Assembly (NCBI GenBank): GCA_001724265.1
Contig: MEDY01000075.1
Span: 1 to 64,000, forward strand
Reading direction: 5' to 3'
From: Rhizaria sp. SCN 62-66
Lineage: Eukaryota
Length of the DNA: 64,000 nt
The notes under the pieces were generated by a model. It was not told the DNA's origin. It ran no database searches and worked only from the letters and a program-made list of their open reading frames with translations. Positions 1 through 64,000 of the stretch are shown here, one piece after another. A program made the position numbers and the translations under genes. How positions within the stretch are numbered: position 1 is the first letter of the stretch; each line of letters opens with the position of its first letter.

Positions 1-32
1 CCCCCCCACCGCTTCCCCCCGCTCTCGCCCCC

Positions 33-3000
33 ATGTCCCGTAACAAGACTCACTCGTCCCGCGGCTCCGCCGCGCAGCGCTCAGACCCGCACAACGACTG
101 TTTGGACTTGCTGGAGCTGCGTTTCATGCCCCGCATCCCCACTTCTGGCAACGACGTTATGAAGGCCGTTGAGCGCGCGTACTACTACTACATCGACAAC
201 CTCAAGAGCAAGGGTCTCCGCTGCCCCGTAAACTCGCTCAACGCCTTCGCTATGGTGTTTCTCCCGCACGTGAGCGCAGAGCAGTTCACTCCCAGTGCGT
301 TGGACAACCTACTGCAGCAGCACCAGCGCCACGTCAGCACCGTCCCCGTCTACGGCTGCATCCTTCTCGATGCCGCGATGCGCAACGTTGCGTGCATTTA
401 TGCCGTCCAGCAGTGGGCGTTCCCGCGCGGCAAGCTTGAGCCCGGCGAGGATCCCCTGGTCTGCGCTGCCCGCGAAGTGAGCGAAGAGACAGGCTACGAC
501 TGCACTCCGCTCATCAACCCGAGCGAAAGCGTCAGCTACAAGTCCAAGACGGGCAACAAAAGCGTCACGCTTTACGTCGTCGTCGGCGCAGACCGCGACA
601 AGGTCCTCAAGACCTTCACGCGCTCCTACGAGGCGGCTAAACTTAAGTGGTTCCCCGTTGATAAGGTTCCATGCCACGACCATCACATCCGCGCCCCTCT
701 CGAGCAGCTGCGGCTGTGGGCGCTTGATAAGGCCAAGCTCTCGGCCGCGGCCGTCAGCGCCGGCGCGAGCGCGGGCTCACTTGCGCCGCTGGGCGTGAGC
801 GCCGACGTGTCGACGGACTCGCTCGCAGGGCTGTACCCACACGACATCTATGATGTGCGCGGCAGCAGCGGCGGCAGCGTTGCAAACCAGCAGCACAACG
901 GGGGCGGTGGGTTCCACGCGATTACGGTTGACGGCGTGCCGGTGACCGCGCTGTACCAGCGCAACGCGGCCGCGCTGGCTGAGAGCATCAGCACCGCGCT
1001 CAACGCGGACCCCACGGCCGCCAACACTAACAACAACAGCAACAACAACGGTAGTGGTAGCAATGGTAACATCAGCTCGAGTAGCAACAAGGGCCGTGGT
1101 GGTGCCGGCGTCGGCGCCGACCGCTCGCCCGCGACCCGGACTCCCCCAGTCCAGCGCAGCAACAGCGGCTACAACAACAGCGTCGTCGAGACTCTCTCAG
1201 CGCACGACGCGATGACGTTCGGGCTCGCTGAGGGTTCTCTGCAGTCTTATAGCACGGACCAGATGTTCGCTGACGCCGCGGTGCTTGCCGCAGAGTCCGC
1301 CGCAAGCGATAACAATAAGTACTTCTACGCCAACACCGACATCGACACTAACTCTAACTCCAACTCTGGCGCTGGCGCTGGGTCGATGGTTATCGGTCCT
1401 AACGGGCAGTACACAGTGCAGCTCAAGCCCAAGCCCGCCGCGCACGCCAACGTCGCGGCGCGGTCCATCGCTGTGCAGTTGATGCAACAACAAGCTGCTC
1501 ACTGCCACAGCGGACCGCGGCCGACTGCGCGCGGTATCATGAACGCCTTCGCGAAGCTCCGGGACAACGCCGCTTCACTCACTGTCGATGCCGAGGCCGT
1601 TGCAGCCGCAGTCAACGCTCCCCAGAATGCCACTGTTCCGAATGCAAGTTCTGTTTCTGGCGCCGCTGACAGTGCCGCAGTGACCGAGGCACGCGCCGCC
1701 ATCGCCGCTGCCCTCGCGCTGGCGGGCCGCTACGCTGTGACTGGCATGCGCCGTGGCTTCTCGGCTCGGCTGGACGCGGCGCGGAGTAAGGTGGCGACAC
1801 TGAAGGAGATGCTTGCGACTGCGCAGAATGAAGTCGCGGCTGCGGAGGCCGCGGCAGAGGCGTTTGCCTTGATCGCGACCACCGCCGCCTCCAGCAGCAT
1901 TGACAACAACAGCAGCAGCAACAGCAACAACAACGCGACTGCGCCTGAGACGGAGACTGTGCCTGTGAGTGAGGGTGTTTCTGGTACTCATAAGGGTACT
2001 CCTGGTGCCGACGCGTGTGTTCAAGTCGTGCGCGTGCTTGCCGGCCTCTCCGAGAGCGACCTCACGCGCATCGTCGAGACCTTCACGATTGCCACTCAGA
2101 GCAAGAGCATCACGGGCATCAGCGGCAGCAGCAGCGGCAACGGTAAGTGTGCTGCTGGTGGTAGGCGCGCGGGCTCTGGCTCCAGTCTGAAGCTGAAGCC
2201 TGCGGCCGACGCTCCTGCCCCTGCTTCTGCGCCGACTGGAGCGTCTGATGCGACGGGCGACGCTGATGCTGTGGATGGTGAGTCGTCGTCCCTGTCTGCG
2301 TCGCAGGCGTCGCAGTCGTCGCAGTCGTCTGAGGTGTCCGAATCGCAGTCTAACGCGCACTCGCAGCCTCACTCCCAGTCGCAGTCTCTGCAGTCGTCGC
2401 AGGTGCTGAATGAGTCTGAGACGAAGGTTGAGCCTGAGACCGAGTCGAAACCTGATATCGAGGCTAAGGCGGAAGCCACCGCTGAGTCTAAGCCTGAGGC
2501 TGAGACTGAGATCAAGGCTGAGCCTGAGACCGAGTCTAAGGCGGAGACTAACGCTGAGTCTAATGCTAAGGCCGACACTGAGGCTACGCAGTCTGAGACG
2601 ACTGAAACCAAGCCCGAGACGAAGCCTGAGGCTGAGTCAACTGAAGTCAAGCCCTCCGCTAGTGACACGGCCGAGCCCGCCCAGACTGAGTCCGCTGATG
2701 CTAAAGTTGACCCTAAGCCTACCAAGTCTGAGGCTGGTGACGCTAAGGTTGAGGCTGACGCGAAGGCTGAGTCTGATTCTGAGGCTGAGAACGAGTCAAC
2801 AATGACGAGCGCCGTTGATACGGCCGTGTCTGCTTTCTTTGCGACACTCTTCAAGCTAAACATCTCCATCGACACCATCACCACCAACAACACCAACAAC
2901 AACAGCAACACTGTCTCTAGCAGCACTGACACTGCTGAGAAGGAAAAGATCGGCCACGTGACTGACAAGGTGATGATGCTGATGCCGCGCGGCACTGCCG

Positions 3001-4064
3001 TCACGCCCGGCGACGCCAACAGCATTCAAATTGCAGCCGCTTTACTCGAGCGCCGTATCGCCAAGGTCACCAAGCCGTTCTCGATGTCGTGGGAGCTCAT
3101 CCAGGCGTCCACCCCGTCCGACACGCTCATCAACCTGCAGACTGCGGTGGACGACGCGCTGGCGGCGTTCGCGGCCTCACAATCGCAGTTGCGCCACGCC
3201 GCCGCGCTCGCGCTCGCGTCGAAGCGCAACAAGGGCCCCACGAGTACCGGGGGCGCCGCCGGGCTCACGGTCACGGGTTCCAACCCCCCGAGGCACAGCC
3301 CCTGCGCGTCACCGCTTGCCGGCCCCGCCACCGCCACCGCCAGTGCCACTACAACCGCTCTCGCTCTTGCGGCGTCACCGTCGGCGGCGTCGCCGGTCTA
3401 CGCGTCCACCGTCGCCGCGGCCCCTGTGGTGAACCCCAACGGGACTGTGAGCATGGGGTCTGGGTTCGTCCGTCTTGCGCCCGCCAACGTCTCCCCTGGC
3501 ACCTCCGTCAACAGCTCAGCCGCGACTGCGGCTGCGGGCGCGATCGCGCCCGCAGCGGTGTCGTCGGCGGTCTCGGTTGACCTGCTGGCTGAGATGTTCC
3601 CCGCCGCCGCCAGCAGCAACAGCAGTCACGGTGCCAGGAGCTCGGGCGCTATGGCTCCGAATCGCGCGAGCGCGAGTGCGAGCGCGAGCAGTGGTGTGAG
3701 CAGCGGTATCGTGTTCACCGGGAGTCTCGCTGCACAGGCGCCCACGGCGGCGATGTCGATGGACTCGAGCAACATTCTCAACGACATCTTCGCTGTCGGA
3801 GGCAGCAGTGAGAGTGCGCATGATGCGGCGATGATGATGCCGCTTGACCCTGCGGTTGCGGCGTACGCTGACCAGCAGCATCACCAGATGCTGGGATATG
3901 CGCCGTCATTGACTCTCGCTGCTGCCTCTGTCTCCGCTCCTGCCGGTGCTCCAGCTGCTGGTGTTGCTGTCGTGCCTGGAGCGGTGCCTGCGCCGACGCC
4001 GGCCAAGGCGGCTGCGAATGCGAAGCTTAAGATGCTCAAGATGCTTGCGAAGGGCGCCAACTAA
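33..4064 (+). CDS. DCP2: mRNA decapping enzyme Dcp2 (Box A + Nudix domain) with a very long low-complexity C-terminal extension
   Basis: Intronless 1343-aa ORF. Box A-like LDLLELRF...VERAYYYYID, then VPVYGCILLD, WAFPRGK and the Nudix box GKLEPGEDPLVCAAREVSEETG. Ends TAA. Confidence 0.9.
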   Translation: MSRNKTHSSRGSAAQRSDPHNDCLDLLELRFMPRIPTSGNDVMKAVERAYYYYIDNLKSKGLRCPVNSLNAFAMVFLPHVSAEQFTPSALDNLLQQHQRHVSTVPVYGCILLDAAMRNVACIYAVQQWAFPRGKLEPGEDPLVCAAREVSEETGYDCTPLINPSESVSYKSKTGNKSVTLYVVVGADRDKVLKTFTRSYEAAKLKWFPVDKVPCHDHHIRAPLEQLRLWALDKAKLSAAAVSAGASAGSLAPLGVSADVSTDSLAGLYPHDIYDVRGSSGGSVANQQHNGGGGFHAITVDGVPVTALYQRNAAALAESISTALNADPTAANTNNNSNNNGSGSNGNISSSSNKGRGGAGVGADRSPATRTPPVQRSNSGYNNSVVETLSAHDAMTFGLAEGSLQSYSTDQMFADAAVLAAESAASDNNKYFYANTDIDTNSNSNSGAGAGSMVIGPNGQYTVQLKPKPAAHANVAARSIAVQLMQQQAAHCHSGPRPTARGIMNAFAKLRDNAASLTVDAEAVAAAVNAPQNATVPNASSVSGAADSAAVTEARAAIAAALALAGRYAVTGMRRGFSARLDAARSKVATLKEMLATAQNEVAAAEAAAEAFALIATTAASSSIDNNSSSNSNNNATAPETETVPVSEGVSGTHKGTPGADACVQVVRVLAGLSESDLTRIVETFTIATQSKSITGISGSSSGNGKCAAGGRRAGSGSSLKLKPAADAPAPASAPTGASDATGDADAVDGESSSLSASQASQSSQSSEVSESQSNAHSQPHSQSQSLQSSQVLNESETKVEPETESKPDIEAKAEATAESKPEAETEIKAEPETESKAETNAESNAKADTEATQSETTETKPETKPEAESTEVKPSASDTAEPAQTESADAKVDPKPTKSEAGDAKVEADAKAESDSEAENESTMTSAVDTAVSAFFATLFKLNISIDTITTNNTNNNSNTVSSSTDTAEKEKIGHVTDKVMMLMPRGTAVTPGDANSIQIAAALLERRIAKVTKPFSMSWELIQASTPSDTLINLQTAVDDALAAFAASQSQLRHAAALALASKRNKGPTSTGGAAGLTVTGSNPPRHSPCASPLAGPATATASATTTALALAASPSAASPVYASTVAAAPVVNPNGTVSMGSGFVRLAPANVSPGTSVNSSAATAAAGAIAPAAVSSAVSVDLLAEMFPAAASSNSSHGARSSGAMAPNRASASASASSGVSSGIVFTGSLAAQAPTAAMSMDSSNILNDIFAVGGSSESAHDAAMMMPLDPAVAAYADQQHHQMLGYAPSLTLAAASVSAPAGAPAAGVAVVPGAVPAPTPAKAAANAKLKMLKMLAKGAN

Positions 4065-4771
4065 GTACCCCTTCGCGAGAATCTAAGTGTGTGCTCGTGT
4101 GTGAGTGCTCAAGTGATAGTGGTGAGCAATGTGTTTGCTAAGAGCTTCATAGAAGCATTTTTGTGCACCCTTGCCTTTTGAGGACTATTCTACAGTCACA
4201 CGCGGAGCAGCATCTTTTCGCTCCACTATTTTTGTTTCTGTTTTTGTTTGTTTTCTTTCTTTGATTGCACTTAATCCAATCCAAAGCATTTGAAGCTACG
4301 AAAAAATATGTGCTATCAACTAAAGCGTTCCCTATTACATCACAGGCGTATGAGGACTTCTTACGTTGCAGATATGTGTTCTTATTACGCCGAGTGACTT
4401 TGAGCAATGTGTTTAGCTGACGCAACACCGCACCCCCGTTTTGGTATGCTCGTCCGAGGATCGACACCATTGTTCAATACATTATGCTCTGTTAGCAAGC
4501 GATATAAACGCAGTTGTCGATTGAAGTCCTATTTTATTAAGTTTCGTGAATATTTACTTTGATATAGCGTATAAATAACTTTAATAATGTGTTAAAAGAA
4601 CAGTAAGCTCCATACACGTTTGAGCAAATGAACTTGCATCATATGCATCACACAGCAACGCACGTGGTTGGCGAAGAATGTGACACCGGCGTAGTCACAA
4701 CGCTGACTCGTCACCAATACACTGTGATCAGAGAATGTGTCTGCAACAGTAAGCGCAGCTGCACAGTCAAG

Positions 4772-7700
4772 TTACTCGCTGTTGCGCGGAAAACTGACTG
4801 CAGCCATTAACGCTGCGACGTCGGCATCTGGACTGCACAGTGGCCGGCCAAAATGCAGCAAGAAGTTGTAGACATACGCATACGGGAGCGAGTCAAGACT
4901 GCCTTCGTTGACACTCGCCCAAGCGTTGCTCACGTCACTCGCATGCACATTCACACCCACTCGCGCATTCACATTTACGCTCACACTCGCAGTGTTAGCC
5001 GCGCTAGCGAGCGCAGCAGCAGAGTCGGCGGCAGTGCCATGAATATGAGTAATATGCGTCTTCTTGTCGCCGTTCTAGGTCGTGCTTGTGCCGTTGCTGC
5101 TACGAGCACTGAAATCGCTGCTGTTGTGGAGCGTTGTGTGATTGCTGATATTGAGCGAAGCACGCGTCTGTGCCAGCACGGCCTGGATCGAGCCCGCCAC
5201 AACATCGTCATAATACGGGTCCGCATACAGCGAGGACGCGCCCAGCGACAGGACATCATCAGCCGCCGGTCCCAGCGCCTGTGCCCACAGCCGCAACGCA
5301 GACTCCGGCAGCGCCCAGTGACCGAGGGAGGATGGGTGGCGCGCGGCGAGCTGCGGCTCGGGGTCAGGAAGCCACGTGTTATGACTTACATTCCCATTCG
5401 CGCTTGCGCTGGCGTTGTTCACGCTGCTGCAGCTAATGCTGTTGCTGCTGTTGCTGACGTTGTTGCTGCGAGGGATCGTGAGGAGGTTGAGGTTGATATG
5501 TTCGCGGCTGTGGCGGGACGCTAAGGCCGACCACGCTGCTGCTGCAGCTGCTGCTGAATGGGCCGCGATCACAGGCACCGAATTTGCAACGTTGTTACGC
5601 ATCATCGCAGAGTCAGAGTTGCAATTCACGTCAGTGTCATCAGTTGCACTGGCAGCACGAGAGTCGGCGCGGCTTACATTCCCCGCAGTACTTAGACGCG
5701 CGGCCTCAGCAGCCCAGAGCTTGCTCCGGCGATTACGCACAGCGCGTCCCCTGCGCAACACGCCCTCGGCCCACCGCACGTCGGCACTTACATGCGAAGC
5801 ACTTACATCCGAGACACTTACATTCGAGGCACTTGAACCCGAAGCACTAACCTCGTAAGTGCTTGCATTCGCATCTGAGGCGTCCGAGCTAGTGTTACGC
5901 GTGGAGGCGCTCGTGTAGGTGATATTATTGTTGGTATTGGAGTAGTACTGAGACGGCACAGGGTGTAACGAGGGGTCAGTCGACCACAGAGTCGCATGCC
6001 ACTGTGGCAACGGCACGCCGTCACCAGTCTCCATCTCCACTGCATCTGCTGTTGCTGCTGCTGTTGCTGTTGCCGCTGTTGCTGTTGCTGTTGTTGCTTG
6101 CTTAAGAACACGAGCCCTCGCCTGTGCATGTGCTTTGGCTTTGGCTTTCTCGCCAATCTTGGTCTTGACTTGACGCAACACAGTGGCAAGCAAGCGCAGT
6201 GCAGGGGAGACACTCGTTGCAGAGTACACCAGAGAGCCCGGTACCGTGGAAGTTAAGCCGCTAAAAGTGGAGCCGTCAGCGCTCAAACGAGGCGGTGCAA
6301 AGAGATCAGTGGAGTAGTAGTACAACACTAGACGCGTATACTCTTGCAAAACCCTACACAAAGCGTCAGAAAACAAAACAACTCGAAACAATACGTGAGA
6401 TCCCATAGGAAGGAAAAGAGTACCGCAAATAATTGCTATGTGAACGATTAGAGACGATAGAGAGTTAGACGTACGAAAAGAGAGAGACAATGGGCTTTGC
6501 AGGCGCTAAGATGACCCCAGGCGCAGACAGTGCCGCTGTCGTCACCGCCACCAGCTGCTGCTGCTGCTGCAACTCCTGCTGCTCCTCCAGGTCAGAGTCA
6601 CGCGTACTGGTACCGTGTACCGCATGAGCACCACGTGTACCCGGTGTGATCACCGTCGCGCCACGGTGTCGCAGCGTGAGCGCTAGCCGGGGGTCGAGCA
6701 GGAGCCCACGGCCTAGCACGACGGCCTCAACAGCACCCGTAGCCTCAGCAGCAACGGCAGCGGGACGAACATCAACAGCTGCAGCAGTAGTGCCCTGTGC
6801 GGCAGGGACAGAGCCGTCACAGTGCGCGTTTGAGACGGGGGAGCTGCTCTGAGCTGCTGAGACTGCCGCGGCAACCTGCGACGCTGCGACAAAGCCGCCG
6901 TTGAGCCGCAGCGCAGGCACAATGACAGCCACTGGCGCCTTAGACGCACACCCGTGTGAGTCAGCCGTCGGTGTTGCTGCCAAAGAGGGTTCCGTGTCTG
7001 TGCGCGCGAGTGCGAGTGAAGGCCAAAGCATGGGGGAGATACAGCCTTGGCCAGTGCTCGCAATGACGTCCTCCAAAGCACGGGCGTGCGCAAACGCTGT
7101 GTCAACGCCGTCGGCGGTCGCGGAGGCGGCTAAGTGGGCGTACTCAACGCTGCCGGGCGCGGCGGCGCGTGTGTCTGCAGCGTGCACAGTCACTGAATCA
7201 AAGTTAAGCCGCGGGAGCAGTGCGGCGGCGGCGGCGGCGCGCGCTGCGTGTGACGCGCCCGGTAAGCGGAGCTTGAGTGAGATGGGGATGCGCAAGTGGG
7301 AGCGTAAGGCAGCGGCGGAAGCGTTGAGCTGTGAAACGCAGGCCTCAGCCTCTGGAGTGAGAGTATACTGCGCAGCTGCAGTCCGTACGTGCAGGGGCTG
7401 CACTGCGGCTAGGTCAGAGACAGCGCCAGCGCTAGAGCGCGCGAGAGAGCTAGAATCAGAGATTTTGCTTGAGACGGCGTTCGCGAACGAATACTCTGGA
7501 CCTTTACGATGCTGCTGCGGAGCTTGCTGTTGATCTGGCGCGCTCAAACTAGCTCCGGAAAGCGCACCACTAGAGTTAAACGGGGTTGCATGGGCTGTTA
7601 AGAGTACCGGACTGGGTAGCGCCAATCCAGGAAGGTCGATCGTGATCTGAATCTCAGCCGGCAGCGGCGCCCGTAGACGCCACAGCGCCGCGAGCCTCCG

Positions 7701-7931
7701 CGCCTCCACCACCGTCGCGGGAGGCGTAATCTGCACAATAGTCGGCGCGGCGGCGGGGTCCGAGGTGGCCTTGTGCCAGGCAACAAGGTCGTCGCGGAGC
7801 AGAGCGGCGGTGTTGACGCGTTCGGATGTGGTGAGGTCGGCGCCGAGGGTGAACCAGAGAGCGCGGGCGGCGCGGTCACTCACGCCCTCGAAGGGCGCAG
7901 ATATCAGCCGGATACAGCTGTTTCGCTGCAT
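4772..7931 (-). CDS. Degenerate tRNA-dihydrouridine synthase (Dus)-like TIM-barrel protein; exons 7931-6475 and 6353-4772, with an in-frame TAG at 5075-5077
   Basis: Dus-like motifs in order: LISAPFEGVSD..R....GADLTTSERV, IVQI, IPISLKLRL, DSVTVHA, AVVLGRGLLLDP. A GTACG...TGTAG intron (6474-6354) keeps the frame. The frame stays open 100 codons past the TAG to TAA at 4772-4774. Confidence 0.65.
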
Positions 7932-8361
7932 AAGTTACTGTTTTCCAAGGTAACGCACGAAAAAAGCGCGGTACTGGAGCAAGAATGCTATTGACGGAAA
8001 ATTCACAGAGGTTGGGCCATCTGCAGAGTTGCTCTCTTTGAGGTCGGTCGCGGTCGGCTTGGCTATTTTTAGGAACAGCTGGCTGAGGCGAAGCGAGTTG
8101 CATTTGTGGCAGCGGCGTCAGCGAACTAGTTGGGTTGGGGAGAATGAGATACTTCGCACGAATGGCCCATGGTGTTGTTTACTCTGAATGCAGATGGAGC
8201 ATTTTTGCAGTAATGCATATTTTCTCACTCTTAGTTCCCTTCATTGTGTTTATTTTGTAGGAAACCGGCCGCTTCTTTGCTCCCCCCTCTCGTCCCTCGT
8301 CTCCCTTTCCCTTCGTGCCCTGTTTCAGCGTTCTTCCCCGGCGCCTCACCGCACGTAACGC

Positions 8362-11300
8362 ATGTCGACCGAGAGCGATGACGGGTGGCAGCTTGTGAAC
8401 GCGAAGAAAAAGGTCGCGCCCGCCGCCCCTTCTGGGCAGTCCTCCGGCCACGGGATCGATGCCAACAAAGGCAGCAACGCCAACGCGTCCAACAACAATA
8501 ACAACAACAAGAAGCAGCAGGGTGGCCCCTCGCGCACCGGCACTGCGAACAACCGTGACATTGCGCGCATGTCCTCGCCCGGCGCGGCCTCGGTCAAGAG
8601 CACCTCTTCCAAGGCCGGCGGCGGCGGCGGCAACCAGAACAACAAGCAGGGCAATGGGAAGAGCGGTGGCAAGAGTGCCTACAAGTTCAACAACGGTGGC
8701 ACGGCCGCTCCCAACCAGTGGCGTGACGCTGATAAGGGTATGTTTCACACTCTCTCGCACCGCAACACTCTTCTTTCATGAACGTATATCCGAGTAATCT
8801 CTGCTTTGCGGCTCGTTTCATCTCGATCACATGAGACTCATTTTCCTCCTCTCATTCTCATCTCATTCCTTTATATCTCTCCACTTTCTCGCCATCTCGT
8901 GCTCTCGTACAGCTGGCAACAAGAACAAGAACAACCAGAACAAGCCCAAGGCCCCCAAGCCCGCCGCGGCCGCCTCTGCCCCCAACAAGCCCTCCGCTGC
9001 CGCCTCCGCAGACTCTGCCGCCGCCGCCTCCTCCACCGCCGCCGCCGCCCCTGCTACTGCGGCTGCTGCCGAGGCTGAGGACAACGACGACAACGACGAC
9101 GGCGAGGATGACGACCATGGCAGCAGCGACTACGAGGACGACTCAGAGTTTTCTGATGACGCCAACGACTACTCCGACGACGACGACAACGACGACAACG
9201 CCGAGACGGCCACTCAGGCCAGCACCGCCAACACGCACGCCTCCGCCACCGCCGCCGCGGCCGCCGCCGCCGCCTCTGCCGCCGCCGCTGCCGCCGCCGC
9301 CGCCGCTATCAACGTCGCCGTCAAGCCTCAGAAGCCTACTATCCCCGCCATCCTCGCATCCGACAGCACAGCAACCAGCGCGAATGCGAGTGCACGGCCT
9401 GAGGATGCGCCGTTGCGCGCGGTGACCGTGCCCGTCGGCATCTACCTCCACCCAGGCCACCAGCTCAAGTCGAAGCTCATCGCGGAAGGTCTCAGTCAGC
9501 CCCCGTCCCAGACGACCAAGACGCTCTCCGCTGCCGCGATCGAGTCCGCTGTCGCTGCCGGTGTGTTGAAGCGTACGGCGACGACGGGCGCGCTGGTCAA
9601 GGGCAACGGCATCCCTCTCAAGCACCACCACCCGAGCGGCGCCGCGTCCGCCGGCAACCTTACCGCCTCCGCCGCTGCCGCTGCTGGGGGTGCCGGTGGA
9701 GCCACGGCCGGCACGCCCGGCGTAGCCGACGGCGCGACCGCGACGGGCGACGTGGTGACTGTGATCGCGCCCTCCGCGGCGCCGAGCCGGACTCACACCG
9801 GCGGCGGCGGCGTCCCGCACAAGAAGGGCACGCCCGGTGTGTTCAAGAACCGCGACCGGCCGCTTGACATCGACTGGCGGCGGGGCGATACGCCTGTCAT
9901 CGAGAAGGGCAACAAAGCCAACAACAACGCGAACAAGCAGGGCGGGGGCAAGAGCGAGAACAACAAGAACGCTAACAACAACAACAACAACAACAACAAC
10001 AATAATAGTAAGAAGGGTGGAGCGAAGTCGGCCGCCTCGAGCGCGGCTCCGTCCCGCACGCAGACTGCCAACAACGCTGCTGGCGCGATCACACTCGCGT
10101 CTGCTGCTCCCTCCGCCTCCGCCTCCGCCTCCGCTGCGAGCAACAACAACAGCAACAACAAACATGCGAGCCCGTCGAAGCAGCCTGAGCAGTCCAACAC
10201 CGAGACCGCCTCAGGCTCTGGCGCTGGCGCTGGCTCTGCCAATGCTGACGTGACAGTGTTGAGCTTCTCGCCCTCTGTCCCCGCCACGGGCGCAGTGCCG
10301 GGCGCGGCCGACGTCGTCGTCGAGGAAACCGCCTCCGTCGCCGCCTCTGTCGCCGCCTCCGTCACCGCCTCTGTGGCCGCGTCTGTGACGGCGACAGAGG
10401 CGGCGTCTGGCGGCAACCAGAGCCGCAGTGTCGCATCCGCGTCGCCGTCCCCGTCGCCCGCCGCCACTGCCACCGCCGCCGCCGCCGCCGCTCCTGCCGC
10501 CGCTGCTGCTGCCGCTGACTCGATTGCGACTGTGACTGAGACTCAGGGTGGTGATTTAAACGCTGCGGCGGTCTGTGCCAAGGCTGAGTCACACTCTGGC
10601 AACACCGCTACCAACTCTCACAACAACAACAACACCGACAATGCTCACTCTGCGATGACTGCCTCTGCGTCGTCTGTTTCTTCCAACGCTACCTCTGCGA
10701 ACACTGCTGCTCCTGCCGCTGTCTCGGCCTCTGTTTCTGCCACTGCTGGCGCCGAGAAGGCTGCTGCCTCTGCTGCTGCTGTTTGCAAGAGCGACAAGAA
10801 CAACAAGAAGACGGAGACTGCGCCTGAGAGCGCCGCTGCGAGCGCTAACGGTGGTGAGACTCCATGTGAGAGTGCGAGTGGTAGCGCCGGCCACGTGACT
10901 GCCCAGATCGCCAACAACAGCAAGCCTGTGATCAACAACAACAGCAGCAGCAACGCTCAGCAGCAGCAGCAGCAGAAGCATAAGAATGCGACAACTGCAT
11001 CTGCGTCGAGTGAGAGTGCGTCCGCGGTCGTCGGCGACGCCAGCGACAGCGACGGCGACGAGCCCGCCGCCTCCGCCGCCGCCGCTAGCGCCAAGCCCGC
11101 TGCCGCCAACAACAACAGCAAGGCTAAGGGGGCCAACGCTGCTGCTGCTGCTGCTGCTGCGGCCAACGCCAAGAAGGCTGACGACACCTCGAGGAAGCCC
11201 TCGGCGACCGCGAACGACAAGAACGGCAAAAAAGCTGGCTCTGCTGGCGGCGCTGCCACCGCTGGCGCAGGCGGTGCGACAGCGACCGTGGCTGCAGCGG

Positions 11301-11401
11301 CAGCGGATCCTTTCTCCGGGGATAAGAGCAACTTGTACTTACAGGTCGCAGTTGGCGTGTGTGTGCTTGCACTCACGCTGCGCATTCTTGGCCTCATCTA
11401 A
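8362..11401 (+). CDS. Low-complexity Ala/Asn/Ser-rich protein with a C-terminal transmembrane helix (tail-anchored); exons 8362-8737 and 8913-11401
   Basis: A GTATG...TACAG phase-1 intron joins the two ORFs. Acidic tract present. C-terminus is LYLQVAVGVCVLALTLRILGLI-TAA. No family recognised. Confidence 0.75.
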
Positions 11402-11946
11402 GTACTTCTCGTCTAAGTACGACCAGTCTAAGTATGACAAGTCATACTAGTGCGAGTAGCGCTAAGTAATTCGTTGCTAGTCTCTAAGCTTACAAACAAA
11501 GTCTAAGTAGCTCCTGTTGAGTTGTGTGAACTGAACAATGTTTCAAAGCGTACGGATTGATCTCGTCGCTGTCGTGATGTGCGGATTTGTTTGGGTGTGT
11601 ATAATAGTCGTACACGCCGTTCGTAACTGCAATAGTGCGTTTTTTGTTCCTTTACTTTTCTTTTTCTTTGCTTTCTCTCTACTCTCTATCACTAGCGACT
11701 GCGGTAAACTCCGTTCTTACGACAACTAACTAACTGTAAGTCTGTGTAATTATCCCGCGTATCACTGTCGTTAGTTTGAATAACAATATCAACAACAACT
11801 ACAACAATAATCTCGTGTAACAGTCTTCCAATACGTAGTGTACATAGTGTTATTGAACATGAGCAAGAACAAGAACACAGTCTTGTGTCTATATTCGTTG
11901 CACTAGTTATATCCACATTTGACCTTGTACCCCTCGTAAAGCTATA

Positions 11947-11947
<1 letters not shown>

Positions 11948-11989
<42 letters not shown>

Positions 11990-12007
11990 CGATGATGATG
12001 ACGATAA
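11948..12007. repeat. (GAT/ATC)n trinucleotide microsatellite, intergenic
   Basis: About 20 near-perfect TGA/GAT units in AT-rich DNA between two convergent genes. Confidence 0.9.
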
Positions 12008-12976
12008 TACATGTAAACAAACGTTCACATACAGCAACATACCGTATGACTTCAATCTGTGCGTATTTTGTCGTCCGGCACAATACAGTTTACGAGTATA
12101 TCAAGTGCTAAGAATAGTGAAAATAGTGTTGGTCAACAAATATCATGAATTTAATTGTAGCTTCTTGTGAATGAAATTTATTGATCGACACCGTTCATTT
12201 AGCGGAGGTATTGTCATTAAAAATAGTACACAACAGCATGTTACGCGAGGAGCTTGCGCAATGAAATCGAACAATATCAATACGTACGATTAAATCAATA
12301 TATCAATATAGGAGCACGATTAATACGCCAGGACAAATACATTTCATACTTATGATGCCATGCATCTCGATAAGTTGAGAATAATCTGAAAACATGTATC
12401 TTGAAAGTTAGATTTACAATATGCACGCGTGTGAACGTAACCTTGCTGAGCTCAGACTTAACGAACTTCAAAGCATAGGGATACTCGCAACCACTGAAAA
12501 CATCACAGCAGTTGTCGCAAACACACCAATAACAGCATCGGTGATGATATAGAAAACGAAAACAGTGACAGTAACAATTAGAAACTCGAATATCACAAAG
12601 CAAAGATCTAGAGAGTGTTATTATAAAGAAGAAAACACACACGAATTGAAAATAGAAAAGAACATCTACAATTGAACAGATACGCAACTAAATTATTGAA
12701 TCCAAAAATACTAGTATAAAGCTTAACAAGCAAAAATAGCAGGACAAAACATTGCACTCTAGATCCGACAGCACAAAGTCAGCCACAAACATCCGCACAC
12801 TCACACATGTACATATCACAGCCTCTGACACGCACGCGTTCCGCACGCGTACTTCGTGAGTCGTACATTCCCGAAGAGCACTTCATCAGAACTCACAAGA
12901 CTAGAGAGAACAATTCAAGAACGCCCAGCTTCCAGAACGTCCGTACATTGTGTACGTACATTTATTGTACTGTACA

Positions 12977-13753
12977 TTAGAGCTCATCATGCGCAGCCCC
13001 ATGAGCCTTTGCAGAGGACTTCTTGCCATTATTATTCACATTACCGCTCTTTTTGCCACCACCGTTATGGGCATTCTTATGCGCCTCCGCCTCTTCCGCG
13101 AAATCATGCGGCAAAAGCCCCCCAACCGGGGGTGCATTGCGCTGCACTTTGCCGCCCCCTACGCGCGGCTTGACTTCCTGAAAGAGCCCGTGAGCGGCGT
13201 GCGACCCCATGACCGGCGACGTCCCCCCATTGGCAGCGGGTGAGAGCGGCGGCTGGTCGACAGTGAGCCACGGGAGCTCTCCGCCCCAGCAGAACGTGAC
13301 GGCGACGACCATGCCGAGCAGCGCCGTCAACAGCAGCCCCCACACGCAGGCGAGCCAAGGCACCCAGGCCTGTGCGCGCGCGCTGGCGTCAACGGCGGCG
13401 GCGCGGCGGGCGCGGGCGAAGTCGGCCGAGTGGCCGCGGGCGATCGCGCGGTTGCGGGCGCGCTGGGCGGCGATAGTGGCGGCGTCGAGCCCTAAGGCAG
13501 CGTCCGATTCTGACACCTTGATAGGCCTCGTGTTTAGCCCGCGACGGGAGACTGCGGAGGGGGTGGATAAGGACGCGTTGGGGCTCGAAGTGGTTGCGGC
13601 ATCGGCAGCGGGGGCGGCGGGTGATGTGGACGAAGGCTGCGTCGGTTGCGTCTGCTTAGGCTCCTGAGGCGTGGGCTTTGGAGATTGCTGCTGCTGCTTG
13701 GGTTTGGGGCTTGAGGGCTTGAGCTTGGGGGATGCTGCTGCGGCTGTGGACAT
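12977..13753 (-). CDS. Single-pass membrane protein with a C-terminal HDEL ER-retrieval signal
   Basis: ATG at 13753 (MSTAAAASPK). Hydrophobic segment WLACVWGLLLTALLGMVVAVTFCW. Ends AAHDEL-TAA. Confidence 0.75.
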   Translation of the reverse strand: MSTAAAASPKLKPSSPKPKQQQQSPKPTPQEPKQTQPTQPSSTSPAAPAADAATTSSPNASLSTPSAVSRRGLNTRPIKVSESDAALGLDAATIAAQRARNRAIARGHSADFARARRAAAVDASARAQAWVPWLACVWGLLLTALLGMVVAVTFCWGGELPWLTVDQPPLSPAANGGTSPVMGSHAAHGLFQEVKPRVGGGKVQRNAPPVGGLLPHDFAEEAEAHKNAHNGGGKKSGNVNNNGKKSSAKAHGAAHDEL

Positions 13754-14164
13754 AGCAGCGGGGAGTTGCAGAACGAGTGTGCAGGGACACGCGCGGGCCG
13801 AAGCAGACGAAGCGAGAGAACGCGGGTTTGGAGTTACTGACGGGGCAGTTGGGGCAGCGAGGGCGAGGCACTGCAAATGGAGCAGGGTCGAAATGCATTG
13901 GGTAGTGTGCGATGAGGTCTCCGATAAAGCGATATAAAATAAAAGAAATAGTATCTATTTCGCAATTTACAAATTAATCCTTTTTAAGATGCCTCCAGAA
14001 CGACACGAACACGGCTAACAACATGTTTTGCTTATCCCTCTCTCTCCACTTGCCTCCGGTTGTGCTCTGCACGCAGTGAGAAACCCCACAGTCACCTGCA
14101 CGCTCTCTACGCGAACCTCTCGCACCCACGCTTTGTTGCAGTAGATAGTGCTTTGCGGCGACCC

Positions 14165-17100
14165 ATGTATCGTGCGTTCCGCGGCCTCACACGGCCTCGT
14201 CTCGCACTTCTGCGCGCTGTGCCCTATCTCGCAACTCCTCTCGCAACTGCAGCTGCAACGCCTCTCTCAGCTTCCAGCAGTCTAGCCTCCTCTGCCGCTG
14301 TGAAGCCCTCGCTTGCCGCCTCGCATGCGTGCGCCCTTACAGAGCCTGTCTCCGCGCGCGGCTTTTCTTCCCGCGCCCCTCTCAAGCAGCAGAAGCGTCC
14401 CCCGGCCAAAGTTCCCCCTAAGCCCTCCGCTTCCACTCCGCAGCCCCCGCCGCACGCAGCCGCCGCGCGCGCCGCTGCTCCGTCCGCGAACGCCGCCGAG
14501 GCTGTGTGGAGTCCGCCCTTTCTGCTCGCAGCGTCACCGTTGCCCGCTCGTGCGCCGCCCACCTCGCATTCTTTCCCCACTCTGGCGCCCGCGATGCTCC
14601 CCGGTACGCACCACAAAACAAGGATATATCTTATATAATCACGTAATAGGCAACACATGTAGTGTTGTGATGCATGTGTATTTTGATATTTGTATGATTG
14701 TCATTCGTATCGCTGACTTGGTATCTCATATTTTCTTTGCTGCTCTGCGTCTGTGGACTCAACATCTTGTACTGTCATAGGTTTGCTTGGGGTACCTGGC
14801 TTGCACTCACCTGCCGATTTCCGCCCTCTCGTCGCCGGCGCCGTGTCCCGCGCTTAGGCTCTTCGCTCGCACATTACCCGCTGTACCGAAAAAACCCCAC
14901 CTCGTGTCGTTGTGCAGCTGATTGACGACATCAGTAACGCATTTTGCGCTGTCGTCGATGTCGCAGAGTTCGTCCGCCACGTAAGTCTAACATCACGCAT
15001 ATATCTCCACAAAGCAAATGCTTTATAATCACAATTTTCGCTAATAACGCCAATTTCTATATAACCTGCAAATTTTTTTTAACGCATCAATCACTCATCG
15101 AAATCCCCAAATCGTTACTTCTCTGTTGTTTGTTGTTTTTCTTGACCTAAAACAGCACCATCATGACTCGCGCTGGCGCAACGCCGCGAACGAAGCCTGG
15201 TATGTCCTCCAAGACAAACTCACCGAGTTCTCCCTCGACTCATCGATCATCACCGCTCTCGATACACTGTACGCCCGCCCCGCCGCGCGCGCTCTGTTGA
15301 GCGAGGAGCAACGTCGGTTCATCATCTCTATGCTCGCGACTCTGCCCAAGGACGTTGACGACGCTCTCCGCGCTCGCCAAGCCGCTTTATCGCGCGAGAC
15401 CACGGTGCTTGAGGGCGCGACCTCGGCCGCGATGGCCGCTCCCACGGTCGCTGAGCAGGCGCTCACACTGCCGGTGCCAGGGCTGATGGCGCACGACCAC
15501 CCGCAACTCGCGCGGGCCCGGGCAGTCAAGCTCGCTGACTCCGCGCTCCCGGCGCTCGAAGTCAGCATGCGGCCGAGCGTCGTAACGCGGATGGCGCCAG
15601 GAATGCCCAACCGCTCCGCTCGCCGCAGCCTAACCGCGCTCGCTCAGGGCACTAACGGCTACGACGCCGCGCCGCTGCTGTCAACACTCGTCGCGGCGCG
15701 GCACGAGGTTGCTGCGTTTGCCGGCGCCGCGTCGTTTGCGGAGTCCTCCGCGCGCGCCCACGTCACGCGGTCAACCGACCTCACTGCGTCGGTGCTGCTC
15801 TCCGTGCGGCAGGCTCTCACGCCGCTAGTCGAGGAGGAAGTCGCTGAGCTTGTGAACCTCAACGCGTTCATCCAGCAAATCACCGTGCGCGAGTCGGCGC
15901 TCGCCGCGCAAGCCAAGATCGACACGTGCGTCGCCCCCGCCGGGTTAAGTCAAGCCGCCTCGCTTTCGGCCGCCAAGACAGCGGTTGCGACCGACCCCTG
16001 CGGCCTAGTCGCACCTGTCTGCGATGCCGCGACGGCGCCGCGGGCGCGGCAGGTTCTCGCGGTTGCGTGGGGAGGCGAGCCCGGTCAGTGGGCGCCGCTG
16101 CCTGTCCGCGTTAAAGAGCCGTTGCGGGTCCGGTCGCGCGCTGCCGCGCTGTCGCTCGCGGCCAGTGTCAACACCGCAGACCTCGACCACGCGTCCGCTC
16201 TCGCATTCAACAGCAGCAACGGTGACGATGGCTCGGCGAACTCGCGTTTGCCAGACCGCTCTGGGGGCGGGGCTGGCGTGGCTGCAGTCTCCGCTGCCGC
16301 CGCGGGCGCGATCAAAGGGAAACTAGGCTCGATGCTCAAGTCTGCCGCCGCATCCGTGCTGTCAAACTCTGCCTCCGCCGTCGCGAATTCAGAGGCAGCT
16401 GCCGAGGCCGAGGCGGCCTCTCTGACGGCCGCGGCGGCGCGTGTTCTGCGTGTCTCTGACGCTGAGGCCGCCAAGGGCGGTGACCCACGCAGGTGGCTAC
16501 TGCAGGGCCGCGCGCGCGCTCGGTCCATCCTCCGCTCCCCGGCTGCGACGACGGTTCTGCCCCTCACAGCGCACGGCGAGGATGAAAGTCAAGCCGCGTC
16601 CGCCGGCGCCGGTCGTTGCGCCCCACTGGCGCTGCATGATGCTGACTGCGCCCGCCAGGCCGCGGCAGGGCTTATTGACGCACACAGGGCCTCGCTGTCG
16701 ACGAGCGGGCATGCTCCCGGTCACTCTGCAAGCGGTGTGAGCACTGGACTGAGGCCTGGTGAAATGGCCGACGACGACACCCGCCTCGCGCGGCATTTAT
16801 CGCTCGCGAACGTCGTCAACGGGCTCGATCTCTGGGCGTATACCGTGTTTGGCGTGCGGCTGATTCCGGTGCCTCTGCGCGCGGACGAAGCGTGGGTGCC
16901 CTCGCCCCTTGCCAGCGGCGCCAACGACACCCCCGGCAACTCGATCGTGAAGCTCCTCGTGGTCGACCGCAGTGCGCACCGCGCTCCGCATGCAACGTCG
17001 TTTGCGTTCGAAGCCGGTGCACATGCGGCGGTGATTGGTGACGGTGAGCTGATGGGTGTTGTGTATCTGGATCTGTTTCACCGCAATCATAAGCAGCCGG

Positions 17101-18989
17101 GGGCGGCGACGTTTACTGTGCAGTGTGGCCGTGTTGTGAGTCCGTTTGATGCGGACAGTGTGACACTGGAGGCTGTTGAGGCTGCCAACAATACGGCCAC
17201 CGTTGCAGAGTCACTTGCTCTCTCTGCCAACTCACACTCTAACAACAGCAACAACAACAGCAGCCGTGATGATGATGCGAGCATGAATGACGTCTCGAGC
17301 AGTGACGCTGCTCACGCTAAGGCGAATAGCTTCAACAGTGCACGTATCTCTGATGTCGCTGAATTGTACCCGCACTTGGCTGGCACTGGCCTCGGCTCCG
17401 GTGACAACGCGTCTCTGTCGCGCTCGCAGTCTCAGTCGAACAAGAGTGCGATTAGCAATGCGCGGTACCAGATGCCGGTCGCCGTCGTGTCTATGACTTG
17501 CCGCCACGTGGCCGCCCCACCCATGCGGACCGCCCCCACAGGTTCCACCCCATTACTCGTGCATCCCGACAACTTGGAGACGATTTTCCACGAAATGGGT
17601 CACGCCATGCACGCGATGCTCTCCCGCACTCAGTACCAGCACCTCGCGGGGCTCCGCGGCGAGCTCGATTTCGTCGAAACGCCCTCGACGCTGGCCGAGT
17701 TTTTCGCGCATGACCCGCGCGTTGTCTCCCGCTACGCGCGCGCGCTCGAGACGAACCAGCCGTTGGCGGAGCGTGACCCGCTGCTGACACGCCGCGCGCG
17801 TAAGCAGAATCTGTTCGCCGGGATCGACACGCTGAACGACGTGTATAACGGGCTGCTGGATCAGAGGATGTTTGGCGCGCCGGCCGCGTTTGATCCTCAT
17901 CGCGTTTTCCCGCAGTTTGAGCACTTGGACGGCGGCGGTGAAACCAGCGTCAACACAAGCGCAAACGCGAACTCGAACTCTGTTTCCAGCGCTAGTTCTG
18001 AAGTGAGCACGGCGTTGACGAATGAGGAAGCGGTGACTGTGGCCGAGTCGCACGGCTACTGGCTGGCTCCGGCACAGGAAAGCATGATGCCCACCATCGC
18101 GCGTCTTTTCCCCGTTGCCAACGACGCCCAATCGCGGCACGCGCACGCACACCCGGCTCAGATCTACCTCATTGCACAGCAACTGCGCACGTTCGTCCAC
18201 CCGCTGGCGCTGACCCCCGGCTCAGTCAACTACGCGACCGTCGGCCACTTCGTCTCGTACGGCGGCACGTTCTACACGTATCTCTTCTGTCGGATCTTCG
18301 CGTGGGCGCTCTGGCATAAGTTGTTCCGTGAGTCTCCTCTGGGGCCCGGGGCGAGGGCGGGCGGCGCGAGGCTGAGGCGGATGCTGACGGCGGGCGGGGC
18401 GCGCAGTCCGATGGATCTCCTCGTCGAAATCCTCGACACCCACCCCACCGCTAGCAACAACAACGGCAACAAAAGCACGAGTAGCTCATCCAGTGCGAGT
18501 GTGAGCGGCGATAAGTCTCTGCTCAGCGCTGCGTTGCTACCTGTAACTGTGGCGCCTCGTGACCCCGTCACTGGCCAGGTGTGCGCTCCAGCCACACTGA
18601 CTCTGCCGTGGGCTGAGGGCGCGGCGGCGCAGCGCGCTGAGATGGTGGAACCGCTTGAAGGTATGTGGCAAACCTTACCACATTATCTTCGAAACAACAT
18701 TCGCAAATTTACCTCGTATGACATGTAACGAAACTATTTGATAATGAAACGAATTATATATAGTATATGTGTATGTAAACTCAATGTAGTTTATTTTGTT
18801 TTTAATGTCATACGCTAACATCAATGCCTCTATTTGTTCACTTTTGTGCTATCTTTAGAGCGTCACGTGCGTGCACTCAACCAAGCGTTGCAGCTTTATG
18901 TGGCTGAAGTCACCGCTGCAAGCAGGGATGCACTGGAGGAGCTGCGGCAGGATATGGCGCTTGCTACGGCGCATCACAGGCGGATGTAA
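14165..18989 (+). CDS. MIPEP: Mitochondrial intermediate peptidase (M3 family, Oct1/MIPEP-like); exons 14165-14603, 14781-14980, 15156-18660, 18859-18989; in-frame TAG at 14855-14857
   Basis: Arg/Ala/Ser-rich presequence MYRAFRGLTRPRL. Exon 2 encodes the MIP N-terminal block GLLGVPGLHSPADF...IDDISNAFCAVVDVAEFVRH. Zinc motif FHEMGHAMH, plus DFVETPSTLAE and HFVSYGGTFYTY. All three introns are GT-AG and phase-compatible. Confidence 0.9.
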
Positions 18990-19352
18990 GTGCTTCGGCT
19001 AAGTACCCCCGCTCAGTAGCTGCGCGCTAAGTAGCGACGCTCAAATGCAGTGCTTTCTGCTTACACTTTACTATTGTAAACTGTGAACTTATATTTATTT
19101 AATAAATCGTGAAGATACAAACTACAAGGCTGGCTTGATAGCCAATTCAATAAACAAAGAGCCCTTTTTAATCAATTTAGAGGTGATATTATTGTTTTGT
19201 ACATGTATTGCTAAGCCGTTGGCCAGTACTTACGTGGCCTGTCCGCTACATTGCATGCTTTTTATACTGCAACTGCGTCAATTATGTTATGAACTAAAGT
19301 AACGATATTAGTATTGTGATTCTTCTCGACAGCAACGCGTACGCATGCCCAC

Positions 19353-22300
19353 TCACTGCGGCTGCGCCTGTTGCTGCTGGTTGTGCTGCGAAGGCAGTGT
19401 CGTCGACAGGTTAAAACCGCCACCGACAATCTTGGGCTGAGATGCAAAGAACGTACGCTGCTGTTGGAACAGAGGGTCCGCCTTGAGAGTCTGGGTCGCA
19501 GTCTTGCTTTTTTGCTTCGTCAGCAGCTCCTGCTTGCGCTGCTCGAAGTACTTTTTCTTCACATCCTGTGTTTGTAAGAAGAAAACAAAACAATGCAAAA
19601 AGTGACAAAAAATTAACGAGACACAACACAACGAGAGAAACGTGAGTAATTGACTAAAAAAAGGAATGATACCATAGAATACTAGAACATCAAATAGAGA
19701 ACGTTATTTGGATGGATTACAAGTAAGAATGAAGCGTACCTGGTGCTCACGCGAGATCTTATCGACCTCATACTTGTACTCATTGGCCTGCGCCTGGAAG
19801 AGGTTGAGCTCGGCCGCCATCGCCCGCATCTGGCGCGTCTTATCCTTCAGCGCGGTCTGATACACCGTGAGCTGCTCCGCGAGCTCGGGGCCCGGGTGGC
19901 GGGCAACAACTTTCTTAAGAGCGAGGTAAGCACGCTCTTTCTCCTCGAGCTGCATATCACGACCGACGACTTCCTCCGTCTTGGAGATGAGACGCTTCTG
20001 CAGAGTGTGGATCTTCTGGATCAGCTCGAACTTCTTCGGGTCGGAGCCTTCAAGGTTGCGCCAGCGGTGCACGTTCATCGGGTTCTCAAGCTCCTCAGAG
20101 AGGGCCTTGACCTTAGTGCGCTCATGCAGAAGCTCGCGCTGGATGTGGTAAACCTATGGTGTGGCAAATTTAGACCATAGATAACAAAGATAAAGCCGAG
20201 TGAGTAAAAAATCATTATCGAACATACAAGTGTCCATAAATCAATCAATACATTAAATTAAACATACAAAACACAAATCTTAGTATATATCGATACGAAA
20301 CGTGAACGTACCTCGTTCTTGAGCGCATCGATGTTAGTGACCTCCTGCGAGCGAATCTGGAGTTCCTGTTTCAGGTTGTTGATCGCAATCTTGAGCGCAC
20401 GCAAGTCCTGCAAACGCTCACGGTACTGCACTTCACCCTTGTTGAGCGTCGACTGCTGAATACGGACCTTCTCGTACAGCAGAGCGAGCTCATCATTGCG
20501 GCGAATGAGCTGTGTACCGAGGATATCACGCTCTTGCATCAGCTCGTCATACGCGCGCTCCTGCTGGTGGTGCGCCACCTCGGCCTCGATGAGCTGCCGA
20601 CGCAGAGCCTTGATCTCGCTGTCCTGCGACGAAAGCACCTGGTCCGCAGTCGCGAGAACTTCCTTGCGTTTGTTGAGCTTCCGCTTGGCGACTTTCATCT
20701 CCGCTTGGAGACGCTTGCACGCGAAATGCTCGTTGATGAGTGCGTTGTCCTTGTTCTGGATCTCTTCCTTAAGCTGCTCGATCTGGTGCGCCATCATCGC
20801 GAACTTGTGCTTCATTTCACTGATGTCGTCCTTTTGCAGCGCCTGCTGCTTTGAGCACTTGTTGCGATCAGACCGCACTTGCTCATACAGACTCTGCTGC
20901 AGCTTGAGCTTATTACGCTCTTCGGAGATTTGCGCGTTGAGCTCGGCGATTTCCACCTCCTTGAGCTTCGCCTGCTCACTGGCTTCGGAGAATTTCGCGT
21001 GCCACAGTGCGGCAGTCATGGCAGCCTTCTCACGCTGCTTCTCAAGCATGTAGTTACGCTTGCGCAGCTGCTGCTCCTCGACCTTATGCGACAGAATGTC
21101 CTCCTCGAGCGTCTTCTTAACCAGCTCAGCGTCCTCGACAAGCCGGAACTGATCACTGTTCTTCTGGTTCGCGGCATGTACACTTGCTGCCAGCCGCTTG
21201 ACCTGGGTCTGAAGCTCAGAGATGATACGCTCGTCCACTTCGGCGTCCTTGCGCTGGGCCTCGAACGACTGGAGAACAGTCTTCATCTGGCCTTTAAGCC
21301 AGTCCTTATATTTCTCGCTTTGGGCACGTTTCTCGCCCATCTGCTCGCGGTCACGCTCGGCCTTTTGCCGCGCCAGAGTCTCCTCACGAAGCTTCTCACG
21401 CACCTTGCGAAGTTCCTTGGCCTTCTCGAGGCTCTCGTCAATCGCAGCCTGCTTCTCGGTCAACGCCTTGCTCTCAAGCTCGGCGTGGGTCTGCCGGTCC
21501 TTGTCGAGCTGCGTGTTGCGACGGCGCAGGTCCTCCGCGAGTTGGTGAAACCGCTCACGCGCAGCCTCGGCTTCGCGCACCTTGCCTTCGAGCTCACGGA
21601 TTCGGTCGTCGCGCTCAGTCAACGCGGCCTGCTTCGCGGTGAGGTCCTTCACGGTGTCTTCGTGCGCGCGCTGCACGTTGACCATCTGCTGCTGGAACTG
21701 GGCCGCCGTGGAGCGCTCGCGGGCGGCGTGCTCTTGGAGCTGCTTCTTCTCCTCCGCGAGCTTGTCCGCGTCCTTCTGCATCGTCGTGATCACCTGCTCG
21801 AGTTGCGCGTTCTTGGATGAAAGCTCGCGCATGAGAGCGTTGGTGGCGTCGATCGTCTTGACGTGCATCTCAACCTCTTTTGTCAGGTCTTCCTTGATCT
21901 TGAGGAGTTCGTTGACGGCGTTCTCCTGCCCGATGCTGAGGCCGGCACCTTGGTCAACGAGCAGCGAAAGTGACTGGATCTCAACCTTGAGGCGTTGGAT
22001 GGTATCGCGCGCACGGCGCTCCTTCTCCTGAGCGCCGTCAATCATCCGCCAGGCCTTGTCAAGCTCTTTCTTGAGGAGAGTGATGCTGTTCTGGTCTTGC
22101 ACGGAGAGGCGGAGCGCGGTTTGGATCTTGGCGGCGTTGGCGACGATTTCTTGGTTAAGCTCGCGGCACTTCTTCACAAGACGTTTCTCGTTCTCGTAGG
22201 AGCGCTTGAGGGTGGCGTGGAGCTTCTCGTACTCAACACGAAACTTCTCCAGGTTCTTCCCGCCGACAATCTCGTTGAGAACGTCTTTGAAGTCGCGCTC

Positions 22301-22462
22301 GAGGGCGTCGAAGGCAGCGGCTGTAACGCCCAGATTATCGCGCTCGTGGACGAGGAGGCCGTCCACGCCGACGGGCTCGCCGCCGCCGAGGGGGTCAGCA
22401 CAGACCGCGGAAGACGCGGGGGGAACAGCAGGCGGAACACCGCCGCCGGGGGCTGGGTCCAT
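19353..22462 (-). CDS. CFAP58: Cilia- and flagella-associated protein 58 (coiled coil); exons 22462-20312, 20153-19740, 19565-19353
   Basis: Signature stretches ERDILGTQLIRRNDELALLYEK and ALSEELENPMNVHRWRNLEGSDP. Two phase-0 GTACG...AG introns. Ends TGA. Confidence 0.92.
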
Positions 22463-23019
22463 TCTGCGTGTGGAGCTCTATAATAAAGTGAAGTCAGGAT
22501 AGAAACAAAAGTGCAAGAAGAGATAGACGTGAGGTGTCGTTTGTTGATGTCATGGCTAGTTTGGGGGTTATTGTGTGGCATGGCAGACAGCGAAGTGAGG
22601 GGGGGAGATGGTCTAGGTTGTTCAACTGAACAGAGAAGAAAGCACTGCGGTTCACCAGGAAAGACGCTATTACTGGGCAACACAAAATGAGAAAAAGAGA
22701 AATAAACGTGTGGCTATAACTCTGTGCTACTAGCAGCCATAAGCATCGGATATAGACCGCTAGGGAACTGCTGCAAAGACAGACGAGGTAACCGTTTCGG
22801 CCACTCTTCTCTCTTCTCTCGCTCCGGACGATTTTTTGGGAACCATCGGACTGAGACGAGACGAGCGAAGCAGAGCAGAGCACCGATATTCGCTGCGGTC
22901 AAATCGCCATTGAACGTCCTTCTGTTGTTCCCTAACTCACACCCCGAAACTGTTGTGTTATGTTCTGTCTAGTGACCTAATTCGGTCTTTTCAAGCCGGG
23001 TTATAAGTGTTGAGAGGCG

Positions 23020-23892
23020 ATGTGTCGCGTCCTCATTCTCCTCCTGGCCCTGTTCGGGGCCTCACTCTGCCTTGCGGCGGCCGGCTCGGCCACACAAACT
23101 GCCGACATGTACCACGCACTCGGTCTCCAGTGTCGCTGCGATGTACGTTTTTCTCCTCCTCCCGTCTTCATTTCCTAACTGTCCTTGCTCTCTTCCTGGC
23201 CACCGCTTTAGTCTCCTTTCTATACTTCACCTTCACCTTCACATTGCGTATCCCTGTCGCTTTCCAAACTCACTTTTTGACGCCTACGCTTCTCTGCCAT
23301 GTTGTATTAATGCTTTTGCGTTCCTTTTTTGTGCTTTGCTTTCCACAACAGGCCTACGACTGCCAGTGCAAGAAGGACTGCCTCTGCAAGATTGTCGATG
23401 ACAAGGCGTCCTCCTTCCTGGAAACCGAATCCTCTATCACCCAGTCATGTACGTCTATCAAAACGAAACAACGCATTATCAGCAAACAATGCGTTTTATA
23501 TACTATACGTTAACCCCGTCTTCATAGCCGTTGATATCTGCTCACAAACTCCTACTTCTGTGTCGCCACTTTCTTTTTCGACTCTTTTTTATTGCGCTCT
23601 TTTGTTTTTGCTTTTCTTAGCTGCTTCTTCGTCCCCATCATTCTTCGAGACCGCCGCGGCCGCCGGCCTCACCGGCGGCGCGTCCTCTACGGCCCGCGCC
23701 GAGCCGGCCCTCTTCAAGTGCGGCTGCGACTTCGGCGGCGCTGACGTCGCCATGGGCAGCAGCCAGTCGCTCGACTGCGACTGCTCCATCGCTAAGTGCG
23801 AGTGCACGAAGAAGTGCGCGTGCTCGGATGCTAAGGGAGGGTCGGTGTCTTTTCTCGAGACGGAGACACGCACGGTCAAGATGAACGACTAA
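23020..23892 (+). CDS. Small secreted cysteine-rich protein (~163 aa); exons 23020-23142, 23352-23448, 23621-23892
   Basis: Signal peptide MCRVLILLLALFGASLCLA. Two GTACG...AG introns with compatible phases. Two CxCxxxCxCxxxCxC modules and three SF(L/F)ET motifs. Confidence 0.8.
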
Positions 23893-24628
23893 ACAAGAAC
23901 ACACATGAGCTGAGCTGGGGACTGGAGGCAAAAGCAACCAACCTGTCAGTTTGTGAGTGCTGAGAGCTTAGTGAAGGAGATGTGAGTGGAGGCTTGCTTT
24001 GAGGGATGCTTAGATTGAGTAAGTGTCAGCGTGAGCTACATTGTGGTGGTAAAGGAAGTATGGAATGAGTATTTGATTCGTGCGTTTGTATTAGGAATAC
24101 GAATAGTACAACAACAAACAATATGATACAAAGTTTACAAACATTTAAGCAACAACGAAGTCGATTCAACGTATAAAGATATCGGATGCGTTGGTAATAC
24201 TAGAATATGTATTTGAAAATAGAAAACAGAAAGCAAAAAGCAACAAAACTAGATCATGACAAAATGTACACTTTACCTAAGCAAGCTTCAACGCTTGCAA
24301 GGGTGGGTTGCAAAACAGGCAAAAAGAGAAAACTACGTAACGTTGGGGGTTGTGTGTGTTTTGGTGAGCTATTAAGAGTTATTAACATGTGGTGGGAGCG
24401 CAAAGAAGTGACTTAGCACATAAAAACTGACTTATGAGTGACTCGTCTAAGTGAGTCCGTCTAAGTAGTTGTCATAAAACAAGCCAAAACATTGCGTTTT
24501 GTGAACGCAAGAGGCTAGAATCACGACGGCATTCATGAGCGTTGAGTCCAAGTACTGCAATAGAACTTAGCATCATCACTGAAGGTGCGTCATTTTACTT
24601 ACATTGTGCTGCTATTTCGACCTGCCAC

Positions 24629-27600
24629 TTATTCAAACTCGTCTAAGTAGTCGAGGTCATCATCCAGATCACCCATAGGCTCAACAGCAGCAGGCGCCGC
24701 AGCGGGTGCAGCCACAGCAGCCGCAGCAGGGGCAGCGGCGGGAGAGGCAGCAGTGGATGCGGCGGCGGGGGCCGGGGCGGGGGGCTTGACTGGCGTTGCA
24801 GCTACAGAAGCAGGGACAGCAACAACAGCAGCAGCAGGAGCAGCAGTGGCGGCGGGGGCAGCAGCAGGCTTAGAAGACTCGAAGTCGAGGTCGTCACCGA
24901 ACATGTTATCATCATCGTCGTCATCATTAATGGGCTTCGCGGCAGGAGTAGCAGCAGCGGCGGCCTTAGCCTTGGCCTCAGCCTCAGCCTCAGCCTCAGC
25001 CTTGGCCTTGGCCTCAGCCTCAGCCTTGGCCTTGGCCTCAGCCTCAGCCTTGGCCTTGGCCTCAGCCTCAGCCTCAGCCTTGGCCTTGGCCTCAGCCTCA
25101 GCCTTAGCCTTGGCCTCAGCCTCAGCCTTAGCCTTGGCCTCAGCCTCAGCCTTAGCCTTGGCCTCTGCGTCAGCCTTTGCCTTCGCCTCGGCGGCAGCAG
25201 CAGCAGCCTTCGCATCCGCCTCAGCCTTGGCCTTAGCCTCAGCCTCTGCCTTTGCCTTAGCCTCTGCCGTTGCCTTGGCTTCGGCCTCGGCAGCCGCCTT
25301 AGCGTCACCCTCAGCCTTAGCATCAGCAGCAGCCTTGGCCTCTTCAGCAGCCTTGGCCTCAGCATCAGCTCTAGCCCTCGCTTCAGCCTCAGCCTTAGCT
25401 TGAGCCTCGGCCCGAGCCTTTGCATCGGTATCTGCCTTTGCCTTTGCATCGGCATCTGCCTTAGCGTCAGCGTCAGCCTTTGCCTTAGCATCGGCCTCGG
25501 CCTTGGCTTTGGCATCGGCGTCTGCCTTGGCCTTGGCCTCAGCCTCCGCTTGTTGCTGCTGTTGTTGTTGCTGCTGCTTAGCAGAGGGCTGTTGAGCTGA
25601 CTCATCCTCAGGTAGCAAAATCACAGTCAGACTTGCATTGGCGCCGCTGTTCTTGTTGTTCGCCTGCTGCTGCTGTTGCTGCTGCTGAGGTGCCTTAAGA
25701 GCAAGCGTCATCGTATGTCCACCTGCAGAGCTAGAGCTAGAGCTAGAGCTGTTGTTGTTGTTGTTGTTGTTGAGGTTAGTAGTGGCACTGCTGTCCTCAA
25801 AGCCATCGTCATACTCGCCACTCTCCCCACCAACAGCATTCGCACGACTATTGTTGTTGTTGCTGTTGTTGTTGTTATTAGGGTTAGAGCGGGCATTGGC
25901 GTCTGGCACAAGAGACGACAACGGTGCATCAACAGAGCACAGTACAGCCTGTGCAAAGCCCCCTGCCATGGCACAGACGTCAAACCGCAACATCACAGCG
26001 TCCGCGCTAGAATGCGACTCTGCATTAGCCTGCTGCGATTGAGCTGACTGTGACGATGACTGGGTGATGAGAGCGGGGATCGAGAGTTGCACTGCCTTTT
26101 GGAACACAGGAGCAGTTGTGCCGTACACACACTCTGTCCGGTCCACAAACTCGAACTTGTCCCCCACGTGTACCCACACAAACACTGCGGCATCGCACCC
26201 ACCGGCTCCGTGGGCACTCGCGGCGGCGCTGGAACCTGTGGCCGAGCTGCTCGAAGGGAGGCCGCTGCAGGTGACTGTGAGCAGCGCGGTGCCCTTGGCA
26301 CGCGCGAGGGTAGCTTGCTTGACGGCAGCTTGGGCGCGTTGAACGGCCTCTTCTTCAGACTCAGCATTGTTGGCGTCACCGTCGCCGCTGCTGCCGTTGC
26401 CGCTGCCGTTACCGTTGCTGGGGAGAGCGGGAGCAGGGAACGTGGCGTCAATGCGCTCAGCAGCGACCTGCAGCACCAGCTCAGGCCCCTTCTCGTGCCA
26501 CCAGAGAGCGGGCAGCACGGCCGCGATCAGAGCCGCGGTGTTCTCGGGCGCAAGGACGTCGGGGTTGTCGCTGAAAACCTAAGCAACAAAAGTATATTTG
26601 AAGACATAGACGTGAGTAAAATTAAACAATAACAAATGATTAGATATGAAATAGATCATGAAAGTGAATTAATAAATATAACTCTAGTTGGTGCAGATAT
26701 GGTTGTTGTTTCGTGTTGTTTTGTAGGAGTGGGAAGTGACATACTTGGCGGAGAGTGCGGAGCGGCAGCGACACTGGCGCAAGCGTTGACCGCCCGGCCT
26801 CATCCCGAGCAAGGAAATCCAGCCTGAAGGGGCGCAGACGCTCGTAGACTGACAGAGTGGACATGATCCCGCCGATCCGGACGCCGCGGGACGAGTAGAC
26901 ACAGGTGTTGTGGGCAGCGGCGGCGGCGTCGTCGTCGTAGCCGTATTCGTCCCCGTCGTCCTCAGCATACTGCTGCTGCTGACTGTTGTGCTGCTTGTTG
27001 CCGCGGGAATTGTTACTATGGGCGAGGCAGGGGGCGCCACGACCGCCGGGCTTGGATCCCGCAGGCGGCTGCGGCCTCTTGCCGTGCTGTTGCTGCTGCT
27101 GTAGCTGCTGCTGGTCGGCGTGGGCGCTCTGCTCGCGGTCAGGGTGGAGCGCAGTGCCGCCCGCCGCTCCGGGGGGCGCATAGGGGTCATGGGCGATCGC
27201 CACCGTGCGCGGCTGATGCGGGTATCGCGAGATGGACTTGAGCCGCGCCTCTTTCTCATTATGCGCGCGGTCAAACTCGGCCGCGGAGTACACGGGGCGG
27301 CGGTTCTGGATGCGCCGCAGCAGGGCCTCGTTTTCCCCCATTACGCGCATCATCTCCCGGCGGCGACGCTCGCCGTTGAGGGTCTCCTTGACGTAGGGAC
27401 CATCGCGGCTGACGTGGGTGGTTGAGGCACCGATGCGCTCCATTTTGCGCAGAAGAATCATGTTGTCGCGCTCAATCGTCGCAGCACGCTCTAGATAACA
27501 TTAAAATTGTGCATTATATAGAAATTGAGAGGAAAGTTAGATTTCAGTCTGCTGAGTAACCGACAAGGCGGGAAAGCACACAAAAGCGATGCAAAGCGGG

Positions 27601-27807
27601 AAGAAAGCTTGGCAAAATGGGTCTTAGTAGCGTACCCTGGGCAAGTTGGTCGCGCTTGCGACGCTCAACAAGGTGCGGAAGCACGGGGGGTGCGTTGGAG
27701 TTGAGCACAGGCCGCATCTGCTCGACATTGTTGCGGTGCAGGGCCTGGGCGTACTTCAGAGAACGCTCCGCGACGACGCGGTTGCCCGCGACGCCAGGCT
27801 TCTCCAT
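24629..27807 (-). CDS. CFAP97/KIAA1430-like N-terminal domain + degenerate C2-like domain + AEAKAK repeat stalk + acidic tail; exons 27807-27636, 27490-26745, 26578-24629
   Basis: Spliced N-terminus QLAQERAATIERDNMILLRKMERI...RRREMMRVMGENEALLRRI resembles the CFAP97/hemingway family. FEFVDRTECVYGTTAPVFQK...MLRFDV resembles copine-type C2. Intron phases are compatible. Confidence 0.7.
24962..25545 (-). repeat. Coding tandem repeat encoding (AEAEAKAK/ADAKAK)n
   Basis: Repeating GCCTCAGCCTTG-type hexamer units on the + strand. Confidence 0.9.
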
Positions 27808-28269
27808 CGCAGCAGAAAAGCTGTAGAAGGCAATGCAACGTGTGTCCAAGAGCAAGAACAAAATGAAAACAGAAGGGTTTAGGGGGTACAAATGCGAGGG
27901 AAAGCGGTCGTGAGGGTGGGCGATAAGAGCCGTTTGCAGTCGCTCTCTTGCCAGCAGGCATAGTGCAACAGGAGATGCGCTAGAGGGCCAGAGGGTATAA
28001 TATCAGAATAAGGTCGTCGTGGTTTGTTCTGGTATGTTGTTTATATGCCTTAATGACGGTTGCAAGGGGCTCTACGAAGGGGTCGCCCAAGCCGGACCGT
28101 TTGGTTTGAGAACCGGCCGGTCTGGAATAACGGTTCGCAAAAATGGTAGCCAGCTCGCTGCGGCTGGCTGCTGCAAGCAAGCAAGCAAGCGGCGTGATGA
28201 GAGGGTGTGAAGTAATAGTGTGTTTCTCGCTGAACCGTTCGTCACGGCGTCATTTTTCTTGCAAGCAAG

Positions 28270-29238
28270 ATGATTCGTGGTGGACTGAAGATTGCCCAAC
28301 GCTCGGGCAGTCTCCTCTCTGTCGGCATCACCGCTTCTGCGCGGTCCCTATCCGCCTCATTCCACACTGCCCCCAAGCAGTCCCAGCGTCCCTTCGCTTC
28401 CCTCGCGTCCCCCCTGGCCGCCACTGCCACTGCTGCGGCTCCCAAGGTATCTGCGGGCTTTATGGCTGTTCCCACTGTCGCCGCGGTGGCTAGCAACGCC
28501 AGCGCCGTCTCCTGTGAGGCTCTGCTCGCTACCCCTGCTCGGTACATCTGCAAACTTTTCACAAATCGTCCACTTCACTAAATCACATTTCCAGCTTCTA
28601 TATATTATCCTTTTCGTGCATAACTTTGTCAACGCATCAACGCTAACATAATAGATCCATTTAATTTGTTTTTGTTTCACTACGCTGTATTCACGCTCTT
28701 ATACAGCTCTTTCTCGTTCATTAGCGGGATCAAGGAGAAGATCACCGGCTCCGTCGACGCCAAGAAGGACGAAATGGCCGCCAATGCCTTCGGTGAGTCG
28801 ATCAAGAAGATGGTCCAGATGGGCGAGATTTCGATGCAGAAGTTCCTCGAGATGCAGCAGGAGATGCTCAACCAGAGCTCTGGCTGGAAGGCTAAGATGG
28901 CGTCGATGGCCGGTCAGAACGTCGACACAGCTGCTATCGAGAAGTCTGTCGCCGTTCTCAACGCCCTTACTCCAGCCGAGCGCGCCAGCTTCAAGCGCTC
29001 CAACGCCGTCACGTTCATGATCAAGCAGCGCATTTCCCACGCCACCAAGCTCACCCCTGAGGAGATCAACATCCAGCTCCGTAAGTTCGATGAGATGGCT
29101 ATGATTGCTAAGTGGCTGCAGCGTCGCAACAACAAGAAGCAGAAGTTGCCTGACTCGGTGCAGGAGATGCAGCGTATGATGGCAGAGGATCCCCCGGACC
29201 TGCCCGACTCGATGAAGCCCAAGCAGCGCCGCCGCTAA
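28270..29238 (+). CDS. Mitochondrion-targeted protein consisting of an SRP54/Ffh M-domain-like module; exons 28270-28541 and 28707-29238
   Basis: Ala/Ser/Arg-rich presequence ending ATPARSFS after splicing (GTACA...TACAG, phase 2). Met-rich domain SMQKFLEMQQEM...AVLNALTPAER...KQRISHATKLTPEEINIQLRKFDEM parallels the Ffh pattern IIxSMTxxER...RxRIAxGSGxxxxEVNxLLKQF. Confidence 0.7.
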
Positions 29239-29824
29239 GCGATAACTCAACAGCAAATCAACACATACCAAAACCTCCTTGTTTGGGATGATCATCAAAT
29301 TCTTTATCTATTTCTCTATGTAGTTATATTATTATTATACTTTAAAGTAATACAGTTATATATACTCAATCAGTCACAGTTGTAGTTGTTAAATAAAATG
29401 TTACAATGATTTATTTTGTTATTGTTACAATTATATGGATGAACAAATCAACATGCAAGCAATGATGACAGCAAACGTAACGACACGCAATATGACTCTG
29501 CAGTCGCAAAGCGCAAGGAAACATTTACAACACAGTCGCGCATTTTAACAGGTTTACTCACACAGGTTGGCTTATTATTTGTTGGACAATCATCATCTTT
29601 TAGAATAGAGTTCACAACATAGCTTGTTCTTTCATAAGCTAGCTCACACAACAATTGACTCCCAAACACTCTCCGCATCACATATCTCAGCCTGACAACC
29701 CTTGTTTTCTACTACGGGACATCAGGACACACGGAGAGCTCGCTGGACATACAATACACACGCTCTCAGTACTTCGACACCGGCGACGAACCGGGTCTCA
29801 TAATCTAAGGGGGTAGTATCGTAC

Positions 29825-31860
29825 TTAGAGCTTGGCAGCGACCTTAGCGCCCTTCAGGGTGCCAACAACGCACTCAGGGGCGTACTTCTCCACGACATCG
29901 GCCTTGTGGATCATGTTGAACTCCTCCGAGGCGTCGCGGCCGGCGAAGAGCAGGATCGCTTGCTTGCCGCCGGGGTGGTCGTGCATGAACTTGGTGACGT
30001 TGAGGACCTGGCCGTTGACAACGGTCCAGCAGTCGGCCTCGGTGGCGTGCTTGGCGACGTCCTCCAGGGTGAACTCCTTGCCAGCGCCGGCGGCGGGGGC
30101 AGCAGCAGCGGGGGCGGCGGCGGCAGCAGCGGGGGCGGCGGGGGCGGCGGAGGAGCCGGCCTTGGAGACAACGCCGGAGTCGACGGCCTTGGCAAGGGAC
30201 TGGAGGAGGTACGCCGACGCGTTCTCACCAGAGACACGGCCGAAGACGACGCAGTCAAGCAGAGACGAGCCACCGAGGCGGTTGGCACCGTGCGTTCCAC
30301 CCATCACCTCGCCGGCGCAGTAGAGGCCCTTGATGGGGCCGGACTTGCTCTCGACCTCGGCCTTGGCGGAGGTCTTGACGCCGCCCATGCAGTAGTGGCG
30401 GACAGGGGTGATGACGGCGACGTTGAAGATGTCGTCCATGACCCAGGGGCCGTTCTGGAAGTACTGCTTGCCATAGGGGTCGTTCTGCACTCGCGTTGGA
30501 AACGCAAAGAATTTCAACAAAATGAGAGGGAAAAAAATGGGTTAGAAAATTGATATTTGAATGAAAATAGACTTGTCATGCTCTATGGATGGATAGAAAA
30601 AGACATACCTTGGACTCGGCGACCTTGTTGTAGTCGTCGAAGGTCTTCTTGAGCTGGGCCTCAGAGATGCCCATCTCCTTCGCAAGCTCCGCGCCCGAAG
30701 TAAGGCGCTTCATGAGCTTGCGGCCGCAATAGTGCTTGCAGTGCCACTCGATTTCCTTCGACGCTTTGCCGTTGAGCACGAGGCGGTAAGGACCACGCTT
30801 CTGGTTCTGCATCTCACCAGAGACGTAGTCACGGCGGCCGAGCTCGTTGCAGAAACGCTTGCCCTCACGGTCGAGCATGAGGCCACCAACGCCGCGGAGG
30901 GCCTCGGCAGCGAGGAACTTAAGCTGAGCCTCAGGCTCCTCGGGGTGAACGAGACCGGTGGGGTGGACCTAAAACAGATATAGCAGAGAGAGATAACATC
31001 GGTGAGAAATTAAACTAGAAAATATAGAGAGATATTACAGAGCAGTATTTAGATACACAAAGTTTACAAGTGTTGATATGAGCGGGATATCTAGTGTTGG
31101 ATGAAGACATGTGACATACCTGGACCTTGTCGATGTCCTTGAGCTCGGCGCCGATCTTGACAGCCATCTTGATACCATCACCAGAGGCGTGGGGACCGTT
31201 GGTGGTGGGCATGTCGAAGACATCAGGGCGGTACTTCTTGAGCAGAGAGTCGGGCTCGTAGTCAGCAGCGTAGCCACCGGTAGCGATGATGACGACACCG
31301 TACTCGGTGAAGGTCTTGCCGTTGTACTCGTACTTGGCACCGATGACAGCACCGGAGGCGTCGGTGACGAGCTCGGTGGCGCGGGCGCGGGTGATGAGAC
31401 GGGCGCGCTCGGGCTGCTTGGAAGCGATCTCCTCGTACATCTCCATCAGCGCGTAGGTGATGGTCATACCGGGGAAACGCTCAGCACCGCGGTGGGTGCG
31501 GGGGAACGAGTGGCCACCGAGACGGGAGACGAGCGAGAGGTCGAGCTTGAACTTGTTAATGAGCCACTCGATCGCGGGGGCGGACTCGCCGCACATGACC
31601 TCAGCGAGGGGGTAGGTGGCGCCGGTCTTGGAGGACGCGATAGTGTCGGCGAGGAAGGCCTCGACGGAGTCCTTGATGTCGAGCTTGATCTGGGAGGAAG
31701 TCAGCGCGGCGTTGATACCGGAGGTAGCCTTGGAGGAGGAGCCACCGAGGAAGGCGTTCTTGTCGAGGAGGAGCACGTTGGCGCCGTTCTCGAGGGCAGT
31801 GTGGGCCGCGGAGAGGCCGGAGAGGCCGCCGCCGAGCACGATAACCTTGGTCACAGACAT
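29825..31860 (-). CDS. Soluble FAD-dependent fumarate reductase (Osm1/Frd1/flavocytochrome c family) fused to a C-terminal cytochrome b5 domain; exons 31860-31120, 30968-30609, 30484-29825
   Basis: GGGLSG FAD motif, SKATSGIN, QVHPTG, AEALRG, HYCMGG and HGANRLGGSSL. Cytochrome b5 motif HDHPGG. C-terminal AKL. Confidence 0.92.
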
Positions 31861-33150
31861 GGGGGGAAAGTGGTCTGCAGAAGAGAAACCAAAGCAAAAG
31901 GTGGGGAGGAAAGCAAGGTGGGTGCTGTGTGATAAGGGAATTGAAGTCAGTGACAGAAGAAGGAAAGCAGGAAAAGCGATGACGCAAGGAGATCCGGCTG
32001 ATGAGAGCGAGGGAGGGTCTCACGACGGATCGGGCGTAAATAGCGCACAAAACAAATGCGATAGCCGCTGTACAAAGCATGAATGTGCATGCCCAGTGAC
32101 GGTAATATCGTTAATAAAGTTCATATGCATAAAATCAAGCTGCATGAAGCACAAGTAAGGTAGACACGTTCAGACGCTGTCGAATGCCAGTCGGTCGACG
32201 CGCTTCAAACGGCCCAACTCACACACGACTCAAGACACAGCCATATTAGCGAAACCAAATTCAAACAAATACGTCACAAAGTCCACTCTAAACTACTTCA
32301 GCAGTACCAATGCGCTTCGATTTTAGAGAACGTCGCACGGGAACAAAACGTGAAATCCTCCGGTCACACTCCCGCTGCATCGACCGACTGACCGTGGTCA
32401 CTGAAAGTCTAGTCGCCCAGCCCACGGTCAGTCAGGTACAGTGGAGGGTCCCTGAATTTGTGACGGACAGCGGAAATCACGCATCCAAGCCATCTTAATA
32501 CGCGTAAGACAATATCTTCTCTAGGTTCCATAATTAAAACATTGGTTTAAATGTGATATATGAATTTAAAGAGCTAAAAGTATTGGTAAGGCTGGCATAT
32601 TCCTTTGGATGTCGAGAAAATGCAAAGATCAGGAATGATATCATCAATGAAAACAAGATTTATACATATCAAACAAATAGTTCTTAAAATCTACACATCA
32701 TTTTGCAACGTGATACAATAGGTGGTATGCAAAATTATAAATTTTGTTTGCACATCTTGCATTCTCAGAGTTATAAATGAGTTAAAAGTTGCATGTGACA
32801 AGACATTCAAAACAAGTGACATGTGATTTCAAATGTGAACTGTGTACATAAAGGGGCAATATTGTGCATATTGCAACGATTAAATGTATGCAACCAGACA
32901 TCATAGTATGGCAAACGGGTCACTTCTTCTTAGAGATCAACATTCAACTCCAAATCGAATGTTCCTCCCTCTTTGAGTTCTCCTTGGCTCCCTTGGCCAT
33001 CTACAGGACATGACAGAAACAACAAACGTAATAAACTCGAAGTCTAACTGAACTAAAAAAAGGCATAGAATTTGTTATTTTTACTATTGAAGATATATCA
33101 GCACGTTTGAGTGTTGTTTGGTGCGATTTATCTTTGTTTTCGTGCTTCAC

Positions 33151-33859
33151 TCAAAAATAATACGCAGCCGCCATGGCAACACTCGCAGCATTCTGCCCCG
33201 CTGCAGCAGCGCCAGCGCCCGCGCCAGCCTTGCTACCGCCCTTCTTAGCCGCCGCTGGCTTAACCGCTGCAAGCTTTATCCCACCAACGGCAGCAGCAGC
33301 TGTTGTGTGCGCGAAGCTACTATTGTTGTTGTTGTTGTTTGCTGTGGCGGCAGCGGCGGATGTGGTGTTGCGCAGGCCACGACGTGTCGCAGCTTTCTTA
33401 CCAGCAGCAGCAACAACAGCAGCATCAGCCTTAATAGCAGTAGCAGCAACTGATGAACCCATGTAGAAGCCGTGACTGACAATATTTTCACTAGAAACGG
33501 CATCATCATTCGGGACGGCCGCCGCCGTTGCAGTAGCAGTAGACTTGCTAGTACCAGTGTGCGCGTTCTTGCCGCGGGTGATCGTGGCGGGCTCATCATG
33601 AACCGAAGTTAAGCCGCTGTCGTAAGTTAAGCCGGTCTTAAGCGCGGGCAAGCGGATGCCGCCAAACCCCTTAGACTGCGCCGATGCGGCGGTACTTACA
33701 CTTTGACTCGAAGCGGGGGCCACATAGAAAGATCTCAAGCTACTGCTGTTGTTATTGGTGTTGCTGTTACTGCTTGTGAAAGCCGCGATAGCGGAAGGGA
33801 AGGGGCCGAATGCGCCGAGGCCAATGACGGCGTTATTGCGAGTGCTAGTGCGCGTGACG

Positions 33860-33894
<35 letters not shown>

Positions 33895-36800
33895 GCTGTT
33901 GTTGTTGCTCTTCCGTGAGTTCTGTGACACAACGGCAGTCGAAACAGCAGACGCAGAGGCAGAATAACTGTGAGCAGACGCTGCGGCGGTCGGGGCAGGA
34001 CGCTTGCCACGGACACGGTTGATGAACGCATCATCATCATCAAAAACAGTCGCAGGAGCAGCAGCAGCAGTAGCATCAGCTGAAGTGGCAAAATTGATGC
34101 TGGTGTTTGTCACATCGGTCTCAACATCAGTCCCAGCGTCATTAGCTCTTGCCGCAACAACAAACTGCAACTGGGACTCAGCAAACTGAGACTGTGTCTC
34201 GGACCACGTCAGCTTCTTAGCCGCCTGCGACTGTGACTTGGCCTTTGAGAGAGCCTGCGCCTTGGCAATGGCAGCGCCAGCAGCAGCGGCGGCAGCCATC
34301 CTCGCACGTTTCCCCTCACCAGCAGCAACATCAGGAGCAGCAGCGGCAGCAGAAGCTGTGCTAGTGCTAGTGCTAGAATACGAGTTCGCATTCGAGTGGC
34401 TGGAGCTGCGGGAGCGCTTCGGGTTAAACATAACCTCAGTCTCCGTCTCAGCAGCATCATCATTCTCAAGGTCGTTTGACCCGCTGCTGTCACCGCCGCC
34501 GACGCTGTCGCTGTCATTCTCGCTGTCGCTGTTGCCGTTGTTGCTGTTCTTGCGGTGAGTTGTCATACTCTTGGTCTTCTTGACGTTGTTATTGGGTGAG
34601 AATGAGTCTGAAAACTCATCAACGTAGCCATCTTCAGTGTCATGAACCTTACTCAGCGAACCGATGCGGCGATACTTCTTCACAACAGCACCCTTAGACT
34701 TGGCACCCTTAGACGCGACCCCCTGAGATGCGACCCCCTTAGACTTAGAGGTGGCTTCGGTGTAGTCATCGTCGTCAGTGTCACTGTGATACTCGCTGTC
34801 ACTGTTACCATCGTCTGCGTCCCCGTCGTCATCGCTGTCGCCGTGAGAGTGGGGGTCACTGCGTTCGTCACTGCCACTGCCACTGTCGACGTAGCTCTCG
34901 TCGTGCGCTGAGGCATCAACTGTGTCGGCTGTGCCATCGAGGTCAGCGTCGTTAGTAGCATTCGCAACAAAAAACTGTTTCTTTACAGCAACACTCGTCG
35001 TGTCAGTCTTCTTCGTCATGGCGTTCATGTGACTGTTGTTGATGGTGTTGTTGCTGTTGTTGCTGTTGTTGTTGAGAGTGGCAATGCGACGAGCAGGACG
35101 GAAACGAATCGGAGTCTCACCCACAGTCAAAGCACTCGCGCTCGCGCTCGCGCTCGCGCTGACGCTGGCACTTTCAGTGTTAGCGTAAACGCTGCTGCTG
35201 TTGTTGTTGTTGCTGTTGCCGTTGAAACGGACTACGACAGGTGAGGCTGCGTTGAGATAGGTAATATCCAGCGTCGTCTCACAGTCATCGGCCTGGGAAT
35301 CCCCATGTGTCCCCTCATGTGTACCCGGCGAAGCAGTGACCACCGTGGTTTGATCACCGTTGTTGAGAGCCATCGCATCGTCGTGGGCACTGTGTCCAGT
35401 CATATTACGGCTGTTAACAGCCCCGTTGCCGCTGCCGTTGCCGCTGCTATGGCAGTTGCCGCCGTTGCCGTTGCCGCTGTTCTTGTTGTTGTTGTCGTTG
35501 CTGTTGTTGTAGCAGTTGTTCTTGCCAGTCAGAGCCTTCGCAGAAGCCTTTGCAGGTGACAGCGATGACGCATCTGCAGGTGTGTCAATGGCAAATGCCT
35601 CATCAAGCAGAGTTGATGCGTCAGAAACAGCAAACGACACAGTCATATCGGCGATATCAAACGCATTAGTCTCGGCAGTACCAACAGCCTGATCAGCCTC
35701 CGCAGTCCCAGCAACAGCATCAGCATCACTCATAGTCTCAGCCGCAGTCTCAGCAGCCTTAGGCACCGCAACAGCAGCAACAGGAGCCTCAGCAGCAACG
35801 ACCGCAGTTGCAGCCGTAGTGTTGCCGTTGCCGTTGCCGTCGCTGTCGTTGTTGTTGTTGCTGCTGTTGCTGTTAGAGATGATGCGCTTGCTTTCCTTGG
35901 CGTCTAGAGCAGCAACAGCAGCTAGCTTCTCCGCAACCGTCACCTCACTGCGCAAATCACGCAGGTCTCCATCAAGCTTTGCCCGGGCAGCCTCCGCAGC
36001 CTTCAGCGCGGCTTCGGCCTGCTTCCGACCTGCCTCGGCCTTCACAGCAGCAACTTCCGTGAGTTTGAGCGCCGTTTTGGCCGCAGAGGCCTCGGCCTGG
36101 GCAGTGATGGCGGCGGCCTTGAGAGCCGCGTTGGCCGCTAGCGAGCGCGCCAACGCCTCCGCAGCCGCCTCTGCGGCCTCCTTAGCCTCGGTCGCCGCCG
36201 CGGCAGCAGCGGTTGCGGCTGTTTCAGCTTGGTTACGCGTCTTCTCGTGCGCTGAACGCTCTGCATTGAGCGCGGCGGCCAAGGAACGCGCCTCAGCACG
36301 AACCGTAGATAGCGCAGCCCCAGCCTCAGCAGCCTCACCAGCATGCTGAGACTGTGAGCGCAAAGCGGCAACGGCGGCGGCGGCGGCGTGTGCTGAGGTG
36401 GTGTCCTTAGCAGAGCGCAGTTCAGCGTGGGCTTGAGAGAGCTGCTCTGAAGTCGCAGCTAAGACCGTTTGCAGATCGTTCAGTTGCGCGGAGAGTGCCG
36501 ACTCACGGGCCGAAGCCTTCGCGGTGGCCGCAGCGGCGTCGTCCTGGGCCGCAGCAAGAGAGAACTCGGCGGTGGCGGCGCGGCGGCGGGCGGCGCCGGC
36601 GGCGGCGGTGAGTGAAGCGAGCTCCTCGGAGAGCCTCGCCAGCTCCAGCCGGTGGTTATACTTGGCTTCGTCGAGCTCGGCGGCGGCGTTGGTAGCGCGG
36701 GTCTTCCACGAGAGAAGCGCGGAGTGCTCTGTTGTGGTCAGCGTAACCAGGAGAGAAGGGTTTGTCGTAACCGCCTTCGCCGCCGCCGCCGCCGCCGAGG

Positions 36801-37188
36801 AGGCCGAGGCCGAGGACGATTGCGGCAGAGCATACGAGGGCTTTGATGCGTATGCGTGGTTAAAAGCGTTGTTGGGCGCGTTTAAAGCGGCAGAAACGGG
36901 GCCAGAGGGGTTGTACGCGTAAGTGTTGTAAGCGTCGTTGTAAGGGGGAACGGACGTCATCGTCCTTGCAGTCTCTTTGGGAGCACGGCGATGGGAGTAG
37001 TCGTCGGTGTCAGAAGCCATGGGGTTAGCCGGTGGCGTCCCGGGCTTAACAAGCCTGTTAGTAAAGCTATTGCCGCTGCTGCTGTTGTTGCCGCTGTTCC
37101 TCGCTGTTGTTGTTGTCGTTGTTGTTGTTGTGGAAATAGCAGCGGTTGGCTGCTGGTAGCGGGCGTGGCCCGAGAGGAAGGAATGCAT
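33151..37188 (-). CDS. Uncharacterised 1345-aa protein with an Ala-rich coiled coil and a long disordered region
   Basis: Intronless ORF with coding-like composition. Heptad-like Ala/Glu/Leu region at about aa 160-430. Poly-Asn tracts. Ends AAAYYF-TGA. Confidence 0.75.
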
Positions 37189-37365
37189 GCCGAGCTTTCC
37201 TCTGTACTATCTACAAAACGCGGATCAAGAAAATATTAAAAGGGGATATAATATATTAGTGCTTTTAAACATCTTTCATTTTGTTTTCATTTGAAATAGA
37301 CGGATTTTTATAGTGGTAGACATAGTCAAAGTTAGCCTCAACTGGCAACCGACTAGAACAAGCTC

Positions 37366-37377
37366 CAACGGCTATAT
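37366..37377 (-). promoter_or_regulatory. Candidate MSA/Myb element ATATAGCCGTTG upstream of the 37188 gene
   Basis: TCCAACGGCTA fits the MSA consensus YCYAACGGYYA. An identical 12-mer lies upstream of cyclin B. Confidence 0.4.
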
Positions 37378-37612
37378 TCGCGTCCAGTCTCACAGCTAAG
37401 ACACGAAAACAAGTACAACTCTTCCAAACCAAGGTCTTTGGAAATAACCACTGAATATAATGTATTTAGTATCAATCAAAGTAACATGATACTATTTTGA
37501 TCACTTAATCCCGCACTCCTGCGGACATAAACACCATTGCAACGCAAGTCCCCCTCGCACTGCAGCCAACCAATCAGCACCAACTGACTGAATATTGACA
37601 CACTCGACTCAC

Positions 37613-38611
37613 TTACGCCTTGCTCTCGCCGTCACCAGAGACGGTAAGATAGCGGAACAGCGTGGCCCTGTTAGCCTCAGCAGGGGCGCCGTGAGCCATC
37701 AGCCCGGCCTTGAACTCACTGCCGTCCAGGTCAACCACCGTGGTGACAACGCCGCCCACCGTCACAACCTCAGCGGCAGTCGCAGCGGCGTCGCCGCTGC
37801 CGCTGCCGCTTGCGCTTGTGGTGGAAGCGAGAGAGGGGAGTTGAGTCGCGCCGATCGTGGCCCACTCGACCCCGGCCAACACCTCTCCGAGGTCGCTGAC
37901 GGCGACGGCCGGCATGCCCGCGCCAGGGACAGCCGCGTCGCAGTCGATGTCAGTCGCGTTGACGACGGTGGTATAGCCCTGTGCGTTGGCGTCAAGTGCA
38001 ACCTTGACCTCAGCAGTCACGGTCACGGTCGTCGCCGCCTCCGCCACGTCCGCCGCGCCAGCCTCGGTGACCGTGAGACGGAGAGCAGCCGTCAGGCCCT
38101 GGCCCTGCGCGGCCGGTGAGTCGATCTTCGCGGTCACGGCCGGGCCAGTGCCGGCCTCTGACTTGGCGAAAACGACGCGGGTGACGCCGTCCTTCATGCA
38201 TTCGAGCACGAGCTTGACCCAGGTCGACTGGTTGGCATAGAGGAGCAGACCAGCTTGCTCGCCGTAGGACTGGAAACTGCCGGAAACAGCGGTCTCAACC
38301 ACAGCCACCTGCGGAGCAGCCTTCTCCTTGATGTTTTCGTTGCTGCTGTTGTTGTTGGAGCAGGAGGAGGAGAGGTGGAGGCTGTTGTTAGCGATGATCG
38401 TGTTGCTGGCGGGGCAGGAACGGCCAAAATCACCCCAAATACTGCCAGGAGCGGTACCGACAAAAGCGCCCTTGTGCGCGGGGGAGAAAGTTAAGCCGCT
38501 GGGGAGGTGGCGGAGGACAGTGAGGCCGGACGGGGAAGTGAGGGCGTGGGTCCAGGAGGCCGTTTTGGCAGCGGCGGCAGCGGCGGCAGCGCAGGCAGAG
38601 GAGGCCGACAT
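37613..38611 (-). CDS. DUF1349 / Ree1-like concanavalin-A-fold protein
   Basis: Motif FQSYGEQAGLLLYANQSTWVKLVLE and C-terminal FKAGLMAHGAP...ATLFRYLTV. Intronless. Confidence 0.65.
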   Translation of the reverse strand: MSASSACAAAAAAAAKTASWTHALTSPSGLTVLRHLPSGLTFSPAHKGAFVGTAPGSIWGDFGRSCPASNTIIANNSLHLSSSCSNNNSSNENIKEKAAPQVAVVETAVSGSFQSYGEQAGLLLYANQSTWVKLVLECMKDGVTRVVFAKSEAGTGPAVTAKIDSPAAQGQGLTAALRLTVTEAGAADVAEAATTVTVTAEVKVALDANAQGYTTVVNATDIDCDAAVPGAGMPAVAVSDLGEVLAGVEWATIGATQLPSLASTTSASGSGSGDAAATAAEVVTVGGVVTTVVDLDGSEFKAGLMAHGAPAEANRATLFRYLTVSGDGESKA

Positions 38612-39177
38612 GTCTAAAGGGAGGCAAGAACGAGAGTGAGAAGTTAGAAAGTTGGAGATTTATGCATACCGTGATGTGATAGAACAAAATACACGTTGGA
38701 TTTACGACAAAATATTGGCTGGGTATATAATTTTGTGTTCTTTTGAATCAAGAAAATGTTGGAAAGGGTGAATACTAGAGCGGGGAAGCAATGGGCGACG
38801 TGGTTGAGGTGCGGGTTTCGTGGCCTCACAGTACCCAACCGAGTACACGTAGTATAAAGCATGAGGCGGATGTTTAAGAAATAAAAACAAACATGAAAGT
38901 CGTTCAATAGCAACATATCCAAAGTTTGTAGTAGTAGAACTTTGTTACACGGAGAGGAAGTCTGTTTAGCTACTTGTCAAGAGATGCGCCAAAGAATGAC
39001 CGAGAAGCCGTGATCAAAGGGCTATCTTTAGACCTCTGAACCGCGCCACAACTTCCGACAATAGCTTATTAAGTCAACTGCAAAACTTAAATTATTATTA
39101 TAAACTCTGTTACAAAATTCAAATTCCCCACGTGTTGTTCTTGTCCCGCATTGTGCAGACAGCGAGAGGTTTTCGCG

Positions 39178-42361
<3,184 letters not shown>

Positions 42362-42575
42362 GTGCACTGATATGTCTTTTCGCAGTAGTGAGGCGTAACA
42401 CTGCAGCATACGCAAATGCACTGATAGAGGTGTATAACCAACTATTTATTATAGATGAACAATAAGGCCAGGTAGACAACCCAAAATAAATTCCAGTTTT
42501 AGAACTCTCATTGCGCGAGACGACACTTAATACAGTGTTCATATCGTCGAAAGGAAGCGAAAGTGGTCTCCTCGC

Positions 42576-42587
42576 ATATAGCCGTTG
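42576..42587 (+). promoter_or_regulatory. Candidate MSA/Myb element ATATAGCCGTTG about 300 nt upstream of the cyclin B ATG
   Basis: Contains the CAACGG core on the reverse strand. Further CGGTTG cores lie near 42637 and 42686. Confidence 0.4.
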
Positions 42588-42884
42588 CGGGGCGGCCAGA
42601 TTTCCAGTCGAGGGCCAGGGGGTCGGAGGGTTTCATCGGTTGGAGGCTGCGATGGTATAGAGAGGTCGTGTAATGGCAATTAAAGCGGTTGAACACCGTA
42701 TATGATATTATTTGCAGGTTATACTTCATTGCTACATTCTCTCGCTGTGTCATCTTCGCGTTTTGCCTACTTTAAAAAGGCTGGTCCCAACGACCACAAC
42801 CGACACAACGTTAGCCTAGCCCAGCCTCACAAAACCCATCTGTTCTCCCCCATTTTCCCTTCTCCCACTTCCAGCGTGTCACAG

Positions 42885-44824
42885 ATGTCTCAGCTTACCC
42901 GCTCTGTTCATCAGCTCGACGAGAACGCCGGGCGCACTGCCGCTCAGCCCATGCTTCAGAAGCCCGCAGCGCGTCTTGTCGGTGGCATCCAGGCCCGGCC
43001 TGCCCCGGCTGGCGGCGTCTTCAAGCCTCTCGCCGCCGGTGCTGCGCCCACCCGCACCGCGTTCCGCGATATCAGTAACGTTGCTCCGGCGCCTGCACCC
43101 GTGAACAACGCTCTCAAGAAGCCCGTACGTTTTTCACTGCCTTTTAGCCCCTTTTCTAGCTCACTTGCGCGAGGACGTTTCACCGCGCGCCCAGCGCACT
43201 TCCAGCGCATTATACTTTATCAACTCCTAGGTTTCACATGATATTTTACTTTGTCTGAATTTAAATGGCTTAGATCTAAATAATACCAAGAGGATTTGTT
43301 GCTTCAATTGCTGGATGCATCGCTATTATCGCTTTTTGCCTTACCCATTGCTCAACGGATCGATTTTACCCTGAACCCTGTCGCCCACTCCTTCTTGTGT
43401 CCTCTGCCCCAGGTTGCCACTCAGCAGTACGCTCCTGCTGCTGCCCCGGCTCCTGTCCACTACGCTGCCCCCGTCGGCGCGCCCATGACGGATGACGACT
43501 TCCACTACACTGCTCAGGCCCCTGTTCAGCAGCTCCAGCAGCAGGCTCCCGCTCCGCAGATGGCGCGCCAGGCTACTTTCGAGGACCTCTCCCTCCGCTC
43601 CGCTGCCGCCCCCGTCCCTGCGCCGATGGCCGCGCCCTGCGCGCCCGCATTCTCCGATGATCTGCGTAACCCGCAGATGGTGAGCGTGTATGTGGACCAG
43701 ATTATGGCCCACCTCCGCGCCTCCGAGACTCGCCACCGCCCCAACGAGTACGTCCCGCTTTAAGTTGCTGTCCTTTAAATCACTCGTTCATGCGCTACAG
43801 TCTCTTTAAACCACACTCAACCTTGCTTTCCTCGGTATTCTTTATGTTTTCCTATCCGAACTATTTTTTATTATTCTGTGCCGCTCACCTCCTGTGCTTC
43901 TATCTCTCCTTCCTGTTTCGCCTCCCGCTTCACAGGGCGTACATGAGCATGCAGACCGACATCAACCCCAAGATGCGCGAGATCCTCATCGACTGGCTCG
44001 TTGAGGTTCACCTCAAGTTCAAGCTTCACCAAGAGACTCTTTTCCTCACGGTCAATATTATTGATCGCTTCCTGTCTCTGCGCCCGATTCAGCGCAACAA
44101 GCTTCAGCTCGTCGGATGCACTGCCATGCTCATCGCCGCCAAGTACGAGGAGATCTACGCCCCAGAGGTCCAGGTATGTCGTCTTTCTCATTATTTACGA
44201 ATTACTGAATTTACTCACAACATAATCGTTTTAGAATCTGACTATTTTGTCGATATGCATTGGCTTCAACTAGCTAATGTGCTAACCTTACTCATATTTT
44301 CTCTTGCTTGCTTGCGCTTTGTTTTTCTGATACTCCTTTTGTTTTCCTAGGACTTCGTGTTTGTCTCTGACCGCGCATACACCCGCGAGCAGATCCTCTC
44401 GATGGAGTCTGTCATTCTCAACGAGCTCAAGTTCAACGTCACCGTCCCTTACGCGATGCGTTTCTCCGAGCGCCACGTCCGCGTCCTCCGCCATACCCCC
44501 GAGTTCAAGGAGCTTGTCAACTTCCTCATCGAGCTCACTCTTCAGGACTACAAGTTCCTCAAGTACACAGCCAGCATGGTCGGCGCCTCGGCCGTCTCCC
44601 TCGCGCTGCACTTGACCGGCCAGCCCTCGTGGAACGAGGAGCTCCAGCGCGATGCCCAGTACACTGAGCATGACATCCGTGCCTGCGTGCTCGACCTCTG
44701 GCACCTCAGTGCGCGCGACAACCCCAAGTACCGCGCCGTGCGCCGTAAGTACTCGGCGTCGAAGTACCACGGCGTCGCGCGCATCACGATCGTTGCACCC
44801 GAGGAGGAGCCCGTTCGTGCGTGA
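42885..44824 (+). CDS. Mitotic B-type cyclin; exons 42885-43124, 43413-43747, 43936-44173, 44351-44824
   Basis: Destruction-box-like RTAFRDISN. Cyclin box [13 protein letters not shown]...LQLVG...[10 protein letters not shown]-terminal AVRRKY. Three compatible introns. Confidence 0.92.
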
Positions 44825-45785
44825 ATGCAGTGAAGAGGTCTTAAAGAGACTACTTTTTTGAAGAACTTTAAGGTTGCGGTATTAAGATGGACATGCTCTA
44901 ATCGACCCTCTCTCTCTTGTTTTTGTTGCGCAGCGCACCTTCTCTTTCTTTGAGGCTGGGCGCTTGATGTTAGAAAGATTTTGCAAATGATGCGGTTGCG
45001 TTTGTGCTCAATTTAGAATCACAAGCATAGAACGCAGCTTGCTGTCATTTTCAACGTACAGTTTGATCATCAATGTGTCATCAGCCTCACACACCAGTGC
45101 TAACTCTTTCTTTTGCAAACAAAACTACAGTTACTATAGTCTTATAAGCAGGAGCGAGTTGCAAACGTGGTATCCGTTAGCTAGATTCAATCCATACTGT
45201 TTCTGTGTTTTCTTGTTTCTTTTCTTGTTTATCGTTCGAATTACTTTGTAGATAACTCCATAATCTACAAATGTATGTCAGTTGTTACCGTAAATGATCA
45301 TTATTTGATTATTTTCATTACATCATCGCAGTTTTGTTGTTGTTTTTTAAAAGTCACACCGTCAGTTGTTTCGCCGTACAGTCCCTCTGAAGAGAGACAA
45401 TGTCGCTAGTTTCAGTTAAGTTTGAAAGTAGTCTGATCCAACCTGACCCGCAACAAAATACTAAGTACCACAAATACCAAATAAATTATCATATTCTTTT
45501 ATCACCTACAAGTATGTAAACTCAGCACTCATCTCAACTCACGCACACACAGTTACAGGCGTTACAGGCAACTGTGAAACCATGCATTGTAACATAAACT
45601 ATAGTGTTGAACTAATGATTGTTGTTGTTGTATTCATACGATACAAACACATTCTATGACTTTTTCAAAGAAACAAACCCACACTAAAAACATCAATACA
45701 AGACTTTTCCCCCTCCTCACCAGCGACTGCAACTCCGTGCCTCATGAGAGTTACTGACTAGCGCTGTAGTATTCAATTCGTGCGC

Positions 45786-47864
45786 TTACTTGGAGTGGAA
45801 GACAGCGTTGGCGATGCTGGGGGACACGATCACGCCACCCGCCACAAGCATCTTCTTCCCATCAAACGTCAGCTCCTTGTTGTCGTTGGTCGCGAGAAGC
45901 CCGTAGACGTTCTTGATGACCTTCTCGTTGGCGCGCGCAATAACGCCCTCAACGGGGCGCTGGCCCTCGATGTACAGCCGGTCGCCGACCTTGGCGCCCG
46001 CCGGGGGGCGGAGGAGGTCAGACGCGGTGCCGTCGGCGTTGGAGCCGCCGAGAAGCATGGCGAAGGTCTTGTTGCCGAGGAAAGCGGCGGGCTTGAGGTT
46101 GGCCAGGAGGACGAATGTCTTGCCCTCGAGCTCCTCGACGGCCATCTGCTGACGGACGTTCGTCACAACCTACAGTCGAATGATCGAGTGTAAGCAAGCA
46201 CACACACACACAAAAAAAAAAAAGAGTTAAGTGAGAGCGCAAGCGTCAGCGAAGAGAAAAGAAGAAAAGAAAAAAAACACGATTATGTGCATGCAAGAAG
46301 ACAAAGACAAAAGACATTATGAAATATCAAAATATCACTATATTGTTCTCATGAATATGATTATATCTGCGTACCTGAACAGCGCCCTCGGCGTGGCCGA
46401 TATCAGCCTCGAGAATGTAGAGCTTCTCACTGCCCTCAAGCGGGCGAACGTTCTGGAGCTTACCGACACGGAAGTCGCACTTGTAGCTCTCACCGACAGG
46501 CTCAGCACCCGCCGCGCCGGCGGCGGAGGCCTCAGGCTCAGCAGCAGCGGCGGCCTCGGTGTCGACGGTGCCGTCAATGTCGATCTCAGGCTCCTCGGCG
46601 GCGTGCGACTCGTCGTGGCCCTTGGGGTAGGCGGCGGCGACGATGGCCTGCATCTCAGCCGACTGGAACTCGGCGCGGATAGGGTCAAGCAGGGCGTTGA
46701 TCTCGTACGCAACGGCGTTCTTGAGGTCGAGGGGGAAAAGCGACTTGTCGGCGTAGGCGGCCTCAAGAGCGGCGTAGCTGGGGAAGTGCATGTTGCCACC
46801 GTGCTTCTCCTCGCGACGGATGGTGAGGGACCCGTCCTTGGAGAGGGGGAAGAGGACGCGCTGCGTGAAGGCGAGGAGTCCGTTACCCTCAACGACGCCG
46901 GGGTCCGCGAAAGCCTTGCGAATCTTGGTCTCGACAGTCTCGCGCGAGTCGAGCAGGTCGATCTTGGAGTTGGGGTCGGAGGCGGACATCTTGTTGCCCT
47001 TGCCGCCGGTCAGGGAGGGAACCATGGGGTTCATGAAGTGAAGCCGCTTCGAGTAGCCGATCTTGGGGAGGAAAGTCTCGGCGTAGGTGAAGATCTTGCG
47101 CTGGTCAACACCGCCGAACTGGGCATCAACCTTGAGGTACTCCTCATCGAGCGCCTGGAGCAGTGGGTAGAGCATGCCCGAGAGCATGGGCGACGCGACC
47201 TGCTTGACGACCTCAGCGCCGGCCTTCTTGGAGTTGCGCTCAGAGGTCATGGCGGTGAGCTTGTAGACGTCGAGGGAAAACTCGCGGGAGAGCTGGTAGT
47301 CGGTACCGCGGACAAACTTGAGCTTGTCGAGGGGAACGCCGATCGACTTGAGCATCGACTTGATCACGCACTCGTAGTACGTCGTGCGAGCCTAGAGATG
47401 GAACAAAAAAGTAGCAACAAAAAAGCAAAAAGTAGAGGAGTGAGGTGTTGCTTGCAGTATACATGCAAGATAGATGCTTGATAGATAATTGTTTAACAAA
47501 TAGGAGAAAGTAGATAATTTACATAAAATGTGAAAGATATATGATGCAGGAATGATGTTTCGTTCGCGAGATATCGACATACCTGGAGGAGGTTCCAGGG
47601 CGCCTTCTGGTTGTCGAGGTAGGCGTGGAGGTCAGCGAAGAGGATGGTAACCTCGCAGCCAGCGCGCAGGAAATCGGCGACCTTGGCCATGGGGACAAAG
47701 TACGCGATGTGGGGCGCACCAGTTGTCGCAGTGCCCCAGTAGAGCTTGAGGTCGCGCTCGGCGAGGATGGTCTTGAGGGACTCAACGGCCTTCTCGGCAC
47801 CCATGACTTCGTCGAGGCCGCGGGTGATCAGCTCAACCTTCTCGGGAACGGAAAGGCTACTCAT
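45786..47864 (-). CDS. YARS: Cytosolic tyrosyl-tRNA synthetase with a C-terminal EMAP II-like tRNA-binding OB domain; exons 47864-47583, 47391-46375, 46169-45786
   Basis: [14 protein letters not shown] (HIGH-like), [10 protein letters not shown] and KMSAS. C-domain DFRVGK...KLY...LANLKPA...[10 protein letters not shown]. Confidence 0.95.
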
Positions 47865-48640
47865 CGCTAAAGAAGCTTTCTGCTGTGATAGGGAGTTCGT
47901 GGAAAGATATCAGGAAGAAAATGATGAGGTTGTGAGGAAGTTTTAGTGGCTGATTTGTGGTGCCGTCGTCGACCGCGAAGCGGGGATGGAGCAAAGACAA
48001 GGCCCGAGTAATCCACAAAACACGCAACAGAAAGAGAAAACACTCGTTTTGAAGAATCTACAGCGCATATAGTCCAAATGAAGGTGTTTCATGTGCTAGA
48101 GTTGTGTTATTGCGCGATGCGGACACGGCAGAACAAGCAAGCAAGAAGGTTGAGGTGCGCTTCGAGGACCGCGTAGTTCGAGCGCTGACAAGCTGCATAA
48201 AAGCACAACTACACGGAATAAAAAGAAAAGCAAGTAGAATACAAACGTTCAAGTCCTAGCGCACTACGCAAAACCGTCGAGAGCCGCACTGCACACTCCA
48301 CGTAAGATGGAAACACAGACGACTACGGCAGCTTGCGAACCGTTCGTGGTGGTCGTCGTCCGACTTTTTACGAACCACCGAAGTCGCTGCCACACAGAAC
48401 AGCGAGAGAGCCAAACGGTCACGATCACAATCTCATCTGCCCAGCCATCACACCTCCGTTGTTAGAAATGCCACGCTACCGAACAAATATGTTCGCATCT
48501 TTTCTGCTTATATTTTTAATAAGAGTTTCAAATTTACTTATTTACTCCCCCTGCACTCTTCCCCGCAGCCCCGCTCTTCCCGGCACAACCTGCCCTACCC
48601 CGCCTCCCTAGTCACTCCCAGCCCTGTGCACTCTTCCCGC

Positions 48641-51600
48641 ATGCCGCCCAAAGTCTACGGCCCGCCCCGCACTGACTTTGGCCCGCCTCCCCCGGGCTAC
48701 ATCCCCGGTGTCGGCCGCGGCGCCGTCGGTTTCACCACTCGCGCCGACGTCGGTCCCATGATGGCGCTGGCGTCCGGCGCGCCGTTCGTCCCCGAACGCG
48801 GACAGGGCCCCGCTGCGATCATGCGCCAGCGCGAGGCGCTCAAGGAGCTGCAGCAGAAGATTGCTGAAGACGGCGCCGCGTCGAACGAGGGCTCTCTGTT
48901 CTCTACCGGGGCGTACGAGGCTGACGACGCCGCGGCCGACCGCGCGTATGACGAAGCTGACGCGTACGCAGGAGTCAAGCGCTCCCGTCTCGCCTCTGCA
49001 ACAACCTCCGCATCAGCCAACACTGGCGGTGGCGGGACGGTTCGTTTGTCGGAGCATATCACAGCGCAGTTCGCCGACGTCCGCCGCGAGCTGGCGACTG
49101 TGACGGCGGAGCAATGGGGCGCGCTGCCCGAATCCCTCGACTACTCCCGGCAGAATAAACTCACTAACGCGTCAGTCAACCGCGTTACGCTCACGGCCGC
49201 GCCTGACTCGCTCATCATGGCGGGTGCGAGCGCGGCCGGCGCCGACGGGGCGGGGATCGACGTTGACGCGCTCGGCCGGGCGCGTGAGCACGCTCTTGCA
49301 GCCAGCCTTGACCGCGCCTCAGCGAGCTCTCACACTGTCACATCAACTAGCTCCACAAGCGCTTTGCTCGAAGATATCGATGGCACGACGGCGAGCGGCG
49401 ACGCTGCGTCCCGTATGAGCATGGGTGACGTCAAACGTCTGCGTGCACTGTATAAAAGCGCCGTCACGACCAACCCGACCCATGCGCCTTCTTGGGTCGC
49501 CGCTGCCCGCCTCGAACGCTCTCAGGTCCGTCTTCCTTACACAGGATCTATCTCTCGTTAACAAGCATGAATCTGAAATGCAGTTGTTTACACTATATTT
49601 TAACATTTTAATATTTAAGTTTATTATCTACCGAAATACTTTTGTTTAAACTCAAACCACTCACATATACTTCTATTTTAATGTATTCGCATTTGTTGTT
49701 GATTTTTCTTTGCTTTCTCTCCTCAGGGTCGTTTGGCGGATGCGCGTCGCATCATCGATCTTGCCTGCGAGCACTGCCCCCTGAGCGAAGACGTCTGGCT
49801 CGAAGCCGTTGACCTCAACCCCGGTTGCGAGCGCGCTGTGCTCGCCACCGCCGTCCGGTCCCTCCCGCGCTCACAGTCCCTCTGGCTGCGAGCCGCCAAA
49901 TCAGAGCAGGCGCCGGCGGCCCAACGCGCCGTGCTCCGTCGTGCTCTCGAGGTGCTCCCCAAGGCTGTCCCGCTGTGGCGCGCCGCCGTCGCCCTCGAAG
50001 AGCCCGACGACGCGCGCATCCTGCTGTCCCGCGCGGTCGAGCTGGTCCCCGCAGCGCTCGAGCTGTGGCTGGCGCTGGCCCGGCTGGAGAGCTACGACGG
50101 CGCGCGGGCAGTGCTCAACGCGGCGCGGCGGGCGCTGCCGGGGGAGCGCGCCGTGTGGATGGCGGCGGCGCGGCTGGAGGAGACGCGCGGCAACGATAGC
50201 AACGTCGCGGCCGTGGTCGCGGCCGCGGTCCGCTCGCTCACGGCGCAGAACGCGATTGGGACGCGGAAGGACTGGCTGAATGAAGCCGTTGCTGCGGAGC
50301 GGGAAGGGTGCCTGCTTGTCTGTCAAGCTATCGTCGCCGCTACAGCCACGCTCAACATCACCCTTGCTTCAAAGCAAGAGGCGAGTTCAAGTGACTCTGG
50401 TGCGACTGCTGCTACTCCGTTGAGTGATGATGAGCTGATTGCTGTGTGGCGTGCTGACGTCGACGCATTACTCAACAAAAACAGCGGCAATCATACCACT
50501 GCCAGCAGCAGTGTTGTGAACGCAAGTAGCGCAGGATACGTGTCTGAGAGTGGGTTCGTCGCTATCGACACAGCCCGCTCGCTGCTGCAACACGCAGTCG
50601 CCACTTTTCCCGCTCGCGAAGCACTCTGGATCACTCTCACCGAGTTTGAAGCCGCGCATGGCGACTTGACTTTGATGCGCGCGGTGCTGGCCAAGGCCGT
50701 CGAACGGTGTCCGCGCACGGAGTTGCTGTGGTTGCGTGCCGCGCGACTGGCGCGGGACTCGGGTTCTCTTGAAACGGCCCGCGGGATCCTTGACCAAGCT
50801 TTCCAGGTAAGCTACTTAAAACAATAATATGTCGTCGTTATATTTGCTAATCTTAATTAGATTTGATATCTATATGATTAATTATTGAAAATTGGTCTGT
50901 ATTCTCAATTTTGACTTCTAATACTCACATATACCTGTGATATCTTCACCTTTTTGTTGGTTTTGTTTAGGCGAACCCGAAAAGCGAGGAGATTTGGCTC
51001 GCCGCGGGCAAAATCGAGGCCGACAACGGCGACATTGCCCGCGCGCGCGCCCTGCTCGACCGCGCCCGCGAGCGCACGGGCACAGCACGCGTGTGGGTGC
51101 GTGCTGCTAAGTACGCGCGCTTCGCCGGCGACGCCGCGGCGCTGGTGTCACTGTTGACGGAAGGGGTGAAACGGTTCCCGGCGGAATGGAAGCTGTGGCT
51201 GATGCTCGCGCAACACCATGCTGCTCCGCTGTACCCCACGATCTCCGTTCTCACCGCGCAACAGCGCAACACGACGCGCTCTTCTACTATCAACGGTGGT
51301 GTTAGTTCTAATAGCGCACCTCTTAGCTCAACCCTCTCTAGCTCTAGCTCTAGCTCTAGCGCAAACGCAAACGCAAACGCTCCCACAAACGCTAGTGCAG
51401 CTGCTGGACAAAATAGCTTTGCGTTGTTGACGGAGGCTGCCATTGCAGCTGCCCGCACTGCCTTCCGCTCCGGTTCACAACACTGCCCCAATGCGGCTGC
51501 GCTGTGGGTCGAATACGTCCGCTTCGAGCGCGCGCTCAGCACGTACACCAATCTAAGTACCCCAGGCAGTGGCACGGCCTCGGCGTCGTCAGATGCGCGC

Positions 51601-52512
51601 GCGCGTGCCGTGTTAGAGCGCGCGCGCGCCGCTCTGCCGAACAGCGACGCGCTCTGGATCGAAGCCATCTACCTCGAAACCAACACACATAGCCCCCATA
51701 GCACTGCAGCCAACCTTGCCGCCGCGTTTCCCAATGCAACCGCTGTTTCTTCTGTCTCTTCTGCTTCGAACATCAGCGCGAACTCTGCGCAGGCCGCTCT
51801 GCAAACCCTCGCCCGCGCGCAAAAGGCGTGCCCGGACTCCGGCGCTCTCTGGGCGCTGGCTGTCGAGCTCGAGACGCGTCCGCAGCGCAAGGCGCGCGCG
51901 ATGGCCGCGCTGGAGCGCTGCGGCGACGACGGGCGCGTGCTGTTGGCCGTCGCCAAGTGGTTCTGGGAGCGCAGCAAGGCGGAGGAAGCGCGGAGCTGGT
52001 TTGAGCGTGCGGTGGCCGCGGCGCCGGCGTTGGGTGACGCGTGGGCCTTTTACCTCAAGTTTGAGCGCGAGCGGGTGGACGCGGCGCTGGCGGCTGCGAG
52101 GGCAGAGGCCAACACGGTCGCGGCGGCGGCGGCGGCGGCCAGCGAGGTTAAGCTGGAGCACAGCGCCCTCACGACTGCTGCGTCTGCTCCTGCTGCGGCA
52201 GGTGTGAAGAGTGAACACTCCGGTGCTATAACAGTCAAATCTGAGCTGGACACCAGCGCAACAGCAATGACTGACAGCACTGGTACCGCTCCCGCTGTTG
52301 TTGATATCGAGTCCAACGCCGGTGTGTGTGCGGCGCGCGCCCGCGTGGCGAGTGTAGAGACTCGTTGCGCTGCGGCGCGGCCGCGTTACGGCGAACGGTG
52401 GGCGCCGGTGTGGAAGCGCGATAGCGTGGTGACGCCGGCGCATGTCGCCGTGTTGAGGGAAGTTGCAGACGGGATTCGCGAGATCTTCGGGAAACCGCTC
52501 TTCTCTGGCTAA
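48641..52512 (+). CDS. PRPF6: Pre-mRNA splicing factor PRP6 (U5-102K, TPR/HAT repeats); exons 48641-49525, 49727-50806, 50971-52512
   Basis: PPPGYIPGVGRGAVGFTTRADVGP N-terminus, TNPTHAPSWVAAARLE, CPLSEDVWLEA, LGDAWAFY and PRYGERW. Confidence 0.93.
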
Positions 52513-53315
52513 GAGGATCCTCTACTGATCCCGATGCAACTCCGCTTGAATGGATTGATGTTTATGTAAATATGGTGTTGGTGTAATGCGATTGATTGTT
52601 ACAACAGCTTAATGACGGTACATTTTACTACATGTATATCATGAGAATTCTAGCAGAGTGAAAAAATGGGGGGCTACTTATCGAACTGAAGTTAACAATG
52701 TCAGCTATATATCTGAGCTGAACAATACATTGTTAAAATACTGTGTTTTTTAAGCCGAGTTTATCTTTGCACGAGAGCACATTTGCTTAAATAGACCCAA
52801 TTACCCATTTATGCATCGCTCTGAATATCGTAACCTCCAAGTCGGCCAAGGTGCACAAAGTGGAGGGTCTTTTGTGGGGAGGACTGGGATTGCATGCCGT
52901 TGCTTTGCGTCACGATGTATACAGCTCACAGCTTTAACCAGAATGGTTATCTCTTAATTGATTTCGAGACGCAACCGTAATTTGTGCATAGACTAATAGT
53001 TTGCAAGACGTGTAAGACGCCATTACTTTGTGAAGGAATTGTGTCTTTTGTACCCCTTTTGTCGAACCAGCATCGCAGCTCTCGCCTTAAAATAACTTGT
53101 GAATCCAGCTGTATCCTCACTTCTTGTCGAAGAAAACATAACAATTTCTTGTTTTACGTGTGCATATTGTGCTGCACTTAAAGATAAATTGCTTTTCGAT
53201 CACTATCACTGTAGAATCACAGCCAAATTTGTCGCGTTGACTGCATCCTTCCCTAACGACCTCACAAACACATGTTTTTCTGTCCTCCTCTTTGTGGCTT
53301 GATAATACCTTTTTT

Positions 53316-54826
53316 ATGTTGTGTCTTGCGCCCATTAGCTTTCCCCACATCCATGTCGTTTCCACGTTTGTTTTCCTCGTCGCTGTGTTTGTCGCGGCCG
53401 CACATGCGGCCCCCGTGACGTGGGCTGGTAGTTTCTACGCCAGCTCGTTCGTCGCTGGCCAAACCGTCACTCTCACCGCAACCGTGCGCCCCAACTCTGG
53501 CGCGGTCAACTTGAACTCTGGCGACACCGTTGCCATGCGTCTCACGGACTCCTGGGCGACTGGAAACACGAACGCAGCGTGCAAGCTGAGCAAGCAGACC
53601 CGCAGCTACGATTTGAGCTCTGGCTTCTACGCGGCTGGAACGAGCATCAACGAGCTGGTTCCCGACGAGGAGGACCGCATGATTGGTGTCACCCTCAGCA
53701 GCTCGTACAGCGCGTCTGCTACAGAGTACACGAACCTTATCTGCCGTGTCACACTGCCCGCCACGGCGGGCGAGACCGATCTTGTCGTTAGCGCCGGCTC
53801 AAGCTCCCCGTTTGACGACCTTTACATCGGGCCCCTGACCGTGACCACGGTCGAGACGGAGCCGGACACGCCGGTCGCTCAGTACTTGATGTATTTTTCC
53901 ACAAAGTCCCTACCGACCAAGAAGTTCAAAGCTCTTGTGACCGAGTTTTTCAGCAACATGCAGAACACGGCCGGTATCCCGCTCTCTATCGCCGCGGGTA
54001 TCAATTTCGCTCAGTACTTCCCCGACGGCGCGCCCCGCGCTCTGTCTGACCGCGCCGCGCGCGAGGCTAAGGCTGCCACTGCGCTCGGCATTACCCCGCG
54101 CGGCGCCTCCATCGCCGCTAGTGAAGATAAGAATACGCTCGTGATCTCCGTTCTGGTCACGCCGTCGATGGATTTCACTGTGGCGCAGATAATATCCGCG
54201 ATGAACACCGATGACTTCGTCATTGCCGTCAACAAACTTGCGGCCAGTATCAAGGGCGAGCTTGCCGATGCAAACGCGTATACTGGGACGTTGCGTGCGA
54301 CGTGCCACGATGGCGTGAAGGATGGCGACGAGACTGATGTCGACTGCGGCGGTGTCGAATGCTACGCGTGCACTCTCACAGAGACTTGCAAGGTAAGTAT
54401 ACTCATCTTCTCGCAACTTATCCTACTTTTTGCGCTTATGTGCCGAGAATCTTTAATTTCGGCAAGACTGCTGGCTCAATAAGCAAAGCAATCTGAGTAA
54501 CGTAATGCATGTTGACTACATCTGTCTCGCGTATCTTTGAATGTCGCGAATTACGAAAAATTGTCCTATATGATAAGCTGCGTTGCACTTATTTTCCTTA
54601 GAACCTGTACAAAACCACTAACGTATAGTATGCTATTATTTGGTTGTGGCCTCACAAAATGTTTTCGCTTGTTCTGTTCTTGCTACAGGCTGATAGCGAC
54701 TGCTGGACTGCGGATTGCGATGACTCCCTGAAGTGCGCAAACACTTCCCCTGCAGGACCTGCGGCCACTGCTGCGCTTGCTACCGCCGTGTTTGCCGCTC
54801 TTGTTGCCATCTTCTACGGTCTCTAA
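53316..54826 (+). CDS. Secreted or surface protein with a Cys-rich CxDGxxDGDETDVDCGG module and a C-terminal hydrophobic anchor (GPI-like); intron 54393-54688; exact start uncertain
   Basis: Hydrophobic signal FVFLVAVFVAAAHA. TCHDGVKDGDETDVDCGGVECYAC. C-terminal AATAALATAVFAALVAIFYGL-TAA. Confidence 0.7.
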
Positions 54827-56078
54827 GTTAAATATGACTCTTAGTTACTCCAGAAGTAGTTGGTTTTACAACTCCAGTTTTGTCGCAACGGCGCAATGTG
54901 TGTCGTATCGTGATTTTGTTTCTCTTGCTTCTTTTTTTAATTTACCGTACACCTGTGCTTGTCTCACATTGTTCTTTAAGTTTTTTTCGAACCTGCATCT
55001 TGATTAACTTACACCAATGCTGTTGTTCCTGTTCCTGAAGCCGTGCATCGTGCTTATCAACAACACTCTGAGGATTTAATCCTTGACGAAGTTTTTATCA
55101 GTGTTGGGTGCATTTTGATTCATTAATACATTGCATTTAATTGCTCCAATGCATTGAAGCAGTCCAAAATAAACACCTCGATAGTTTTACTGTGCGGTGG
55201 CACCAATCAATACTCTTCTCCTATTACAAGGGACAAAAAATCCGAACCGCGGGACATAATATCCGTACTTTGGCCTCATACACTCAGTTTTTTCTTCGTT
55301 CTCTTTGATGGCTTCAGTGCGCAAAAGTGTTTAAATCTGTTTCTGAAAATTAACGTCGTTCGTTTATCAAGTGAATAAAATATATAAAATATTGAAATGT
55401 ACTATATACGTTTCAACAAGTCTTCCCTTCTAGATATCTTCATAAACACCTCATGAGTCTGATTCAGCTCTCTCGATGACTTCCTGAGGTGAGTCCCAAC
55501 GACTTTTTGAAGTTTAACACGCTTATATCTTTGCATCTTCACAAAAAGTAGTAATATATGATGTAAACAAATGTTTTATATTCTCTATACACTTTTTATC
55601 TGCATAAAAACTTAAAGATTATGATGAAAGTGGCAAAACAAGAGGATCTAAAGGCGGCTCGGCGAAAATTCCAAATCTACATAGTGAAAAAATAAATTGA
55701 ATAGATGTAACAATTGTGTGACCATAGCTATGCATAAACGCCACAAACGATTTTTTTCACGAGATTTCTTTCACTAATCTCCAGAAGTAGCATCAGTCAA
55801 AGAAATGATCATATTCACTGCAACATGTATTCAAAAATCCAGTATTCAAAAATTCATACTAGGCGAGTATATATTTCTCAAATAATATAATATATCATGT
55901 CTTCACTATATAATACGTCATATGCCAAGACCAACCTAAGTTGCAGTCATCCAGTAAAACAAAGTTGAATGATGAGGAACTTCCTAATCGCAGCCACTCG
56001 TCACATTCTTGACACATTCTCTCCATAGAAAAAGTATTTTGGTCTCATATACAACAGAAGGCACTGCGACTTAACTTG

Positions 56079-57545
56079 TTAGATGACCGTGGCTTGATTT
56101 CCCGCGGCCGGCACAGGCCTGAGCGCGCCATAGTAGTGGTTCGCATCCCTGACCTCCGTCACACCGCCGGCCTGCGCCCGCAGCCTCTCTGTCTCAACCG
56201 CGTCTTCCGCGATCAACTTGCGCAGCGCGGCGTCCTGAGCGTCGCGGGTGGCTTGCGGGATCGACGCGAGGCGCAGGATTTTACCGTCCATCATGTGTAC
56301 CACGCGGTGCGCGTAGTACTGGAGATCGTTGTCATGTGTTACCATGATGCAAGTAATGCCCTCGCGGCGGGACAGCTCAACCAGCAGACTGAGGATGACA
56401 CGCGAGCTCTTGGTGTCCAAATCGCCGGTCGGCTCATCAAGGAGCAGCACGTCCGGGCAGTTCGCGATGGCGCGCGCGATGGTGACGCGCTGTTGTTCGC
56501 CGCCTGACAGCTGCGACGGGAGGTGCAGCGACCGGCGCCCGATGCCGACTTGGTCGAGCAGGAACTGGGCGCGCGCGTCGATGTCGCTGCGGGACAAACG
56601 GCCGTCGAGAATCATCGGCAGAGCGACGTTTTCGAGCGCTGTCATGGTCGAAATAAGGTTAAACTGCTGGAAGACGAAGCCTAAGTGGCGCAGACGCAGC
56701 TTCGAGAACTCGTCGTCGGTGGTCGCGCTTGTGATGCGGCGCTGTGCGATGTACAGCTCACCCTTCGAGGGCCGGTCGATGGTGCCGAGGATGTTGAGCA
56801 TCGAGGTCTTGCCGCCGCCCGACTTGCCGAGGATGACAATAAACTCGCCGCGGGCGATGGAGAGGTTCACGCCGCGCAGGGCGGGGACGCCGTCGAGGCC
56901 GAGGAGGTAGGTTTTGTGTACGTTGACGGCCCGGATGACGACGTCTTCGGGGTTAGGGATGATGATCCCGTCACTGTTACGCGTGAAATCACCCCCACCC
57001 TGTTGCTGCTGCTATTGTTGGCGGCCCTGGCTCTGGGCCTGTTGGGAGGAGATGTGGGGCAGCTGGAGAGCGGGGTTGAGGCGGGAATCGTTGTTGAGCA
57101 GAGCTGAGCCGACGCCAGAGCACGAGCCGATGTTGCTGTTGTTGTTATTGTTGTTGTTCAGAGCGTAGGCGGAGAAGGAGGAGGAGACGTTACCGTTGTT
57201 GTTGCGCGGGCTGTTGTCGTCCTCCTCGAGAAGCTCCGACTCCTCCAGGGTGTTGGCGGCGTTGTTATTGTTGGTCTCGTCAGGGTGGACCTGGGATGGA
57301 GACTTGCTGCGGCGGCGGCCACTGTTGCTGTTAGGTGCTGTTGAAGCGTCTGCGAGCAAGTCCGGCGACGGCTGGACGGAGCGGAGAGGCGCGCTGCCCG
57401 TCGTCGTGGTCACGTCAGCGCCACCAGCGTTGTTGTTGTTCGCGGCGGAGGCAGAGGGGGGGAGGTTCGAGTCCGATGAGAGGGAGGAAAGGGGGTAGAA
57501 GTCAAAACCGCCGGGCCCGGTCTGAGACGTGGGGATCTGGCTCAT
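56079..57545 (-). CDS. Stand-alone ABC ATPase (LolD/MacB/FtsE-like; resembles Dictyostelium AbcH type) with an in-frame TAG at 57012-57014
   Basis: ORFs 57012-57545 and 56079-56870 share one frame. VNVHKTYLLG..ALRGV, Walker A GKSGGGKT, LGFVFQQFNL, LSGGEQQR, LLLDEPTGDLD and MVTHD. The only in-frame ATG upstream of Walker A lies before the TAG. Confidence 0.88.
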
Positions 57546-58341
57546 GGCTCACAGCGCACAGCAACACGAAACGGGGGGCGAGGTGTGGTACGTGTAATGC
57601 TTCGGGATGATGTGTGGTGGAACGGGGAACTGAGGCAGAGTGGGAGGAGGGAGGCGAGGGGAGAGTGGCGACGAGACAGGGCGTGTGAGTGATCCACAGC
57701 GATAGGCAATGGACTTCAAGAAATACAGATATCAAACAATAAGAGTATAGCAACAATGAAGTAATGTTACAACTGTAGTGGCTCTCTTAGCGGTCGAATA
57801 TGCCCGGTATATATGAACGAAGATCCCCGCCACAAACTCCATTAATCGCCAAGCGATGCAACTCGACCCAGCCACAGCCACGGTCACGCATCAAATCAGT
57901 CTTATAAAGCGCGCTTTTGGTAAGGACAGTGATCAGTATTCGAAGCAGGTTTTATTATGCTATCGTAGACAAGTCGGATGACAGACTTTCAAATATATTA
58001 TTATCATTCAATCACATCACAGCGTATTATATATAACAAAAGCTCTCACACAACACTTTGAACGATCTCTCTTACAAACACAACTTAACTAGTAACAACA
58101 AGGATAGGTACCCTACACTTGCGCAAACGTCGACACATACTTTTTTTTGTTTTTTGTTTCAATTGTTTTGTTTCAAAACTAAAGAAACAGTTACAACACA
58201 TACTTATATAAAAAATCAACAACAGGATGTCCGCACAAAGCAATATCCACAAAACAACCATTGAAGCAGCACATATTACGATGCCCTCGTTATCGAGAGA
58301 CACATCTCATCTAAGGGTGCCTGAGCGAGAGGTACTTAGAT

Positions 58342-61300
58342 TTAGAGCTCGCTGAGGTCGCCCTCATCCATGCCGAGCGAATGCATCATGCCCCGGCCAA
58401 ACGCCACTTCCCCCGTCTTGCTACTATGGCTGTGGCGCTCGTCCTCCTCCTCAGCCTCCCGCTGCCGCTGCCGCTGCTGCTGCTGCAGCTGTAGCTCACG
58501 CTCACGCAGTTCACGGTCAAACTGAGCCTTTTCCTCCGCCGCCGCAGCCGCCAGCGCGGCGTCCCCGGTCTTGGCTGCCGTCTCAGCCTTGAGAGTGGTG
58601 AGCGCCAACGCGGCGTCGCGCTTCGCGCGCTCTTTGACGCGCTCCATCCACGCGCCCCCCGACCCCGGCTTAACTTTATCCGAGGCTGCTGTTGAGTCAG
58701 CAGAGTTGCCGTGGCTGGGCGAGTGCGTGGTCGAGGTGGACAGCGCGGCCGGAGTCGCGTCTTCACGGAGACGGTGGGTTTGGAAATGCAGTGCGTCGTC
58801 CAGCGTGAGCGCAGAGAGCTCGGGGGCAGCGCACCCCATGAAGACACGCCAGTTACTCATGACACCGAGGTCAAAGGGGTTGGAATATAAGCCGTCTTGC
58901 GCGAGGTAGGAGTAACGGCCACGGTTGATCGACTCGTTTGTGGTGAGATTACTGTTGATTTGGCCGAAATGCTGTACCGCGAGCGCAGTCACAAGCGCAC
59001 TGTGTCAAATATGTTCGAATCATACGTTACAAAGCAGTGTTGTGGCAAATAATAAATTAATAAACGTGAGTTTAGAGTCCAAAGATAGAGTCATGGAAAT
59101 GTAAAAATAAGGTTGACGATAGTTGAAGAGGTATTTCACATTATAACACAACTTTAGGATTATAGATCGGGTATATAGATATATATGTTGTAATTCTTGA
59201 ATAAAGATGCTGCGTACAGGTAGATGACGTGGTGGTAGACCCACAGCGTAAGCAGTGGCCGCGCCACCGCCGCCGTCAGCCAACCCACTGGCAGACCGGC
59301 CGCGTCGGTCACGTGCATGAGGTACACCGTGTACAGAAGCGGGTAAATGAAGTTGACGCCGGCCATCGCCGTGCAGAACCAGAAGAAGGAGTTGTGGTTG
59401 CCCGCGCCGATGTCGGTTCCTAAAAAAGGGCAGTGGTGGTCGAACTGGGCGACGCACCGGTGGCACTTGGGGCAGTGCTTCGACCGCAGAGGACGCACGA
59501 TACGGCAGGTTGAGCAGAGCTGAGAGGTCGAGATCGTGAGGGAGTCGTTGTTGGCGACAGGGGAGGACATCTTGAGAGTTGCCATCGTCGTCGCAAGGGA
59601 CATCGTCTTGACGTAGCCACGGCTATTATTCCCATTAGTCCCGTCATTGTTACCGGTGGTGGAGTTGAGAGTGTTCATCTCAATATCATCCTCGTTGTCC
59701 GAGATGTCGTTGCCGTTATTGCCGTTGGAGCCGCTGCCGAAGCCGGCATACTCGCCCCTGCTCGGTCCCCCCGAGCACAGCGCCAGAGCCCGGCCCCCGC
59801 AGTCGCCCGCGGCAGAGCGCAGAGCCAGCGCGGAGCCGACGGTGACAATGCCGCAGCGCGCGAGCACGCCGCCGTCGTCGCCGTCGCCGCCGGGGACGCG
59901 GGTGAGCGCGCAGTGGGCGAGCGAGCTGTGCGGGGCGATCGGGGCCAGAGCGGCCGTGGCCGGGGAGGCCAGAGCCACCGCCAGGGACGCCGAGGGGCCC
60001 GCGTTGGCGACGGGGGAGCCAAGCAGCGGGTAAGGGGACGCGAGGTTGAGGATGTCGCTGACGTCGTCGAGGTCGTCGTTGAGCGCGAAACCGGCTGACG
60101 CGGCGGCGGCGGAGGCCGAGGCGGCGGCGGCGGAGGGCGGGAGACCGAGCTCGTTGGGCGTCTGGAAGCTGTGGCCGAGTAAGGACGCGTACCGACGCTG
60201 GTGGGCTTGGTCGAGCTTCACGGCGGCGATCACGCGGGGCTCGGGCGCGCCCAGGGCAGAGAGGTACAGGGCGTGGAGGCGGGAGAAGGAGGGAACGCCC
60301 GCGGTCGGCGCAGACCACGGCACCAGACCACCTAAGAGTTATAATGCAAAGATTGGAAAGTCAATTATCAAAAAGAAAAAGTTATGAAAAGTTGAAATTC
60401 AAGGAAATTATATCTTTTTGTTGATGTAGGAAGAATATATCAGTGAGAGAAGTGCTTTGTTGTTGGTTTCAGACGTACCAACCTCACCGATGACGGTACG
60501 GAGCCAGAAGTAGATCGAGGCAGCAAGGAAAAAGATCAATACCAAGGCGCCCTTGGCGTTATAGGAGAAAATATTGCCAAATTGCGTAAAAGTGATCAAG
60601 GTGCCAGATGTGTAGAGGACAAACGTCCACATCACCAGCGGGCCACGGCAGTACTAAAAAGCAAGCATATTTTACATCATGAAAAAGAAATAAAGATGAA
60701 CGTGAGCAAAACAAAAATGTAATATATACATAGAAAACTACACGAAGACGGCACAACTAAATTGAAATTTCGATTAAGTAACATCTTGGTATATAAAAAA
60801 ATTCATTTCGTAAGCAAGAGACAGAAAACGACGCACCTCGACCAAGTCGCCAATCTTGCCGACAAAGCCACAGAGCAGATCCCTCTGAATCCACTGCCAG
60901 CGGCGCATGACGGCCGCGTTAGTCTCGCACGCCTTGTACTTCTTGCGGTAGAACTCGTACTCTTCGCGCTGCGCACGCGTGGCGCAAAACTCCATGGGAG
61001 TCATTTTAGCCTTGTTTTTGTGGTCGAGCATGGGCATGAAAGCAGCGTTCTCGAGGTAGACCTTGACGGTGTCGATGTTGCCCTGTCCGAAGGCCCAGTG
61101 AAGCGCAAGGCAGCTGTCGTCGTCCTCAATCCAGGGGTCGGCGCCGTTGGCAAGCAGCCACTCAACAGCACGCGTGTGGCCGGCGTACGAGGACCAGTGT
61201 AAGGGGGATTTCCGCTTAGAGTCGAGCGCGTTGATGTTGGCGCCACGAAGGAGGCAGATGTCCATGAGGAGGGTTTGGCCGCGCTCGGCGGCGTGGTGAA

Positions 61301-62436
61301 GCGGCTGCAGACCAACCTGTCGATATGAAATGTTGTCAGATGTGTCAACCACAGAAGAGTGAGTGCGTGGAAACAACAGCAAACAGTTTATAAATACTCT
61401 TAAAATAGATTGACAATACTTTTAATATTTTCGAATAAATTGTTTTGTTATGTTATGATGACTATAGATATTTGTACGTACTTGGTCGCGCGCGAGGGGG
61501 TCGGCGCCGCGCTCGAGCAGCAGGAGCGCCACAGCCACCCCTTCCGTCTTGCACGCCCACATCAACGGCGTCTCACCACGCACGTTGCGGATGTCCACCT
61601 CCGCACCCGCGCGCAGCAGCACGTCGACGATGGCGGCGTTAGCGCGGTAACACGCGTGATGCAGAGCAGAGTGCTCTCCGGCGGCGTCGAACTGGTTGGG
61701 GGACACGCCCATCGACAGCATGCGCTGCACGTCGAGAACGTTGTCGCGGAACACAGCGCCCGTCAGAGTCTGCTCGGCGCAGAGACGCGCAACCTAGAGA
61801 ATACATGCGTGCAATTTAAACAAAAAGCGAAAAAAAGAGGTATTGAGCCAAAAAGTGAGAAGTTGGCGTTTTTTTAAATAATAAAGATTTCAAGCAAACA
61901 AGTTCATTGTTTGCTGCTACTGGAACACAATGAATGAGTGGATGAATGAATGAATGACATACCTGGTCGTCGACAGCCTGGTTGTGCTGCGCAACACGCT
62001 CGTTGGCGGCCTTGATCGCGGCGGCCATATCAGCCTCCTCTTTACAGGCCGCAGAGTTACAGTCCTTGCCCTCACCGCAGCCCTTGGCAGCGCTGGCCAT
62101 GTCGCTGGCGCTGGCGCCGTGGCTGTGGCCGTGACCGTGGTCGTCGTGGTCGCCGTCGGCGCCGCAGTCGTGGCCGTGGCCGGGGCCAGGGGAGCGGAGC
62201 TGGGCGGCGAGGGCTTCCTCTGCCGCAGCCTCAGTGCCAGCAGCGTTGTGACTCTCCTGGTTCCCCACCCCCGCATGGTTACTACGGGAGTTGTTCAGGG
62301 GCGCGGCCTCGAGATCGTCGTCGTCGTCATGCGCGTGGCCGTGACCGTGACCGTAAGCAGTGGCGGCGGCAGTGGCAGCGGCGGGCTTGGAGCTGGCGGG
62401 CGCGGGGGCCGCAGCGGTCTTGGCTTCAGCTTCCAT
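58342..62436 (-). CDS. Ankyrin-repeat DHHC palmitoyltransferase (Akr1/ZDHHC17/TIP1-like); exons 62436-61963, 61793-61482, 61316-60837, 60653-60479, 60331-59218, 58999-58342
   Basis: Ankyrin repeats SALHHAC, TPLMWAC, PLHHAA, SPLHWS. CSTCRIVRPLRSKHCPKCHRCVAQFDHHCPF, NLTTNE and NPFDLG. Five phase-compatible GT-AG introns. Confidence 0.92.
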
Positions 62437-63528
62437 GGCAGCGAGCGCGGCTAGATAGAAAATAGAGAAATTAACAAAAGTCAGAGTCACAAGAGCAATT
62501 AAGTAAAAATTTAAGAATAAAAACTCACGTAATATAGGAATACAAACATCGTTTCAAGAAGGGCGATAATTTGAGAGAGATATTGTTCGTTTTGTGGGGG
62601 ACGCACCGGCAAACTCGTCGTCGCTTTCGGGGGCGAGCGTTGAGCTCTGTTGGAGTGCTTGCTGACGCGCAAGCGCGGCGGCGTGACTCGACATCGTGGG
62701 TAAGACGGTTGTCGAGGGTGGAACCGCTCTGAGGAGGCGCGGCGAGAGAAAACAGCAAGAGAGCGGGTGATAGCGTGGAAGTGGAGTGAGGAGTCAGGAA
62801 GTAACGGGGGTGGAGGTGAAAGAACGTGTGTTGCGAGACACCCTAAAGACAGTGCGATAAAAAAACACAGCAATCAAACTTTAAAAAGAGCCATAAATAC
62901 AAAAACATGGCCGCGACCCTCACTTAGTGCGACTAACTCGGGTTCCGGAGACGTGAGGAACGATGTTTGGACGGTGACCGAGCGGTGAGAAGACGCGAAC
63001 CGTGGTGCGGGAGGGATCACGAAGAGAGATATAGAAACACTCGCACAGAAATAACGATTTACCAAGCTATAGCCACTTGCGCGTTGGCTCTATTCTTCAA
63101 GCCCAGAATTCGATCCGCCGACGACCGAGCGCGATAGATTTGAATCTGTCTTCGCGTTTTTCGGGCTCCTCTCTGCTCCGTCGCTCTCGAGGGACCAACA
63201 CAGGAGACGCCTCCACCACAAATCGTTTCTGAAAGCATCTTCTGCGTTATTTCTCCAAGCAAAGAACGACTTTTTCAATTAAAATTGCGATACATGGGGA
63301 TTAAGATAAGCAAATTAGTCATATTTGTTAGTGTAGTCTCTTGACTGTCTTAATTTCATTCCTGGTGTTGATCAGCGCTATTTTTTCATCACGTGTGCGC
63401 CTTACCCCCCAAATCGAAATCACTTTCAGCGTGATTTCTCCACGCAAATCAACAAGTCCGAATAAAAATTAATGTATTTGCTAAATATGTGGTATGGTCT
63501 AGATATTTTCATCAATACCGGCTTTTCA

Positions 63529-64000
63529 TCAGGACCGGCTCTTGAACTTCCTGCCTAGGTTCCTGGCATTGACCCATGCATTGGCCTCCGCCTGCCCTGT
63601 CCAGCCAGCCATCTCACGGGCCCACACCAGCGGCTGTCGCGAGAGACTCGACAGTAGAAACGGGTCGAATGTCCACGCCACGGCCCAGCGGGTCTGCTCG
63701 CCCTGGGAGTACGCGTACCAAACAACGAGAGGGAAAGCGACGGTTGCCTTTGCTGGTGTGTTCATTGTACTTGTTGCGGTGAACGCCGATAACGCGTCTG
63801 CGCACCCGCAGCAGCGCGGTTTCGCGTGGTGAGTGCTGTTGTTGGTGTGGTCATCGCGAGCTCGAACTGCAGATTGAGCGAGTGCGAGGGTCTGTGGCTG
63901 TGAAGTTAGCACCGTGCGTAGCTGTGCCAAGAAGTTATCCGGCCGACGACGAGACATTACTGCAGTCGCTGCAGTGGCAAGGGAGGAATCAGTTTCAGTC
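63529..64000 (-). CDS. 3' end of a METTL16/RlmF-family RNA m6A methyltransferase (partial, runs off the window)
   Basis: The frame is open to the window edge. SQGEQTRWAVAWTF matches the family motif QGxTxRWx(L/V)AW(S/T)F. Ends TGA TGA. Confidence 0.6.
   Translation of the reverse strand, partial: TETDSSLATAATAVMSRRRPDNFLAQLRTVLTSQPQTLALAQSAVRARDDHTNNSTHHAKPRCCGCADALSAFTATSTMNTPAKATVAFPLVVWYAYSQGEQTRWAVAWTFDPFLLSSLSRQPLVWAREMAGWTGQAEANAWVNARNLGRKFKSRS

Follow-up and report, generated by a model that had tools for sequence, protein, structure and literature searches.

Few nuclear genetic codes treat UAG and UAA differently; the literature on which we draw names Iotanema, the rhizarian exLh, Scotinosphaera and a small number of ciliate lineages (PMC11687900, PMC5304391). 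In Iotanema spirale (Fornicata), UAG is reported to encode Gln and UAA and UGA to remain stops, with 104 UAA, 15 UGA and no UAG terminators; 204 UAGs in 126 genes make up about 8% of its Gln codons, and Gln occupies 22 of 28 hyperconserved sites (PMC5304391). UAG alone is likewise described as Gln in Protocruzia (P. tuzeti) and in two phyllopharyngean ciliate lineages (PMC11687900). The uncultured rhizarian exLh is reported to read UAG as Leu, with Leu at 82 of 86 hyperconserved UAG sites and 56 UAA and 15 UGA terminators (PMC5304391). Joint reassignment of both codons (UAR=Gln, table 6) is listed for many ciliates, hexamitin diplomonads, ulvophytes and Amoeboaphelidium protococcarum (PMC5304391, PMC11687900). 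An earlier, sequence-only reading of the DNA studied here had cited Iotanema and a rhizarian UAG=Leu code as precedents; both stand, and the list was incomplete, omitting Protocruzia and the two phyllopharyngean lineages (PMC11687900).

We analyzed a stretch of 64 kb (the window) from an organism that appears in metagenomes of bioreactors, wastewater and activated sludge. We consider it likely that this uncultured, ciliated, mitochondriate eukaryote translates UAG, most probably as Gln, and keeps UAA and UGA as its sole stops, as in NCBI table 15. Given that UAG-only=Gln codes are already known in Iotanema and some ciliates, the present case is probably a further example.

Compared with Iotanema as described, the likeness lies in the putative reassignment of UAG alone, in terminators dominated by UAA (here about 14 TAA, 4 TGA and 0 TAG) and in UAG as a minority Gln codon. 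The differences are that only 3 TAGs occur in about 19 genes here, equal to about 0.6% of Gln codons and with none at a conserved Gln, and that the exons of the window organism are GC-rich and one of its genes encodes an M3 peptidase of mitochondrial type. In a tree without any fornicate sequence, its CFAP58 groups with environmental sequences only. With the UAG-only=Gln ciliates (NCBI table 15 ‘Blepharisma,’ Protocruzia tuzeti, and the two phyllopharyngean lineages, as far as described) the code table would be the same. Ciliate macronuclear genomes, however, are typically AT-rich with very short introns, whereas the window has 56% GC, GT-AG introns of 120–210 nt and long low-complexity proteins; no ciliates appear among the named CFAP58 matches listed. 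The described exLh system shares the split of UAG from UAA, the restriction of terminators to UAA and UGA, and an uncultured host, but differs in the residue: across our three sites in total, Leu is found in 0 of 25 homologues at the one in the M3 peptidase gene, and the one in the ABC ATPase gene lies in a polyQ run. We therefore rejected a UAG=Leu code of that type.

In-frame TAG codons in three conserved genes

The genes and codons on which the argument turns are as follows.

4772..7934, minus strand: Dus-like gene in two exons, donor near 6474, TAA at 4772-4774 (Pfam Dus, E=3.8e-05, on the 5' ORF; ORFs and coding scores; C-terminal motif shared with P0127)
5075..5077, minus strand: in-frame TAG no. 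1, within the Dus-like gene's variable linker; the TAA stop follows 100 codons later
14165..18728, plus strand: M3 peptidase gene, exons at about 14165-14603, 14781-14980 and 15156-18728, TAA at 18726-18728, start approximate (Pfam Peptidase_M3, E=5.8e-48)
14855..14857, plus strand: in-frame TAG no. 2, in exon 2 (14781-14980) of the M3 peptidase gene (from the sequence and 25 homologues)
56079..57545, minus strand: ABC ATPase gene in a single exon, ATG at 57545, TAA at 56079-56081 (Pfam ABC_tran, E=1.3e-29; P0001; P0122)
57012..57014, minus strand: in-frame TAG no. 3, in the N-terminal extension of the ABC ATPase, inside a run of Gln codons

The coordinates and strands first proposed for the three TAGs, and the codons that follow them (AAC, GCT and CAG, respectively), all held, and coding sequence runs in frame on both sides of each. 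Homologues align in the same frame on either flank at all three sites, so that three unrelated genes contain a sense-frame UAG within an intact, conserved coding sequence.

For the Dus-like gene, the relative P0127, a single 536-aa ORF, aligns to window residues 393–460 before the TAG and 539–586 after it, and ends no more than three residues from the TAA at 4772-4774. The conserved C-terminal block of the protein thus lies downstream of the TAG; the site itself falls in an indel or linker region of the relatives, with no alignable residue. For the M3 peptidase, which we read as mitochondrial-intermediate-peptidase-like, 25 homologues align without gaps over the 66-codon exon 14783-14980, TAG included, and the Peptidase_M3 domain follows downstream in all nine of the long exon-2 homologues tested. 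In the window itself more than 1,200 codons, including Peptidase_M3, lie 3' of this TAG. The flanking introns are of the GT..AG type with a GC of 0.33–0.37, and the exon phases at 14603|14781 and 14980|15156 are compatible with the TAG frame only.

In the ABC ATPase gene, the run CAA CAA TAG CAG CAG CAA CAG becomes an unbroken polyQ tract under table 15. An in-frame ATG stands at 57545, 177 codons 5' of this TAG; from the TAG to ABC_tran and its Walker A motif there is no ATG, and the relative P0122 aligns with the window protein from first to last residue, beginning at that same ATG. A further 310 codons lie 3' of the TAG, with 81% identity to the orthologue P0001. The site again falls in an indel or linker region of the relatives, and each of the eight aligned orthologues bears an N-terminal extension of its own.

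The TAGs are not intronic: local GC around them is 0.52–0.67 versus 0.30–0.44 in 16 introns, and no donor-like motif was found upstream of the sites in the Dus-like and ABC ATPase genes within their exons. Nor are they assembly errors, as contigs from two other studies (X3 from study P2 and X4 from study P3, compared at the first two sites) show no differences there, and ORFs terminating exactly at the TAG recur on other public contigs for the first and third. These are P0126, on four contigs, and a 177-aa ORF on seven contigs (JGI, Logan, and ENA). The runs in which the first two TAGs are identical are dated 2017 and 2025; the probable source run is from 2015. In two RNA runs (X5 and X6), depth is 0 in the bin holding the first site, and no listed RNA contig crosses the second.

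Sequencing or assembly error, minor nonsense alleles or young pseudogenes would be a more mundane source of such codons. In favor of this, 67–69% of random nonsense mutations at the present codon usage would give TAG, and Logan contigs drop rare variants. Against it stand the independent contigs and the recurrent ORF ends, found in up to three collections, as well as the frames 3' of the TAGs, which are long, open and conserved in genes with no frameshift and no second stop. We regard decay or artifact as very improbable. Because of the same mutational bias, the fact that all three codons are TAG is uninformative by itself (p~0.3).

An unbiased scan covered the 102 stop codons flanked on each side by 60 open codons. 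By coding score on both flanks, the two eligible TAGs came out first (0.259) and second (0.160), and the next stop scored 0.039.

Terminators and the rarity of sense TAG

Over 18–19 gene models, several of whose 3' ends are defined by ORF and coding score only, we counted 14 TAA stops (plus one in a weak model), 4 TGA and no TAG. The tally given before, of 15 TAA, 5 TGA and 0 TAG in 20 genes, agrees in its zero; its other counts differ because the ankyrin and DHHC, the CFAP97-like and repeat-protein, and the fumarate reductase exons are merged in our models. If TAG made up 20% of stops, its absence from 18–19 terminators would have P=0.014. Homology backs the TAA ends of the ABC ATPase, the Dus-like protein and the fumarate reductase-cytochrome b5 fusion, and the TGA end of CFAP58, and probably that of lysyl-tRNA synthetase. 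Beyond those listed above, further examples of genuine terminators are as follows.

19353..19355, minus strand: TGA terminator of CFAP58, with GGGFNL and a short tail closing the last exon, as in the homologues P0182 and P0178
29825..29827, minus strand: TAA terminator of the fumarate reductase-cytochrome b5 fusion, with the Cyt-b5 domain at residues 158–230 of a 238-residue last ORF
42359..42361, plus strand: TGA terminator of lysyl-tRNA synthetase, in a last exon starting at 42286, with an 11-residue motif before the TGA that we take to lie near the C-terminus of the family

The 13,671 curated codons contain 3 in-frame TAGs and no in-frame TAA or TGA, a zero that is partly by construction because these stops delimited the ORFs. 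The earlier statement that no model needs an in-frame TAA or TGA is borne out across all 18–19. We rejected the UAR=Gln code of table 6; as described, it shares with the present case a stop-to-Gln change that includes UAG, and differs from it in that TAA is the main terminator here, ending 14–15 genes, some of them with homology backing. The TAA:TGA ratio of about 14:4 resembles those reported for the UAG-reassigned Iotanema (104:15) and exLh (56:15) (PMC5304391).

Taken together, the two-sided same-frame homology, the TAGs unchanged between assemblies at the first two sites, the absence of TAG terminators and the lack of any need for in-frame TAA or TGA make it most likely that UAG is read as an amino acid here and that UAA and UGA still act as stops. 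This was also the core of the sequence-only reading, and the homology flanking all three TAGs, the terminators and the independent assemblies support it.

Sense TAG is nonetheless rare. Among 505 putative Gln codons, 407 are CAG, the commonest, and 3 are TAG, where about 100 would be expected were TAG neutral with CAG (assuming a TTG/CTG ratio of 0.25). Usage some 30-fold below neutral, at about 0.6% of Gln codons, suggests that the change is recent, or that UAG is poorly decoded and still selected against; the description of TAG as young or weakly used fits these numbers.

Identity of the residue and alternative decoding

Gln is our best guess for UAG, and a weakly supported one. None of the three TAGs stands at a conserved Gln: the first is unalignable, the second falls in a variable, polar column and the third in the polyQ run. 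Of the 25 homologues at the second site, 7 have E, 5 N and 4 Q; the closest, P0128, has Q at the TAG position. The proposal of Gln draws on the polyQ context of the third site and on this polar column at the second, where Q ranks below E and N. With no TAG at a conserved Gln, Glu, Asn or Lys would suit the second site equally well.

UAG might then be sense and yet encode Glu, Lys, Leu, Ser, Tyr or Trp. UAR=Glu codes occur in peritrich ciliates and Blastocrithidia, the preponderance of E and N arises at the sole alignable site, and GAG and AAG, like CAG, are one mutation from TAG. Nuclear UAG=Leu and UAG=Ser codes have also been described, providing a precedent (PMC11687900, PMC5304391). However, the run around the third TAG consists otherwise of Gln codons only, the closest homologue at the second has Q there, with L, W and Y each at 0 of 25, and TAG is a single transition from CAG. 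A residue other than Gln therefore seems quite unlikely to us.

A different possibility is that the code is standard or ambiguous, with UAG still a stop and the three TAGs tolerated through context-driven or leaky readthrough by near-cognate tRNA-Gln(CUG). TAG terminators would then exist elsewhere, and no dedicated tRNA would be needed. The extreme rarity of TAG in coding sequence (3 of 13,671 codons) and its non-conserved positions at all three sites would suit such an account. So would the amino-acid context of the third site, Q-Q-TAG-Q-Q, which matches the QXQ context reported in yeast to favor Gln insertion at a premature stop (PMC13192750). The yeast effect as described is nevertheless partial and operates under a standard code, while here the other two sites (T-T-TAG-N-G and R-A-TAG-A-L) lack Gln flanks and share no context. 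Moreover, 3 of about 19 genes would make their catalytic or conserved domains only by reading through a stop, none of the 18–19 gene models ends in TAG, and the first two TAGs persist between runs years apart. Programmed readthrough was rejected at the level of sequence: the contexts TAG-AAC, TAG-GCT and TAG-CAG differ, as had been argued from the outset against a shared signal, and in none does the TAG follow a complete functional protein, preceding as it does the sole recognizable domain in the M3 peptidase and ABC ATPase genes and the conserved C-terminal block in the Dus-like gene. We hold tolerated readthrough to be unlikely.

Finally, RNA editing could repair the TAGs under a standard code, either A-to-I, giving UGG (Trp), or U-to-C, giving CAG. 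A-to-I editing of stops is a feature of sexual development in certain filamentous fungi; in Fusarium its preferred target is UAG, and premature stops are repaired in this way. Fungal stop-codon editing has been reported (PMC13123824) and is a precedent for this alternative. Editing would, however, leave TAG among the terminators, where it is absent, and Trp is found in 0 of 25 homologues at the second site and would be unlikely in a polyQ run. The window also holds the cilium genes CFAP58 and CFAP97; filamentous ascomycetes are not known to carry such genes, so this host is unlikely to be one. Editing thus appears a highly improbable explanation.

Proposed mechanism and implications

Under a UAG=Gln code, a tRNA-Gln with a CUA anticodon would be expected, one mutation away from tRNA-Gln(CUG) and decoding UAG but not UAA, with no UUA counterpart; no tRNA gene was found in the 64-kb window with ARAGORN or Rfam. 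The eRF1 N-domain would be expected to have lost or weakened its recognition of the G in UAG, with changes in the recognition elements GTS, NIKS and YxCxxxF; the window does not contain eRF1. TAG would persist mainly at permissive, non-conserved positions. As a tentative and possible history, resting on three codons in one 64-kb window, we propose that a lineage of uncultured flagellates, common in wastewater systems, may have begun independently to reassign UAG to Gln and stands at a very early stage, in which terminator use has already gone and sense use amounts to about 0.6% of Gln codons, all of it at permissive sites.

There are practical consequences. In public collections of proteins, gene calling under the standard code has already truncated at least two of the three genes at their TAG (P0126 and P0288); without table 15, eukaryotic bins from this lineage will be mis-annotated.

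UAG and UAA usually change together, and every new case in which they part is a test of the reasons; the setting here is a GC-rich, intron-bearing, mitochondriate flagellate known from metagenomes alone. Since its sense-UAG use is more than 10-fold below that of Iotanema, it could show a reassignment that is still incipient. If the change is indeed at an early stage, the lineage would offer a natural snapshot of the interval after a codon has ceased to be a stop and before it spreads as sense, and a direct test of codon-capture versus ambiguous-intermediate models would become possible.

Reading frames that continue through TAG

The sequence-only reading had proposed that UAG encodes glutamine in this genome while UAA and UGA remain stops (the pattern of NCBI table 15), starting from three in-frame TAG codons. 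All three are present in the sequence:

Site 1: 5075–5077, minus strand, TAG followed by AAC, Dus-like gene
Site 2: 14855–14857, plus strand, TAG followed by GCT, M3 peptidase gene
Site 3: 57012–57014, minus strand, TAG followed by CAG, ABC ATPase gene

At site 1 the standard code ends the Dus-like ORF at the TAG, and the same truncated product is public (P0126, 443 aa, window 5078–6406, minus strand). A relative's protein, P0127 (one 536-aa ORF, 44% identity), matches window residues 393–460 before the TAG and residues 539–586 after it, where the common block ...SLD.LP.AY.YNFLLH.GR...DAD.A.L.AA..F.R lies, and ends no more than three residues from the gene's TAA at 4772–4774. Given this alignment on both sides and the common end, the 100 codons after the TAG belong to the protein; since the site is in a linker of variable sequence, the alignment is silent on the residue encoded.

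The site-2 TAG lies in a 200-nt exon (14781–14980). Exon 1 of the M3 peptidase stops after the first base of a codon, at 14603, and is followed by GTACGC; exon 2 begins after the AG at 14779–14780, so that the split codon is GGT and the frame then reads LLGVPGLHSPADF...TAG...VVVQLIDDISNAFCAVVDVAEFVRH to a GTAAGT at 14981. Exon 3 is in phase from 15156, within a long ORF with Peptidase_M3 (E = 5.8e-48). Queried with the exon's 66 codons, a full HMMER search returned 26 proteins at E ≤ 0.001, of which P0152, a repeat protein matching in three weak stretches, was left out. The other 25 share both flanking motifs and align without interruption along the exon, ungapped at the TAG. Peptidase_M3 follows ~200–300 residues downstream in all nine longer matches tested, and likewise in the window.

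At site 3 an in-frame ATG (57545) stands 177 codons upstream of the TAG, and ABC_tran starts ~35 codons after it (Pfam: residue 224, the TAG being residue 178); the first ATG downstream of the TAG comes only past Walker A. All eight aligned ABC ATPase orthologues have an N-terminal extension of their own, and P0122, a relative's protein (435 aa), the longer one in the closest cluster, aligns from the window's first residues (MS..P....G..G.DF..LSS) to the last. The relative that supplies P0122 and P0001 has an ABC protein 81% identical to the one here. The TAG itself falls inside a window-specific insertion, CAA CAA TAG CAG CAG CAA CAG. A scan of metagenome contigs for the ABC domain gave 80 loci at 39–50% identity with no close relative among them; judging by identity and matching pattern, these are apparently mostly bacterial ABC genes.

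Nor do the sites resemble introns. GC content within 75 nt of them is 0.54, 0.60 and 0.61, against an intron mean of 0.34. A scan for donors (GT[AG]N-type with AT-rich sequence downstream) found none on the minus strand from 57545 to 56079 and none upstream of site 1 within its exon; two donor-like matches just downstream of site 1 (4883, 4877) fall in the conserved PYAYVY block. Other TAGs were rejected as coding: those at 14778–80, 26579–81, 41697–99, 44348–50 and 47392–94 are 3' splice acceptors, and that at 31015–17 is intronic. Many introns carry TAG, not CAG, at the 3' splice site (also 42283–42285). Such acceptor TAGs are often in frame with the next exon, so raw ORF lists overstate the number of in-frame TAGs.

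We also scored every stop codon with 60 stop-free codons on each side (n = 102; 60 TGA, 20 TAA, 22 TAG) by the lower of its two flanking coding scores. Site 3 ranked first (0.259) and site 1 second (0.160), the next stop scoring 0.039. With flanks cut to 20–40 codons, one TAA, one TAG and one TGA appear that are shadows of Prp6 and CFAP58 on the antisense strand; only at 60 codons are such shadows absent. Scanning with 12 codons revealed no additional in-frame TAG on the sense strand, at a sensitivity low enough that known sites 2 and 3 were missed too.

Artefact or decay is one of the main rivals. Against an artefact, contigs assembled from two further DNA studies (X3 and X4, dated 2017 and 2025, neither the likely source) show no differences at site 1 (X3 record 3, 4459–5178; X4 record 9, 3996–6036) or site 2 (X3 record 7, 14348–18406; X4 record 13, 13802–15364). 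This comparison aligned contigs of four runs, which drop rare variants, to window positions 1–20000; site 3 lies beyond. The ORF ending at the site-1 TAG (P0126) occurs on four contigs, and the exact 177-aa ORF ending at the site-3 TAG (P0288, 57015–57545, minus strand) on seven, from JGI, Logan and ENA. Given these identical contigs and recurrent ORFs, assembly error is an unlikely source of the TAGs. Across the 20 kb, the four runs (X3, X4 and X6 among them, from several studies and years) list only seven single-base differences, and the population looks nearly clonal.

RNA editing is a further main rival. The RNA runs X5 (polyA metatranscriptome) and X6 are uninformative here: depth is 0 in the bin 4670–5336 around site 1, and among the contigs and joints listed none lies over site 2 or the M3-peptidase introns.

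Gene content and terminators

The window's 64 kb are nuclear DNA of a eukaryote (GC 48–64% per 4-kb step) with GC-rich exons and AT-rich GT..AG introns (~120–210 nt; GC 0.30–0.44, n = 16 introns). The stretch 4601–14600 is at least partially covered in bioreactor, wastewater, activated-sludge and microbial-fuel-cell metagenomes (10 rows, six studies), which makes the window a contig from an uncultured protist. Pfam identifies a Dcp2-like NUDIX protein, a weak Dus-like N-terminus, M3 peptidase, CFAP58, class II lysyl-tRNA synthetase (LysRS), tyrosyl-tRNA synthetase (TyrRS) with a tRNA-binding tail, an FAD-dependent fumarate reductase with a cytochrome b5 tail, an ABC ATPase, and DHHC, ankyrin, CFAP97 and PRP1_N domains.

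Several architectures merit mention. The fumarate reductase (29825–31890, minus strand) is soluble, with FAD_binding_2 spread over three exons and cytochrome b5 fused at the C-terminus. The ankyrin-repeat and DHHC palmitoyltransferase ORFs (58342–62451, minus strand) share a strand, with donor motifs between them, and are probably a single Akr1/HIP14-like gene, not two. Within 24629–27831 (minus strand), the CFAP97 (Hemingway) exon is apparently spliced from a donor at 26744 to the acceptor TAG at 26579–81, into a long exon holding (AEAKAK)n-like repeats and poly-N/poly-Q tracts; most window proteins contain extreme low-complexity runs (poly-N, poly-A/S). In TyrRS (45786–47867, minus strand) the C-terminal tRNA_bind domain is EMAP II-like, and the nearest ESM Atlas clusters with this architecture are labeled mostly Chordata and Platyhelminthes.

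Gene models were hand-curated from ORFs, codon-score segmentation, donor motifs, Pfam and homologues; a crude Viterbi gene finder proved unreliable, predicting antisense genes and long introns that were spurious, and its output was discarded.

Terminators of the curated gene models (stop, window position, gene)
TAA, 4062, Dcp2-like
TAA, 4772, Dus-like
TAA, 11399, low-complexity tail-anchored protein
TAA, 12977, gene without name
TAA, 18726, M3 peptidase
TAA, 23890, weak model
TAA, 24629, CFAP97-like/repeat gene
TAA, 29236, gene without name
TAA, 29825, fumarate reductase-cytochrome b5
TAA, 37613, gene without name
TAA, 45786, TyrRS
TAA, 52510, Prp6
TAA, 54480, gene without name
TAA, 56079, ABC
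TAA, 58342, ankyrin-DHHC
TGA, 19353, CFAP58
TGA, 33151, gene without name
TGA, 42359, LysRS
TGA, 44822, cyclin

The earlier claim that no gene ends in TAG thus holds on these models: 14 end in TAA (plus the weak one), four in TGA and none in TAG. Homologues or domain ends support five of the ends; for the others the support is the end of the ORF together with the coding score. If TAG made up 15–30% of stops, an assumed figure, none in 19 would have P = 0.046–0.001. The TAA terminators at 37613–37616 and 45786–45789 (minus strand) sit inside GTAAG, the stop overlapping a donor-like motif; the ORF ending at 37613 might alternatively continue, by splicing, into the next gene (33151–37224).

Probable meaning and decoding of UAG

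A table-15-type nuclear code, with glutamine as the meaning of UAG, is in our judgment the most likely explanation and a fairly probable one. The intact coding frames and the missing TAG terminators sustain the sense reading; as to the amino acid, glutamine fits, with glutamate or lysine as possible alternatives. That UAG is sense with another meaning is a main rival. In the site-2 column, the 25 homologues have E in seven, N in five and Q in four (D, K and R two each; T, S and A one each). Leucine, tryptophan and tyrosine are absent from all 25, and the best match, P0128, has Q. The run of glutamine codons around site 3 points to glutamine; a conserved glutamine is found at none of the three sites. 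Taking sites 2 and 3 together, glutamine fits, leucine and tryptophan do not, and glutamate and lysine remain candidates.

Several results weaken the case, the lack of a conserved glutamine among them. Usage is very low: 13,671 curated codons include three TAG, 407 CAG and 95 CAA, whereas ~100 TAGs would be expected of a neutral synonym of CAG (from TTG/CTG = 0.25). With this codon usage, 67–69% of random single-base nonsense changes produce TAG, so that all three being TAG (p ~0.3) proves nothing alone, and we rejected it as a statistical argument.

With UAA retained as the principal terminator, whatever decodes UAG must leave UAA unread. Such a tRNA would carry anticodon CUA, a single mutation away from tRNA-Gln(CUG), and recognition of UAG by eRF1 would be weakened alongside; the argument of Pánek et al. 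points to the same two changes (PMC5304391). Searches of the 64-kb window for tRNAs and other RNA families found none, a further point against the case. Alternatively, tRNA-Gln(CUG) may read UAG as a near-cognate with no new tRNA. Flanking glutamine codons favor such reading in yeast, according to one report (PMC13192750), and site 3 fits, but it is the only site with this context. Leaky or ambiguous UAG is likewise a main rival.

Known codes and the lineage

Two papers (PMC5304391, PMC11687900) describe UAG alone as glutamine in Iotanema spirale, in Protocruzia tuzeti and, on two occasions, among phyllopharyngean ciliates, UAG as leucine in the rhizarian exLh and as serine in Scotinosphaera. 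According to PMC5304391, 204 UAGs are spread over 126 genes in Iotanema (~8% of glutamine codons), where 104 stops are UAA and 15 UGA; for exLh the counts are 384 UAGs over 71 genes, and 56 UAA and 15 UGA stops. On those figures both resemble the window in UAA-dominated, UAG-free terminators, whereas their sense-UAG density far exceeds that of the window. An aphelid (Amoeboaphelidium) source was dropped: the same papers describe it as UAR = Gln (PMC5304391, PMC11687900), and the window has TAA terminators. The code variant itself is therefore already known, and the window is probably a new case. A search of the open-access literature listed nothing on a code like this in wastewater protists or non-ciliate eukaryotic MAGs.

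For placement we used the cilium gene CFAP58. Environmental relatives reach 46–65% identity; named matches lie at 39–44% throughout, across at least five supergroups, the nearest (~42–44%) being Gloeochaete, Cryptomonas/Hemiselmis, Colponema, Ancoracysta and Plasmodiophora. In a quick (unfinished) maximum-likelihood tree of 35 sequences, none from a ciliate or fornicate, the window groups with 20 environmental sequences (SH-aLRT 98), and all 13 named rows fall outside this clade of 21. ESM Atlas searches with TyrRS gave generic eukaryotic clusters only. The diversity of the CFAP58 relatives (P0155–P0176), with no named member, may indicate that the JGI, ENA and Logan data contain a sizeable group of flagellates not yet sampled. 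As a single coiled-coil gene cannot place the lineage and the tree holds no ciliate or fornicate, an independent origin of the window's code is a plausible hypothesis.

The products P0126 and P0288 are genes already cut at TAG in public collections by standard-code gene callers, and the lineage is mis-annotated there. Its very low UAG usage, in an unplaced and uncultured lineage, lends the case added interest.

What the first reader, a model, noticed from the sequence alone, without database searches (positions are those of the whole stretch)
14781..14980. In-frame TAG inside the conserved N-terminal exon of mitochondrial intermediate peptidase
The exon reads GLLGVPGLHSPADFRPLVAGAVSRA*ALRSHITRCTEKTPPRVVVQLIDDISNAFCAVVDVAEFVRH, with MIP-like sequence on both sides of the TAG. 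Using this TAG as a splice acceptor for the 14604 donor would shift the frame and delete the conserved GLxGVPxL block. The rest of the gene, including HEMGH, is intact. From my recollection of homologues, the position is a polar helix residue (Q/E, as in an 'AQxL' pattern), consistent with Gln. This exon is invisible in the standard-code ORF track.
Basis: partly seen in the sequence, partly recalled or inferred. Interest (0 to 1): 0.85.

Follow-up and report, generated by a model that had tools for sequence, protein, structure and literature searches.

The report
TAG stop codon read as sense
An uncultured wastewater protist seems to read the stop codon TAG as an amino acid, probably glutamine, so standard-code gene prediction would wrongly cut some of its genes short.

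Summary
TAG sits at 14855-14857, in frame, as codon 172 of a three-exon M3 (mitochondrial-intermediate-peptidase-like) gene. Homology to 27 relatives runs unbroken across it (column: E 9, Q 5, D 4, A 3, N 3, K/R/S 1 each). The same letters are in contigs of other sequencing runs, so it is not an assembly error.

Three other splicings were tested. Two hit an early stop. The third, a 75-nt GC-rich mini-intron, costs 26 bits of profile score and is unlike this organism's introns.

A second in-frame TAG (57012-57014, minus strand) lies inside a glutamine run, 'QQ-TAG-QQQQ'. It is upstream of the only domain of an ABC ATPase, with no Met between it and the Walker A motif. A third (5075-5077, minus) rests on composition alone.

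None of the 17 gene ends I judged genuine uses TAG (TAA 14, TGA 3).

Best reading (0.72): TAG is a sense codon, probably Gln, while TAA and TGA still terminate. This is a table-15-type nuclear code in an unidentified GC-rich flagellate.

Not shown: transcripts over the TAG, a tRNA with anticodon CUA, eRF1, and the taxon.

The parts
14165..14603 (+). Exon 1 of the M3/MIP-like peptidase gene. ATG at 14165-14167, and the exon ends in phase 1. The N-terminus looks like a presequence.
   Evidence: Sequence reading. Model translation: the first 60 residues hold 6 R+K and 1 D+E. No targeting predictor was run.
14604..14780 (+). Intron 1: 177 nt, GTACGC...ATAG, GC 0.37.
   Evidence: It fits the window's heuristic intron set: 26 candidates, median 177 nt, GC 0.29-0.42.
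14781..14980 (+). Exon 2: 200 nt, GC 0.59. It encodes the conserved N-terminal block and is needed to keep exon 3 in frame.
   Evidence: Skipping it gives a stop at residue 150.
14855..14857 (+). In-frame TAG, codon 172 of the model. Proposed sense codon, probably Gln.
   Evidence: (column E 9, Q 5, D 4, A 3, N 3, K 1, R 1, S 1 of 27), (same letters in X4 and X3 contigs).
14981..15155 (+). Intron 2: 175 nt, GTAAGT...ACAG, GC 0.33.
15156..18728 (+). Exon 3: 1,190 codons plus TAA. It carries the M3 catalytic domain with long low-complexity inserts.
   Evidence: neurolysin 6.4e-19; 3,997 proteins at E<=0.001; best is P0006 at 58% identity.
17589..17603 (+). HEMGH zinc-binding motif.
56079..57545 (-). 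ABC ATPase gene in one exon: ATG at 57543-57545, TAA at 56079-56081, with one in-frame TAG.
   Evidence: PF00005 1.2e-29 on residues 224-374. GC3 is 0.81 upstream and 0.82 downstream of the TAG..
57012..57014 (-). Second in-frame TAG, inside a glutamine run (caa caa TAG cag cag caa cag). It lies 45 codons before the ABC domain starts.
   Evidence: There is no Met between it and the Walker A motif. All 12 aligned homologues start with Met well upstream of the domain.
5075..5077 (-). Third candidate in-frame TAG, in a low-complexity ORF (4772-6541, minus). The frame stays coding-like for 100 more codons, to a TAA at 4772.
   Evidence: Codon-score scans only and context. Neither side has a Pfam match. 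The letters are confirmed in X4 record 9 and X3 record 1.

Best explanation
In this organism's nuclear genes TAG (UAG) is translated as an amino acid, most likely glutamine. TAA (mostly) and TGA still end genes. That is the pattern of NCBI table 15.

Shown here: TAG occupies an ordinary, homologous residue position in the N-terminal helix region of the M3/MIP-like peptidase. A second TAG sits inside a Q run of an unrelated ABC ATPase. In both genes the downstream, clearly selected domain can be made only if the ribosome reads through.

Inferred, not shown: a tRNA with anticodon CUA, most simply a tRNA-Gln(CUG) derivative, decodes UAG. eRF1 has lost or weakened UAG recognition. UAG is rare as a sense codon, two or three seen in the window, as expected for a young or weakly used reassignment.

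My confidence that TAG is read as sense is 0.72. About two thirds of that goes to Gln.
For: (1) MIP gene. Twenty-seven homologues align ungapped across the TAG. A profile built from them scores the exon at 103.2 bits in one stretch.
(2) Alternative splicing. Skipping exon 2 stops at residue 150, and using the TAG as acceptor stops at residue 169. The only frame-keeping alternative is a 75-nt GT..AG piece. It has GC 0.59 against 0.29-0.42 for 26 heuristic introns of median 177 nt. Removing it lowers the profile score to 77.2 bits and splits the match in two.
(3) The next Met after the TAG is 100 residues downstream, which would discard the conserved block.
(4) ABC gene. The TAG is flanked by Q codons. 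A 178-codon ORF with GC3 0.81 that starts with ATG lies upstream in the same frame. There is no Met before the Walker A motif. All 12 aligned homologues have a Met-started N-terminal extension. The closest relative, P0292, is 79% identical over 305 residues beginning 6 residues after the TAG.
(5) Scans for a stop flanked by best-frame coding sequence on both sides. One scan gave TAG twice and TAA once, and that TAA is antisense to a PRP6-like gene. The other gave TAG twice and TAA once, and that TAA lies just before a start codon. Neither gave TGA.
(6) Gene ends. Of 31 ORF ends examined I judged 17 genuine: TAA 14, TGA 3, TAG 0. The 24629 end was rechecked.
(7) The letters at 14855 and 5077 are the same in contigs of other runs.
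(8) The bases after the three TAGs are G, C and A, so there is no shared readthrough context.
Against: Only 64 kb could be examined. No genome is held, so there are just two solid cases and one soft one.

No RNA contig was listed over exon 2, and none was laid on 57014. The TAG is therefore not shown in mature mRNA.

There is no tRNA gene in the window and no eRF1, so the mechanism is untested.

The MIP column favours Glu (9) over Gln (5).

The part of the ABC protein before the TAG has no significant similarity to the closest relative (best E 0.23). Its coding status rests on composition and on the lack of another start.

The 0-of-17 figure is a small sample judged by eye. Only two of those ends were checked against homologues' C-termini. 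One of the 17, the TAA at 4772, counts only if TAG 5077 is read through. If TAG 5077 is a real stop, the figure is 1 of 17. In a genome that so favours TAA, a TAG stop could simply be rare.

CAG-to-TAG is also the commonest route to a nonsense mutation in CAG-rich genes: 164 CAG against 44 CAA in 5,810 codons.
Confidence: 0.72

Rival explanations
1. TAG is a sense codon but stands for another residue: Glu, as in some ciliate codes, or less likely Leu, Ser, Tyr or Lys.
For: The MIP column holds E in 9 and D in 4 of 27 homologues, against Q in 5. The profile consensus at that column is 'e'. Discussion passages of PMC11687900 report UAG=Glu, UAG=Leu and UAG=Ser in other lineages.
Against: The second TAG is embedded in caa caa TAG cag cag caa cag. 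There a single C-to-T change from CAG, with no change of residue, is the simplest history. No Leu, Tyr or Trp occurs in the MIP column (0 of 27). The column is not strongly conserved, so it discriminates poorly.
Confidence: 0.18
2. TAG is still a normal stop codon. These genes depend on gene-specific or generally leaky readthrough by near-cognate tRNAs, so only a fraction of ribosomes make the full proteins.
For: TAG is very rare inside genes here, two or three cases in the window. That would suit a costly event. No tRNA(CUA) has been seen.
Against: The TAGs lie early in the genes, before the catalytic or ATPase domains. A stop there would waste most translation and invite mRNA decay. Known programmed readthrough adds C-terminal extensions (recalled, not from a call). 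The three contexts share nothing: the next bases are G, C and A. No genuine gene end among the 17 judged uses TAG.
Confidence: 0.1
3. The TAGs are nonsense mutations. These copies are pseudogenes or null alleles, and working copies lie elsewhere.
For: C-to-T at CAG is the easiest nonsense change in these CAG-rich genes. The rest of the genome cannot be searched.
Against: Each gene has exactly one lesion and it is the same codon. Exon 3 of the MIP gene stays open for 1,190 codons with HEMGH intact. The ABC gene is 79% identical and 88% similar to a relative over 305 residues without a break. The same letters occur in runs of different years and studies. The window holds no second M3 gene. The metagenome scan returned no paralogue, only the identical locus L001 and seven distant loci of 28-46% identity.
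Confidence: 0.06
4. The TAG is removed or changed at the RNA level, by an unusual short GC-rich intron (14843-14917 keeps the frame) or by U-to-C editing.
For: Removing 14843-14917 (GT...AG, 75 nt) leaves one open frame. No RNA contig over the exon could be inspected.
Against: That piece has GC 0.59, a GTGTCC donor and less than half the usual length. It encodes 25 residues that all 27 homologues possess, and it is worth 26 bits of profile score. Nothing intron-like surrounds the ABC TAG, where GC is 0.65 and 0.58 on the two sides. Nuclear U-to-C editing of stop codons is not something I know from any eukaryote (recalled).
Confidence: 0.05

Closest known systems
UAG-only reassignment to Gln with UAA/UGA kept as stops (NCBI table 15 type), reported for the fornicate Iotanema spirale, the ciliate Protocruzia tuzeti and some phyllopharyngean ciliates (PMC11687900 discussion passages; PMC5304391 passages)
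   Same: Only TAG is seen inside genes. TAA dominates and TGA also ends genes. Gln is the most likely meaning.
   Different: Here the genome has GC-rich exons with uniform AT-rich introns of about 177 nt. The organism is not identifiable as a ciliate or fornicate. Sense TAG is far rarer, two or three in the window. The tRNA, eRF1 and transcripts are unseen.
Rhizarian exLh, UAG=Leu (PMC5304391 passages)
   Same: UAG alone is reassigned. The genuine stops reported there were UAA 56 and UGA 15, a ratio close to the 14 and 3 found here.
   Different: There UAG is frequent (384 in 71 genes) and falls at conserved Leu positions. Here the one informative column has no Leu (0 of 27) and the other TAG lies in a Q run.
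Amoeboaphelidium protococcarum, where TAG and TAA both appear to encode Gln (PMC6299283 passage)
   Same: A stop-to-Gln change in a non-ciliate microbial eukaryote. Its relatives use the standard code.
   Different: In this window TAA is the main terminator (14 of 17) and never appears inside a confirmed coding frame. This is therefore not that code.
Mitochondrial intermediate peptidase (MIP/Oct1), peptidase family M3
   Same: PF01432 domain, HEMGH motif, the N-terminal G-L-x-G...DF and LDxIS..C..D.AE blocks shared with 27 homologues, and a basic N-terminus free of acidic residues.
   Different: It is about twice the usual length (1,403 residues) because of long Ala/Ser/Asn-rich inserts, and it carries the in-frame TAG.

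Membership tests
Peptidase family M3 | Match to the family profile above the curated cut-off | tested here: met
   PF01432: 165 bits against a cut-off of 27, E 5e-48, in 4 stretches.
Peptidase family M3 | HExxH zinc motif | tested here: met
   HEMGH at 17589-17603. The best PDB matches cover this region: neurolysin at 6.4e-19, thimet oligopeptidase at 1e-13.
Mitochondrial intermediate peptidase subfamily (MIP/Oct1) | Conserved N-terminal block upstream of the catalytic domain, shared with MIP-type homologues | tested here: met
   A profile of 27 homologues scores 103.2 bits over exon 2 and the start of exon 3 (alignment). That these homologues are MIP rests on one source name, 'intermediate peptidase', in the cluster of P0010, and on my recall of the motif.
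Mitochondrial intermediate peptidase subfamily (MIP/Oct1) | Mitochondrial targeting presequence | tested here: inconclusive
   The first 60 residues hold 6 R+K and 1 D+E. No targeting predictor was available.
Mitochondrial intermediate peptidase subfamily (MIP/Oct1) | Orthology shown by a tree against other M3 subfamilies | not tested
Nuclear code with UAG=Gln and UAA/UGA stops (table 15 type) | In-frame UAG at sense positions of several unrelated genes | tested here: met
   The MIP gene and the ABC ATPase. A third case rests on composition only.
Nuclear code with UAG=Gln and UAA/UGA stops (table 15 type) | UAG absent from genuine termination sites while UAA and UGA are used | tested here: met
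   TAA 14, TGA 3, TAG 0 among the 17 ends judged genuine out of 31 ORF ends examined. The sample is small and judged by eye. It becomes 1 of 17 if TAG 5077 is a true stop.
Nuclear code with UAG=Gln and UAA/UGA stops (table 15 type) | UAG positions correspond to Gln in orthologues | tested here: inconclusive
   There is one alignable column: E 9, Q 5, D 4, A 3, N 3, K 1, R 1, S 1 of 27. The second TAG lies in a Q run, which is an insertion relative to the closest relative.
Nuclear code with UAG=Gln and UAA/UGA stops (table 15 type) | A tRNA with anticodon CUA | not testable with these tools
   The window holds 0 tRNA genes and no Rfam match. No genome is held.
Nuclear code with UAG=Gln and UAA/UGA stops (table 15 type) | eRF1 altered in its stop-codon recognition region | not testable with these tools
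   None of the window ORFs scanned against Pfam is an eRF1.
Nuclear code with UAG=Gln and UAA/UGA stops (table 15 type) | UAG retained in mature mRNA, or a peptide across it | not tested
   The single read-laying run listed no RNA contig over exon 2 and did not include 57014.
UAR=Gln code (table 6 type, e.g. Amoeboaphelidium) | TAA also used as a sense codon, with TGA as the only stop | tested here: not met
   TAA ends 14 of the 17 genes. The only in-frame TAA hits of the scans are one antisense to a real gene and one in a 5' leader.
UAG=Leu code (rhizarian exLh type) | UAG at positions held by Leu in orthologues | tested here: not met
   Leu occurs in 0 of 27 homologues at the one alignable column, and the other TAG is in a Q run. 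This rests on only two sites.

The most novel reading that the evidence does not exclude
This is an independent, early-stage capture of UAG as a Gln codon in a so far unsampled lineage of free-living flagellates from wastewater. Its tyrosyl-tRNA synthetase is closest, among named sequences, to animal and other holozoan ones. If that placement held, it would be the first nuclear code change in or near Holozoa. Sense UAG is still very rare and TAA has already taken over termination. That would be a snapshot of the codon-capture route, not of a long-established code.
Probability: 0.25. Interest if true: 0.8.

Novelty: new member of a known kind. Interest (0 to 1): 0.62.

Why it matters
Nuclear code changes are rare outside ciliates, and cases where UAG and UAA differ in meaning are rarer still (PMC5304391, PMC11687900, passages read). 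A new lineage would be a further test of how such changes start: codon capture after TAA takes over termination, or an ambiguous intermediate. Sense TAG is still very scarce here, which makes this lineage useful for that test.

There is also a practical cost. Standard-code annotation of this organism's contigs, which recur in bioreactor, wastewater, activated-sludge and fuel-cell runs, will split or truncate genes. This peptidase and the ABC ATPase are examples.

Tried and rejected

- The genome search 'own': no genome is held.
- The first homologue search with the whole exon 3 found nothing. I put this down to low-complexity words filling the candidate list. The full phmmer scan worked instead.
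- ARAGORN found 0 tRNA genes and Rfam gave 0 matches.

**Relatives and taxon**
- The metagenome scan gave 8 loci. L001 is identical to window 15362-21009 and misses exon 2. The other 7 are distant (28-46%). The contig of the 57-58% relative P0006 was not in that collection, so the TAG column could not be read in a close relative.
- Cluster look-ups gave no organism names.
- The Atlas search was uninformative on the taxon.

**Reads**
- Read laying: no RNA contig was listed over exon 2. Depth in bin 14664-15147 was 0.18 for X6 and 0.67 for X8. This is no evidence either way.

**Other in-frame TAGs that are not recoding**
- TAGs before exons at 22480, 26581, 37209, 39872, 47394, 50968, 44348, 30971, 20156, 46172 and 61796 have AT-rich sequence upstream. 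I read them as intron acceptors. The TAG at 31017 lies inside an intron.

**Scans**
- False positives: TAA 52052 (minus) is antisense to a PRP6-like gene. TAA 8356 is in a 5' leader. TAG 13657 (plus) appeared only in a 12-codon scan and lies in a + frame inside the span of the minus-strand ORF 12977-13954 that ends in HDEL; I treat it as noise, though neither that ORF nor the overlapping + ORF has a Pfam match.
- Short-window scans were too noisy to use and also missed the true cases.

**Third TAG (5075-5077)**
- Neither side has a Pfam match.
- A weak kexin match to the part after the TAG (E 0.06) is not significant.

**ABC gene**
- The part before the TAG shows no significant similarity to P0292.

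**Gene end at 24629**
- Two rival frames there translate to simple repeats and were dropped.

**Considered and rejected without a test**
- Pyrrolysine or selenocysteine. The column is a variable surface-type position, and no such system is known to me in eukaryotes (recalled).

**Literature**
- Searches for a wastewater eukaryote or a holozoan with a changed code listed nothing relevant (listings only).
Full report
**1. The observation**

The window is a eukaryotic, intron-bearing stretch. Its exons are GC-rich and its introns and spacers are AT-rich. That stop is TAG at 14855-14857.

The gene model is:
- exon 1, 14165-14603: ATG start, ending in phase 1;
- intron 1, 14604-14780: 177 nt;
- exon 2, 14781-14980;
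- intron 2, 14981-15155: 175 nt;
- exon 3, 15156-18728.

Translated, this gives 1,403 codons and a terminal TAA. The TAG at residue 172 is the only internal stop.

Exon 3 matches Pfam Peptidase_M3 at 165 bits against a cut-off of 27. It carries HEMGH at 17589-17603. It hits neurolysin and thimet oligopeptidase among solved structures.

**2. Is the TAG an artefact?**

No whole genome is held. The stretch does recur in public runs labelled bioreactor, wastewater, activated-sludge and microbial-fuel-cell metagenomes.

Contigs of X4 (record 13, 13802-15364) and X3 (record 7, 14348-18406) lie on it with no differing letter and no gap. X3 may be a source sample, whereas X4 belongs to another study. 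I therefore take the TAG as a real, widespread DNA state.

No RNA contig was listed over exon 2, so the transcript remains unseen.

**3. Is the TAG inside coding sequence?**

An exhaustive phmmer search with exon 3 found 3,997 relatives at E<=0.001. Of the best 150, 27 carry the N-terminal motif that my pattern recognises. I aligned only those 27; the other 123 were left out, many being fragments or lacking the N-terminus.

All 27 align without a gap across the TAG. The column holds E 9, Q 5, D 4, A 3, N 3, K 1, R 1 and S 1. A profile built from the 27 alone scores our exon at 103.2 bits in one stretch.

I tested three ways of avoiding the TAG:
- Skipping exon 2 stops at residue 150.
- Using the TAG as acceptor for the 14604 donor stops at residue 169.
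- Removing a 75-nt GT...AG piece (14843-14917) keeps the frame.

The third option fails on other grounds. The piece has GC 0.59, while 26 heuristic introns in the window have GC 0.29-0.42 and a median length of 177 nt. Removing it drops the profile score to 77.2 bits and splits the match in two.

Starting translation downstream is not credible either. The next Met is 100 residues on, which would discard a block that is plainly conserved. The TAG therefore occupies an ordinary residue position of a protein under selection.

**4. Is it one gene or the organism?**

I compared stop-to-stop ORFs under the standard code and under TAG=sense. I also scanned for stops flanked on both sides by coding-like sequence in the same frame.

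Most in-frame TAGs at the starts of exons are intron acceptors, with AT-rich sequence upstream and GC-rich downstream. Introns here very often end in TAG.

Two further TAGs differ from that pattern.

- **57012-57014, minus strand.** The codons read caa caa TAG cag cag caa cag. Upstream, in the same frame, lies a 178-codon ORF that starts with ATG and has GC3 0.81. Downstream is a 310-codon ORF with GC3 0.82 that holds the only domain, ABC_tran at 1.2e-29.
  - There is no Met between the TAG and the Walker A motif.
  - All 12 aligned homologues, several from complete transcript ORFs, begin with Met well upstream of the domain.
  - The closest relative, P0292, is 79% identical over 305 residues starting 6 residues after the TAG.
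  - Against this, the part before the TAG shows no significant similarity to that relative.
- **5075-5077, minus strand.** This lies in a low-complexity ORF and rests on codon scores alone. Neither side has a family match.

The same scans returned no TGA. They returned only two TAA hits, which I explain otherwise: one is antisense to a PRP6-like gene and the other is in a 5' leader.

**5. Gene ends**

I examined 31 ORF ends. I judged 17 genuine because GC-rich coding sequence runs up to the stop with no donor-like site before it. The other 14 run on into introns.

The 17 use TAA 14 times, TGA 3 times and TAG never. The end at 24629 was rechecked, and its rival frames are repeat artefacts.

The limits of this count are plain:
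- the sample is small and was judged by eye;
- only the MIP and ABC ends were compared with homologues' C-termini;
- the end at 4772 counts only if TAG 5077 is read through.

**6. Explanation**

The simplest account is a variant nuclear code in which UAG is a sense codon while UAA and UGA terminate.

Gln is the likeliest meaning. One TAG sits in a Q run one transition away from CAG, and CAG is the main Gln codon here (164 CAG against 44 CAA in 5,810 codons). The MIP column would fit Glu at least as well, so I keep Glu as a live alternative.

A tRNA(CUA) and a changed eRF1 are inferred, not seen. The window has no tRNA gene, no Rfam match, and no eRF1 among the ORFs scanned.

The rivals each explain less:
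- Leaky readthrough of a true stop. This is unlikely so early in two genes and with three unrelated contexts.
- Nonsense alleles. This would mean two otherwise intact genes, each with one lesion and the same codon.
- Removal at the RNA level. No intron-like sequence surrounds either solid TAG.

**7. What organism?**

This is unresolved. The window encodes ciliary proteins (CFAP58, CFAP97), so the organism builds a flagellum.

Its tyrosyl-tRNA synthetase has unnamed metagenomic relatives at 83% and 60-68% identity. Every organism-named row among the best 120 hits is an animal, at about 41-63% identity (most 49-56%). One EukProt row has a 'Clim' prefix, which I recall as Corallochytrium. Database bias towards animals makes this a lead, not a placement.

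The code is not that reported for Amoeboaphelidium, where TAG and TAA both appear to encode Gln (PMC6299283, one passage read).

**8. Comparison and novelty**

UAG-only reassignments are in print. I read passages, not the whole papers, and the supplements are closed:
- UAG=Gln in Iotanema spirale, Protocruzia tuzeti and some phyllopharyngean ciliates;
- UAG=Leu in a rhizarian;
- UAG=Ser in Scotinosphaera (PMC11687900 and PMC5304391).

The kind is therefore known. What would be new is the lineage and the very low use of sense TAG. My searches listed no wastewater eukaryote and no holozoan with such a code (listings only).

**9. Verdict**

TAG read as sense: 0.72, with Gln taking about two thirds of that. 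I class it as a new member of a known kind, with interest 0.62.

The main weakness is the thin sample: one 64-kb window, and no RNA, tRNA or eRF1 evidence.

Noticed in passing
window-wide; e.g. 14604-14780, 14981-15155, 44174-44350, 50807-50984, 61305-61481: Introns look strikingly uniform. In a heuristic set of 26 the median is 177 nt, GC is 0.29-0.42 against about 0.6 in exons, donors are GTA(C/A/T)G(T/C) and the acceptor is very often TAG. The heuristic keeps the longest acceptor, so some ends are approximate.
   Followed up: partly
8737-8911 (+): One contig of run X8 (record 25) joins 8736 to 8912, skipping 175 nt. This fits an intron between a first exon that starts near 8362 and the 867-codon ORF 8798-11401.
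   Followed up: partly
17 gene ends across the window: TAA is strongly preferred as terminator (14 of the 17 ends judged genuine) even though GC3 of coding sequence is about 0.75.
   Followed up: partly
6465-7934 (-): A dihydrouridine-synthase-like ORF of 489 codons. Only the first ~70 profile positions match Pfam Dus (E 3.8e-05; PDB DusB E 0.006). The rest looks like a very divergent barrel with long inserts. Its link to the ORF that holds the third TAG is unclear.
   Followed up: partly
29825-32019 (-): A three-exon gene that combines a fumarate-reductase-type FAD_binding_2 domain with a C-terminal cytochrome b5 domain.
   Followed up: no
24629-26578 (-): A 649-codon ORF with a long (A/E/K) repeat of the 'AEAKAK' type and an acidic tail. 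Its repeat makes two other frames look coding by GC3.
   Followed up: partly
45786-47391 (-); 56079-57545 (-); 15156-18728 (+): Unnamed metagenomic proteins of what appears to be a related species exist: 83% identity for TyrRS (P0173), 79% for the ABC ATPase (P0292) and 57-58% for the peptidase (P0006). They would allow a direct test of the code in a relative if their contigs could be fetched.
   Followed up: partly
15156-18728 (+), 3-4064 (+), 33151-37206 (-): Many proteins carry long Ala-, Ser-, Asn-, Thr- or Gln-rich inserts that roughly double their length. These caused a word-based homologue search to fail.
   Followed up: no
4775-5074 (-): The 100 codons after the third TAG give a weak, non-significant match to kexin-type subtilases around the His and Ser motifs (E 0.06). 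The catalytic Ser position is not kept. This is probably chance.
   Followed up: partly

What the first reader, a model, noticed from the sequence alone, without database searches (positions are those of the whole stretch)
56998..57035. TAG embedded in a polyglutamine codon run upstream of an ABC ATPase domain
The minus strand reads CAG GGC CGC CAA CAA TAG CAG CAG CAA CAG GGT. The TAG sits among Gln codons, as expected for a synonymous CAG-to-TAG change. There is no in-frame ATG between the TAG and Walker A, so the intact ATPase needs the ATG at 57545 and translation through the TAG. The region is GC-rich. The only GTA-type donor upstream in the ORF (GTAAC at 57193) is in the wrong phase for these AG acceptors. 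This site is the most direct pointer to Gln as the amino acid.
Basis: partly seen in the sequence, partly recalled or inferred. Interest (0 to 1): 0.85.

Follow-up and report, generated by a model that had tools for sequence, protein, structure and literature searches.

The report
In-frame TAG codons in two protist genes
An uncultured wastewater protist has a TAG "stop" codon inside an otherwise intact ABC ATPase gene and inside a second gene nearby, which suggests that it reads TAG as an amino acid, although tolerated nonsense mutations are not excluded.

Summary
On the minus strand a single TAG (57012-57014) lies in frame in CAA CAA TAG CAG CAG CAA CAG. It splits a 488-codon ORF (ATG 57545 to TAA 56079). 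Both sides are coding in the same frame, and both match uninterrupted orthologues. No ATG lies between the TAG and Walker A.

It is not an intron. Five introns verified from cDNA contigs are AT-rich, with GTAYGY donors. The only frame-keeping GTA-type candidate here looks like coding sequence. It is not an assembly error, because the 177-aa upstream ORF occurs identically on 7 contigs.

New here: a second in-frame TAG (5075-5077, minus strand) interrupts another gene. That gene's conserved C-terminus is encoded after the TAG (E=4e-18 to an orthologue). No in-frame TAA or TGA of this kind exists, and none of 21 putative gene ends is TAG. The other "TAG-joined" ORFs in the window are intron acceptors or lie inside introns.

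Best reading (about 0.55): UAG is translated throughout this organism, probably as Gln, with UAA and UGA as stops.

Main rival (about 0.3): ordinary CAG-to-TAG nonsense alleles. The Q-stop-Q context is leaky in yeast. About 67% of random nonsense mutations here would give TAG. TAG is also far rarer than in known UAG-reassigned lineages. No tRNA or eRF1 gene was available.

The parts
57012..57014 (-). In-frame TAG, codon 178 of the 488-codon ABC ATPase ORF. Flanked by Gln codons (CAA CAA TAG CAG CAG CAA CAG), with C at +4.
   Evidence: GC-rich coding flanks on both sides
57015..57545 (-). N-terminal low-complexity extension (177 codons) starting at ATG 57545. It is coding in the same frame as the TAG and the ABC domain.
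   Evidence: GC3 0.81 and +78 bits in frame. Homologous to the N-extension of orthologue P0122: BLASTP E=0.007, Met1 aligned to Met1; score 73 against 43+-7.4 in shuffles, 2 of 1000 shuffles reach it. The exact product is on 7 contigs.
56079..57011 (-). Four Gln codons, a linker, a complete ABC nucleotide-binding domain and a C-terminal tail, ending at TAA 56079-56081.
   Evidence: Pfam ABC_tran 1.3e-29. PDB MJ0796/LolD/MacB match from residue 25-26 after the TAG. 79% identity to P0001/P0122.
5075..5077 (-). Second in-frame TAG, codon 444 of a 544-codon ORF. Context ACG ACC TAG AAC GGC, with A at +4 and no Gln codon beside it.
4772..6406 (-). Gene of unknown function (no Pfam family). Orthologue P0241 (536 aa) aligns on both sides of the TAG. 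The conserved C-terminal motif is encoded after the TAG, and the ORF ends at TAA 4772-4774.
   Evidence: The post-TAG 100 aa alone match P0241 residues 474-534 at E=4e-18. Coding score stays in one frame through the TAG. The exact 443-aa product is on 4 contigs. TAA confirmed.
44174..44350 (+). Contrast case: a verified 177-nt intron of the cyclin gene that ends in TAG. The TAG that seems to join ORF 43790..44824 is this acceptor.
   Evidence: spliced cDNA contig of run X5; boundaries GTATGT...TAG, GC 0.34
47392..47582 (-). Contrast case: a verified 191-nt intron of the tyrosyl-tRNA synthetase gene that ends in TAG.

Best explanation
The window comes from an uncultured, intron-bearing protist found in bioreactor and wastewater metagenomes. 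Its ribosomes translate UAG instead of stopping there, while UAA (the main stop) and UGA end genes. The ABC ATPase is made as one 488-residue protein from ATG 57545, with an amino acid, most likely Gln, inserted at the TAG inside the Gln run. The same decoding lets the gene at 4772-6406 reach its conserved C-terminus. Shown: both TAGs are in frame, fixed in several assemblies, not removable by a credible intron, and flanked on both sides by sequence homologous to uninterrupted orthologues. Shown: no in-frame TAA or TGA of this kind exists in the window, and no putative gene end is TAG. Inferred: that decoding is organism-wide, through a tRNA with anticodon CUA or near-cognate tRNA-Gln together with an eRF1 that reads UAG poorly. 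Inferred: that the residue is Gln. Because TAG is so rare (2 in roughly 14,000 codons), the change would be young or only partly efficient, i.e. an early or ambiguous stage of reassignment rather than an established code.
For: 1. ABC gene. The TAG is in frame, and GC3 is 0.81 upstream and 0.82 in the ABC part. The N-extension is homologous to that of the single-ORF orthologue P0122. The ABC part is 79% identical over 305 residues. The seven relatives inspected all carry an N-extension before the conserved first strand. There is no ATG before Walker A, and the NBD fold starts 25 residues after the TAG.
2. Second gene. P0241 aligns on both sides of TAG 5075, and the post-TAG peptide alone gives E=4e-18 and ends 2-3 residues from both C-termini. 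Its context (A at +4, no Gln) is not a known leaky one.
3. Scans of all stop codons. Of the 102 stops with 60 stop-free codons on both sides, only these two TAGs have coding scores above 0.2 on both sides. Under other thresholds, every other site that passes lies antisense to a gene; three of the four host genes have Pfam support.
4. Gene ends. Of 21 ORF ends that I take as gene ends, 18 are TAA, 3 are TGA and none is TAG.
5. Introns excluded. The five verified introns have GTAYGY donors, GC 0.34-0.45 and negative coding scores. The one frame-keeping GTA-type candidate around the ABC TAG has GC 0.58, GC3 0.78 and score +0.43. In gene 2 the GTA donors fall inside orthologue-conserved residues.
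6. Assembly error excluded. The exact ORF products are on 7 and 4 contigs.
7. Precedent. UAG-only reassignment with UAA as the main stop is known in Iotanema spirale (Gln), the rhizarian exLh (Leu) and phyllopharyngean ciliates (PMC5304391, abstract and passages; PMC11687900, abstract).
Against: - TAG is extremely rare: 2 in about 14,000 codons (my estimate from ORF lengths), and 0 in the 5,898 codons of six long genes. Compare 204 in 126 genes (about 8% of Gln codons) in I. spirale and 384 in 71 genes in exLh (PMC5304391 passages).
- Both TAGs sit in non-conserved low-complexity stretches, where a nonsense mutation does least harm if it is leaky. No TAG lies at a conserved residue, so the amino acid cannot be read from alignments.
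- Under this codon usage 66-68% of random nonsense mutations give TAG, so 'both are TAG' carries little weight.
- With TAA at about 85% of ends, 0 TAG among 21 is weak evidence. I did not verify the ends one by one with homologues.
- No tRNA gene was found in the window. No eRF1 gene and no genome were available.
- RNA evidence is thin. All runs are contigs. A polyA-library contig (X7, 56695-57103) runs straight across the TAG, but X7 also holds unspliced sequence elsewhere (its record 14 enters a verified intron). Its 12 differences from the window were not listed, so the state of the TAG in that variant is unknown.
- The relatives' ORFs (P0122, P0241, P0247) carry no interruption.
Confidence: 0.55

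Rival explanations
1. The organism uses the standard code and both TAGs are ordinary nonsense mutations fixed in this strain. In the ABC gene a CAG-to-TAG change inside a Gln run is partly rescued: near-cognate tRNA-Gln reads through at a few per cent, which may be enough for function. The second gene is truncated or weakly read through.
For: In yeast, Q-to-stop alleles inside a Gln-rich domain give 5-7% full-length protein with Gln inserted and wild-type-like growth. The Q-stop-Q motif and C at +4 both promote this (PMC13192750, abstract and sections 5-6). The ABC site is CAA TAG CAG with C at +4. 66-68% of random nonsense mutations here would be TAG. TAG is absent from 5,898 codons of long genes. 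Both sites are in low-complexity, non-conserved segments.
Against: It needs two independent premature stops among about 25 genes of a compact genome, each upstream of a conserved part. Both persist identically on 7 and 4 contigs, and no frameshift or other decay is seen. The downstream ABC domain keeps GC3 0.83 and 79% identity. The second TAG has no Gln neighbours and has A at +4, which to my recollection is a good termination context. No normal gene end uses TAG (0 of 21).
Confidence: 0.3
2. UAG is translated organism-wide but as an amino acid other than Gln, for example Leu, as in the rhizarian exLh and some phyllopharyngean ciliates. (This is a sub-case of the best explanation; its share is counted within that 0.55.)
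For: UAG=Leu is known in a rhizarian and in ciliates (PMC5304391 passages; PMC11687900 abstract). Several of the nearest named ABC homologues are rhizarian: Paulinella, Bolivina, Nonionella, Leptophrys, Lapot. A low-complexity tract would tolerate any residue. The second TAG gives no hint of Gln.
Against: The TAG sits in a run of seven Gln-position codons, one transition away from CAG, the commonest Gln codon (171 CAG against 40 CAA). A synonymous origin is the simplest. The taxon is unresolved: PRP6 is only 27-40% identical to the nine full-length-aligned hits.
Confidence: 0.12
3. The ATPase is made without the TAG being read, either from a start downstream of the TAG (a non-AUG start or an internal transcript) or after removal of the TAG by an unusual intron or by RNA editing.
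For: Near-cognate start codons (ACG, ATC) lie between the TAG and the first strand. A frame-keeping GTAACG...AAG pair (57193-56945, 249 nt) exists.
Against: The candidate intron has coding composition (GC3 0.78, score +0.43), a non-consensus donor, an AAG acceptor and a weak pyrimidine tract (0.53, against 0.63-0.87 in verified introns). No joint was reported in 56000-57600 in any of 4 runs, while run X5 shows five spliced joints in neighbouring genes. X5 showed no base differences anywhere, so no editing is seen where it covers. The upstream 177 codons are coding and homologous to the orthologue's N-extension, so they are part of the protein. This explanation does not cover the second gene.
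Confidence: 0.04
4. The T is a sequencing or assembly error in a CAG/CAA repeat.
For: Low-complexity repeats are error-prone, and cross-mapping joints touch position 57000.
Against: The exact 177-aa product is on 7 contigs from three assembly sources, and no fused form is on record. Run X5 covers the bin without any listed difference. A second TAG lies in non-repetitive sequence.
Confidence: 0.02

Closest known systems
UAG-only stop-to-Gln nuclear code of Iotanema spirale (Fornicata) and of the ciliates Hartmannula sinica and Trochilia petrani
   Same: UAG lies inside genes, UAA is the dominant terminator and UGA the minor one, and UAG is not used as a terminator. Here the ends are 18 TAA, 3 TGA and 0 TAG; I. 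spirale has 104 UAA, 15 UGA and 0 UAG (PMC5304391 passages). Gln is the likely meaning.
   Different: UAG is about 8% of Gln codons and 1.6 per gene in I. spirale, but about 0.08 per gene here. There, UAG sits at hyperconserved Gln positions and eRF1 carries a T32G change; neither could be tested here. The organism here has 177-288-nt introns and GC-rich genes, and its taxon is unresolved.
UAG=Leu code of the rhizarian exLh (Sainouroidea) and of uncultivated phyllopharyngean ciliates
   Same: Only UAG is reassigned, and UAA and UGA are kept as stops. Several of the nearest named homologues of the ABC protein are rhizarian.
   Different: The amino acid differs. UAG is frequent there (384 in 71 genes). 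The Gln-run context here points to an origin from CAG.
Near-cognate tRNA-Gln readthrough of premature stops in Gln-rich contexts (yeast snf5-Q225X and snf5-Q267X; QXQ motif)
   Same: A Q-to-stop change inside a Gln-rich low-complexity domain, Gln codons on both sides, C at +4, and Gln as the expected inserted residue.
   Different: That is a property of mutant alleles in a standard-code organism, at 2-7% efficiency. It does not explain the second TAG (T-T-stop-N-G, A at +4) or the lack of TAG gene ends.
MJ0796 / LolD / MacB-type ABC nucleotide-binding domains; eukaryotic soluble 'ABCH'-like ATPases
   Same: A complete NBD with Walker A GKSGGGKT, signature LSGGEQQR, Walker B LLLDEPT and H-loop VTHD (motif names are recalled). 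Best PDB matches are MJ0796 at 2.6e-59 and LolD/MacB at 1e-49 to 1e-51. One homologue is named abcH2 in Symbiodinium.
   Different: It has a 200-residue low-complexity N-extension and a roughly 60-residue C-terminal tail shared with protist relatives. No membrane partner was identified.

Membership tests
Nuclear code with UAG reassigned to sense (UAA/UGA stops) | In-frame UAG inside genes whose orthologues are uninterrupted, with homology on both sides | tested here: met
   Two genes: ABC ATPase and gene 4772-6406. That is only 2 sites in about 25 genes.
Nuclear code with UAG reassigned to sense (UAA/UGA stops) | UAG is never a bona fide terminator; UAA and UGA end genes | tested here: inconclusive
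   0 TAG, 18 TAA and 3 TGA among 21 putative gene ends. The ends were not each confirmed by homologues, and the sample is too small given the TAA bias.
Nuclear code with UAG reassigned to sense (UAA/UGA stops) | UAG at conserved positions that reveal the encoded amino acid | tested here: not met
   Both TAGs lie in unalignable low-complexity stretches. There is no TAG in Pfam-matched exons.
Nuclear code with UAG reassigned to sense (UAA/UGA stops) | Cognate suppressor tRNA (anticodon CUA) | not testable with these tools
   There is no tRNA gene in the 64 kb window and no genome is held.
Nuclear code with UAG reassigned to sense (UAA/UGA stops) | Altered eRF1 stop-recognition motifs | not testable with these tools
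   eRF1 is not in the window and no genome is held.
Context-driven near-cognate readthrough (QXQ motif, C at +4) | Gln codons on both sides of the stop and C at +4 | tested here: met
   Met for TAG 57012: CAA TAG CAG, +4 C. Not met for TAG 5075: ACC TAG AAC, +4 A.
Spliceosomal intron of this genome | GTAYGY donor, pyrimidine tract plus YAG, 177-288 nt, GC 0.34-0.45, no codon periodicity | tested here: not met
   Neither TAG is enclosed by such a pair. No joint was seen at the ABC gene in 4 runs.
ABC transporter nucleotide-binding domain (Pfam PF00005) | Whole-domain match above the curated cut-off, with Walker A, signature, Walker B and H-loop | tested here: met
   104 bits against a cut-off of 25, profile positions 1-136 of 137. 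Motifs are visible. PDB matches.

The most novel reading that the evidence does not exclude
This uncultured non-ciliate protist is caught at an early stage of a UAG stop-to-sense (probably Gln) reassignment. UAG has already vanished from gene ends, UAA and UGA terminate, and the first sense UAGs are appearing by CAG-to-TAG and other changes in tolerant low-complexity regions. That would be a natural snapshot of the codon-capture or ambiguous-intermediate route to a new genetic code.
Probability: 0.3. Interest if true: 0.85.

Novelty: new member of a known kind. Interest (0 to 1): 0.62.

Why it matters
Reassignment of UAG alone, with UAA kept as a stop, is known from only a few eukaryotic lineages. 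All described cases use UAG heavily, so the early steps have never been seen. If this organism really translates UAG while using it only about once per 7,000 codons, it would show what a genetic code looks like just after a stop codon is freed. It could be studied from existing wastewater metagenomes and metatranscriptomes.

There is also a practical point. Gene callers split both genes, and public protein sets hold the ABC ATPase only as 177-aa and 240/263-aa fragments. Many apparent "in-frame TAGs" in this genome are simply intron ends.

If the rival is right, this is a natural example of a premature stop in a polyglutamine tract tolerated through tRNA-Gln readthrough. So far I have seen that described only for yeast mutants.

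Tried and rejected

2. tRNA and Rfam scans of the window found nothing.

3. The related-loci scan of metagenome contigs with the ABC domain returned only distant homologues of 39-50% identity (L001-L080).

4. Strain variants: P0193, P0239 and P0238 turned out identical to the window, so they say nothing about conservation of the TAG. The one diverged contig (X7 record 21, 12 differences in 409 nt) spans the TAG, but its differences were among 34 unlisted rows.

5. Depth from read laying comes from contigs only, so I draw no conclusion from parts without cover. X4 joints at 40852-41076, 51364 and 57000 with 21-23-letter sides are cross-matches of low-complexity repeats.

6. Taxonomy: PRP6 is too divergent (best 40%, named hits 27-30% apart from one 54% match over 17% of the query). 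The atlas gave only generic eukaryotic TyrRS clusters. The nearest named ABC homologues are mixed, several of them rhizarian. No taxon is assigned.

7. Fisher-type contrast (2 of 2 TAG-ended coding ORFs are internal, against 0 of about 22 TAA/TGA-ended): p is about 0.004. I do not lean on it, because most nonsense mutations here would be TAG anyway.

8. Counting TAG against TAA in CAR runs: the other matches are out-of-frame reads of Asn (AAC/AAT) runs or lie on antisense strands. Only 57012 is in frame.

9. Literature searches for a described code change in such an organism found none. Supplementary files were not consulted.

Full report
**What the window is**

The 64 kb window has GC-rich coding blocks and AT-rich spacers, with genes on both strands. 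Pfam finds eukaryotic genes:
- Dcp2, an M3 peptidase, CFAP58 and a CFAP97-like protein;
- a cyclin, lysyl- and tyrosyl-tRNA synthetases, and PRP6;
- a fumarate-reductase/cytochrome b5 fusion, a DHHC palmitoyltransferase and an ankyrin protein.

No whole genome is held. The stretch occurs in bioreactor, wastewater and activated-sludge runs from 9 studies. Five runs hold half or more of its sampled words. It is therefore a contig of an uncultured protist. I could not place its taxon: PRP6 is only 27-40% identical to the nine hits that align over most of the query, and the nearest named ABC homologues are a mix with several rhizarians.

**The observation**

On the minus strand the ORF runs from ATG 57545 to TAA 56079, 488 codons in all. 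It has one internal stop, TAG at 57014-57012, in the context CAA CAA TAG CAG CAG CAA CAG GGT.

- The part after the TAG holds a complete ABC nucleotide-binding domain (Pfam PF00005, 104 bits).
- Its match to solved NBDs (MJ0796, LolD, MacB) starts 25-26 residues after the TAG.
- The first ATG after the TAG lies behind Walker A, so an ATG-started product would lack the P-loop.
- The 531 nt before the TAG are coding in the same frame. GC3 is 0.81 (0.82 in the ABC part), and the codon log-odds is +78 bits against -105 and -143 in the other frames.
- The upstream region (57546-57760) shows no such periodicity.
Otherwise the description is correct.

**Is the base real?**

The exact 177-aa product of the upstream ORF is on record from 7 contigs across JGI, Logan and ENA sources. 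The downstream products (240 and 263 aa) are on 7 contigs in all and are identical to the window. A search that would have found a fused 488-aa form found none; its best hit was 79% identical. An assembly or sequencing slip is therefore very unlikely. These contigs are all the same strain, so they say nothing about conservation between strains.

**Is it an intron?**

cDNA contigs of run X5 show five GT..AG joints in neighbouring genes. The boundaries are GTACGT, GTATGT or GTACGC at the donor, then a pyrimidine tract, then CAG or TAG. Lengths are 177-288 nt, GC is 0.34-0.45, and coding scores are negative in all frames. Three of the five end in TAG.

The TAGs that seem to join ORFs at 44348 and 47392 are verified acceptors. 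Those at 20154, 26579, 39872, 14778 and 31015 have AT- or pyrimidine-rich sequence before them (GC 0.24-0.40) and lie at or within intron-like sequence. They are not sense codons.

The ABC TAG is different.
- Both flanks are GC-rich and coding.
- No GTAYG donor exists between 57545 and the TAG.
- It is in phase with an AAG at 56945 (249 nt). That candidate has GC 0.58, GC3 0.78, coding score +0.43 and a weak pyrimidine tract, so it looks like coding sequence and not like an intron.
- No joint was reported in 56000-57600 in any of the four runs.
- A polyA-library contig (X7, 56695-57103) runs straight across the TAG. I give that contig little weight, because X7 also holds unspliced sequence elsewhere.

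**Orthologues**

The seven relatives inspected carry a variable low-complexity N-extension before the conserved first strand.

The closest relative, P0122 (435 aa, one ORF), is 79% identical over the 305 residues after the TAG. Its N-extension aligns with the window's pre-TAG region, Met1 to Met1 (BLASTP E=0.007). A local alignment scores 73, against 43 +- 7.4 for 1000 composition-preserving shuffles, and 2 shuffles reach it. For the first 30 residues alone the score is 46 against 21 +- 4.6, and 1 shuffle reaches it. The TAG therefore interrupts what is a single protein in the relative.

**A second case**

I scanned every stop codon in the window for coding signal on both sides.

| Filter | Sites that pass |
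|---|---|
| 60 stop-free codons each side (102 sites) | only TAG 57012 and TAG 5075 score above 0.2 on both sides |
| 50 codons each side | TAG 5075 and TAA 52050 |
| 30 codons each side | TAG 57012 plus four others |
| 18 codons each side, best of six frames | TAG 5075 and TAG 50092 |

- Every extra site lies antisense to a gene, and three of the four host genes have Pfam support.
- Each of the two TAGs fails some of these filters.

TAG 5075-5077 (minus strand) lies in ORF 4772-6406, in the context ACG ACC TAG AAC GGC.
- The coding score stays in one frame through it.
- The only relative found among 1.84 billion representatives, P0241 (536 aa, 39% identity), aligns on both sides.
- The 100 residues after the TAG alone match the last 61 residues of P0241 at E=4e-18 (50% identity). 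Both proteins end 2-3 residues later.
- The GTA-type donors in phase with any AG lie inside residues conserved with P0241.
- The 443-aa truncated product is on 4 contigs.

Two of roughly 25 genes therefore need passage through a TAG to reach conserved sequence. No in-frame TAA or TGA of this kind was found.

**Gene ends**

I take 21 ORF ends to be gene ends. Of these, 18 are TAA, 3 are TGA and none is TAG. I did not confirm each end with homologues, and I did not determine the ends of the LysRS and CFAP58 genes.

**Weighing the explanations**

The pattern matches the known UAG-only reassignments: in-frame UAG only, UAA the main stop, and no UAG ends. Those are I. spirale (Gln), exLh (Leu) and phyllopharyngean ciliates (PMC5304391, abstract and passages; PMC11687900, abstract).

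Four points hold me back.
1. In those lineages UAG is common (1.6-5 per gene, and 8% of Gln codons in I. spirale). Here there are 2 in about 14,000 codons, and none in the 5,898 codons of six long genes.
2. Both sites are in unalignable low-complexity segments, so no conserved position shows the amino acid.
3. With this G-ending codon usage, 66-68% of random nonsense mutations would give TAG. With TAA at about 85% of ends, 0 of 21 is weak evidence.
4. A 2026 preprint shows that in standard-code yeast, Q-to-stop alleles inside a Gln-rich domain are read through at 5-7% with Gln inserted. That is enough for normal growth, and Q-stop-Q plus C at +4 promotes it (PMC13192750, abstract and sections 5-6). 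The ABC site has exactly that context.

Several things count against the nonsense-allele reading:
- it needs two independent fixed premature stops in about 25 genes;
- there is no other decay;
- the second site has a non-leaky context (A at +4, no Gln);
- no gene end is TAG.

My estimate is about 0.55 that UAG is translated organism-wide, fully or partly. Within that, Gln is roughly three times as likely as another residue. I put about 0.3 on ordinary nonsense alleles, and the rest on bypass or error. If UAG is translated, its rarity implies a young or inefficient reassignment. That is the most interesting version.

**What remains open**

No tRNA(CUA), no eRF1, no raw RNA reads and no peptides were available. 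The single metagenome scan returned only distant homologues of 39-50% identity. Supplementary tables of the cited papers were not consulted.

Noticed in passing
window 43125-43412, 43748-43935, 44174-44350 (+); 46170-46374, 47392-47582 (-): Five introns verified by spliced cDNA contigs. Donors are GTAYGY, lengths 177-288 nt, GC 0.34-0.45, and three of the five end in TAG. Apparent in-frame TAGs at 20154, 26579, 39872, 14778 and 31015 have the same AT- or pyrimidine-rich upstream sequence and are probably intron ends or intron-internal.
   Followed up: yes
window 4062, 11399, 29825, 58342 and other gene ends: Many terminators read TAA followed by G, often TAAGTAC (4062, 11399, 29825; 58342 has TAA ATC TAAGTAC). 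This may be a strong termination context or a 3'-end signal that includes the stop.
   Followed up: no
window 56864 (run X5): One X5 contig matches the ABC gene up to 56864, inside the domain, and then continues for 255 or more letters of unrelated sequence. The genome has AC, not AG, at that point, so it is not a canonical splice. It is probably a chimeric contig. Unexplained.
   Followed up: partly
window 56695-57103 (run X7 record 21): A polyA-library contig that is colinear across the TAG differs from the window at 12 of 409 bases, so a strain about 3% diverged exists. Its base at the TAG could not be seen.
   Followed up: partly
window 40832-40870 and 51336-51369: Short low-complexity stretches (Asn, Ser and Gln codon repeats inside the LysRS insertion and PRP6) attract massive cross-mapping (depth up to 458) and false joints in all runs.
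   Followed up: no
window 24629-26578 (-): A 649-codon ORF with a repeat of more than 200 residues of the type AEAKAKAEAD, plus poly-Asn and poly-Gln runs. It probably continues the CFAP97-like exon at 26640-27461 across an intron that ends at TAG 26579.
   Followed up: no
window 48260-52512 (+): PRP6 is split into at least three exons and is unusually divergent: 27-31% identity to the named and most unnamed full-length PRP6 hits, 40% to one metagenomic relative (P0247).
   Followed up: partly
window 29825-31860 (-): A soluble fumarate-reductase-type flavoprotein (FAD_binding_2) fused to a C-terminal cytochrome b5 domain, interrupted by at least one intron.
   Followed up: no
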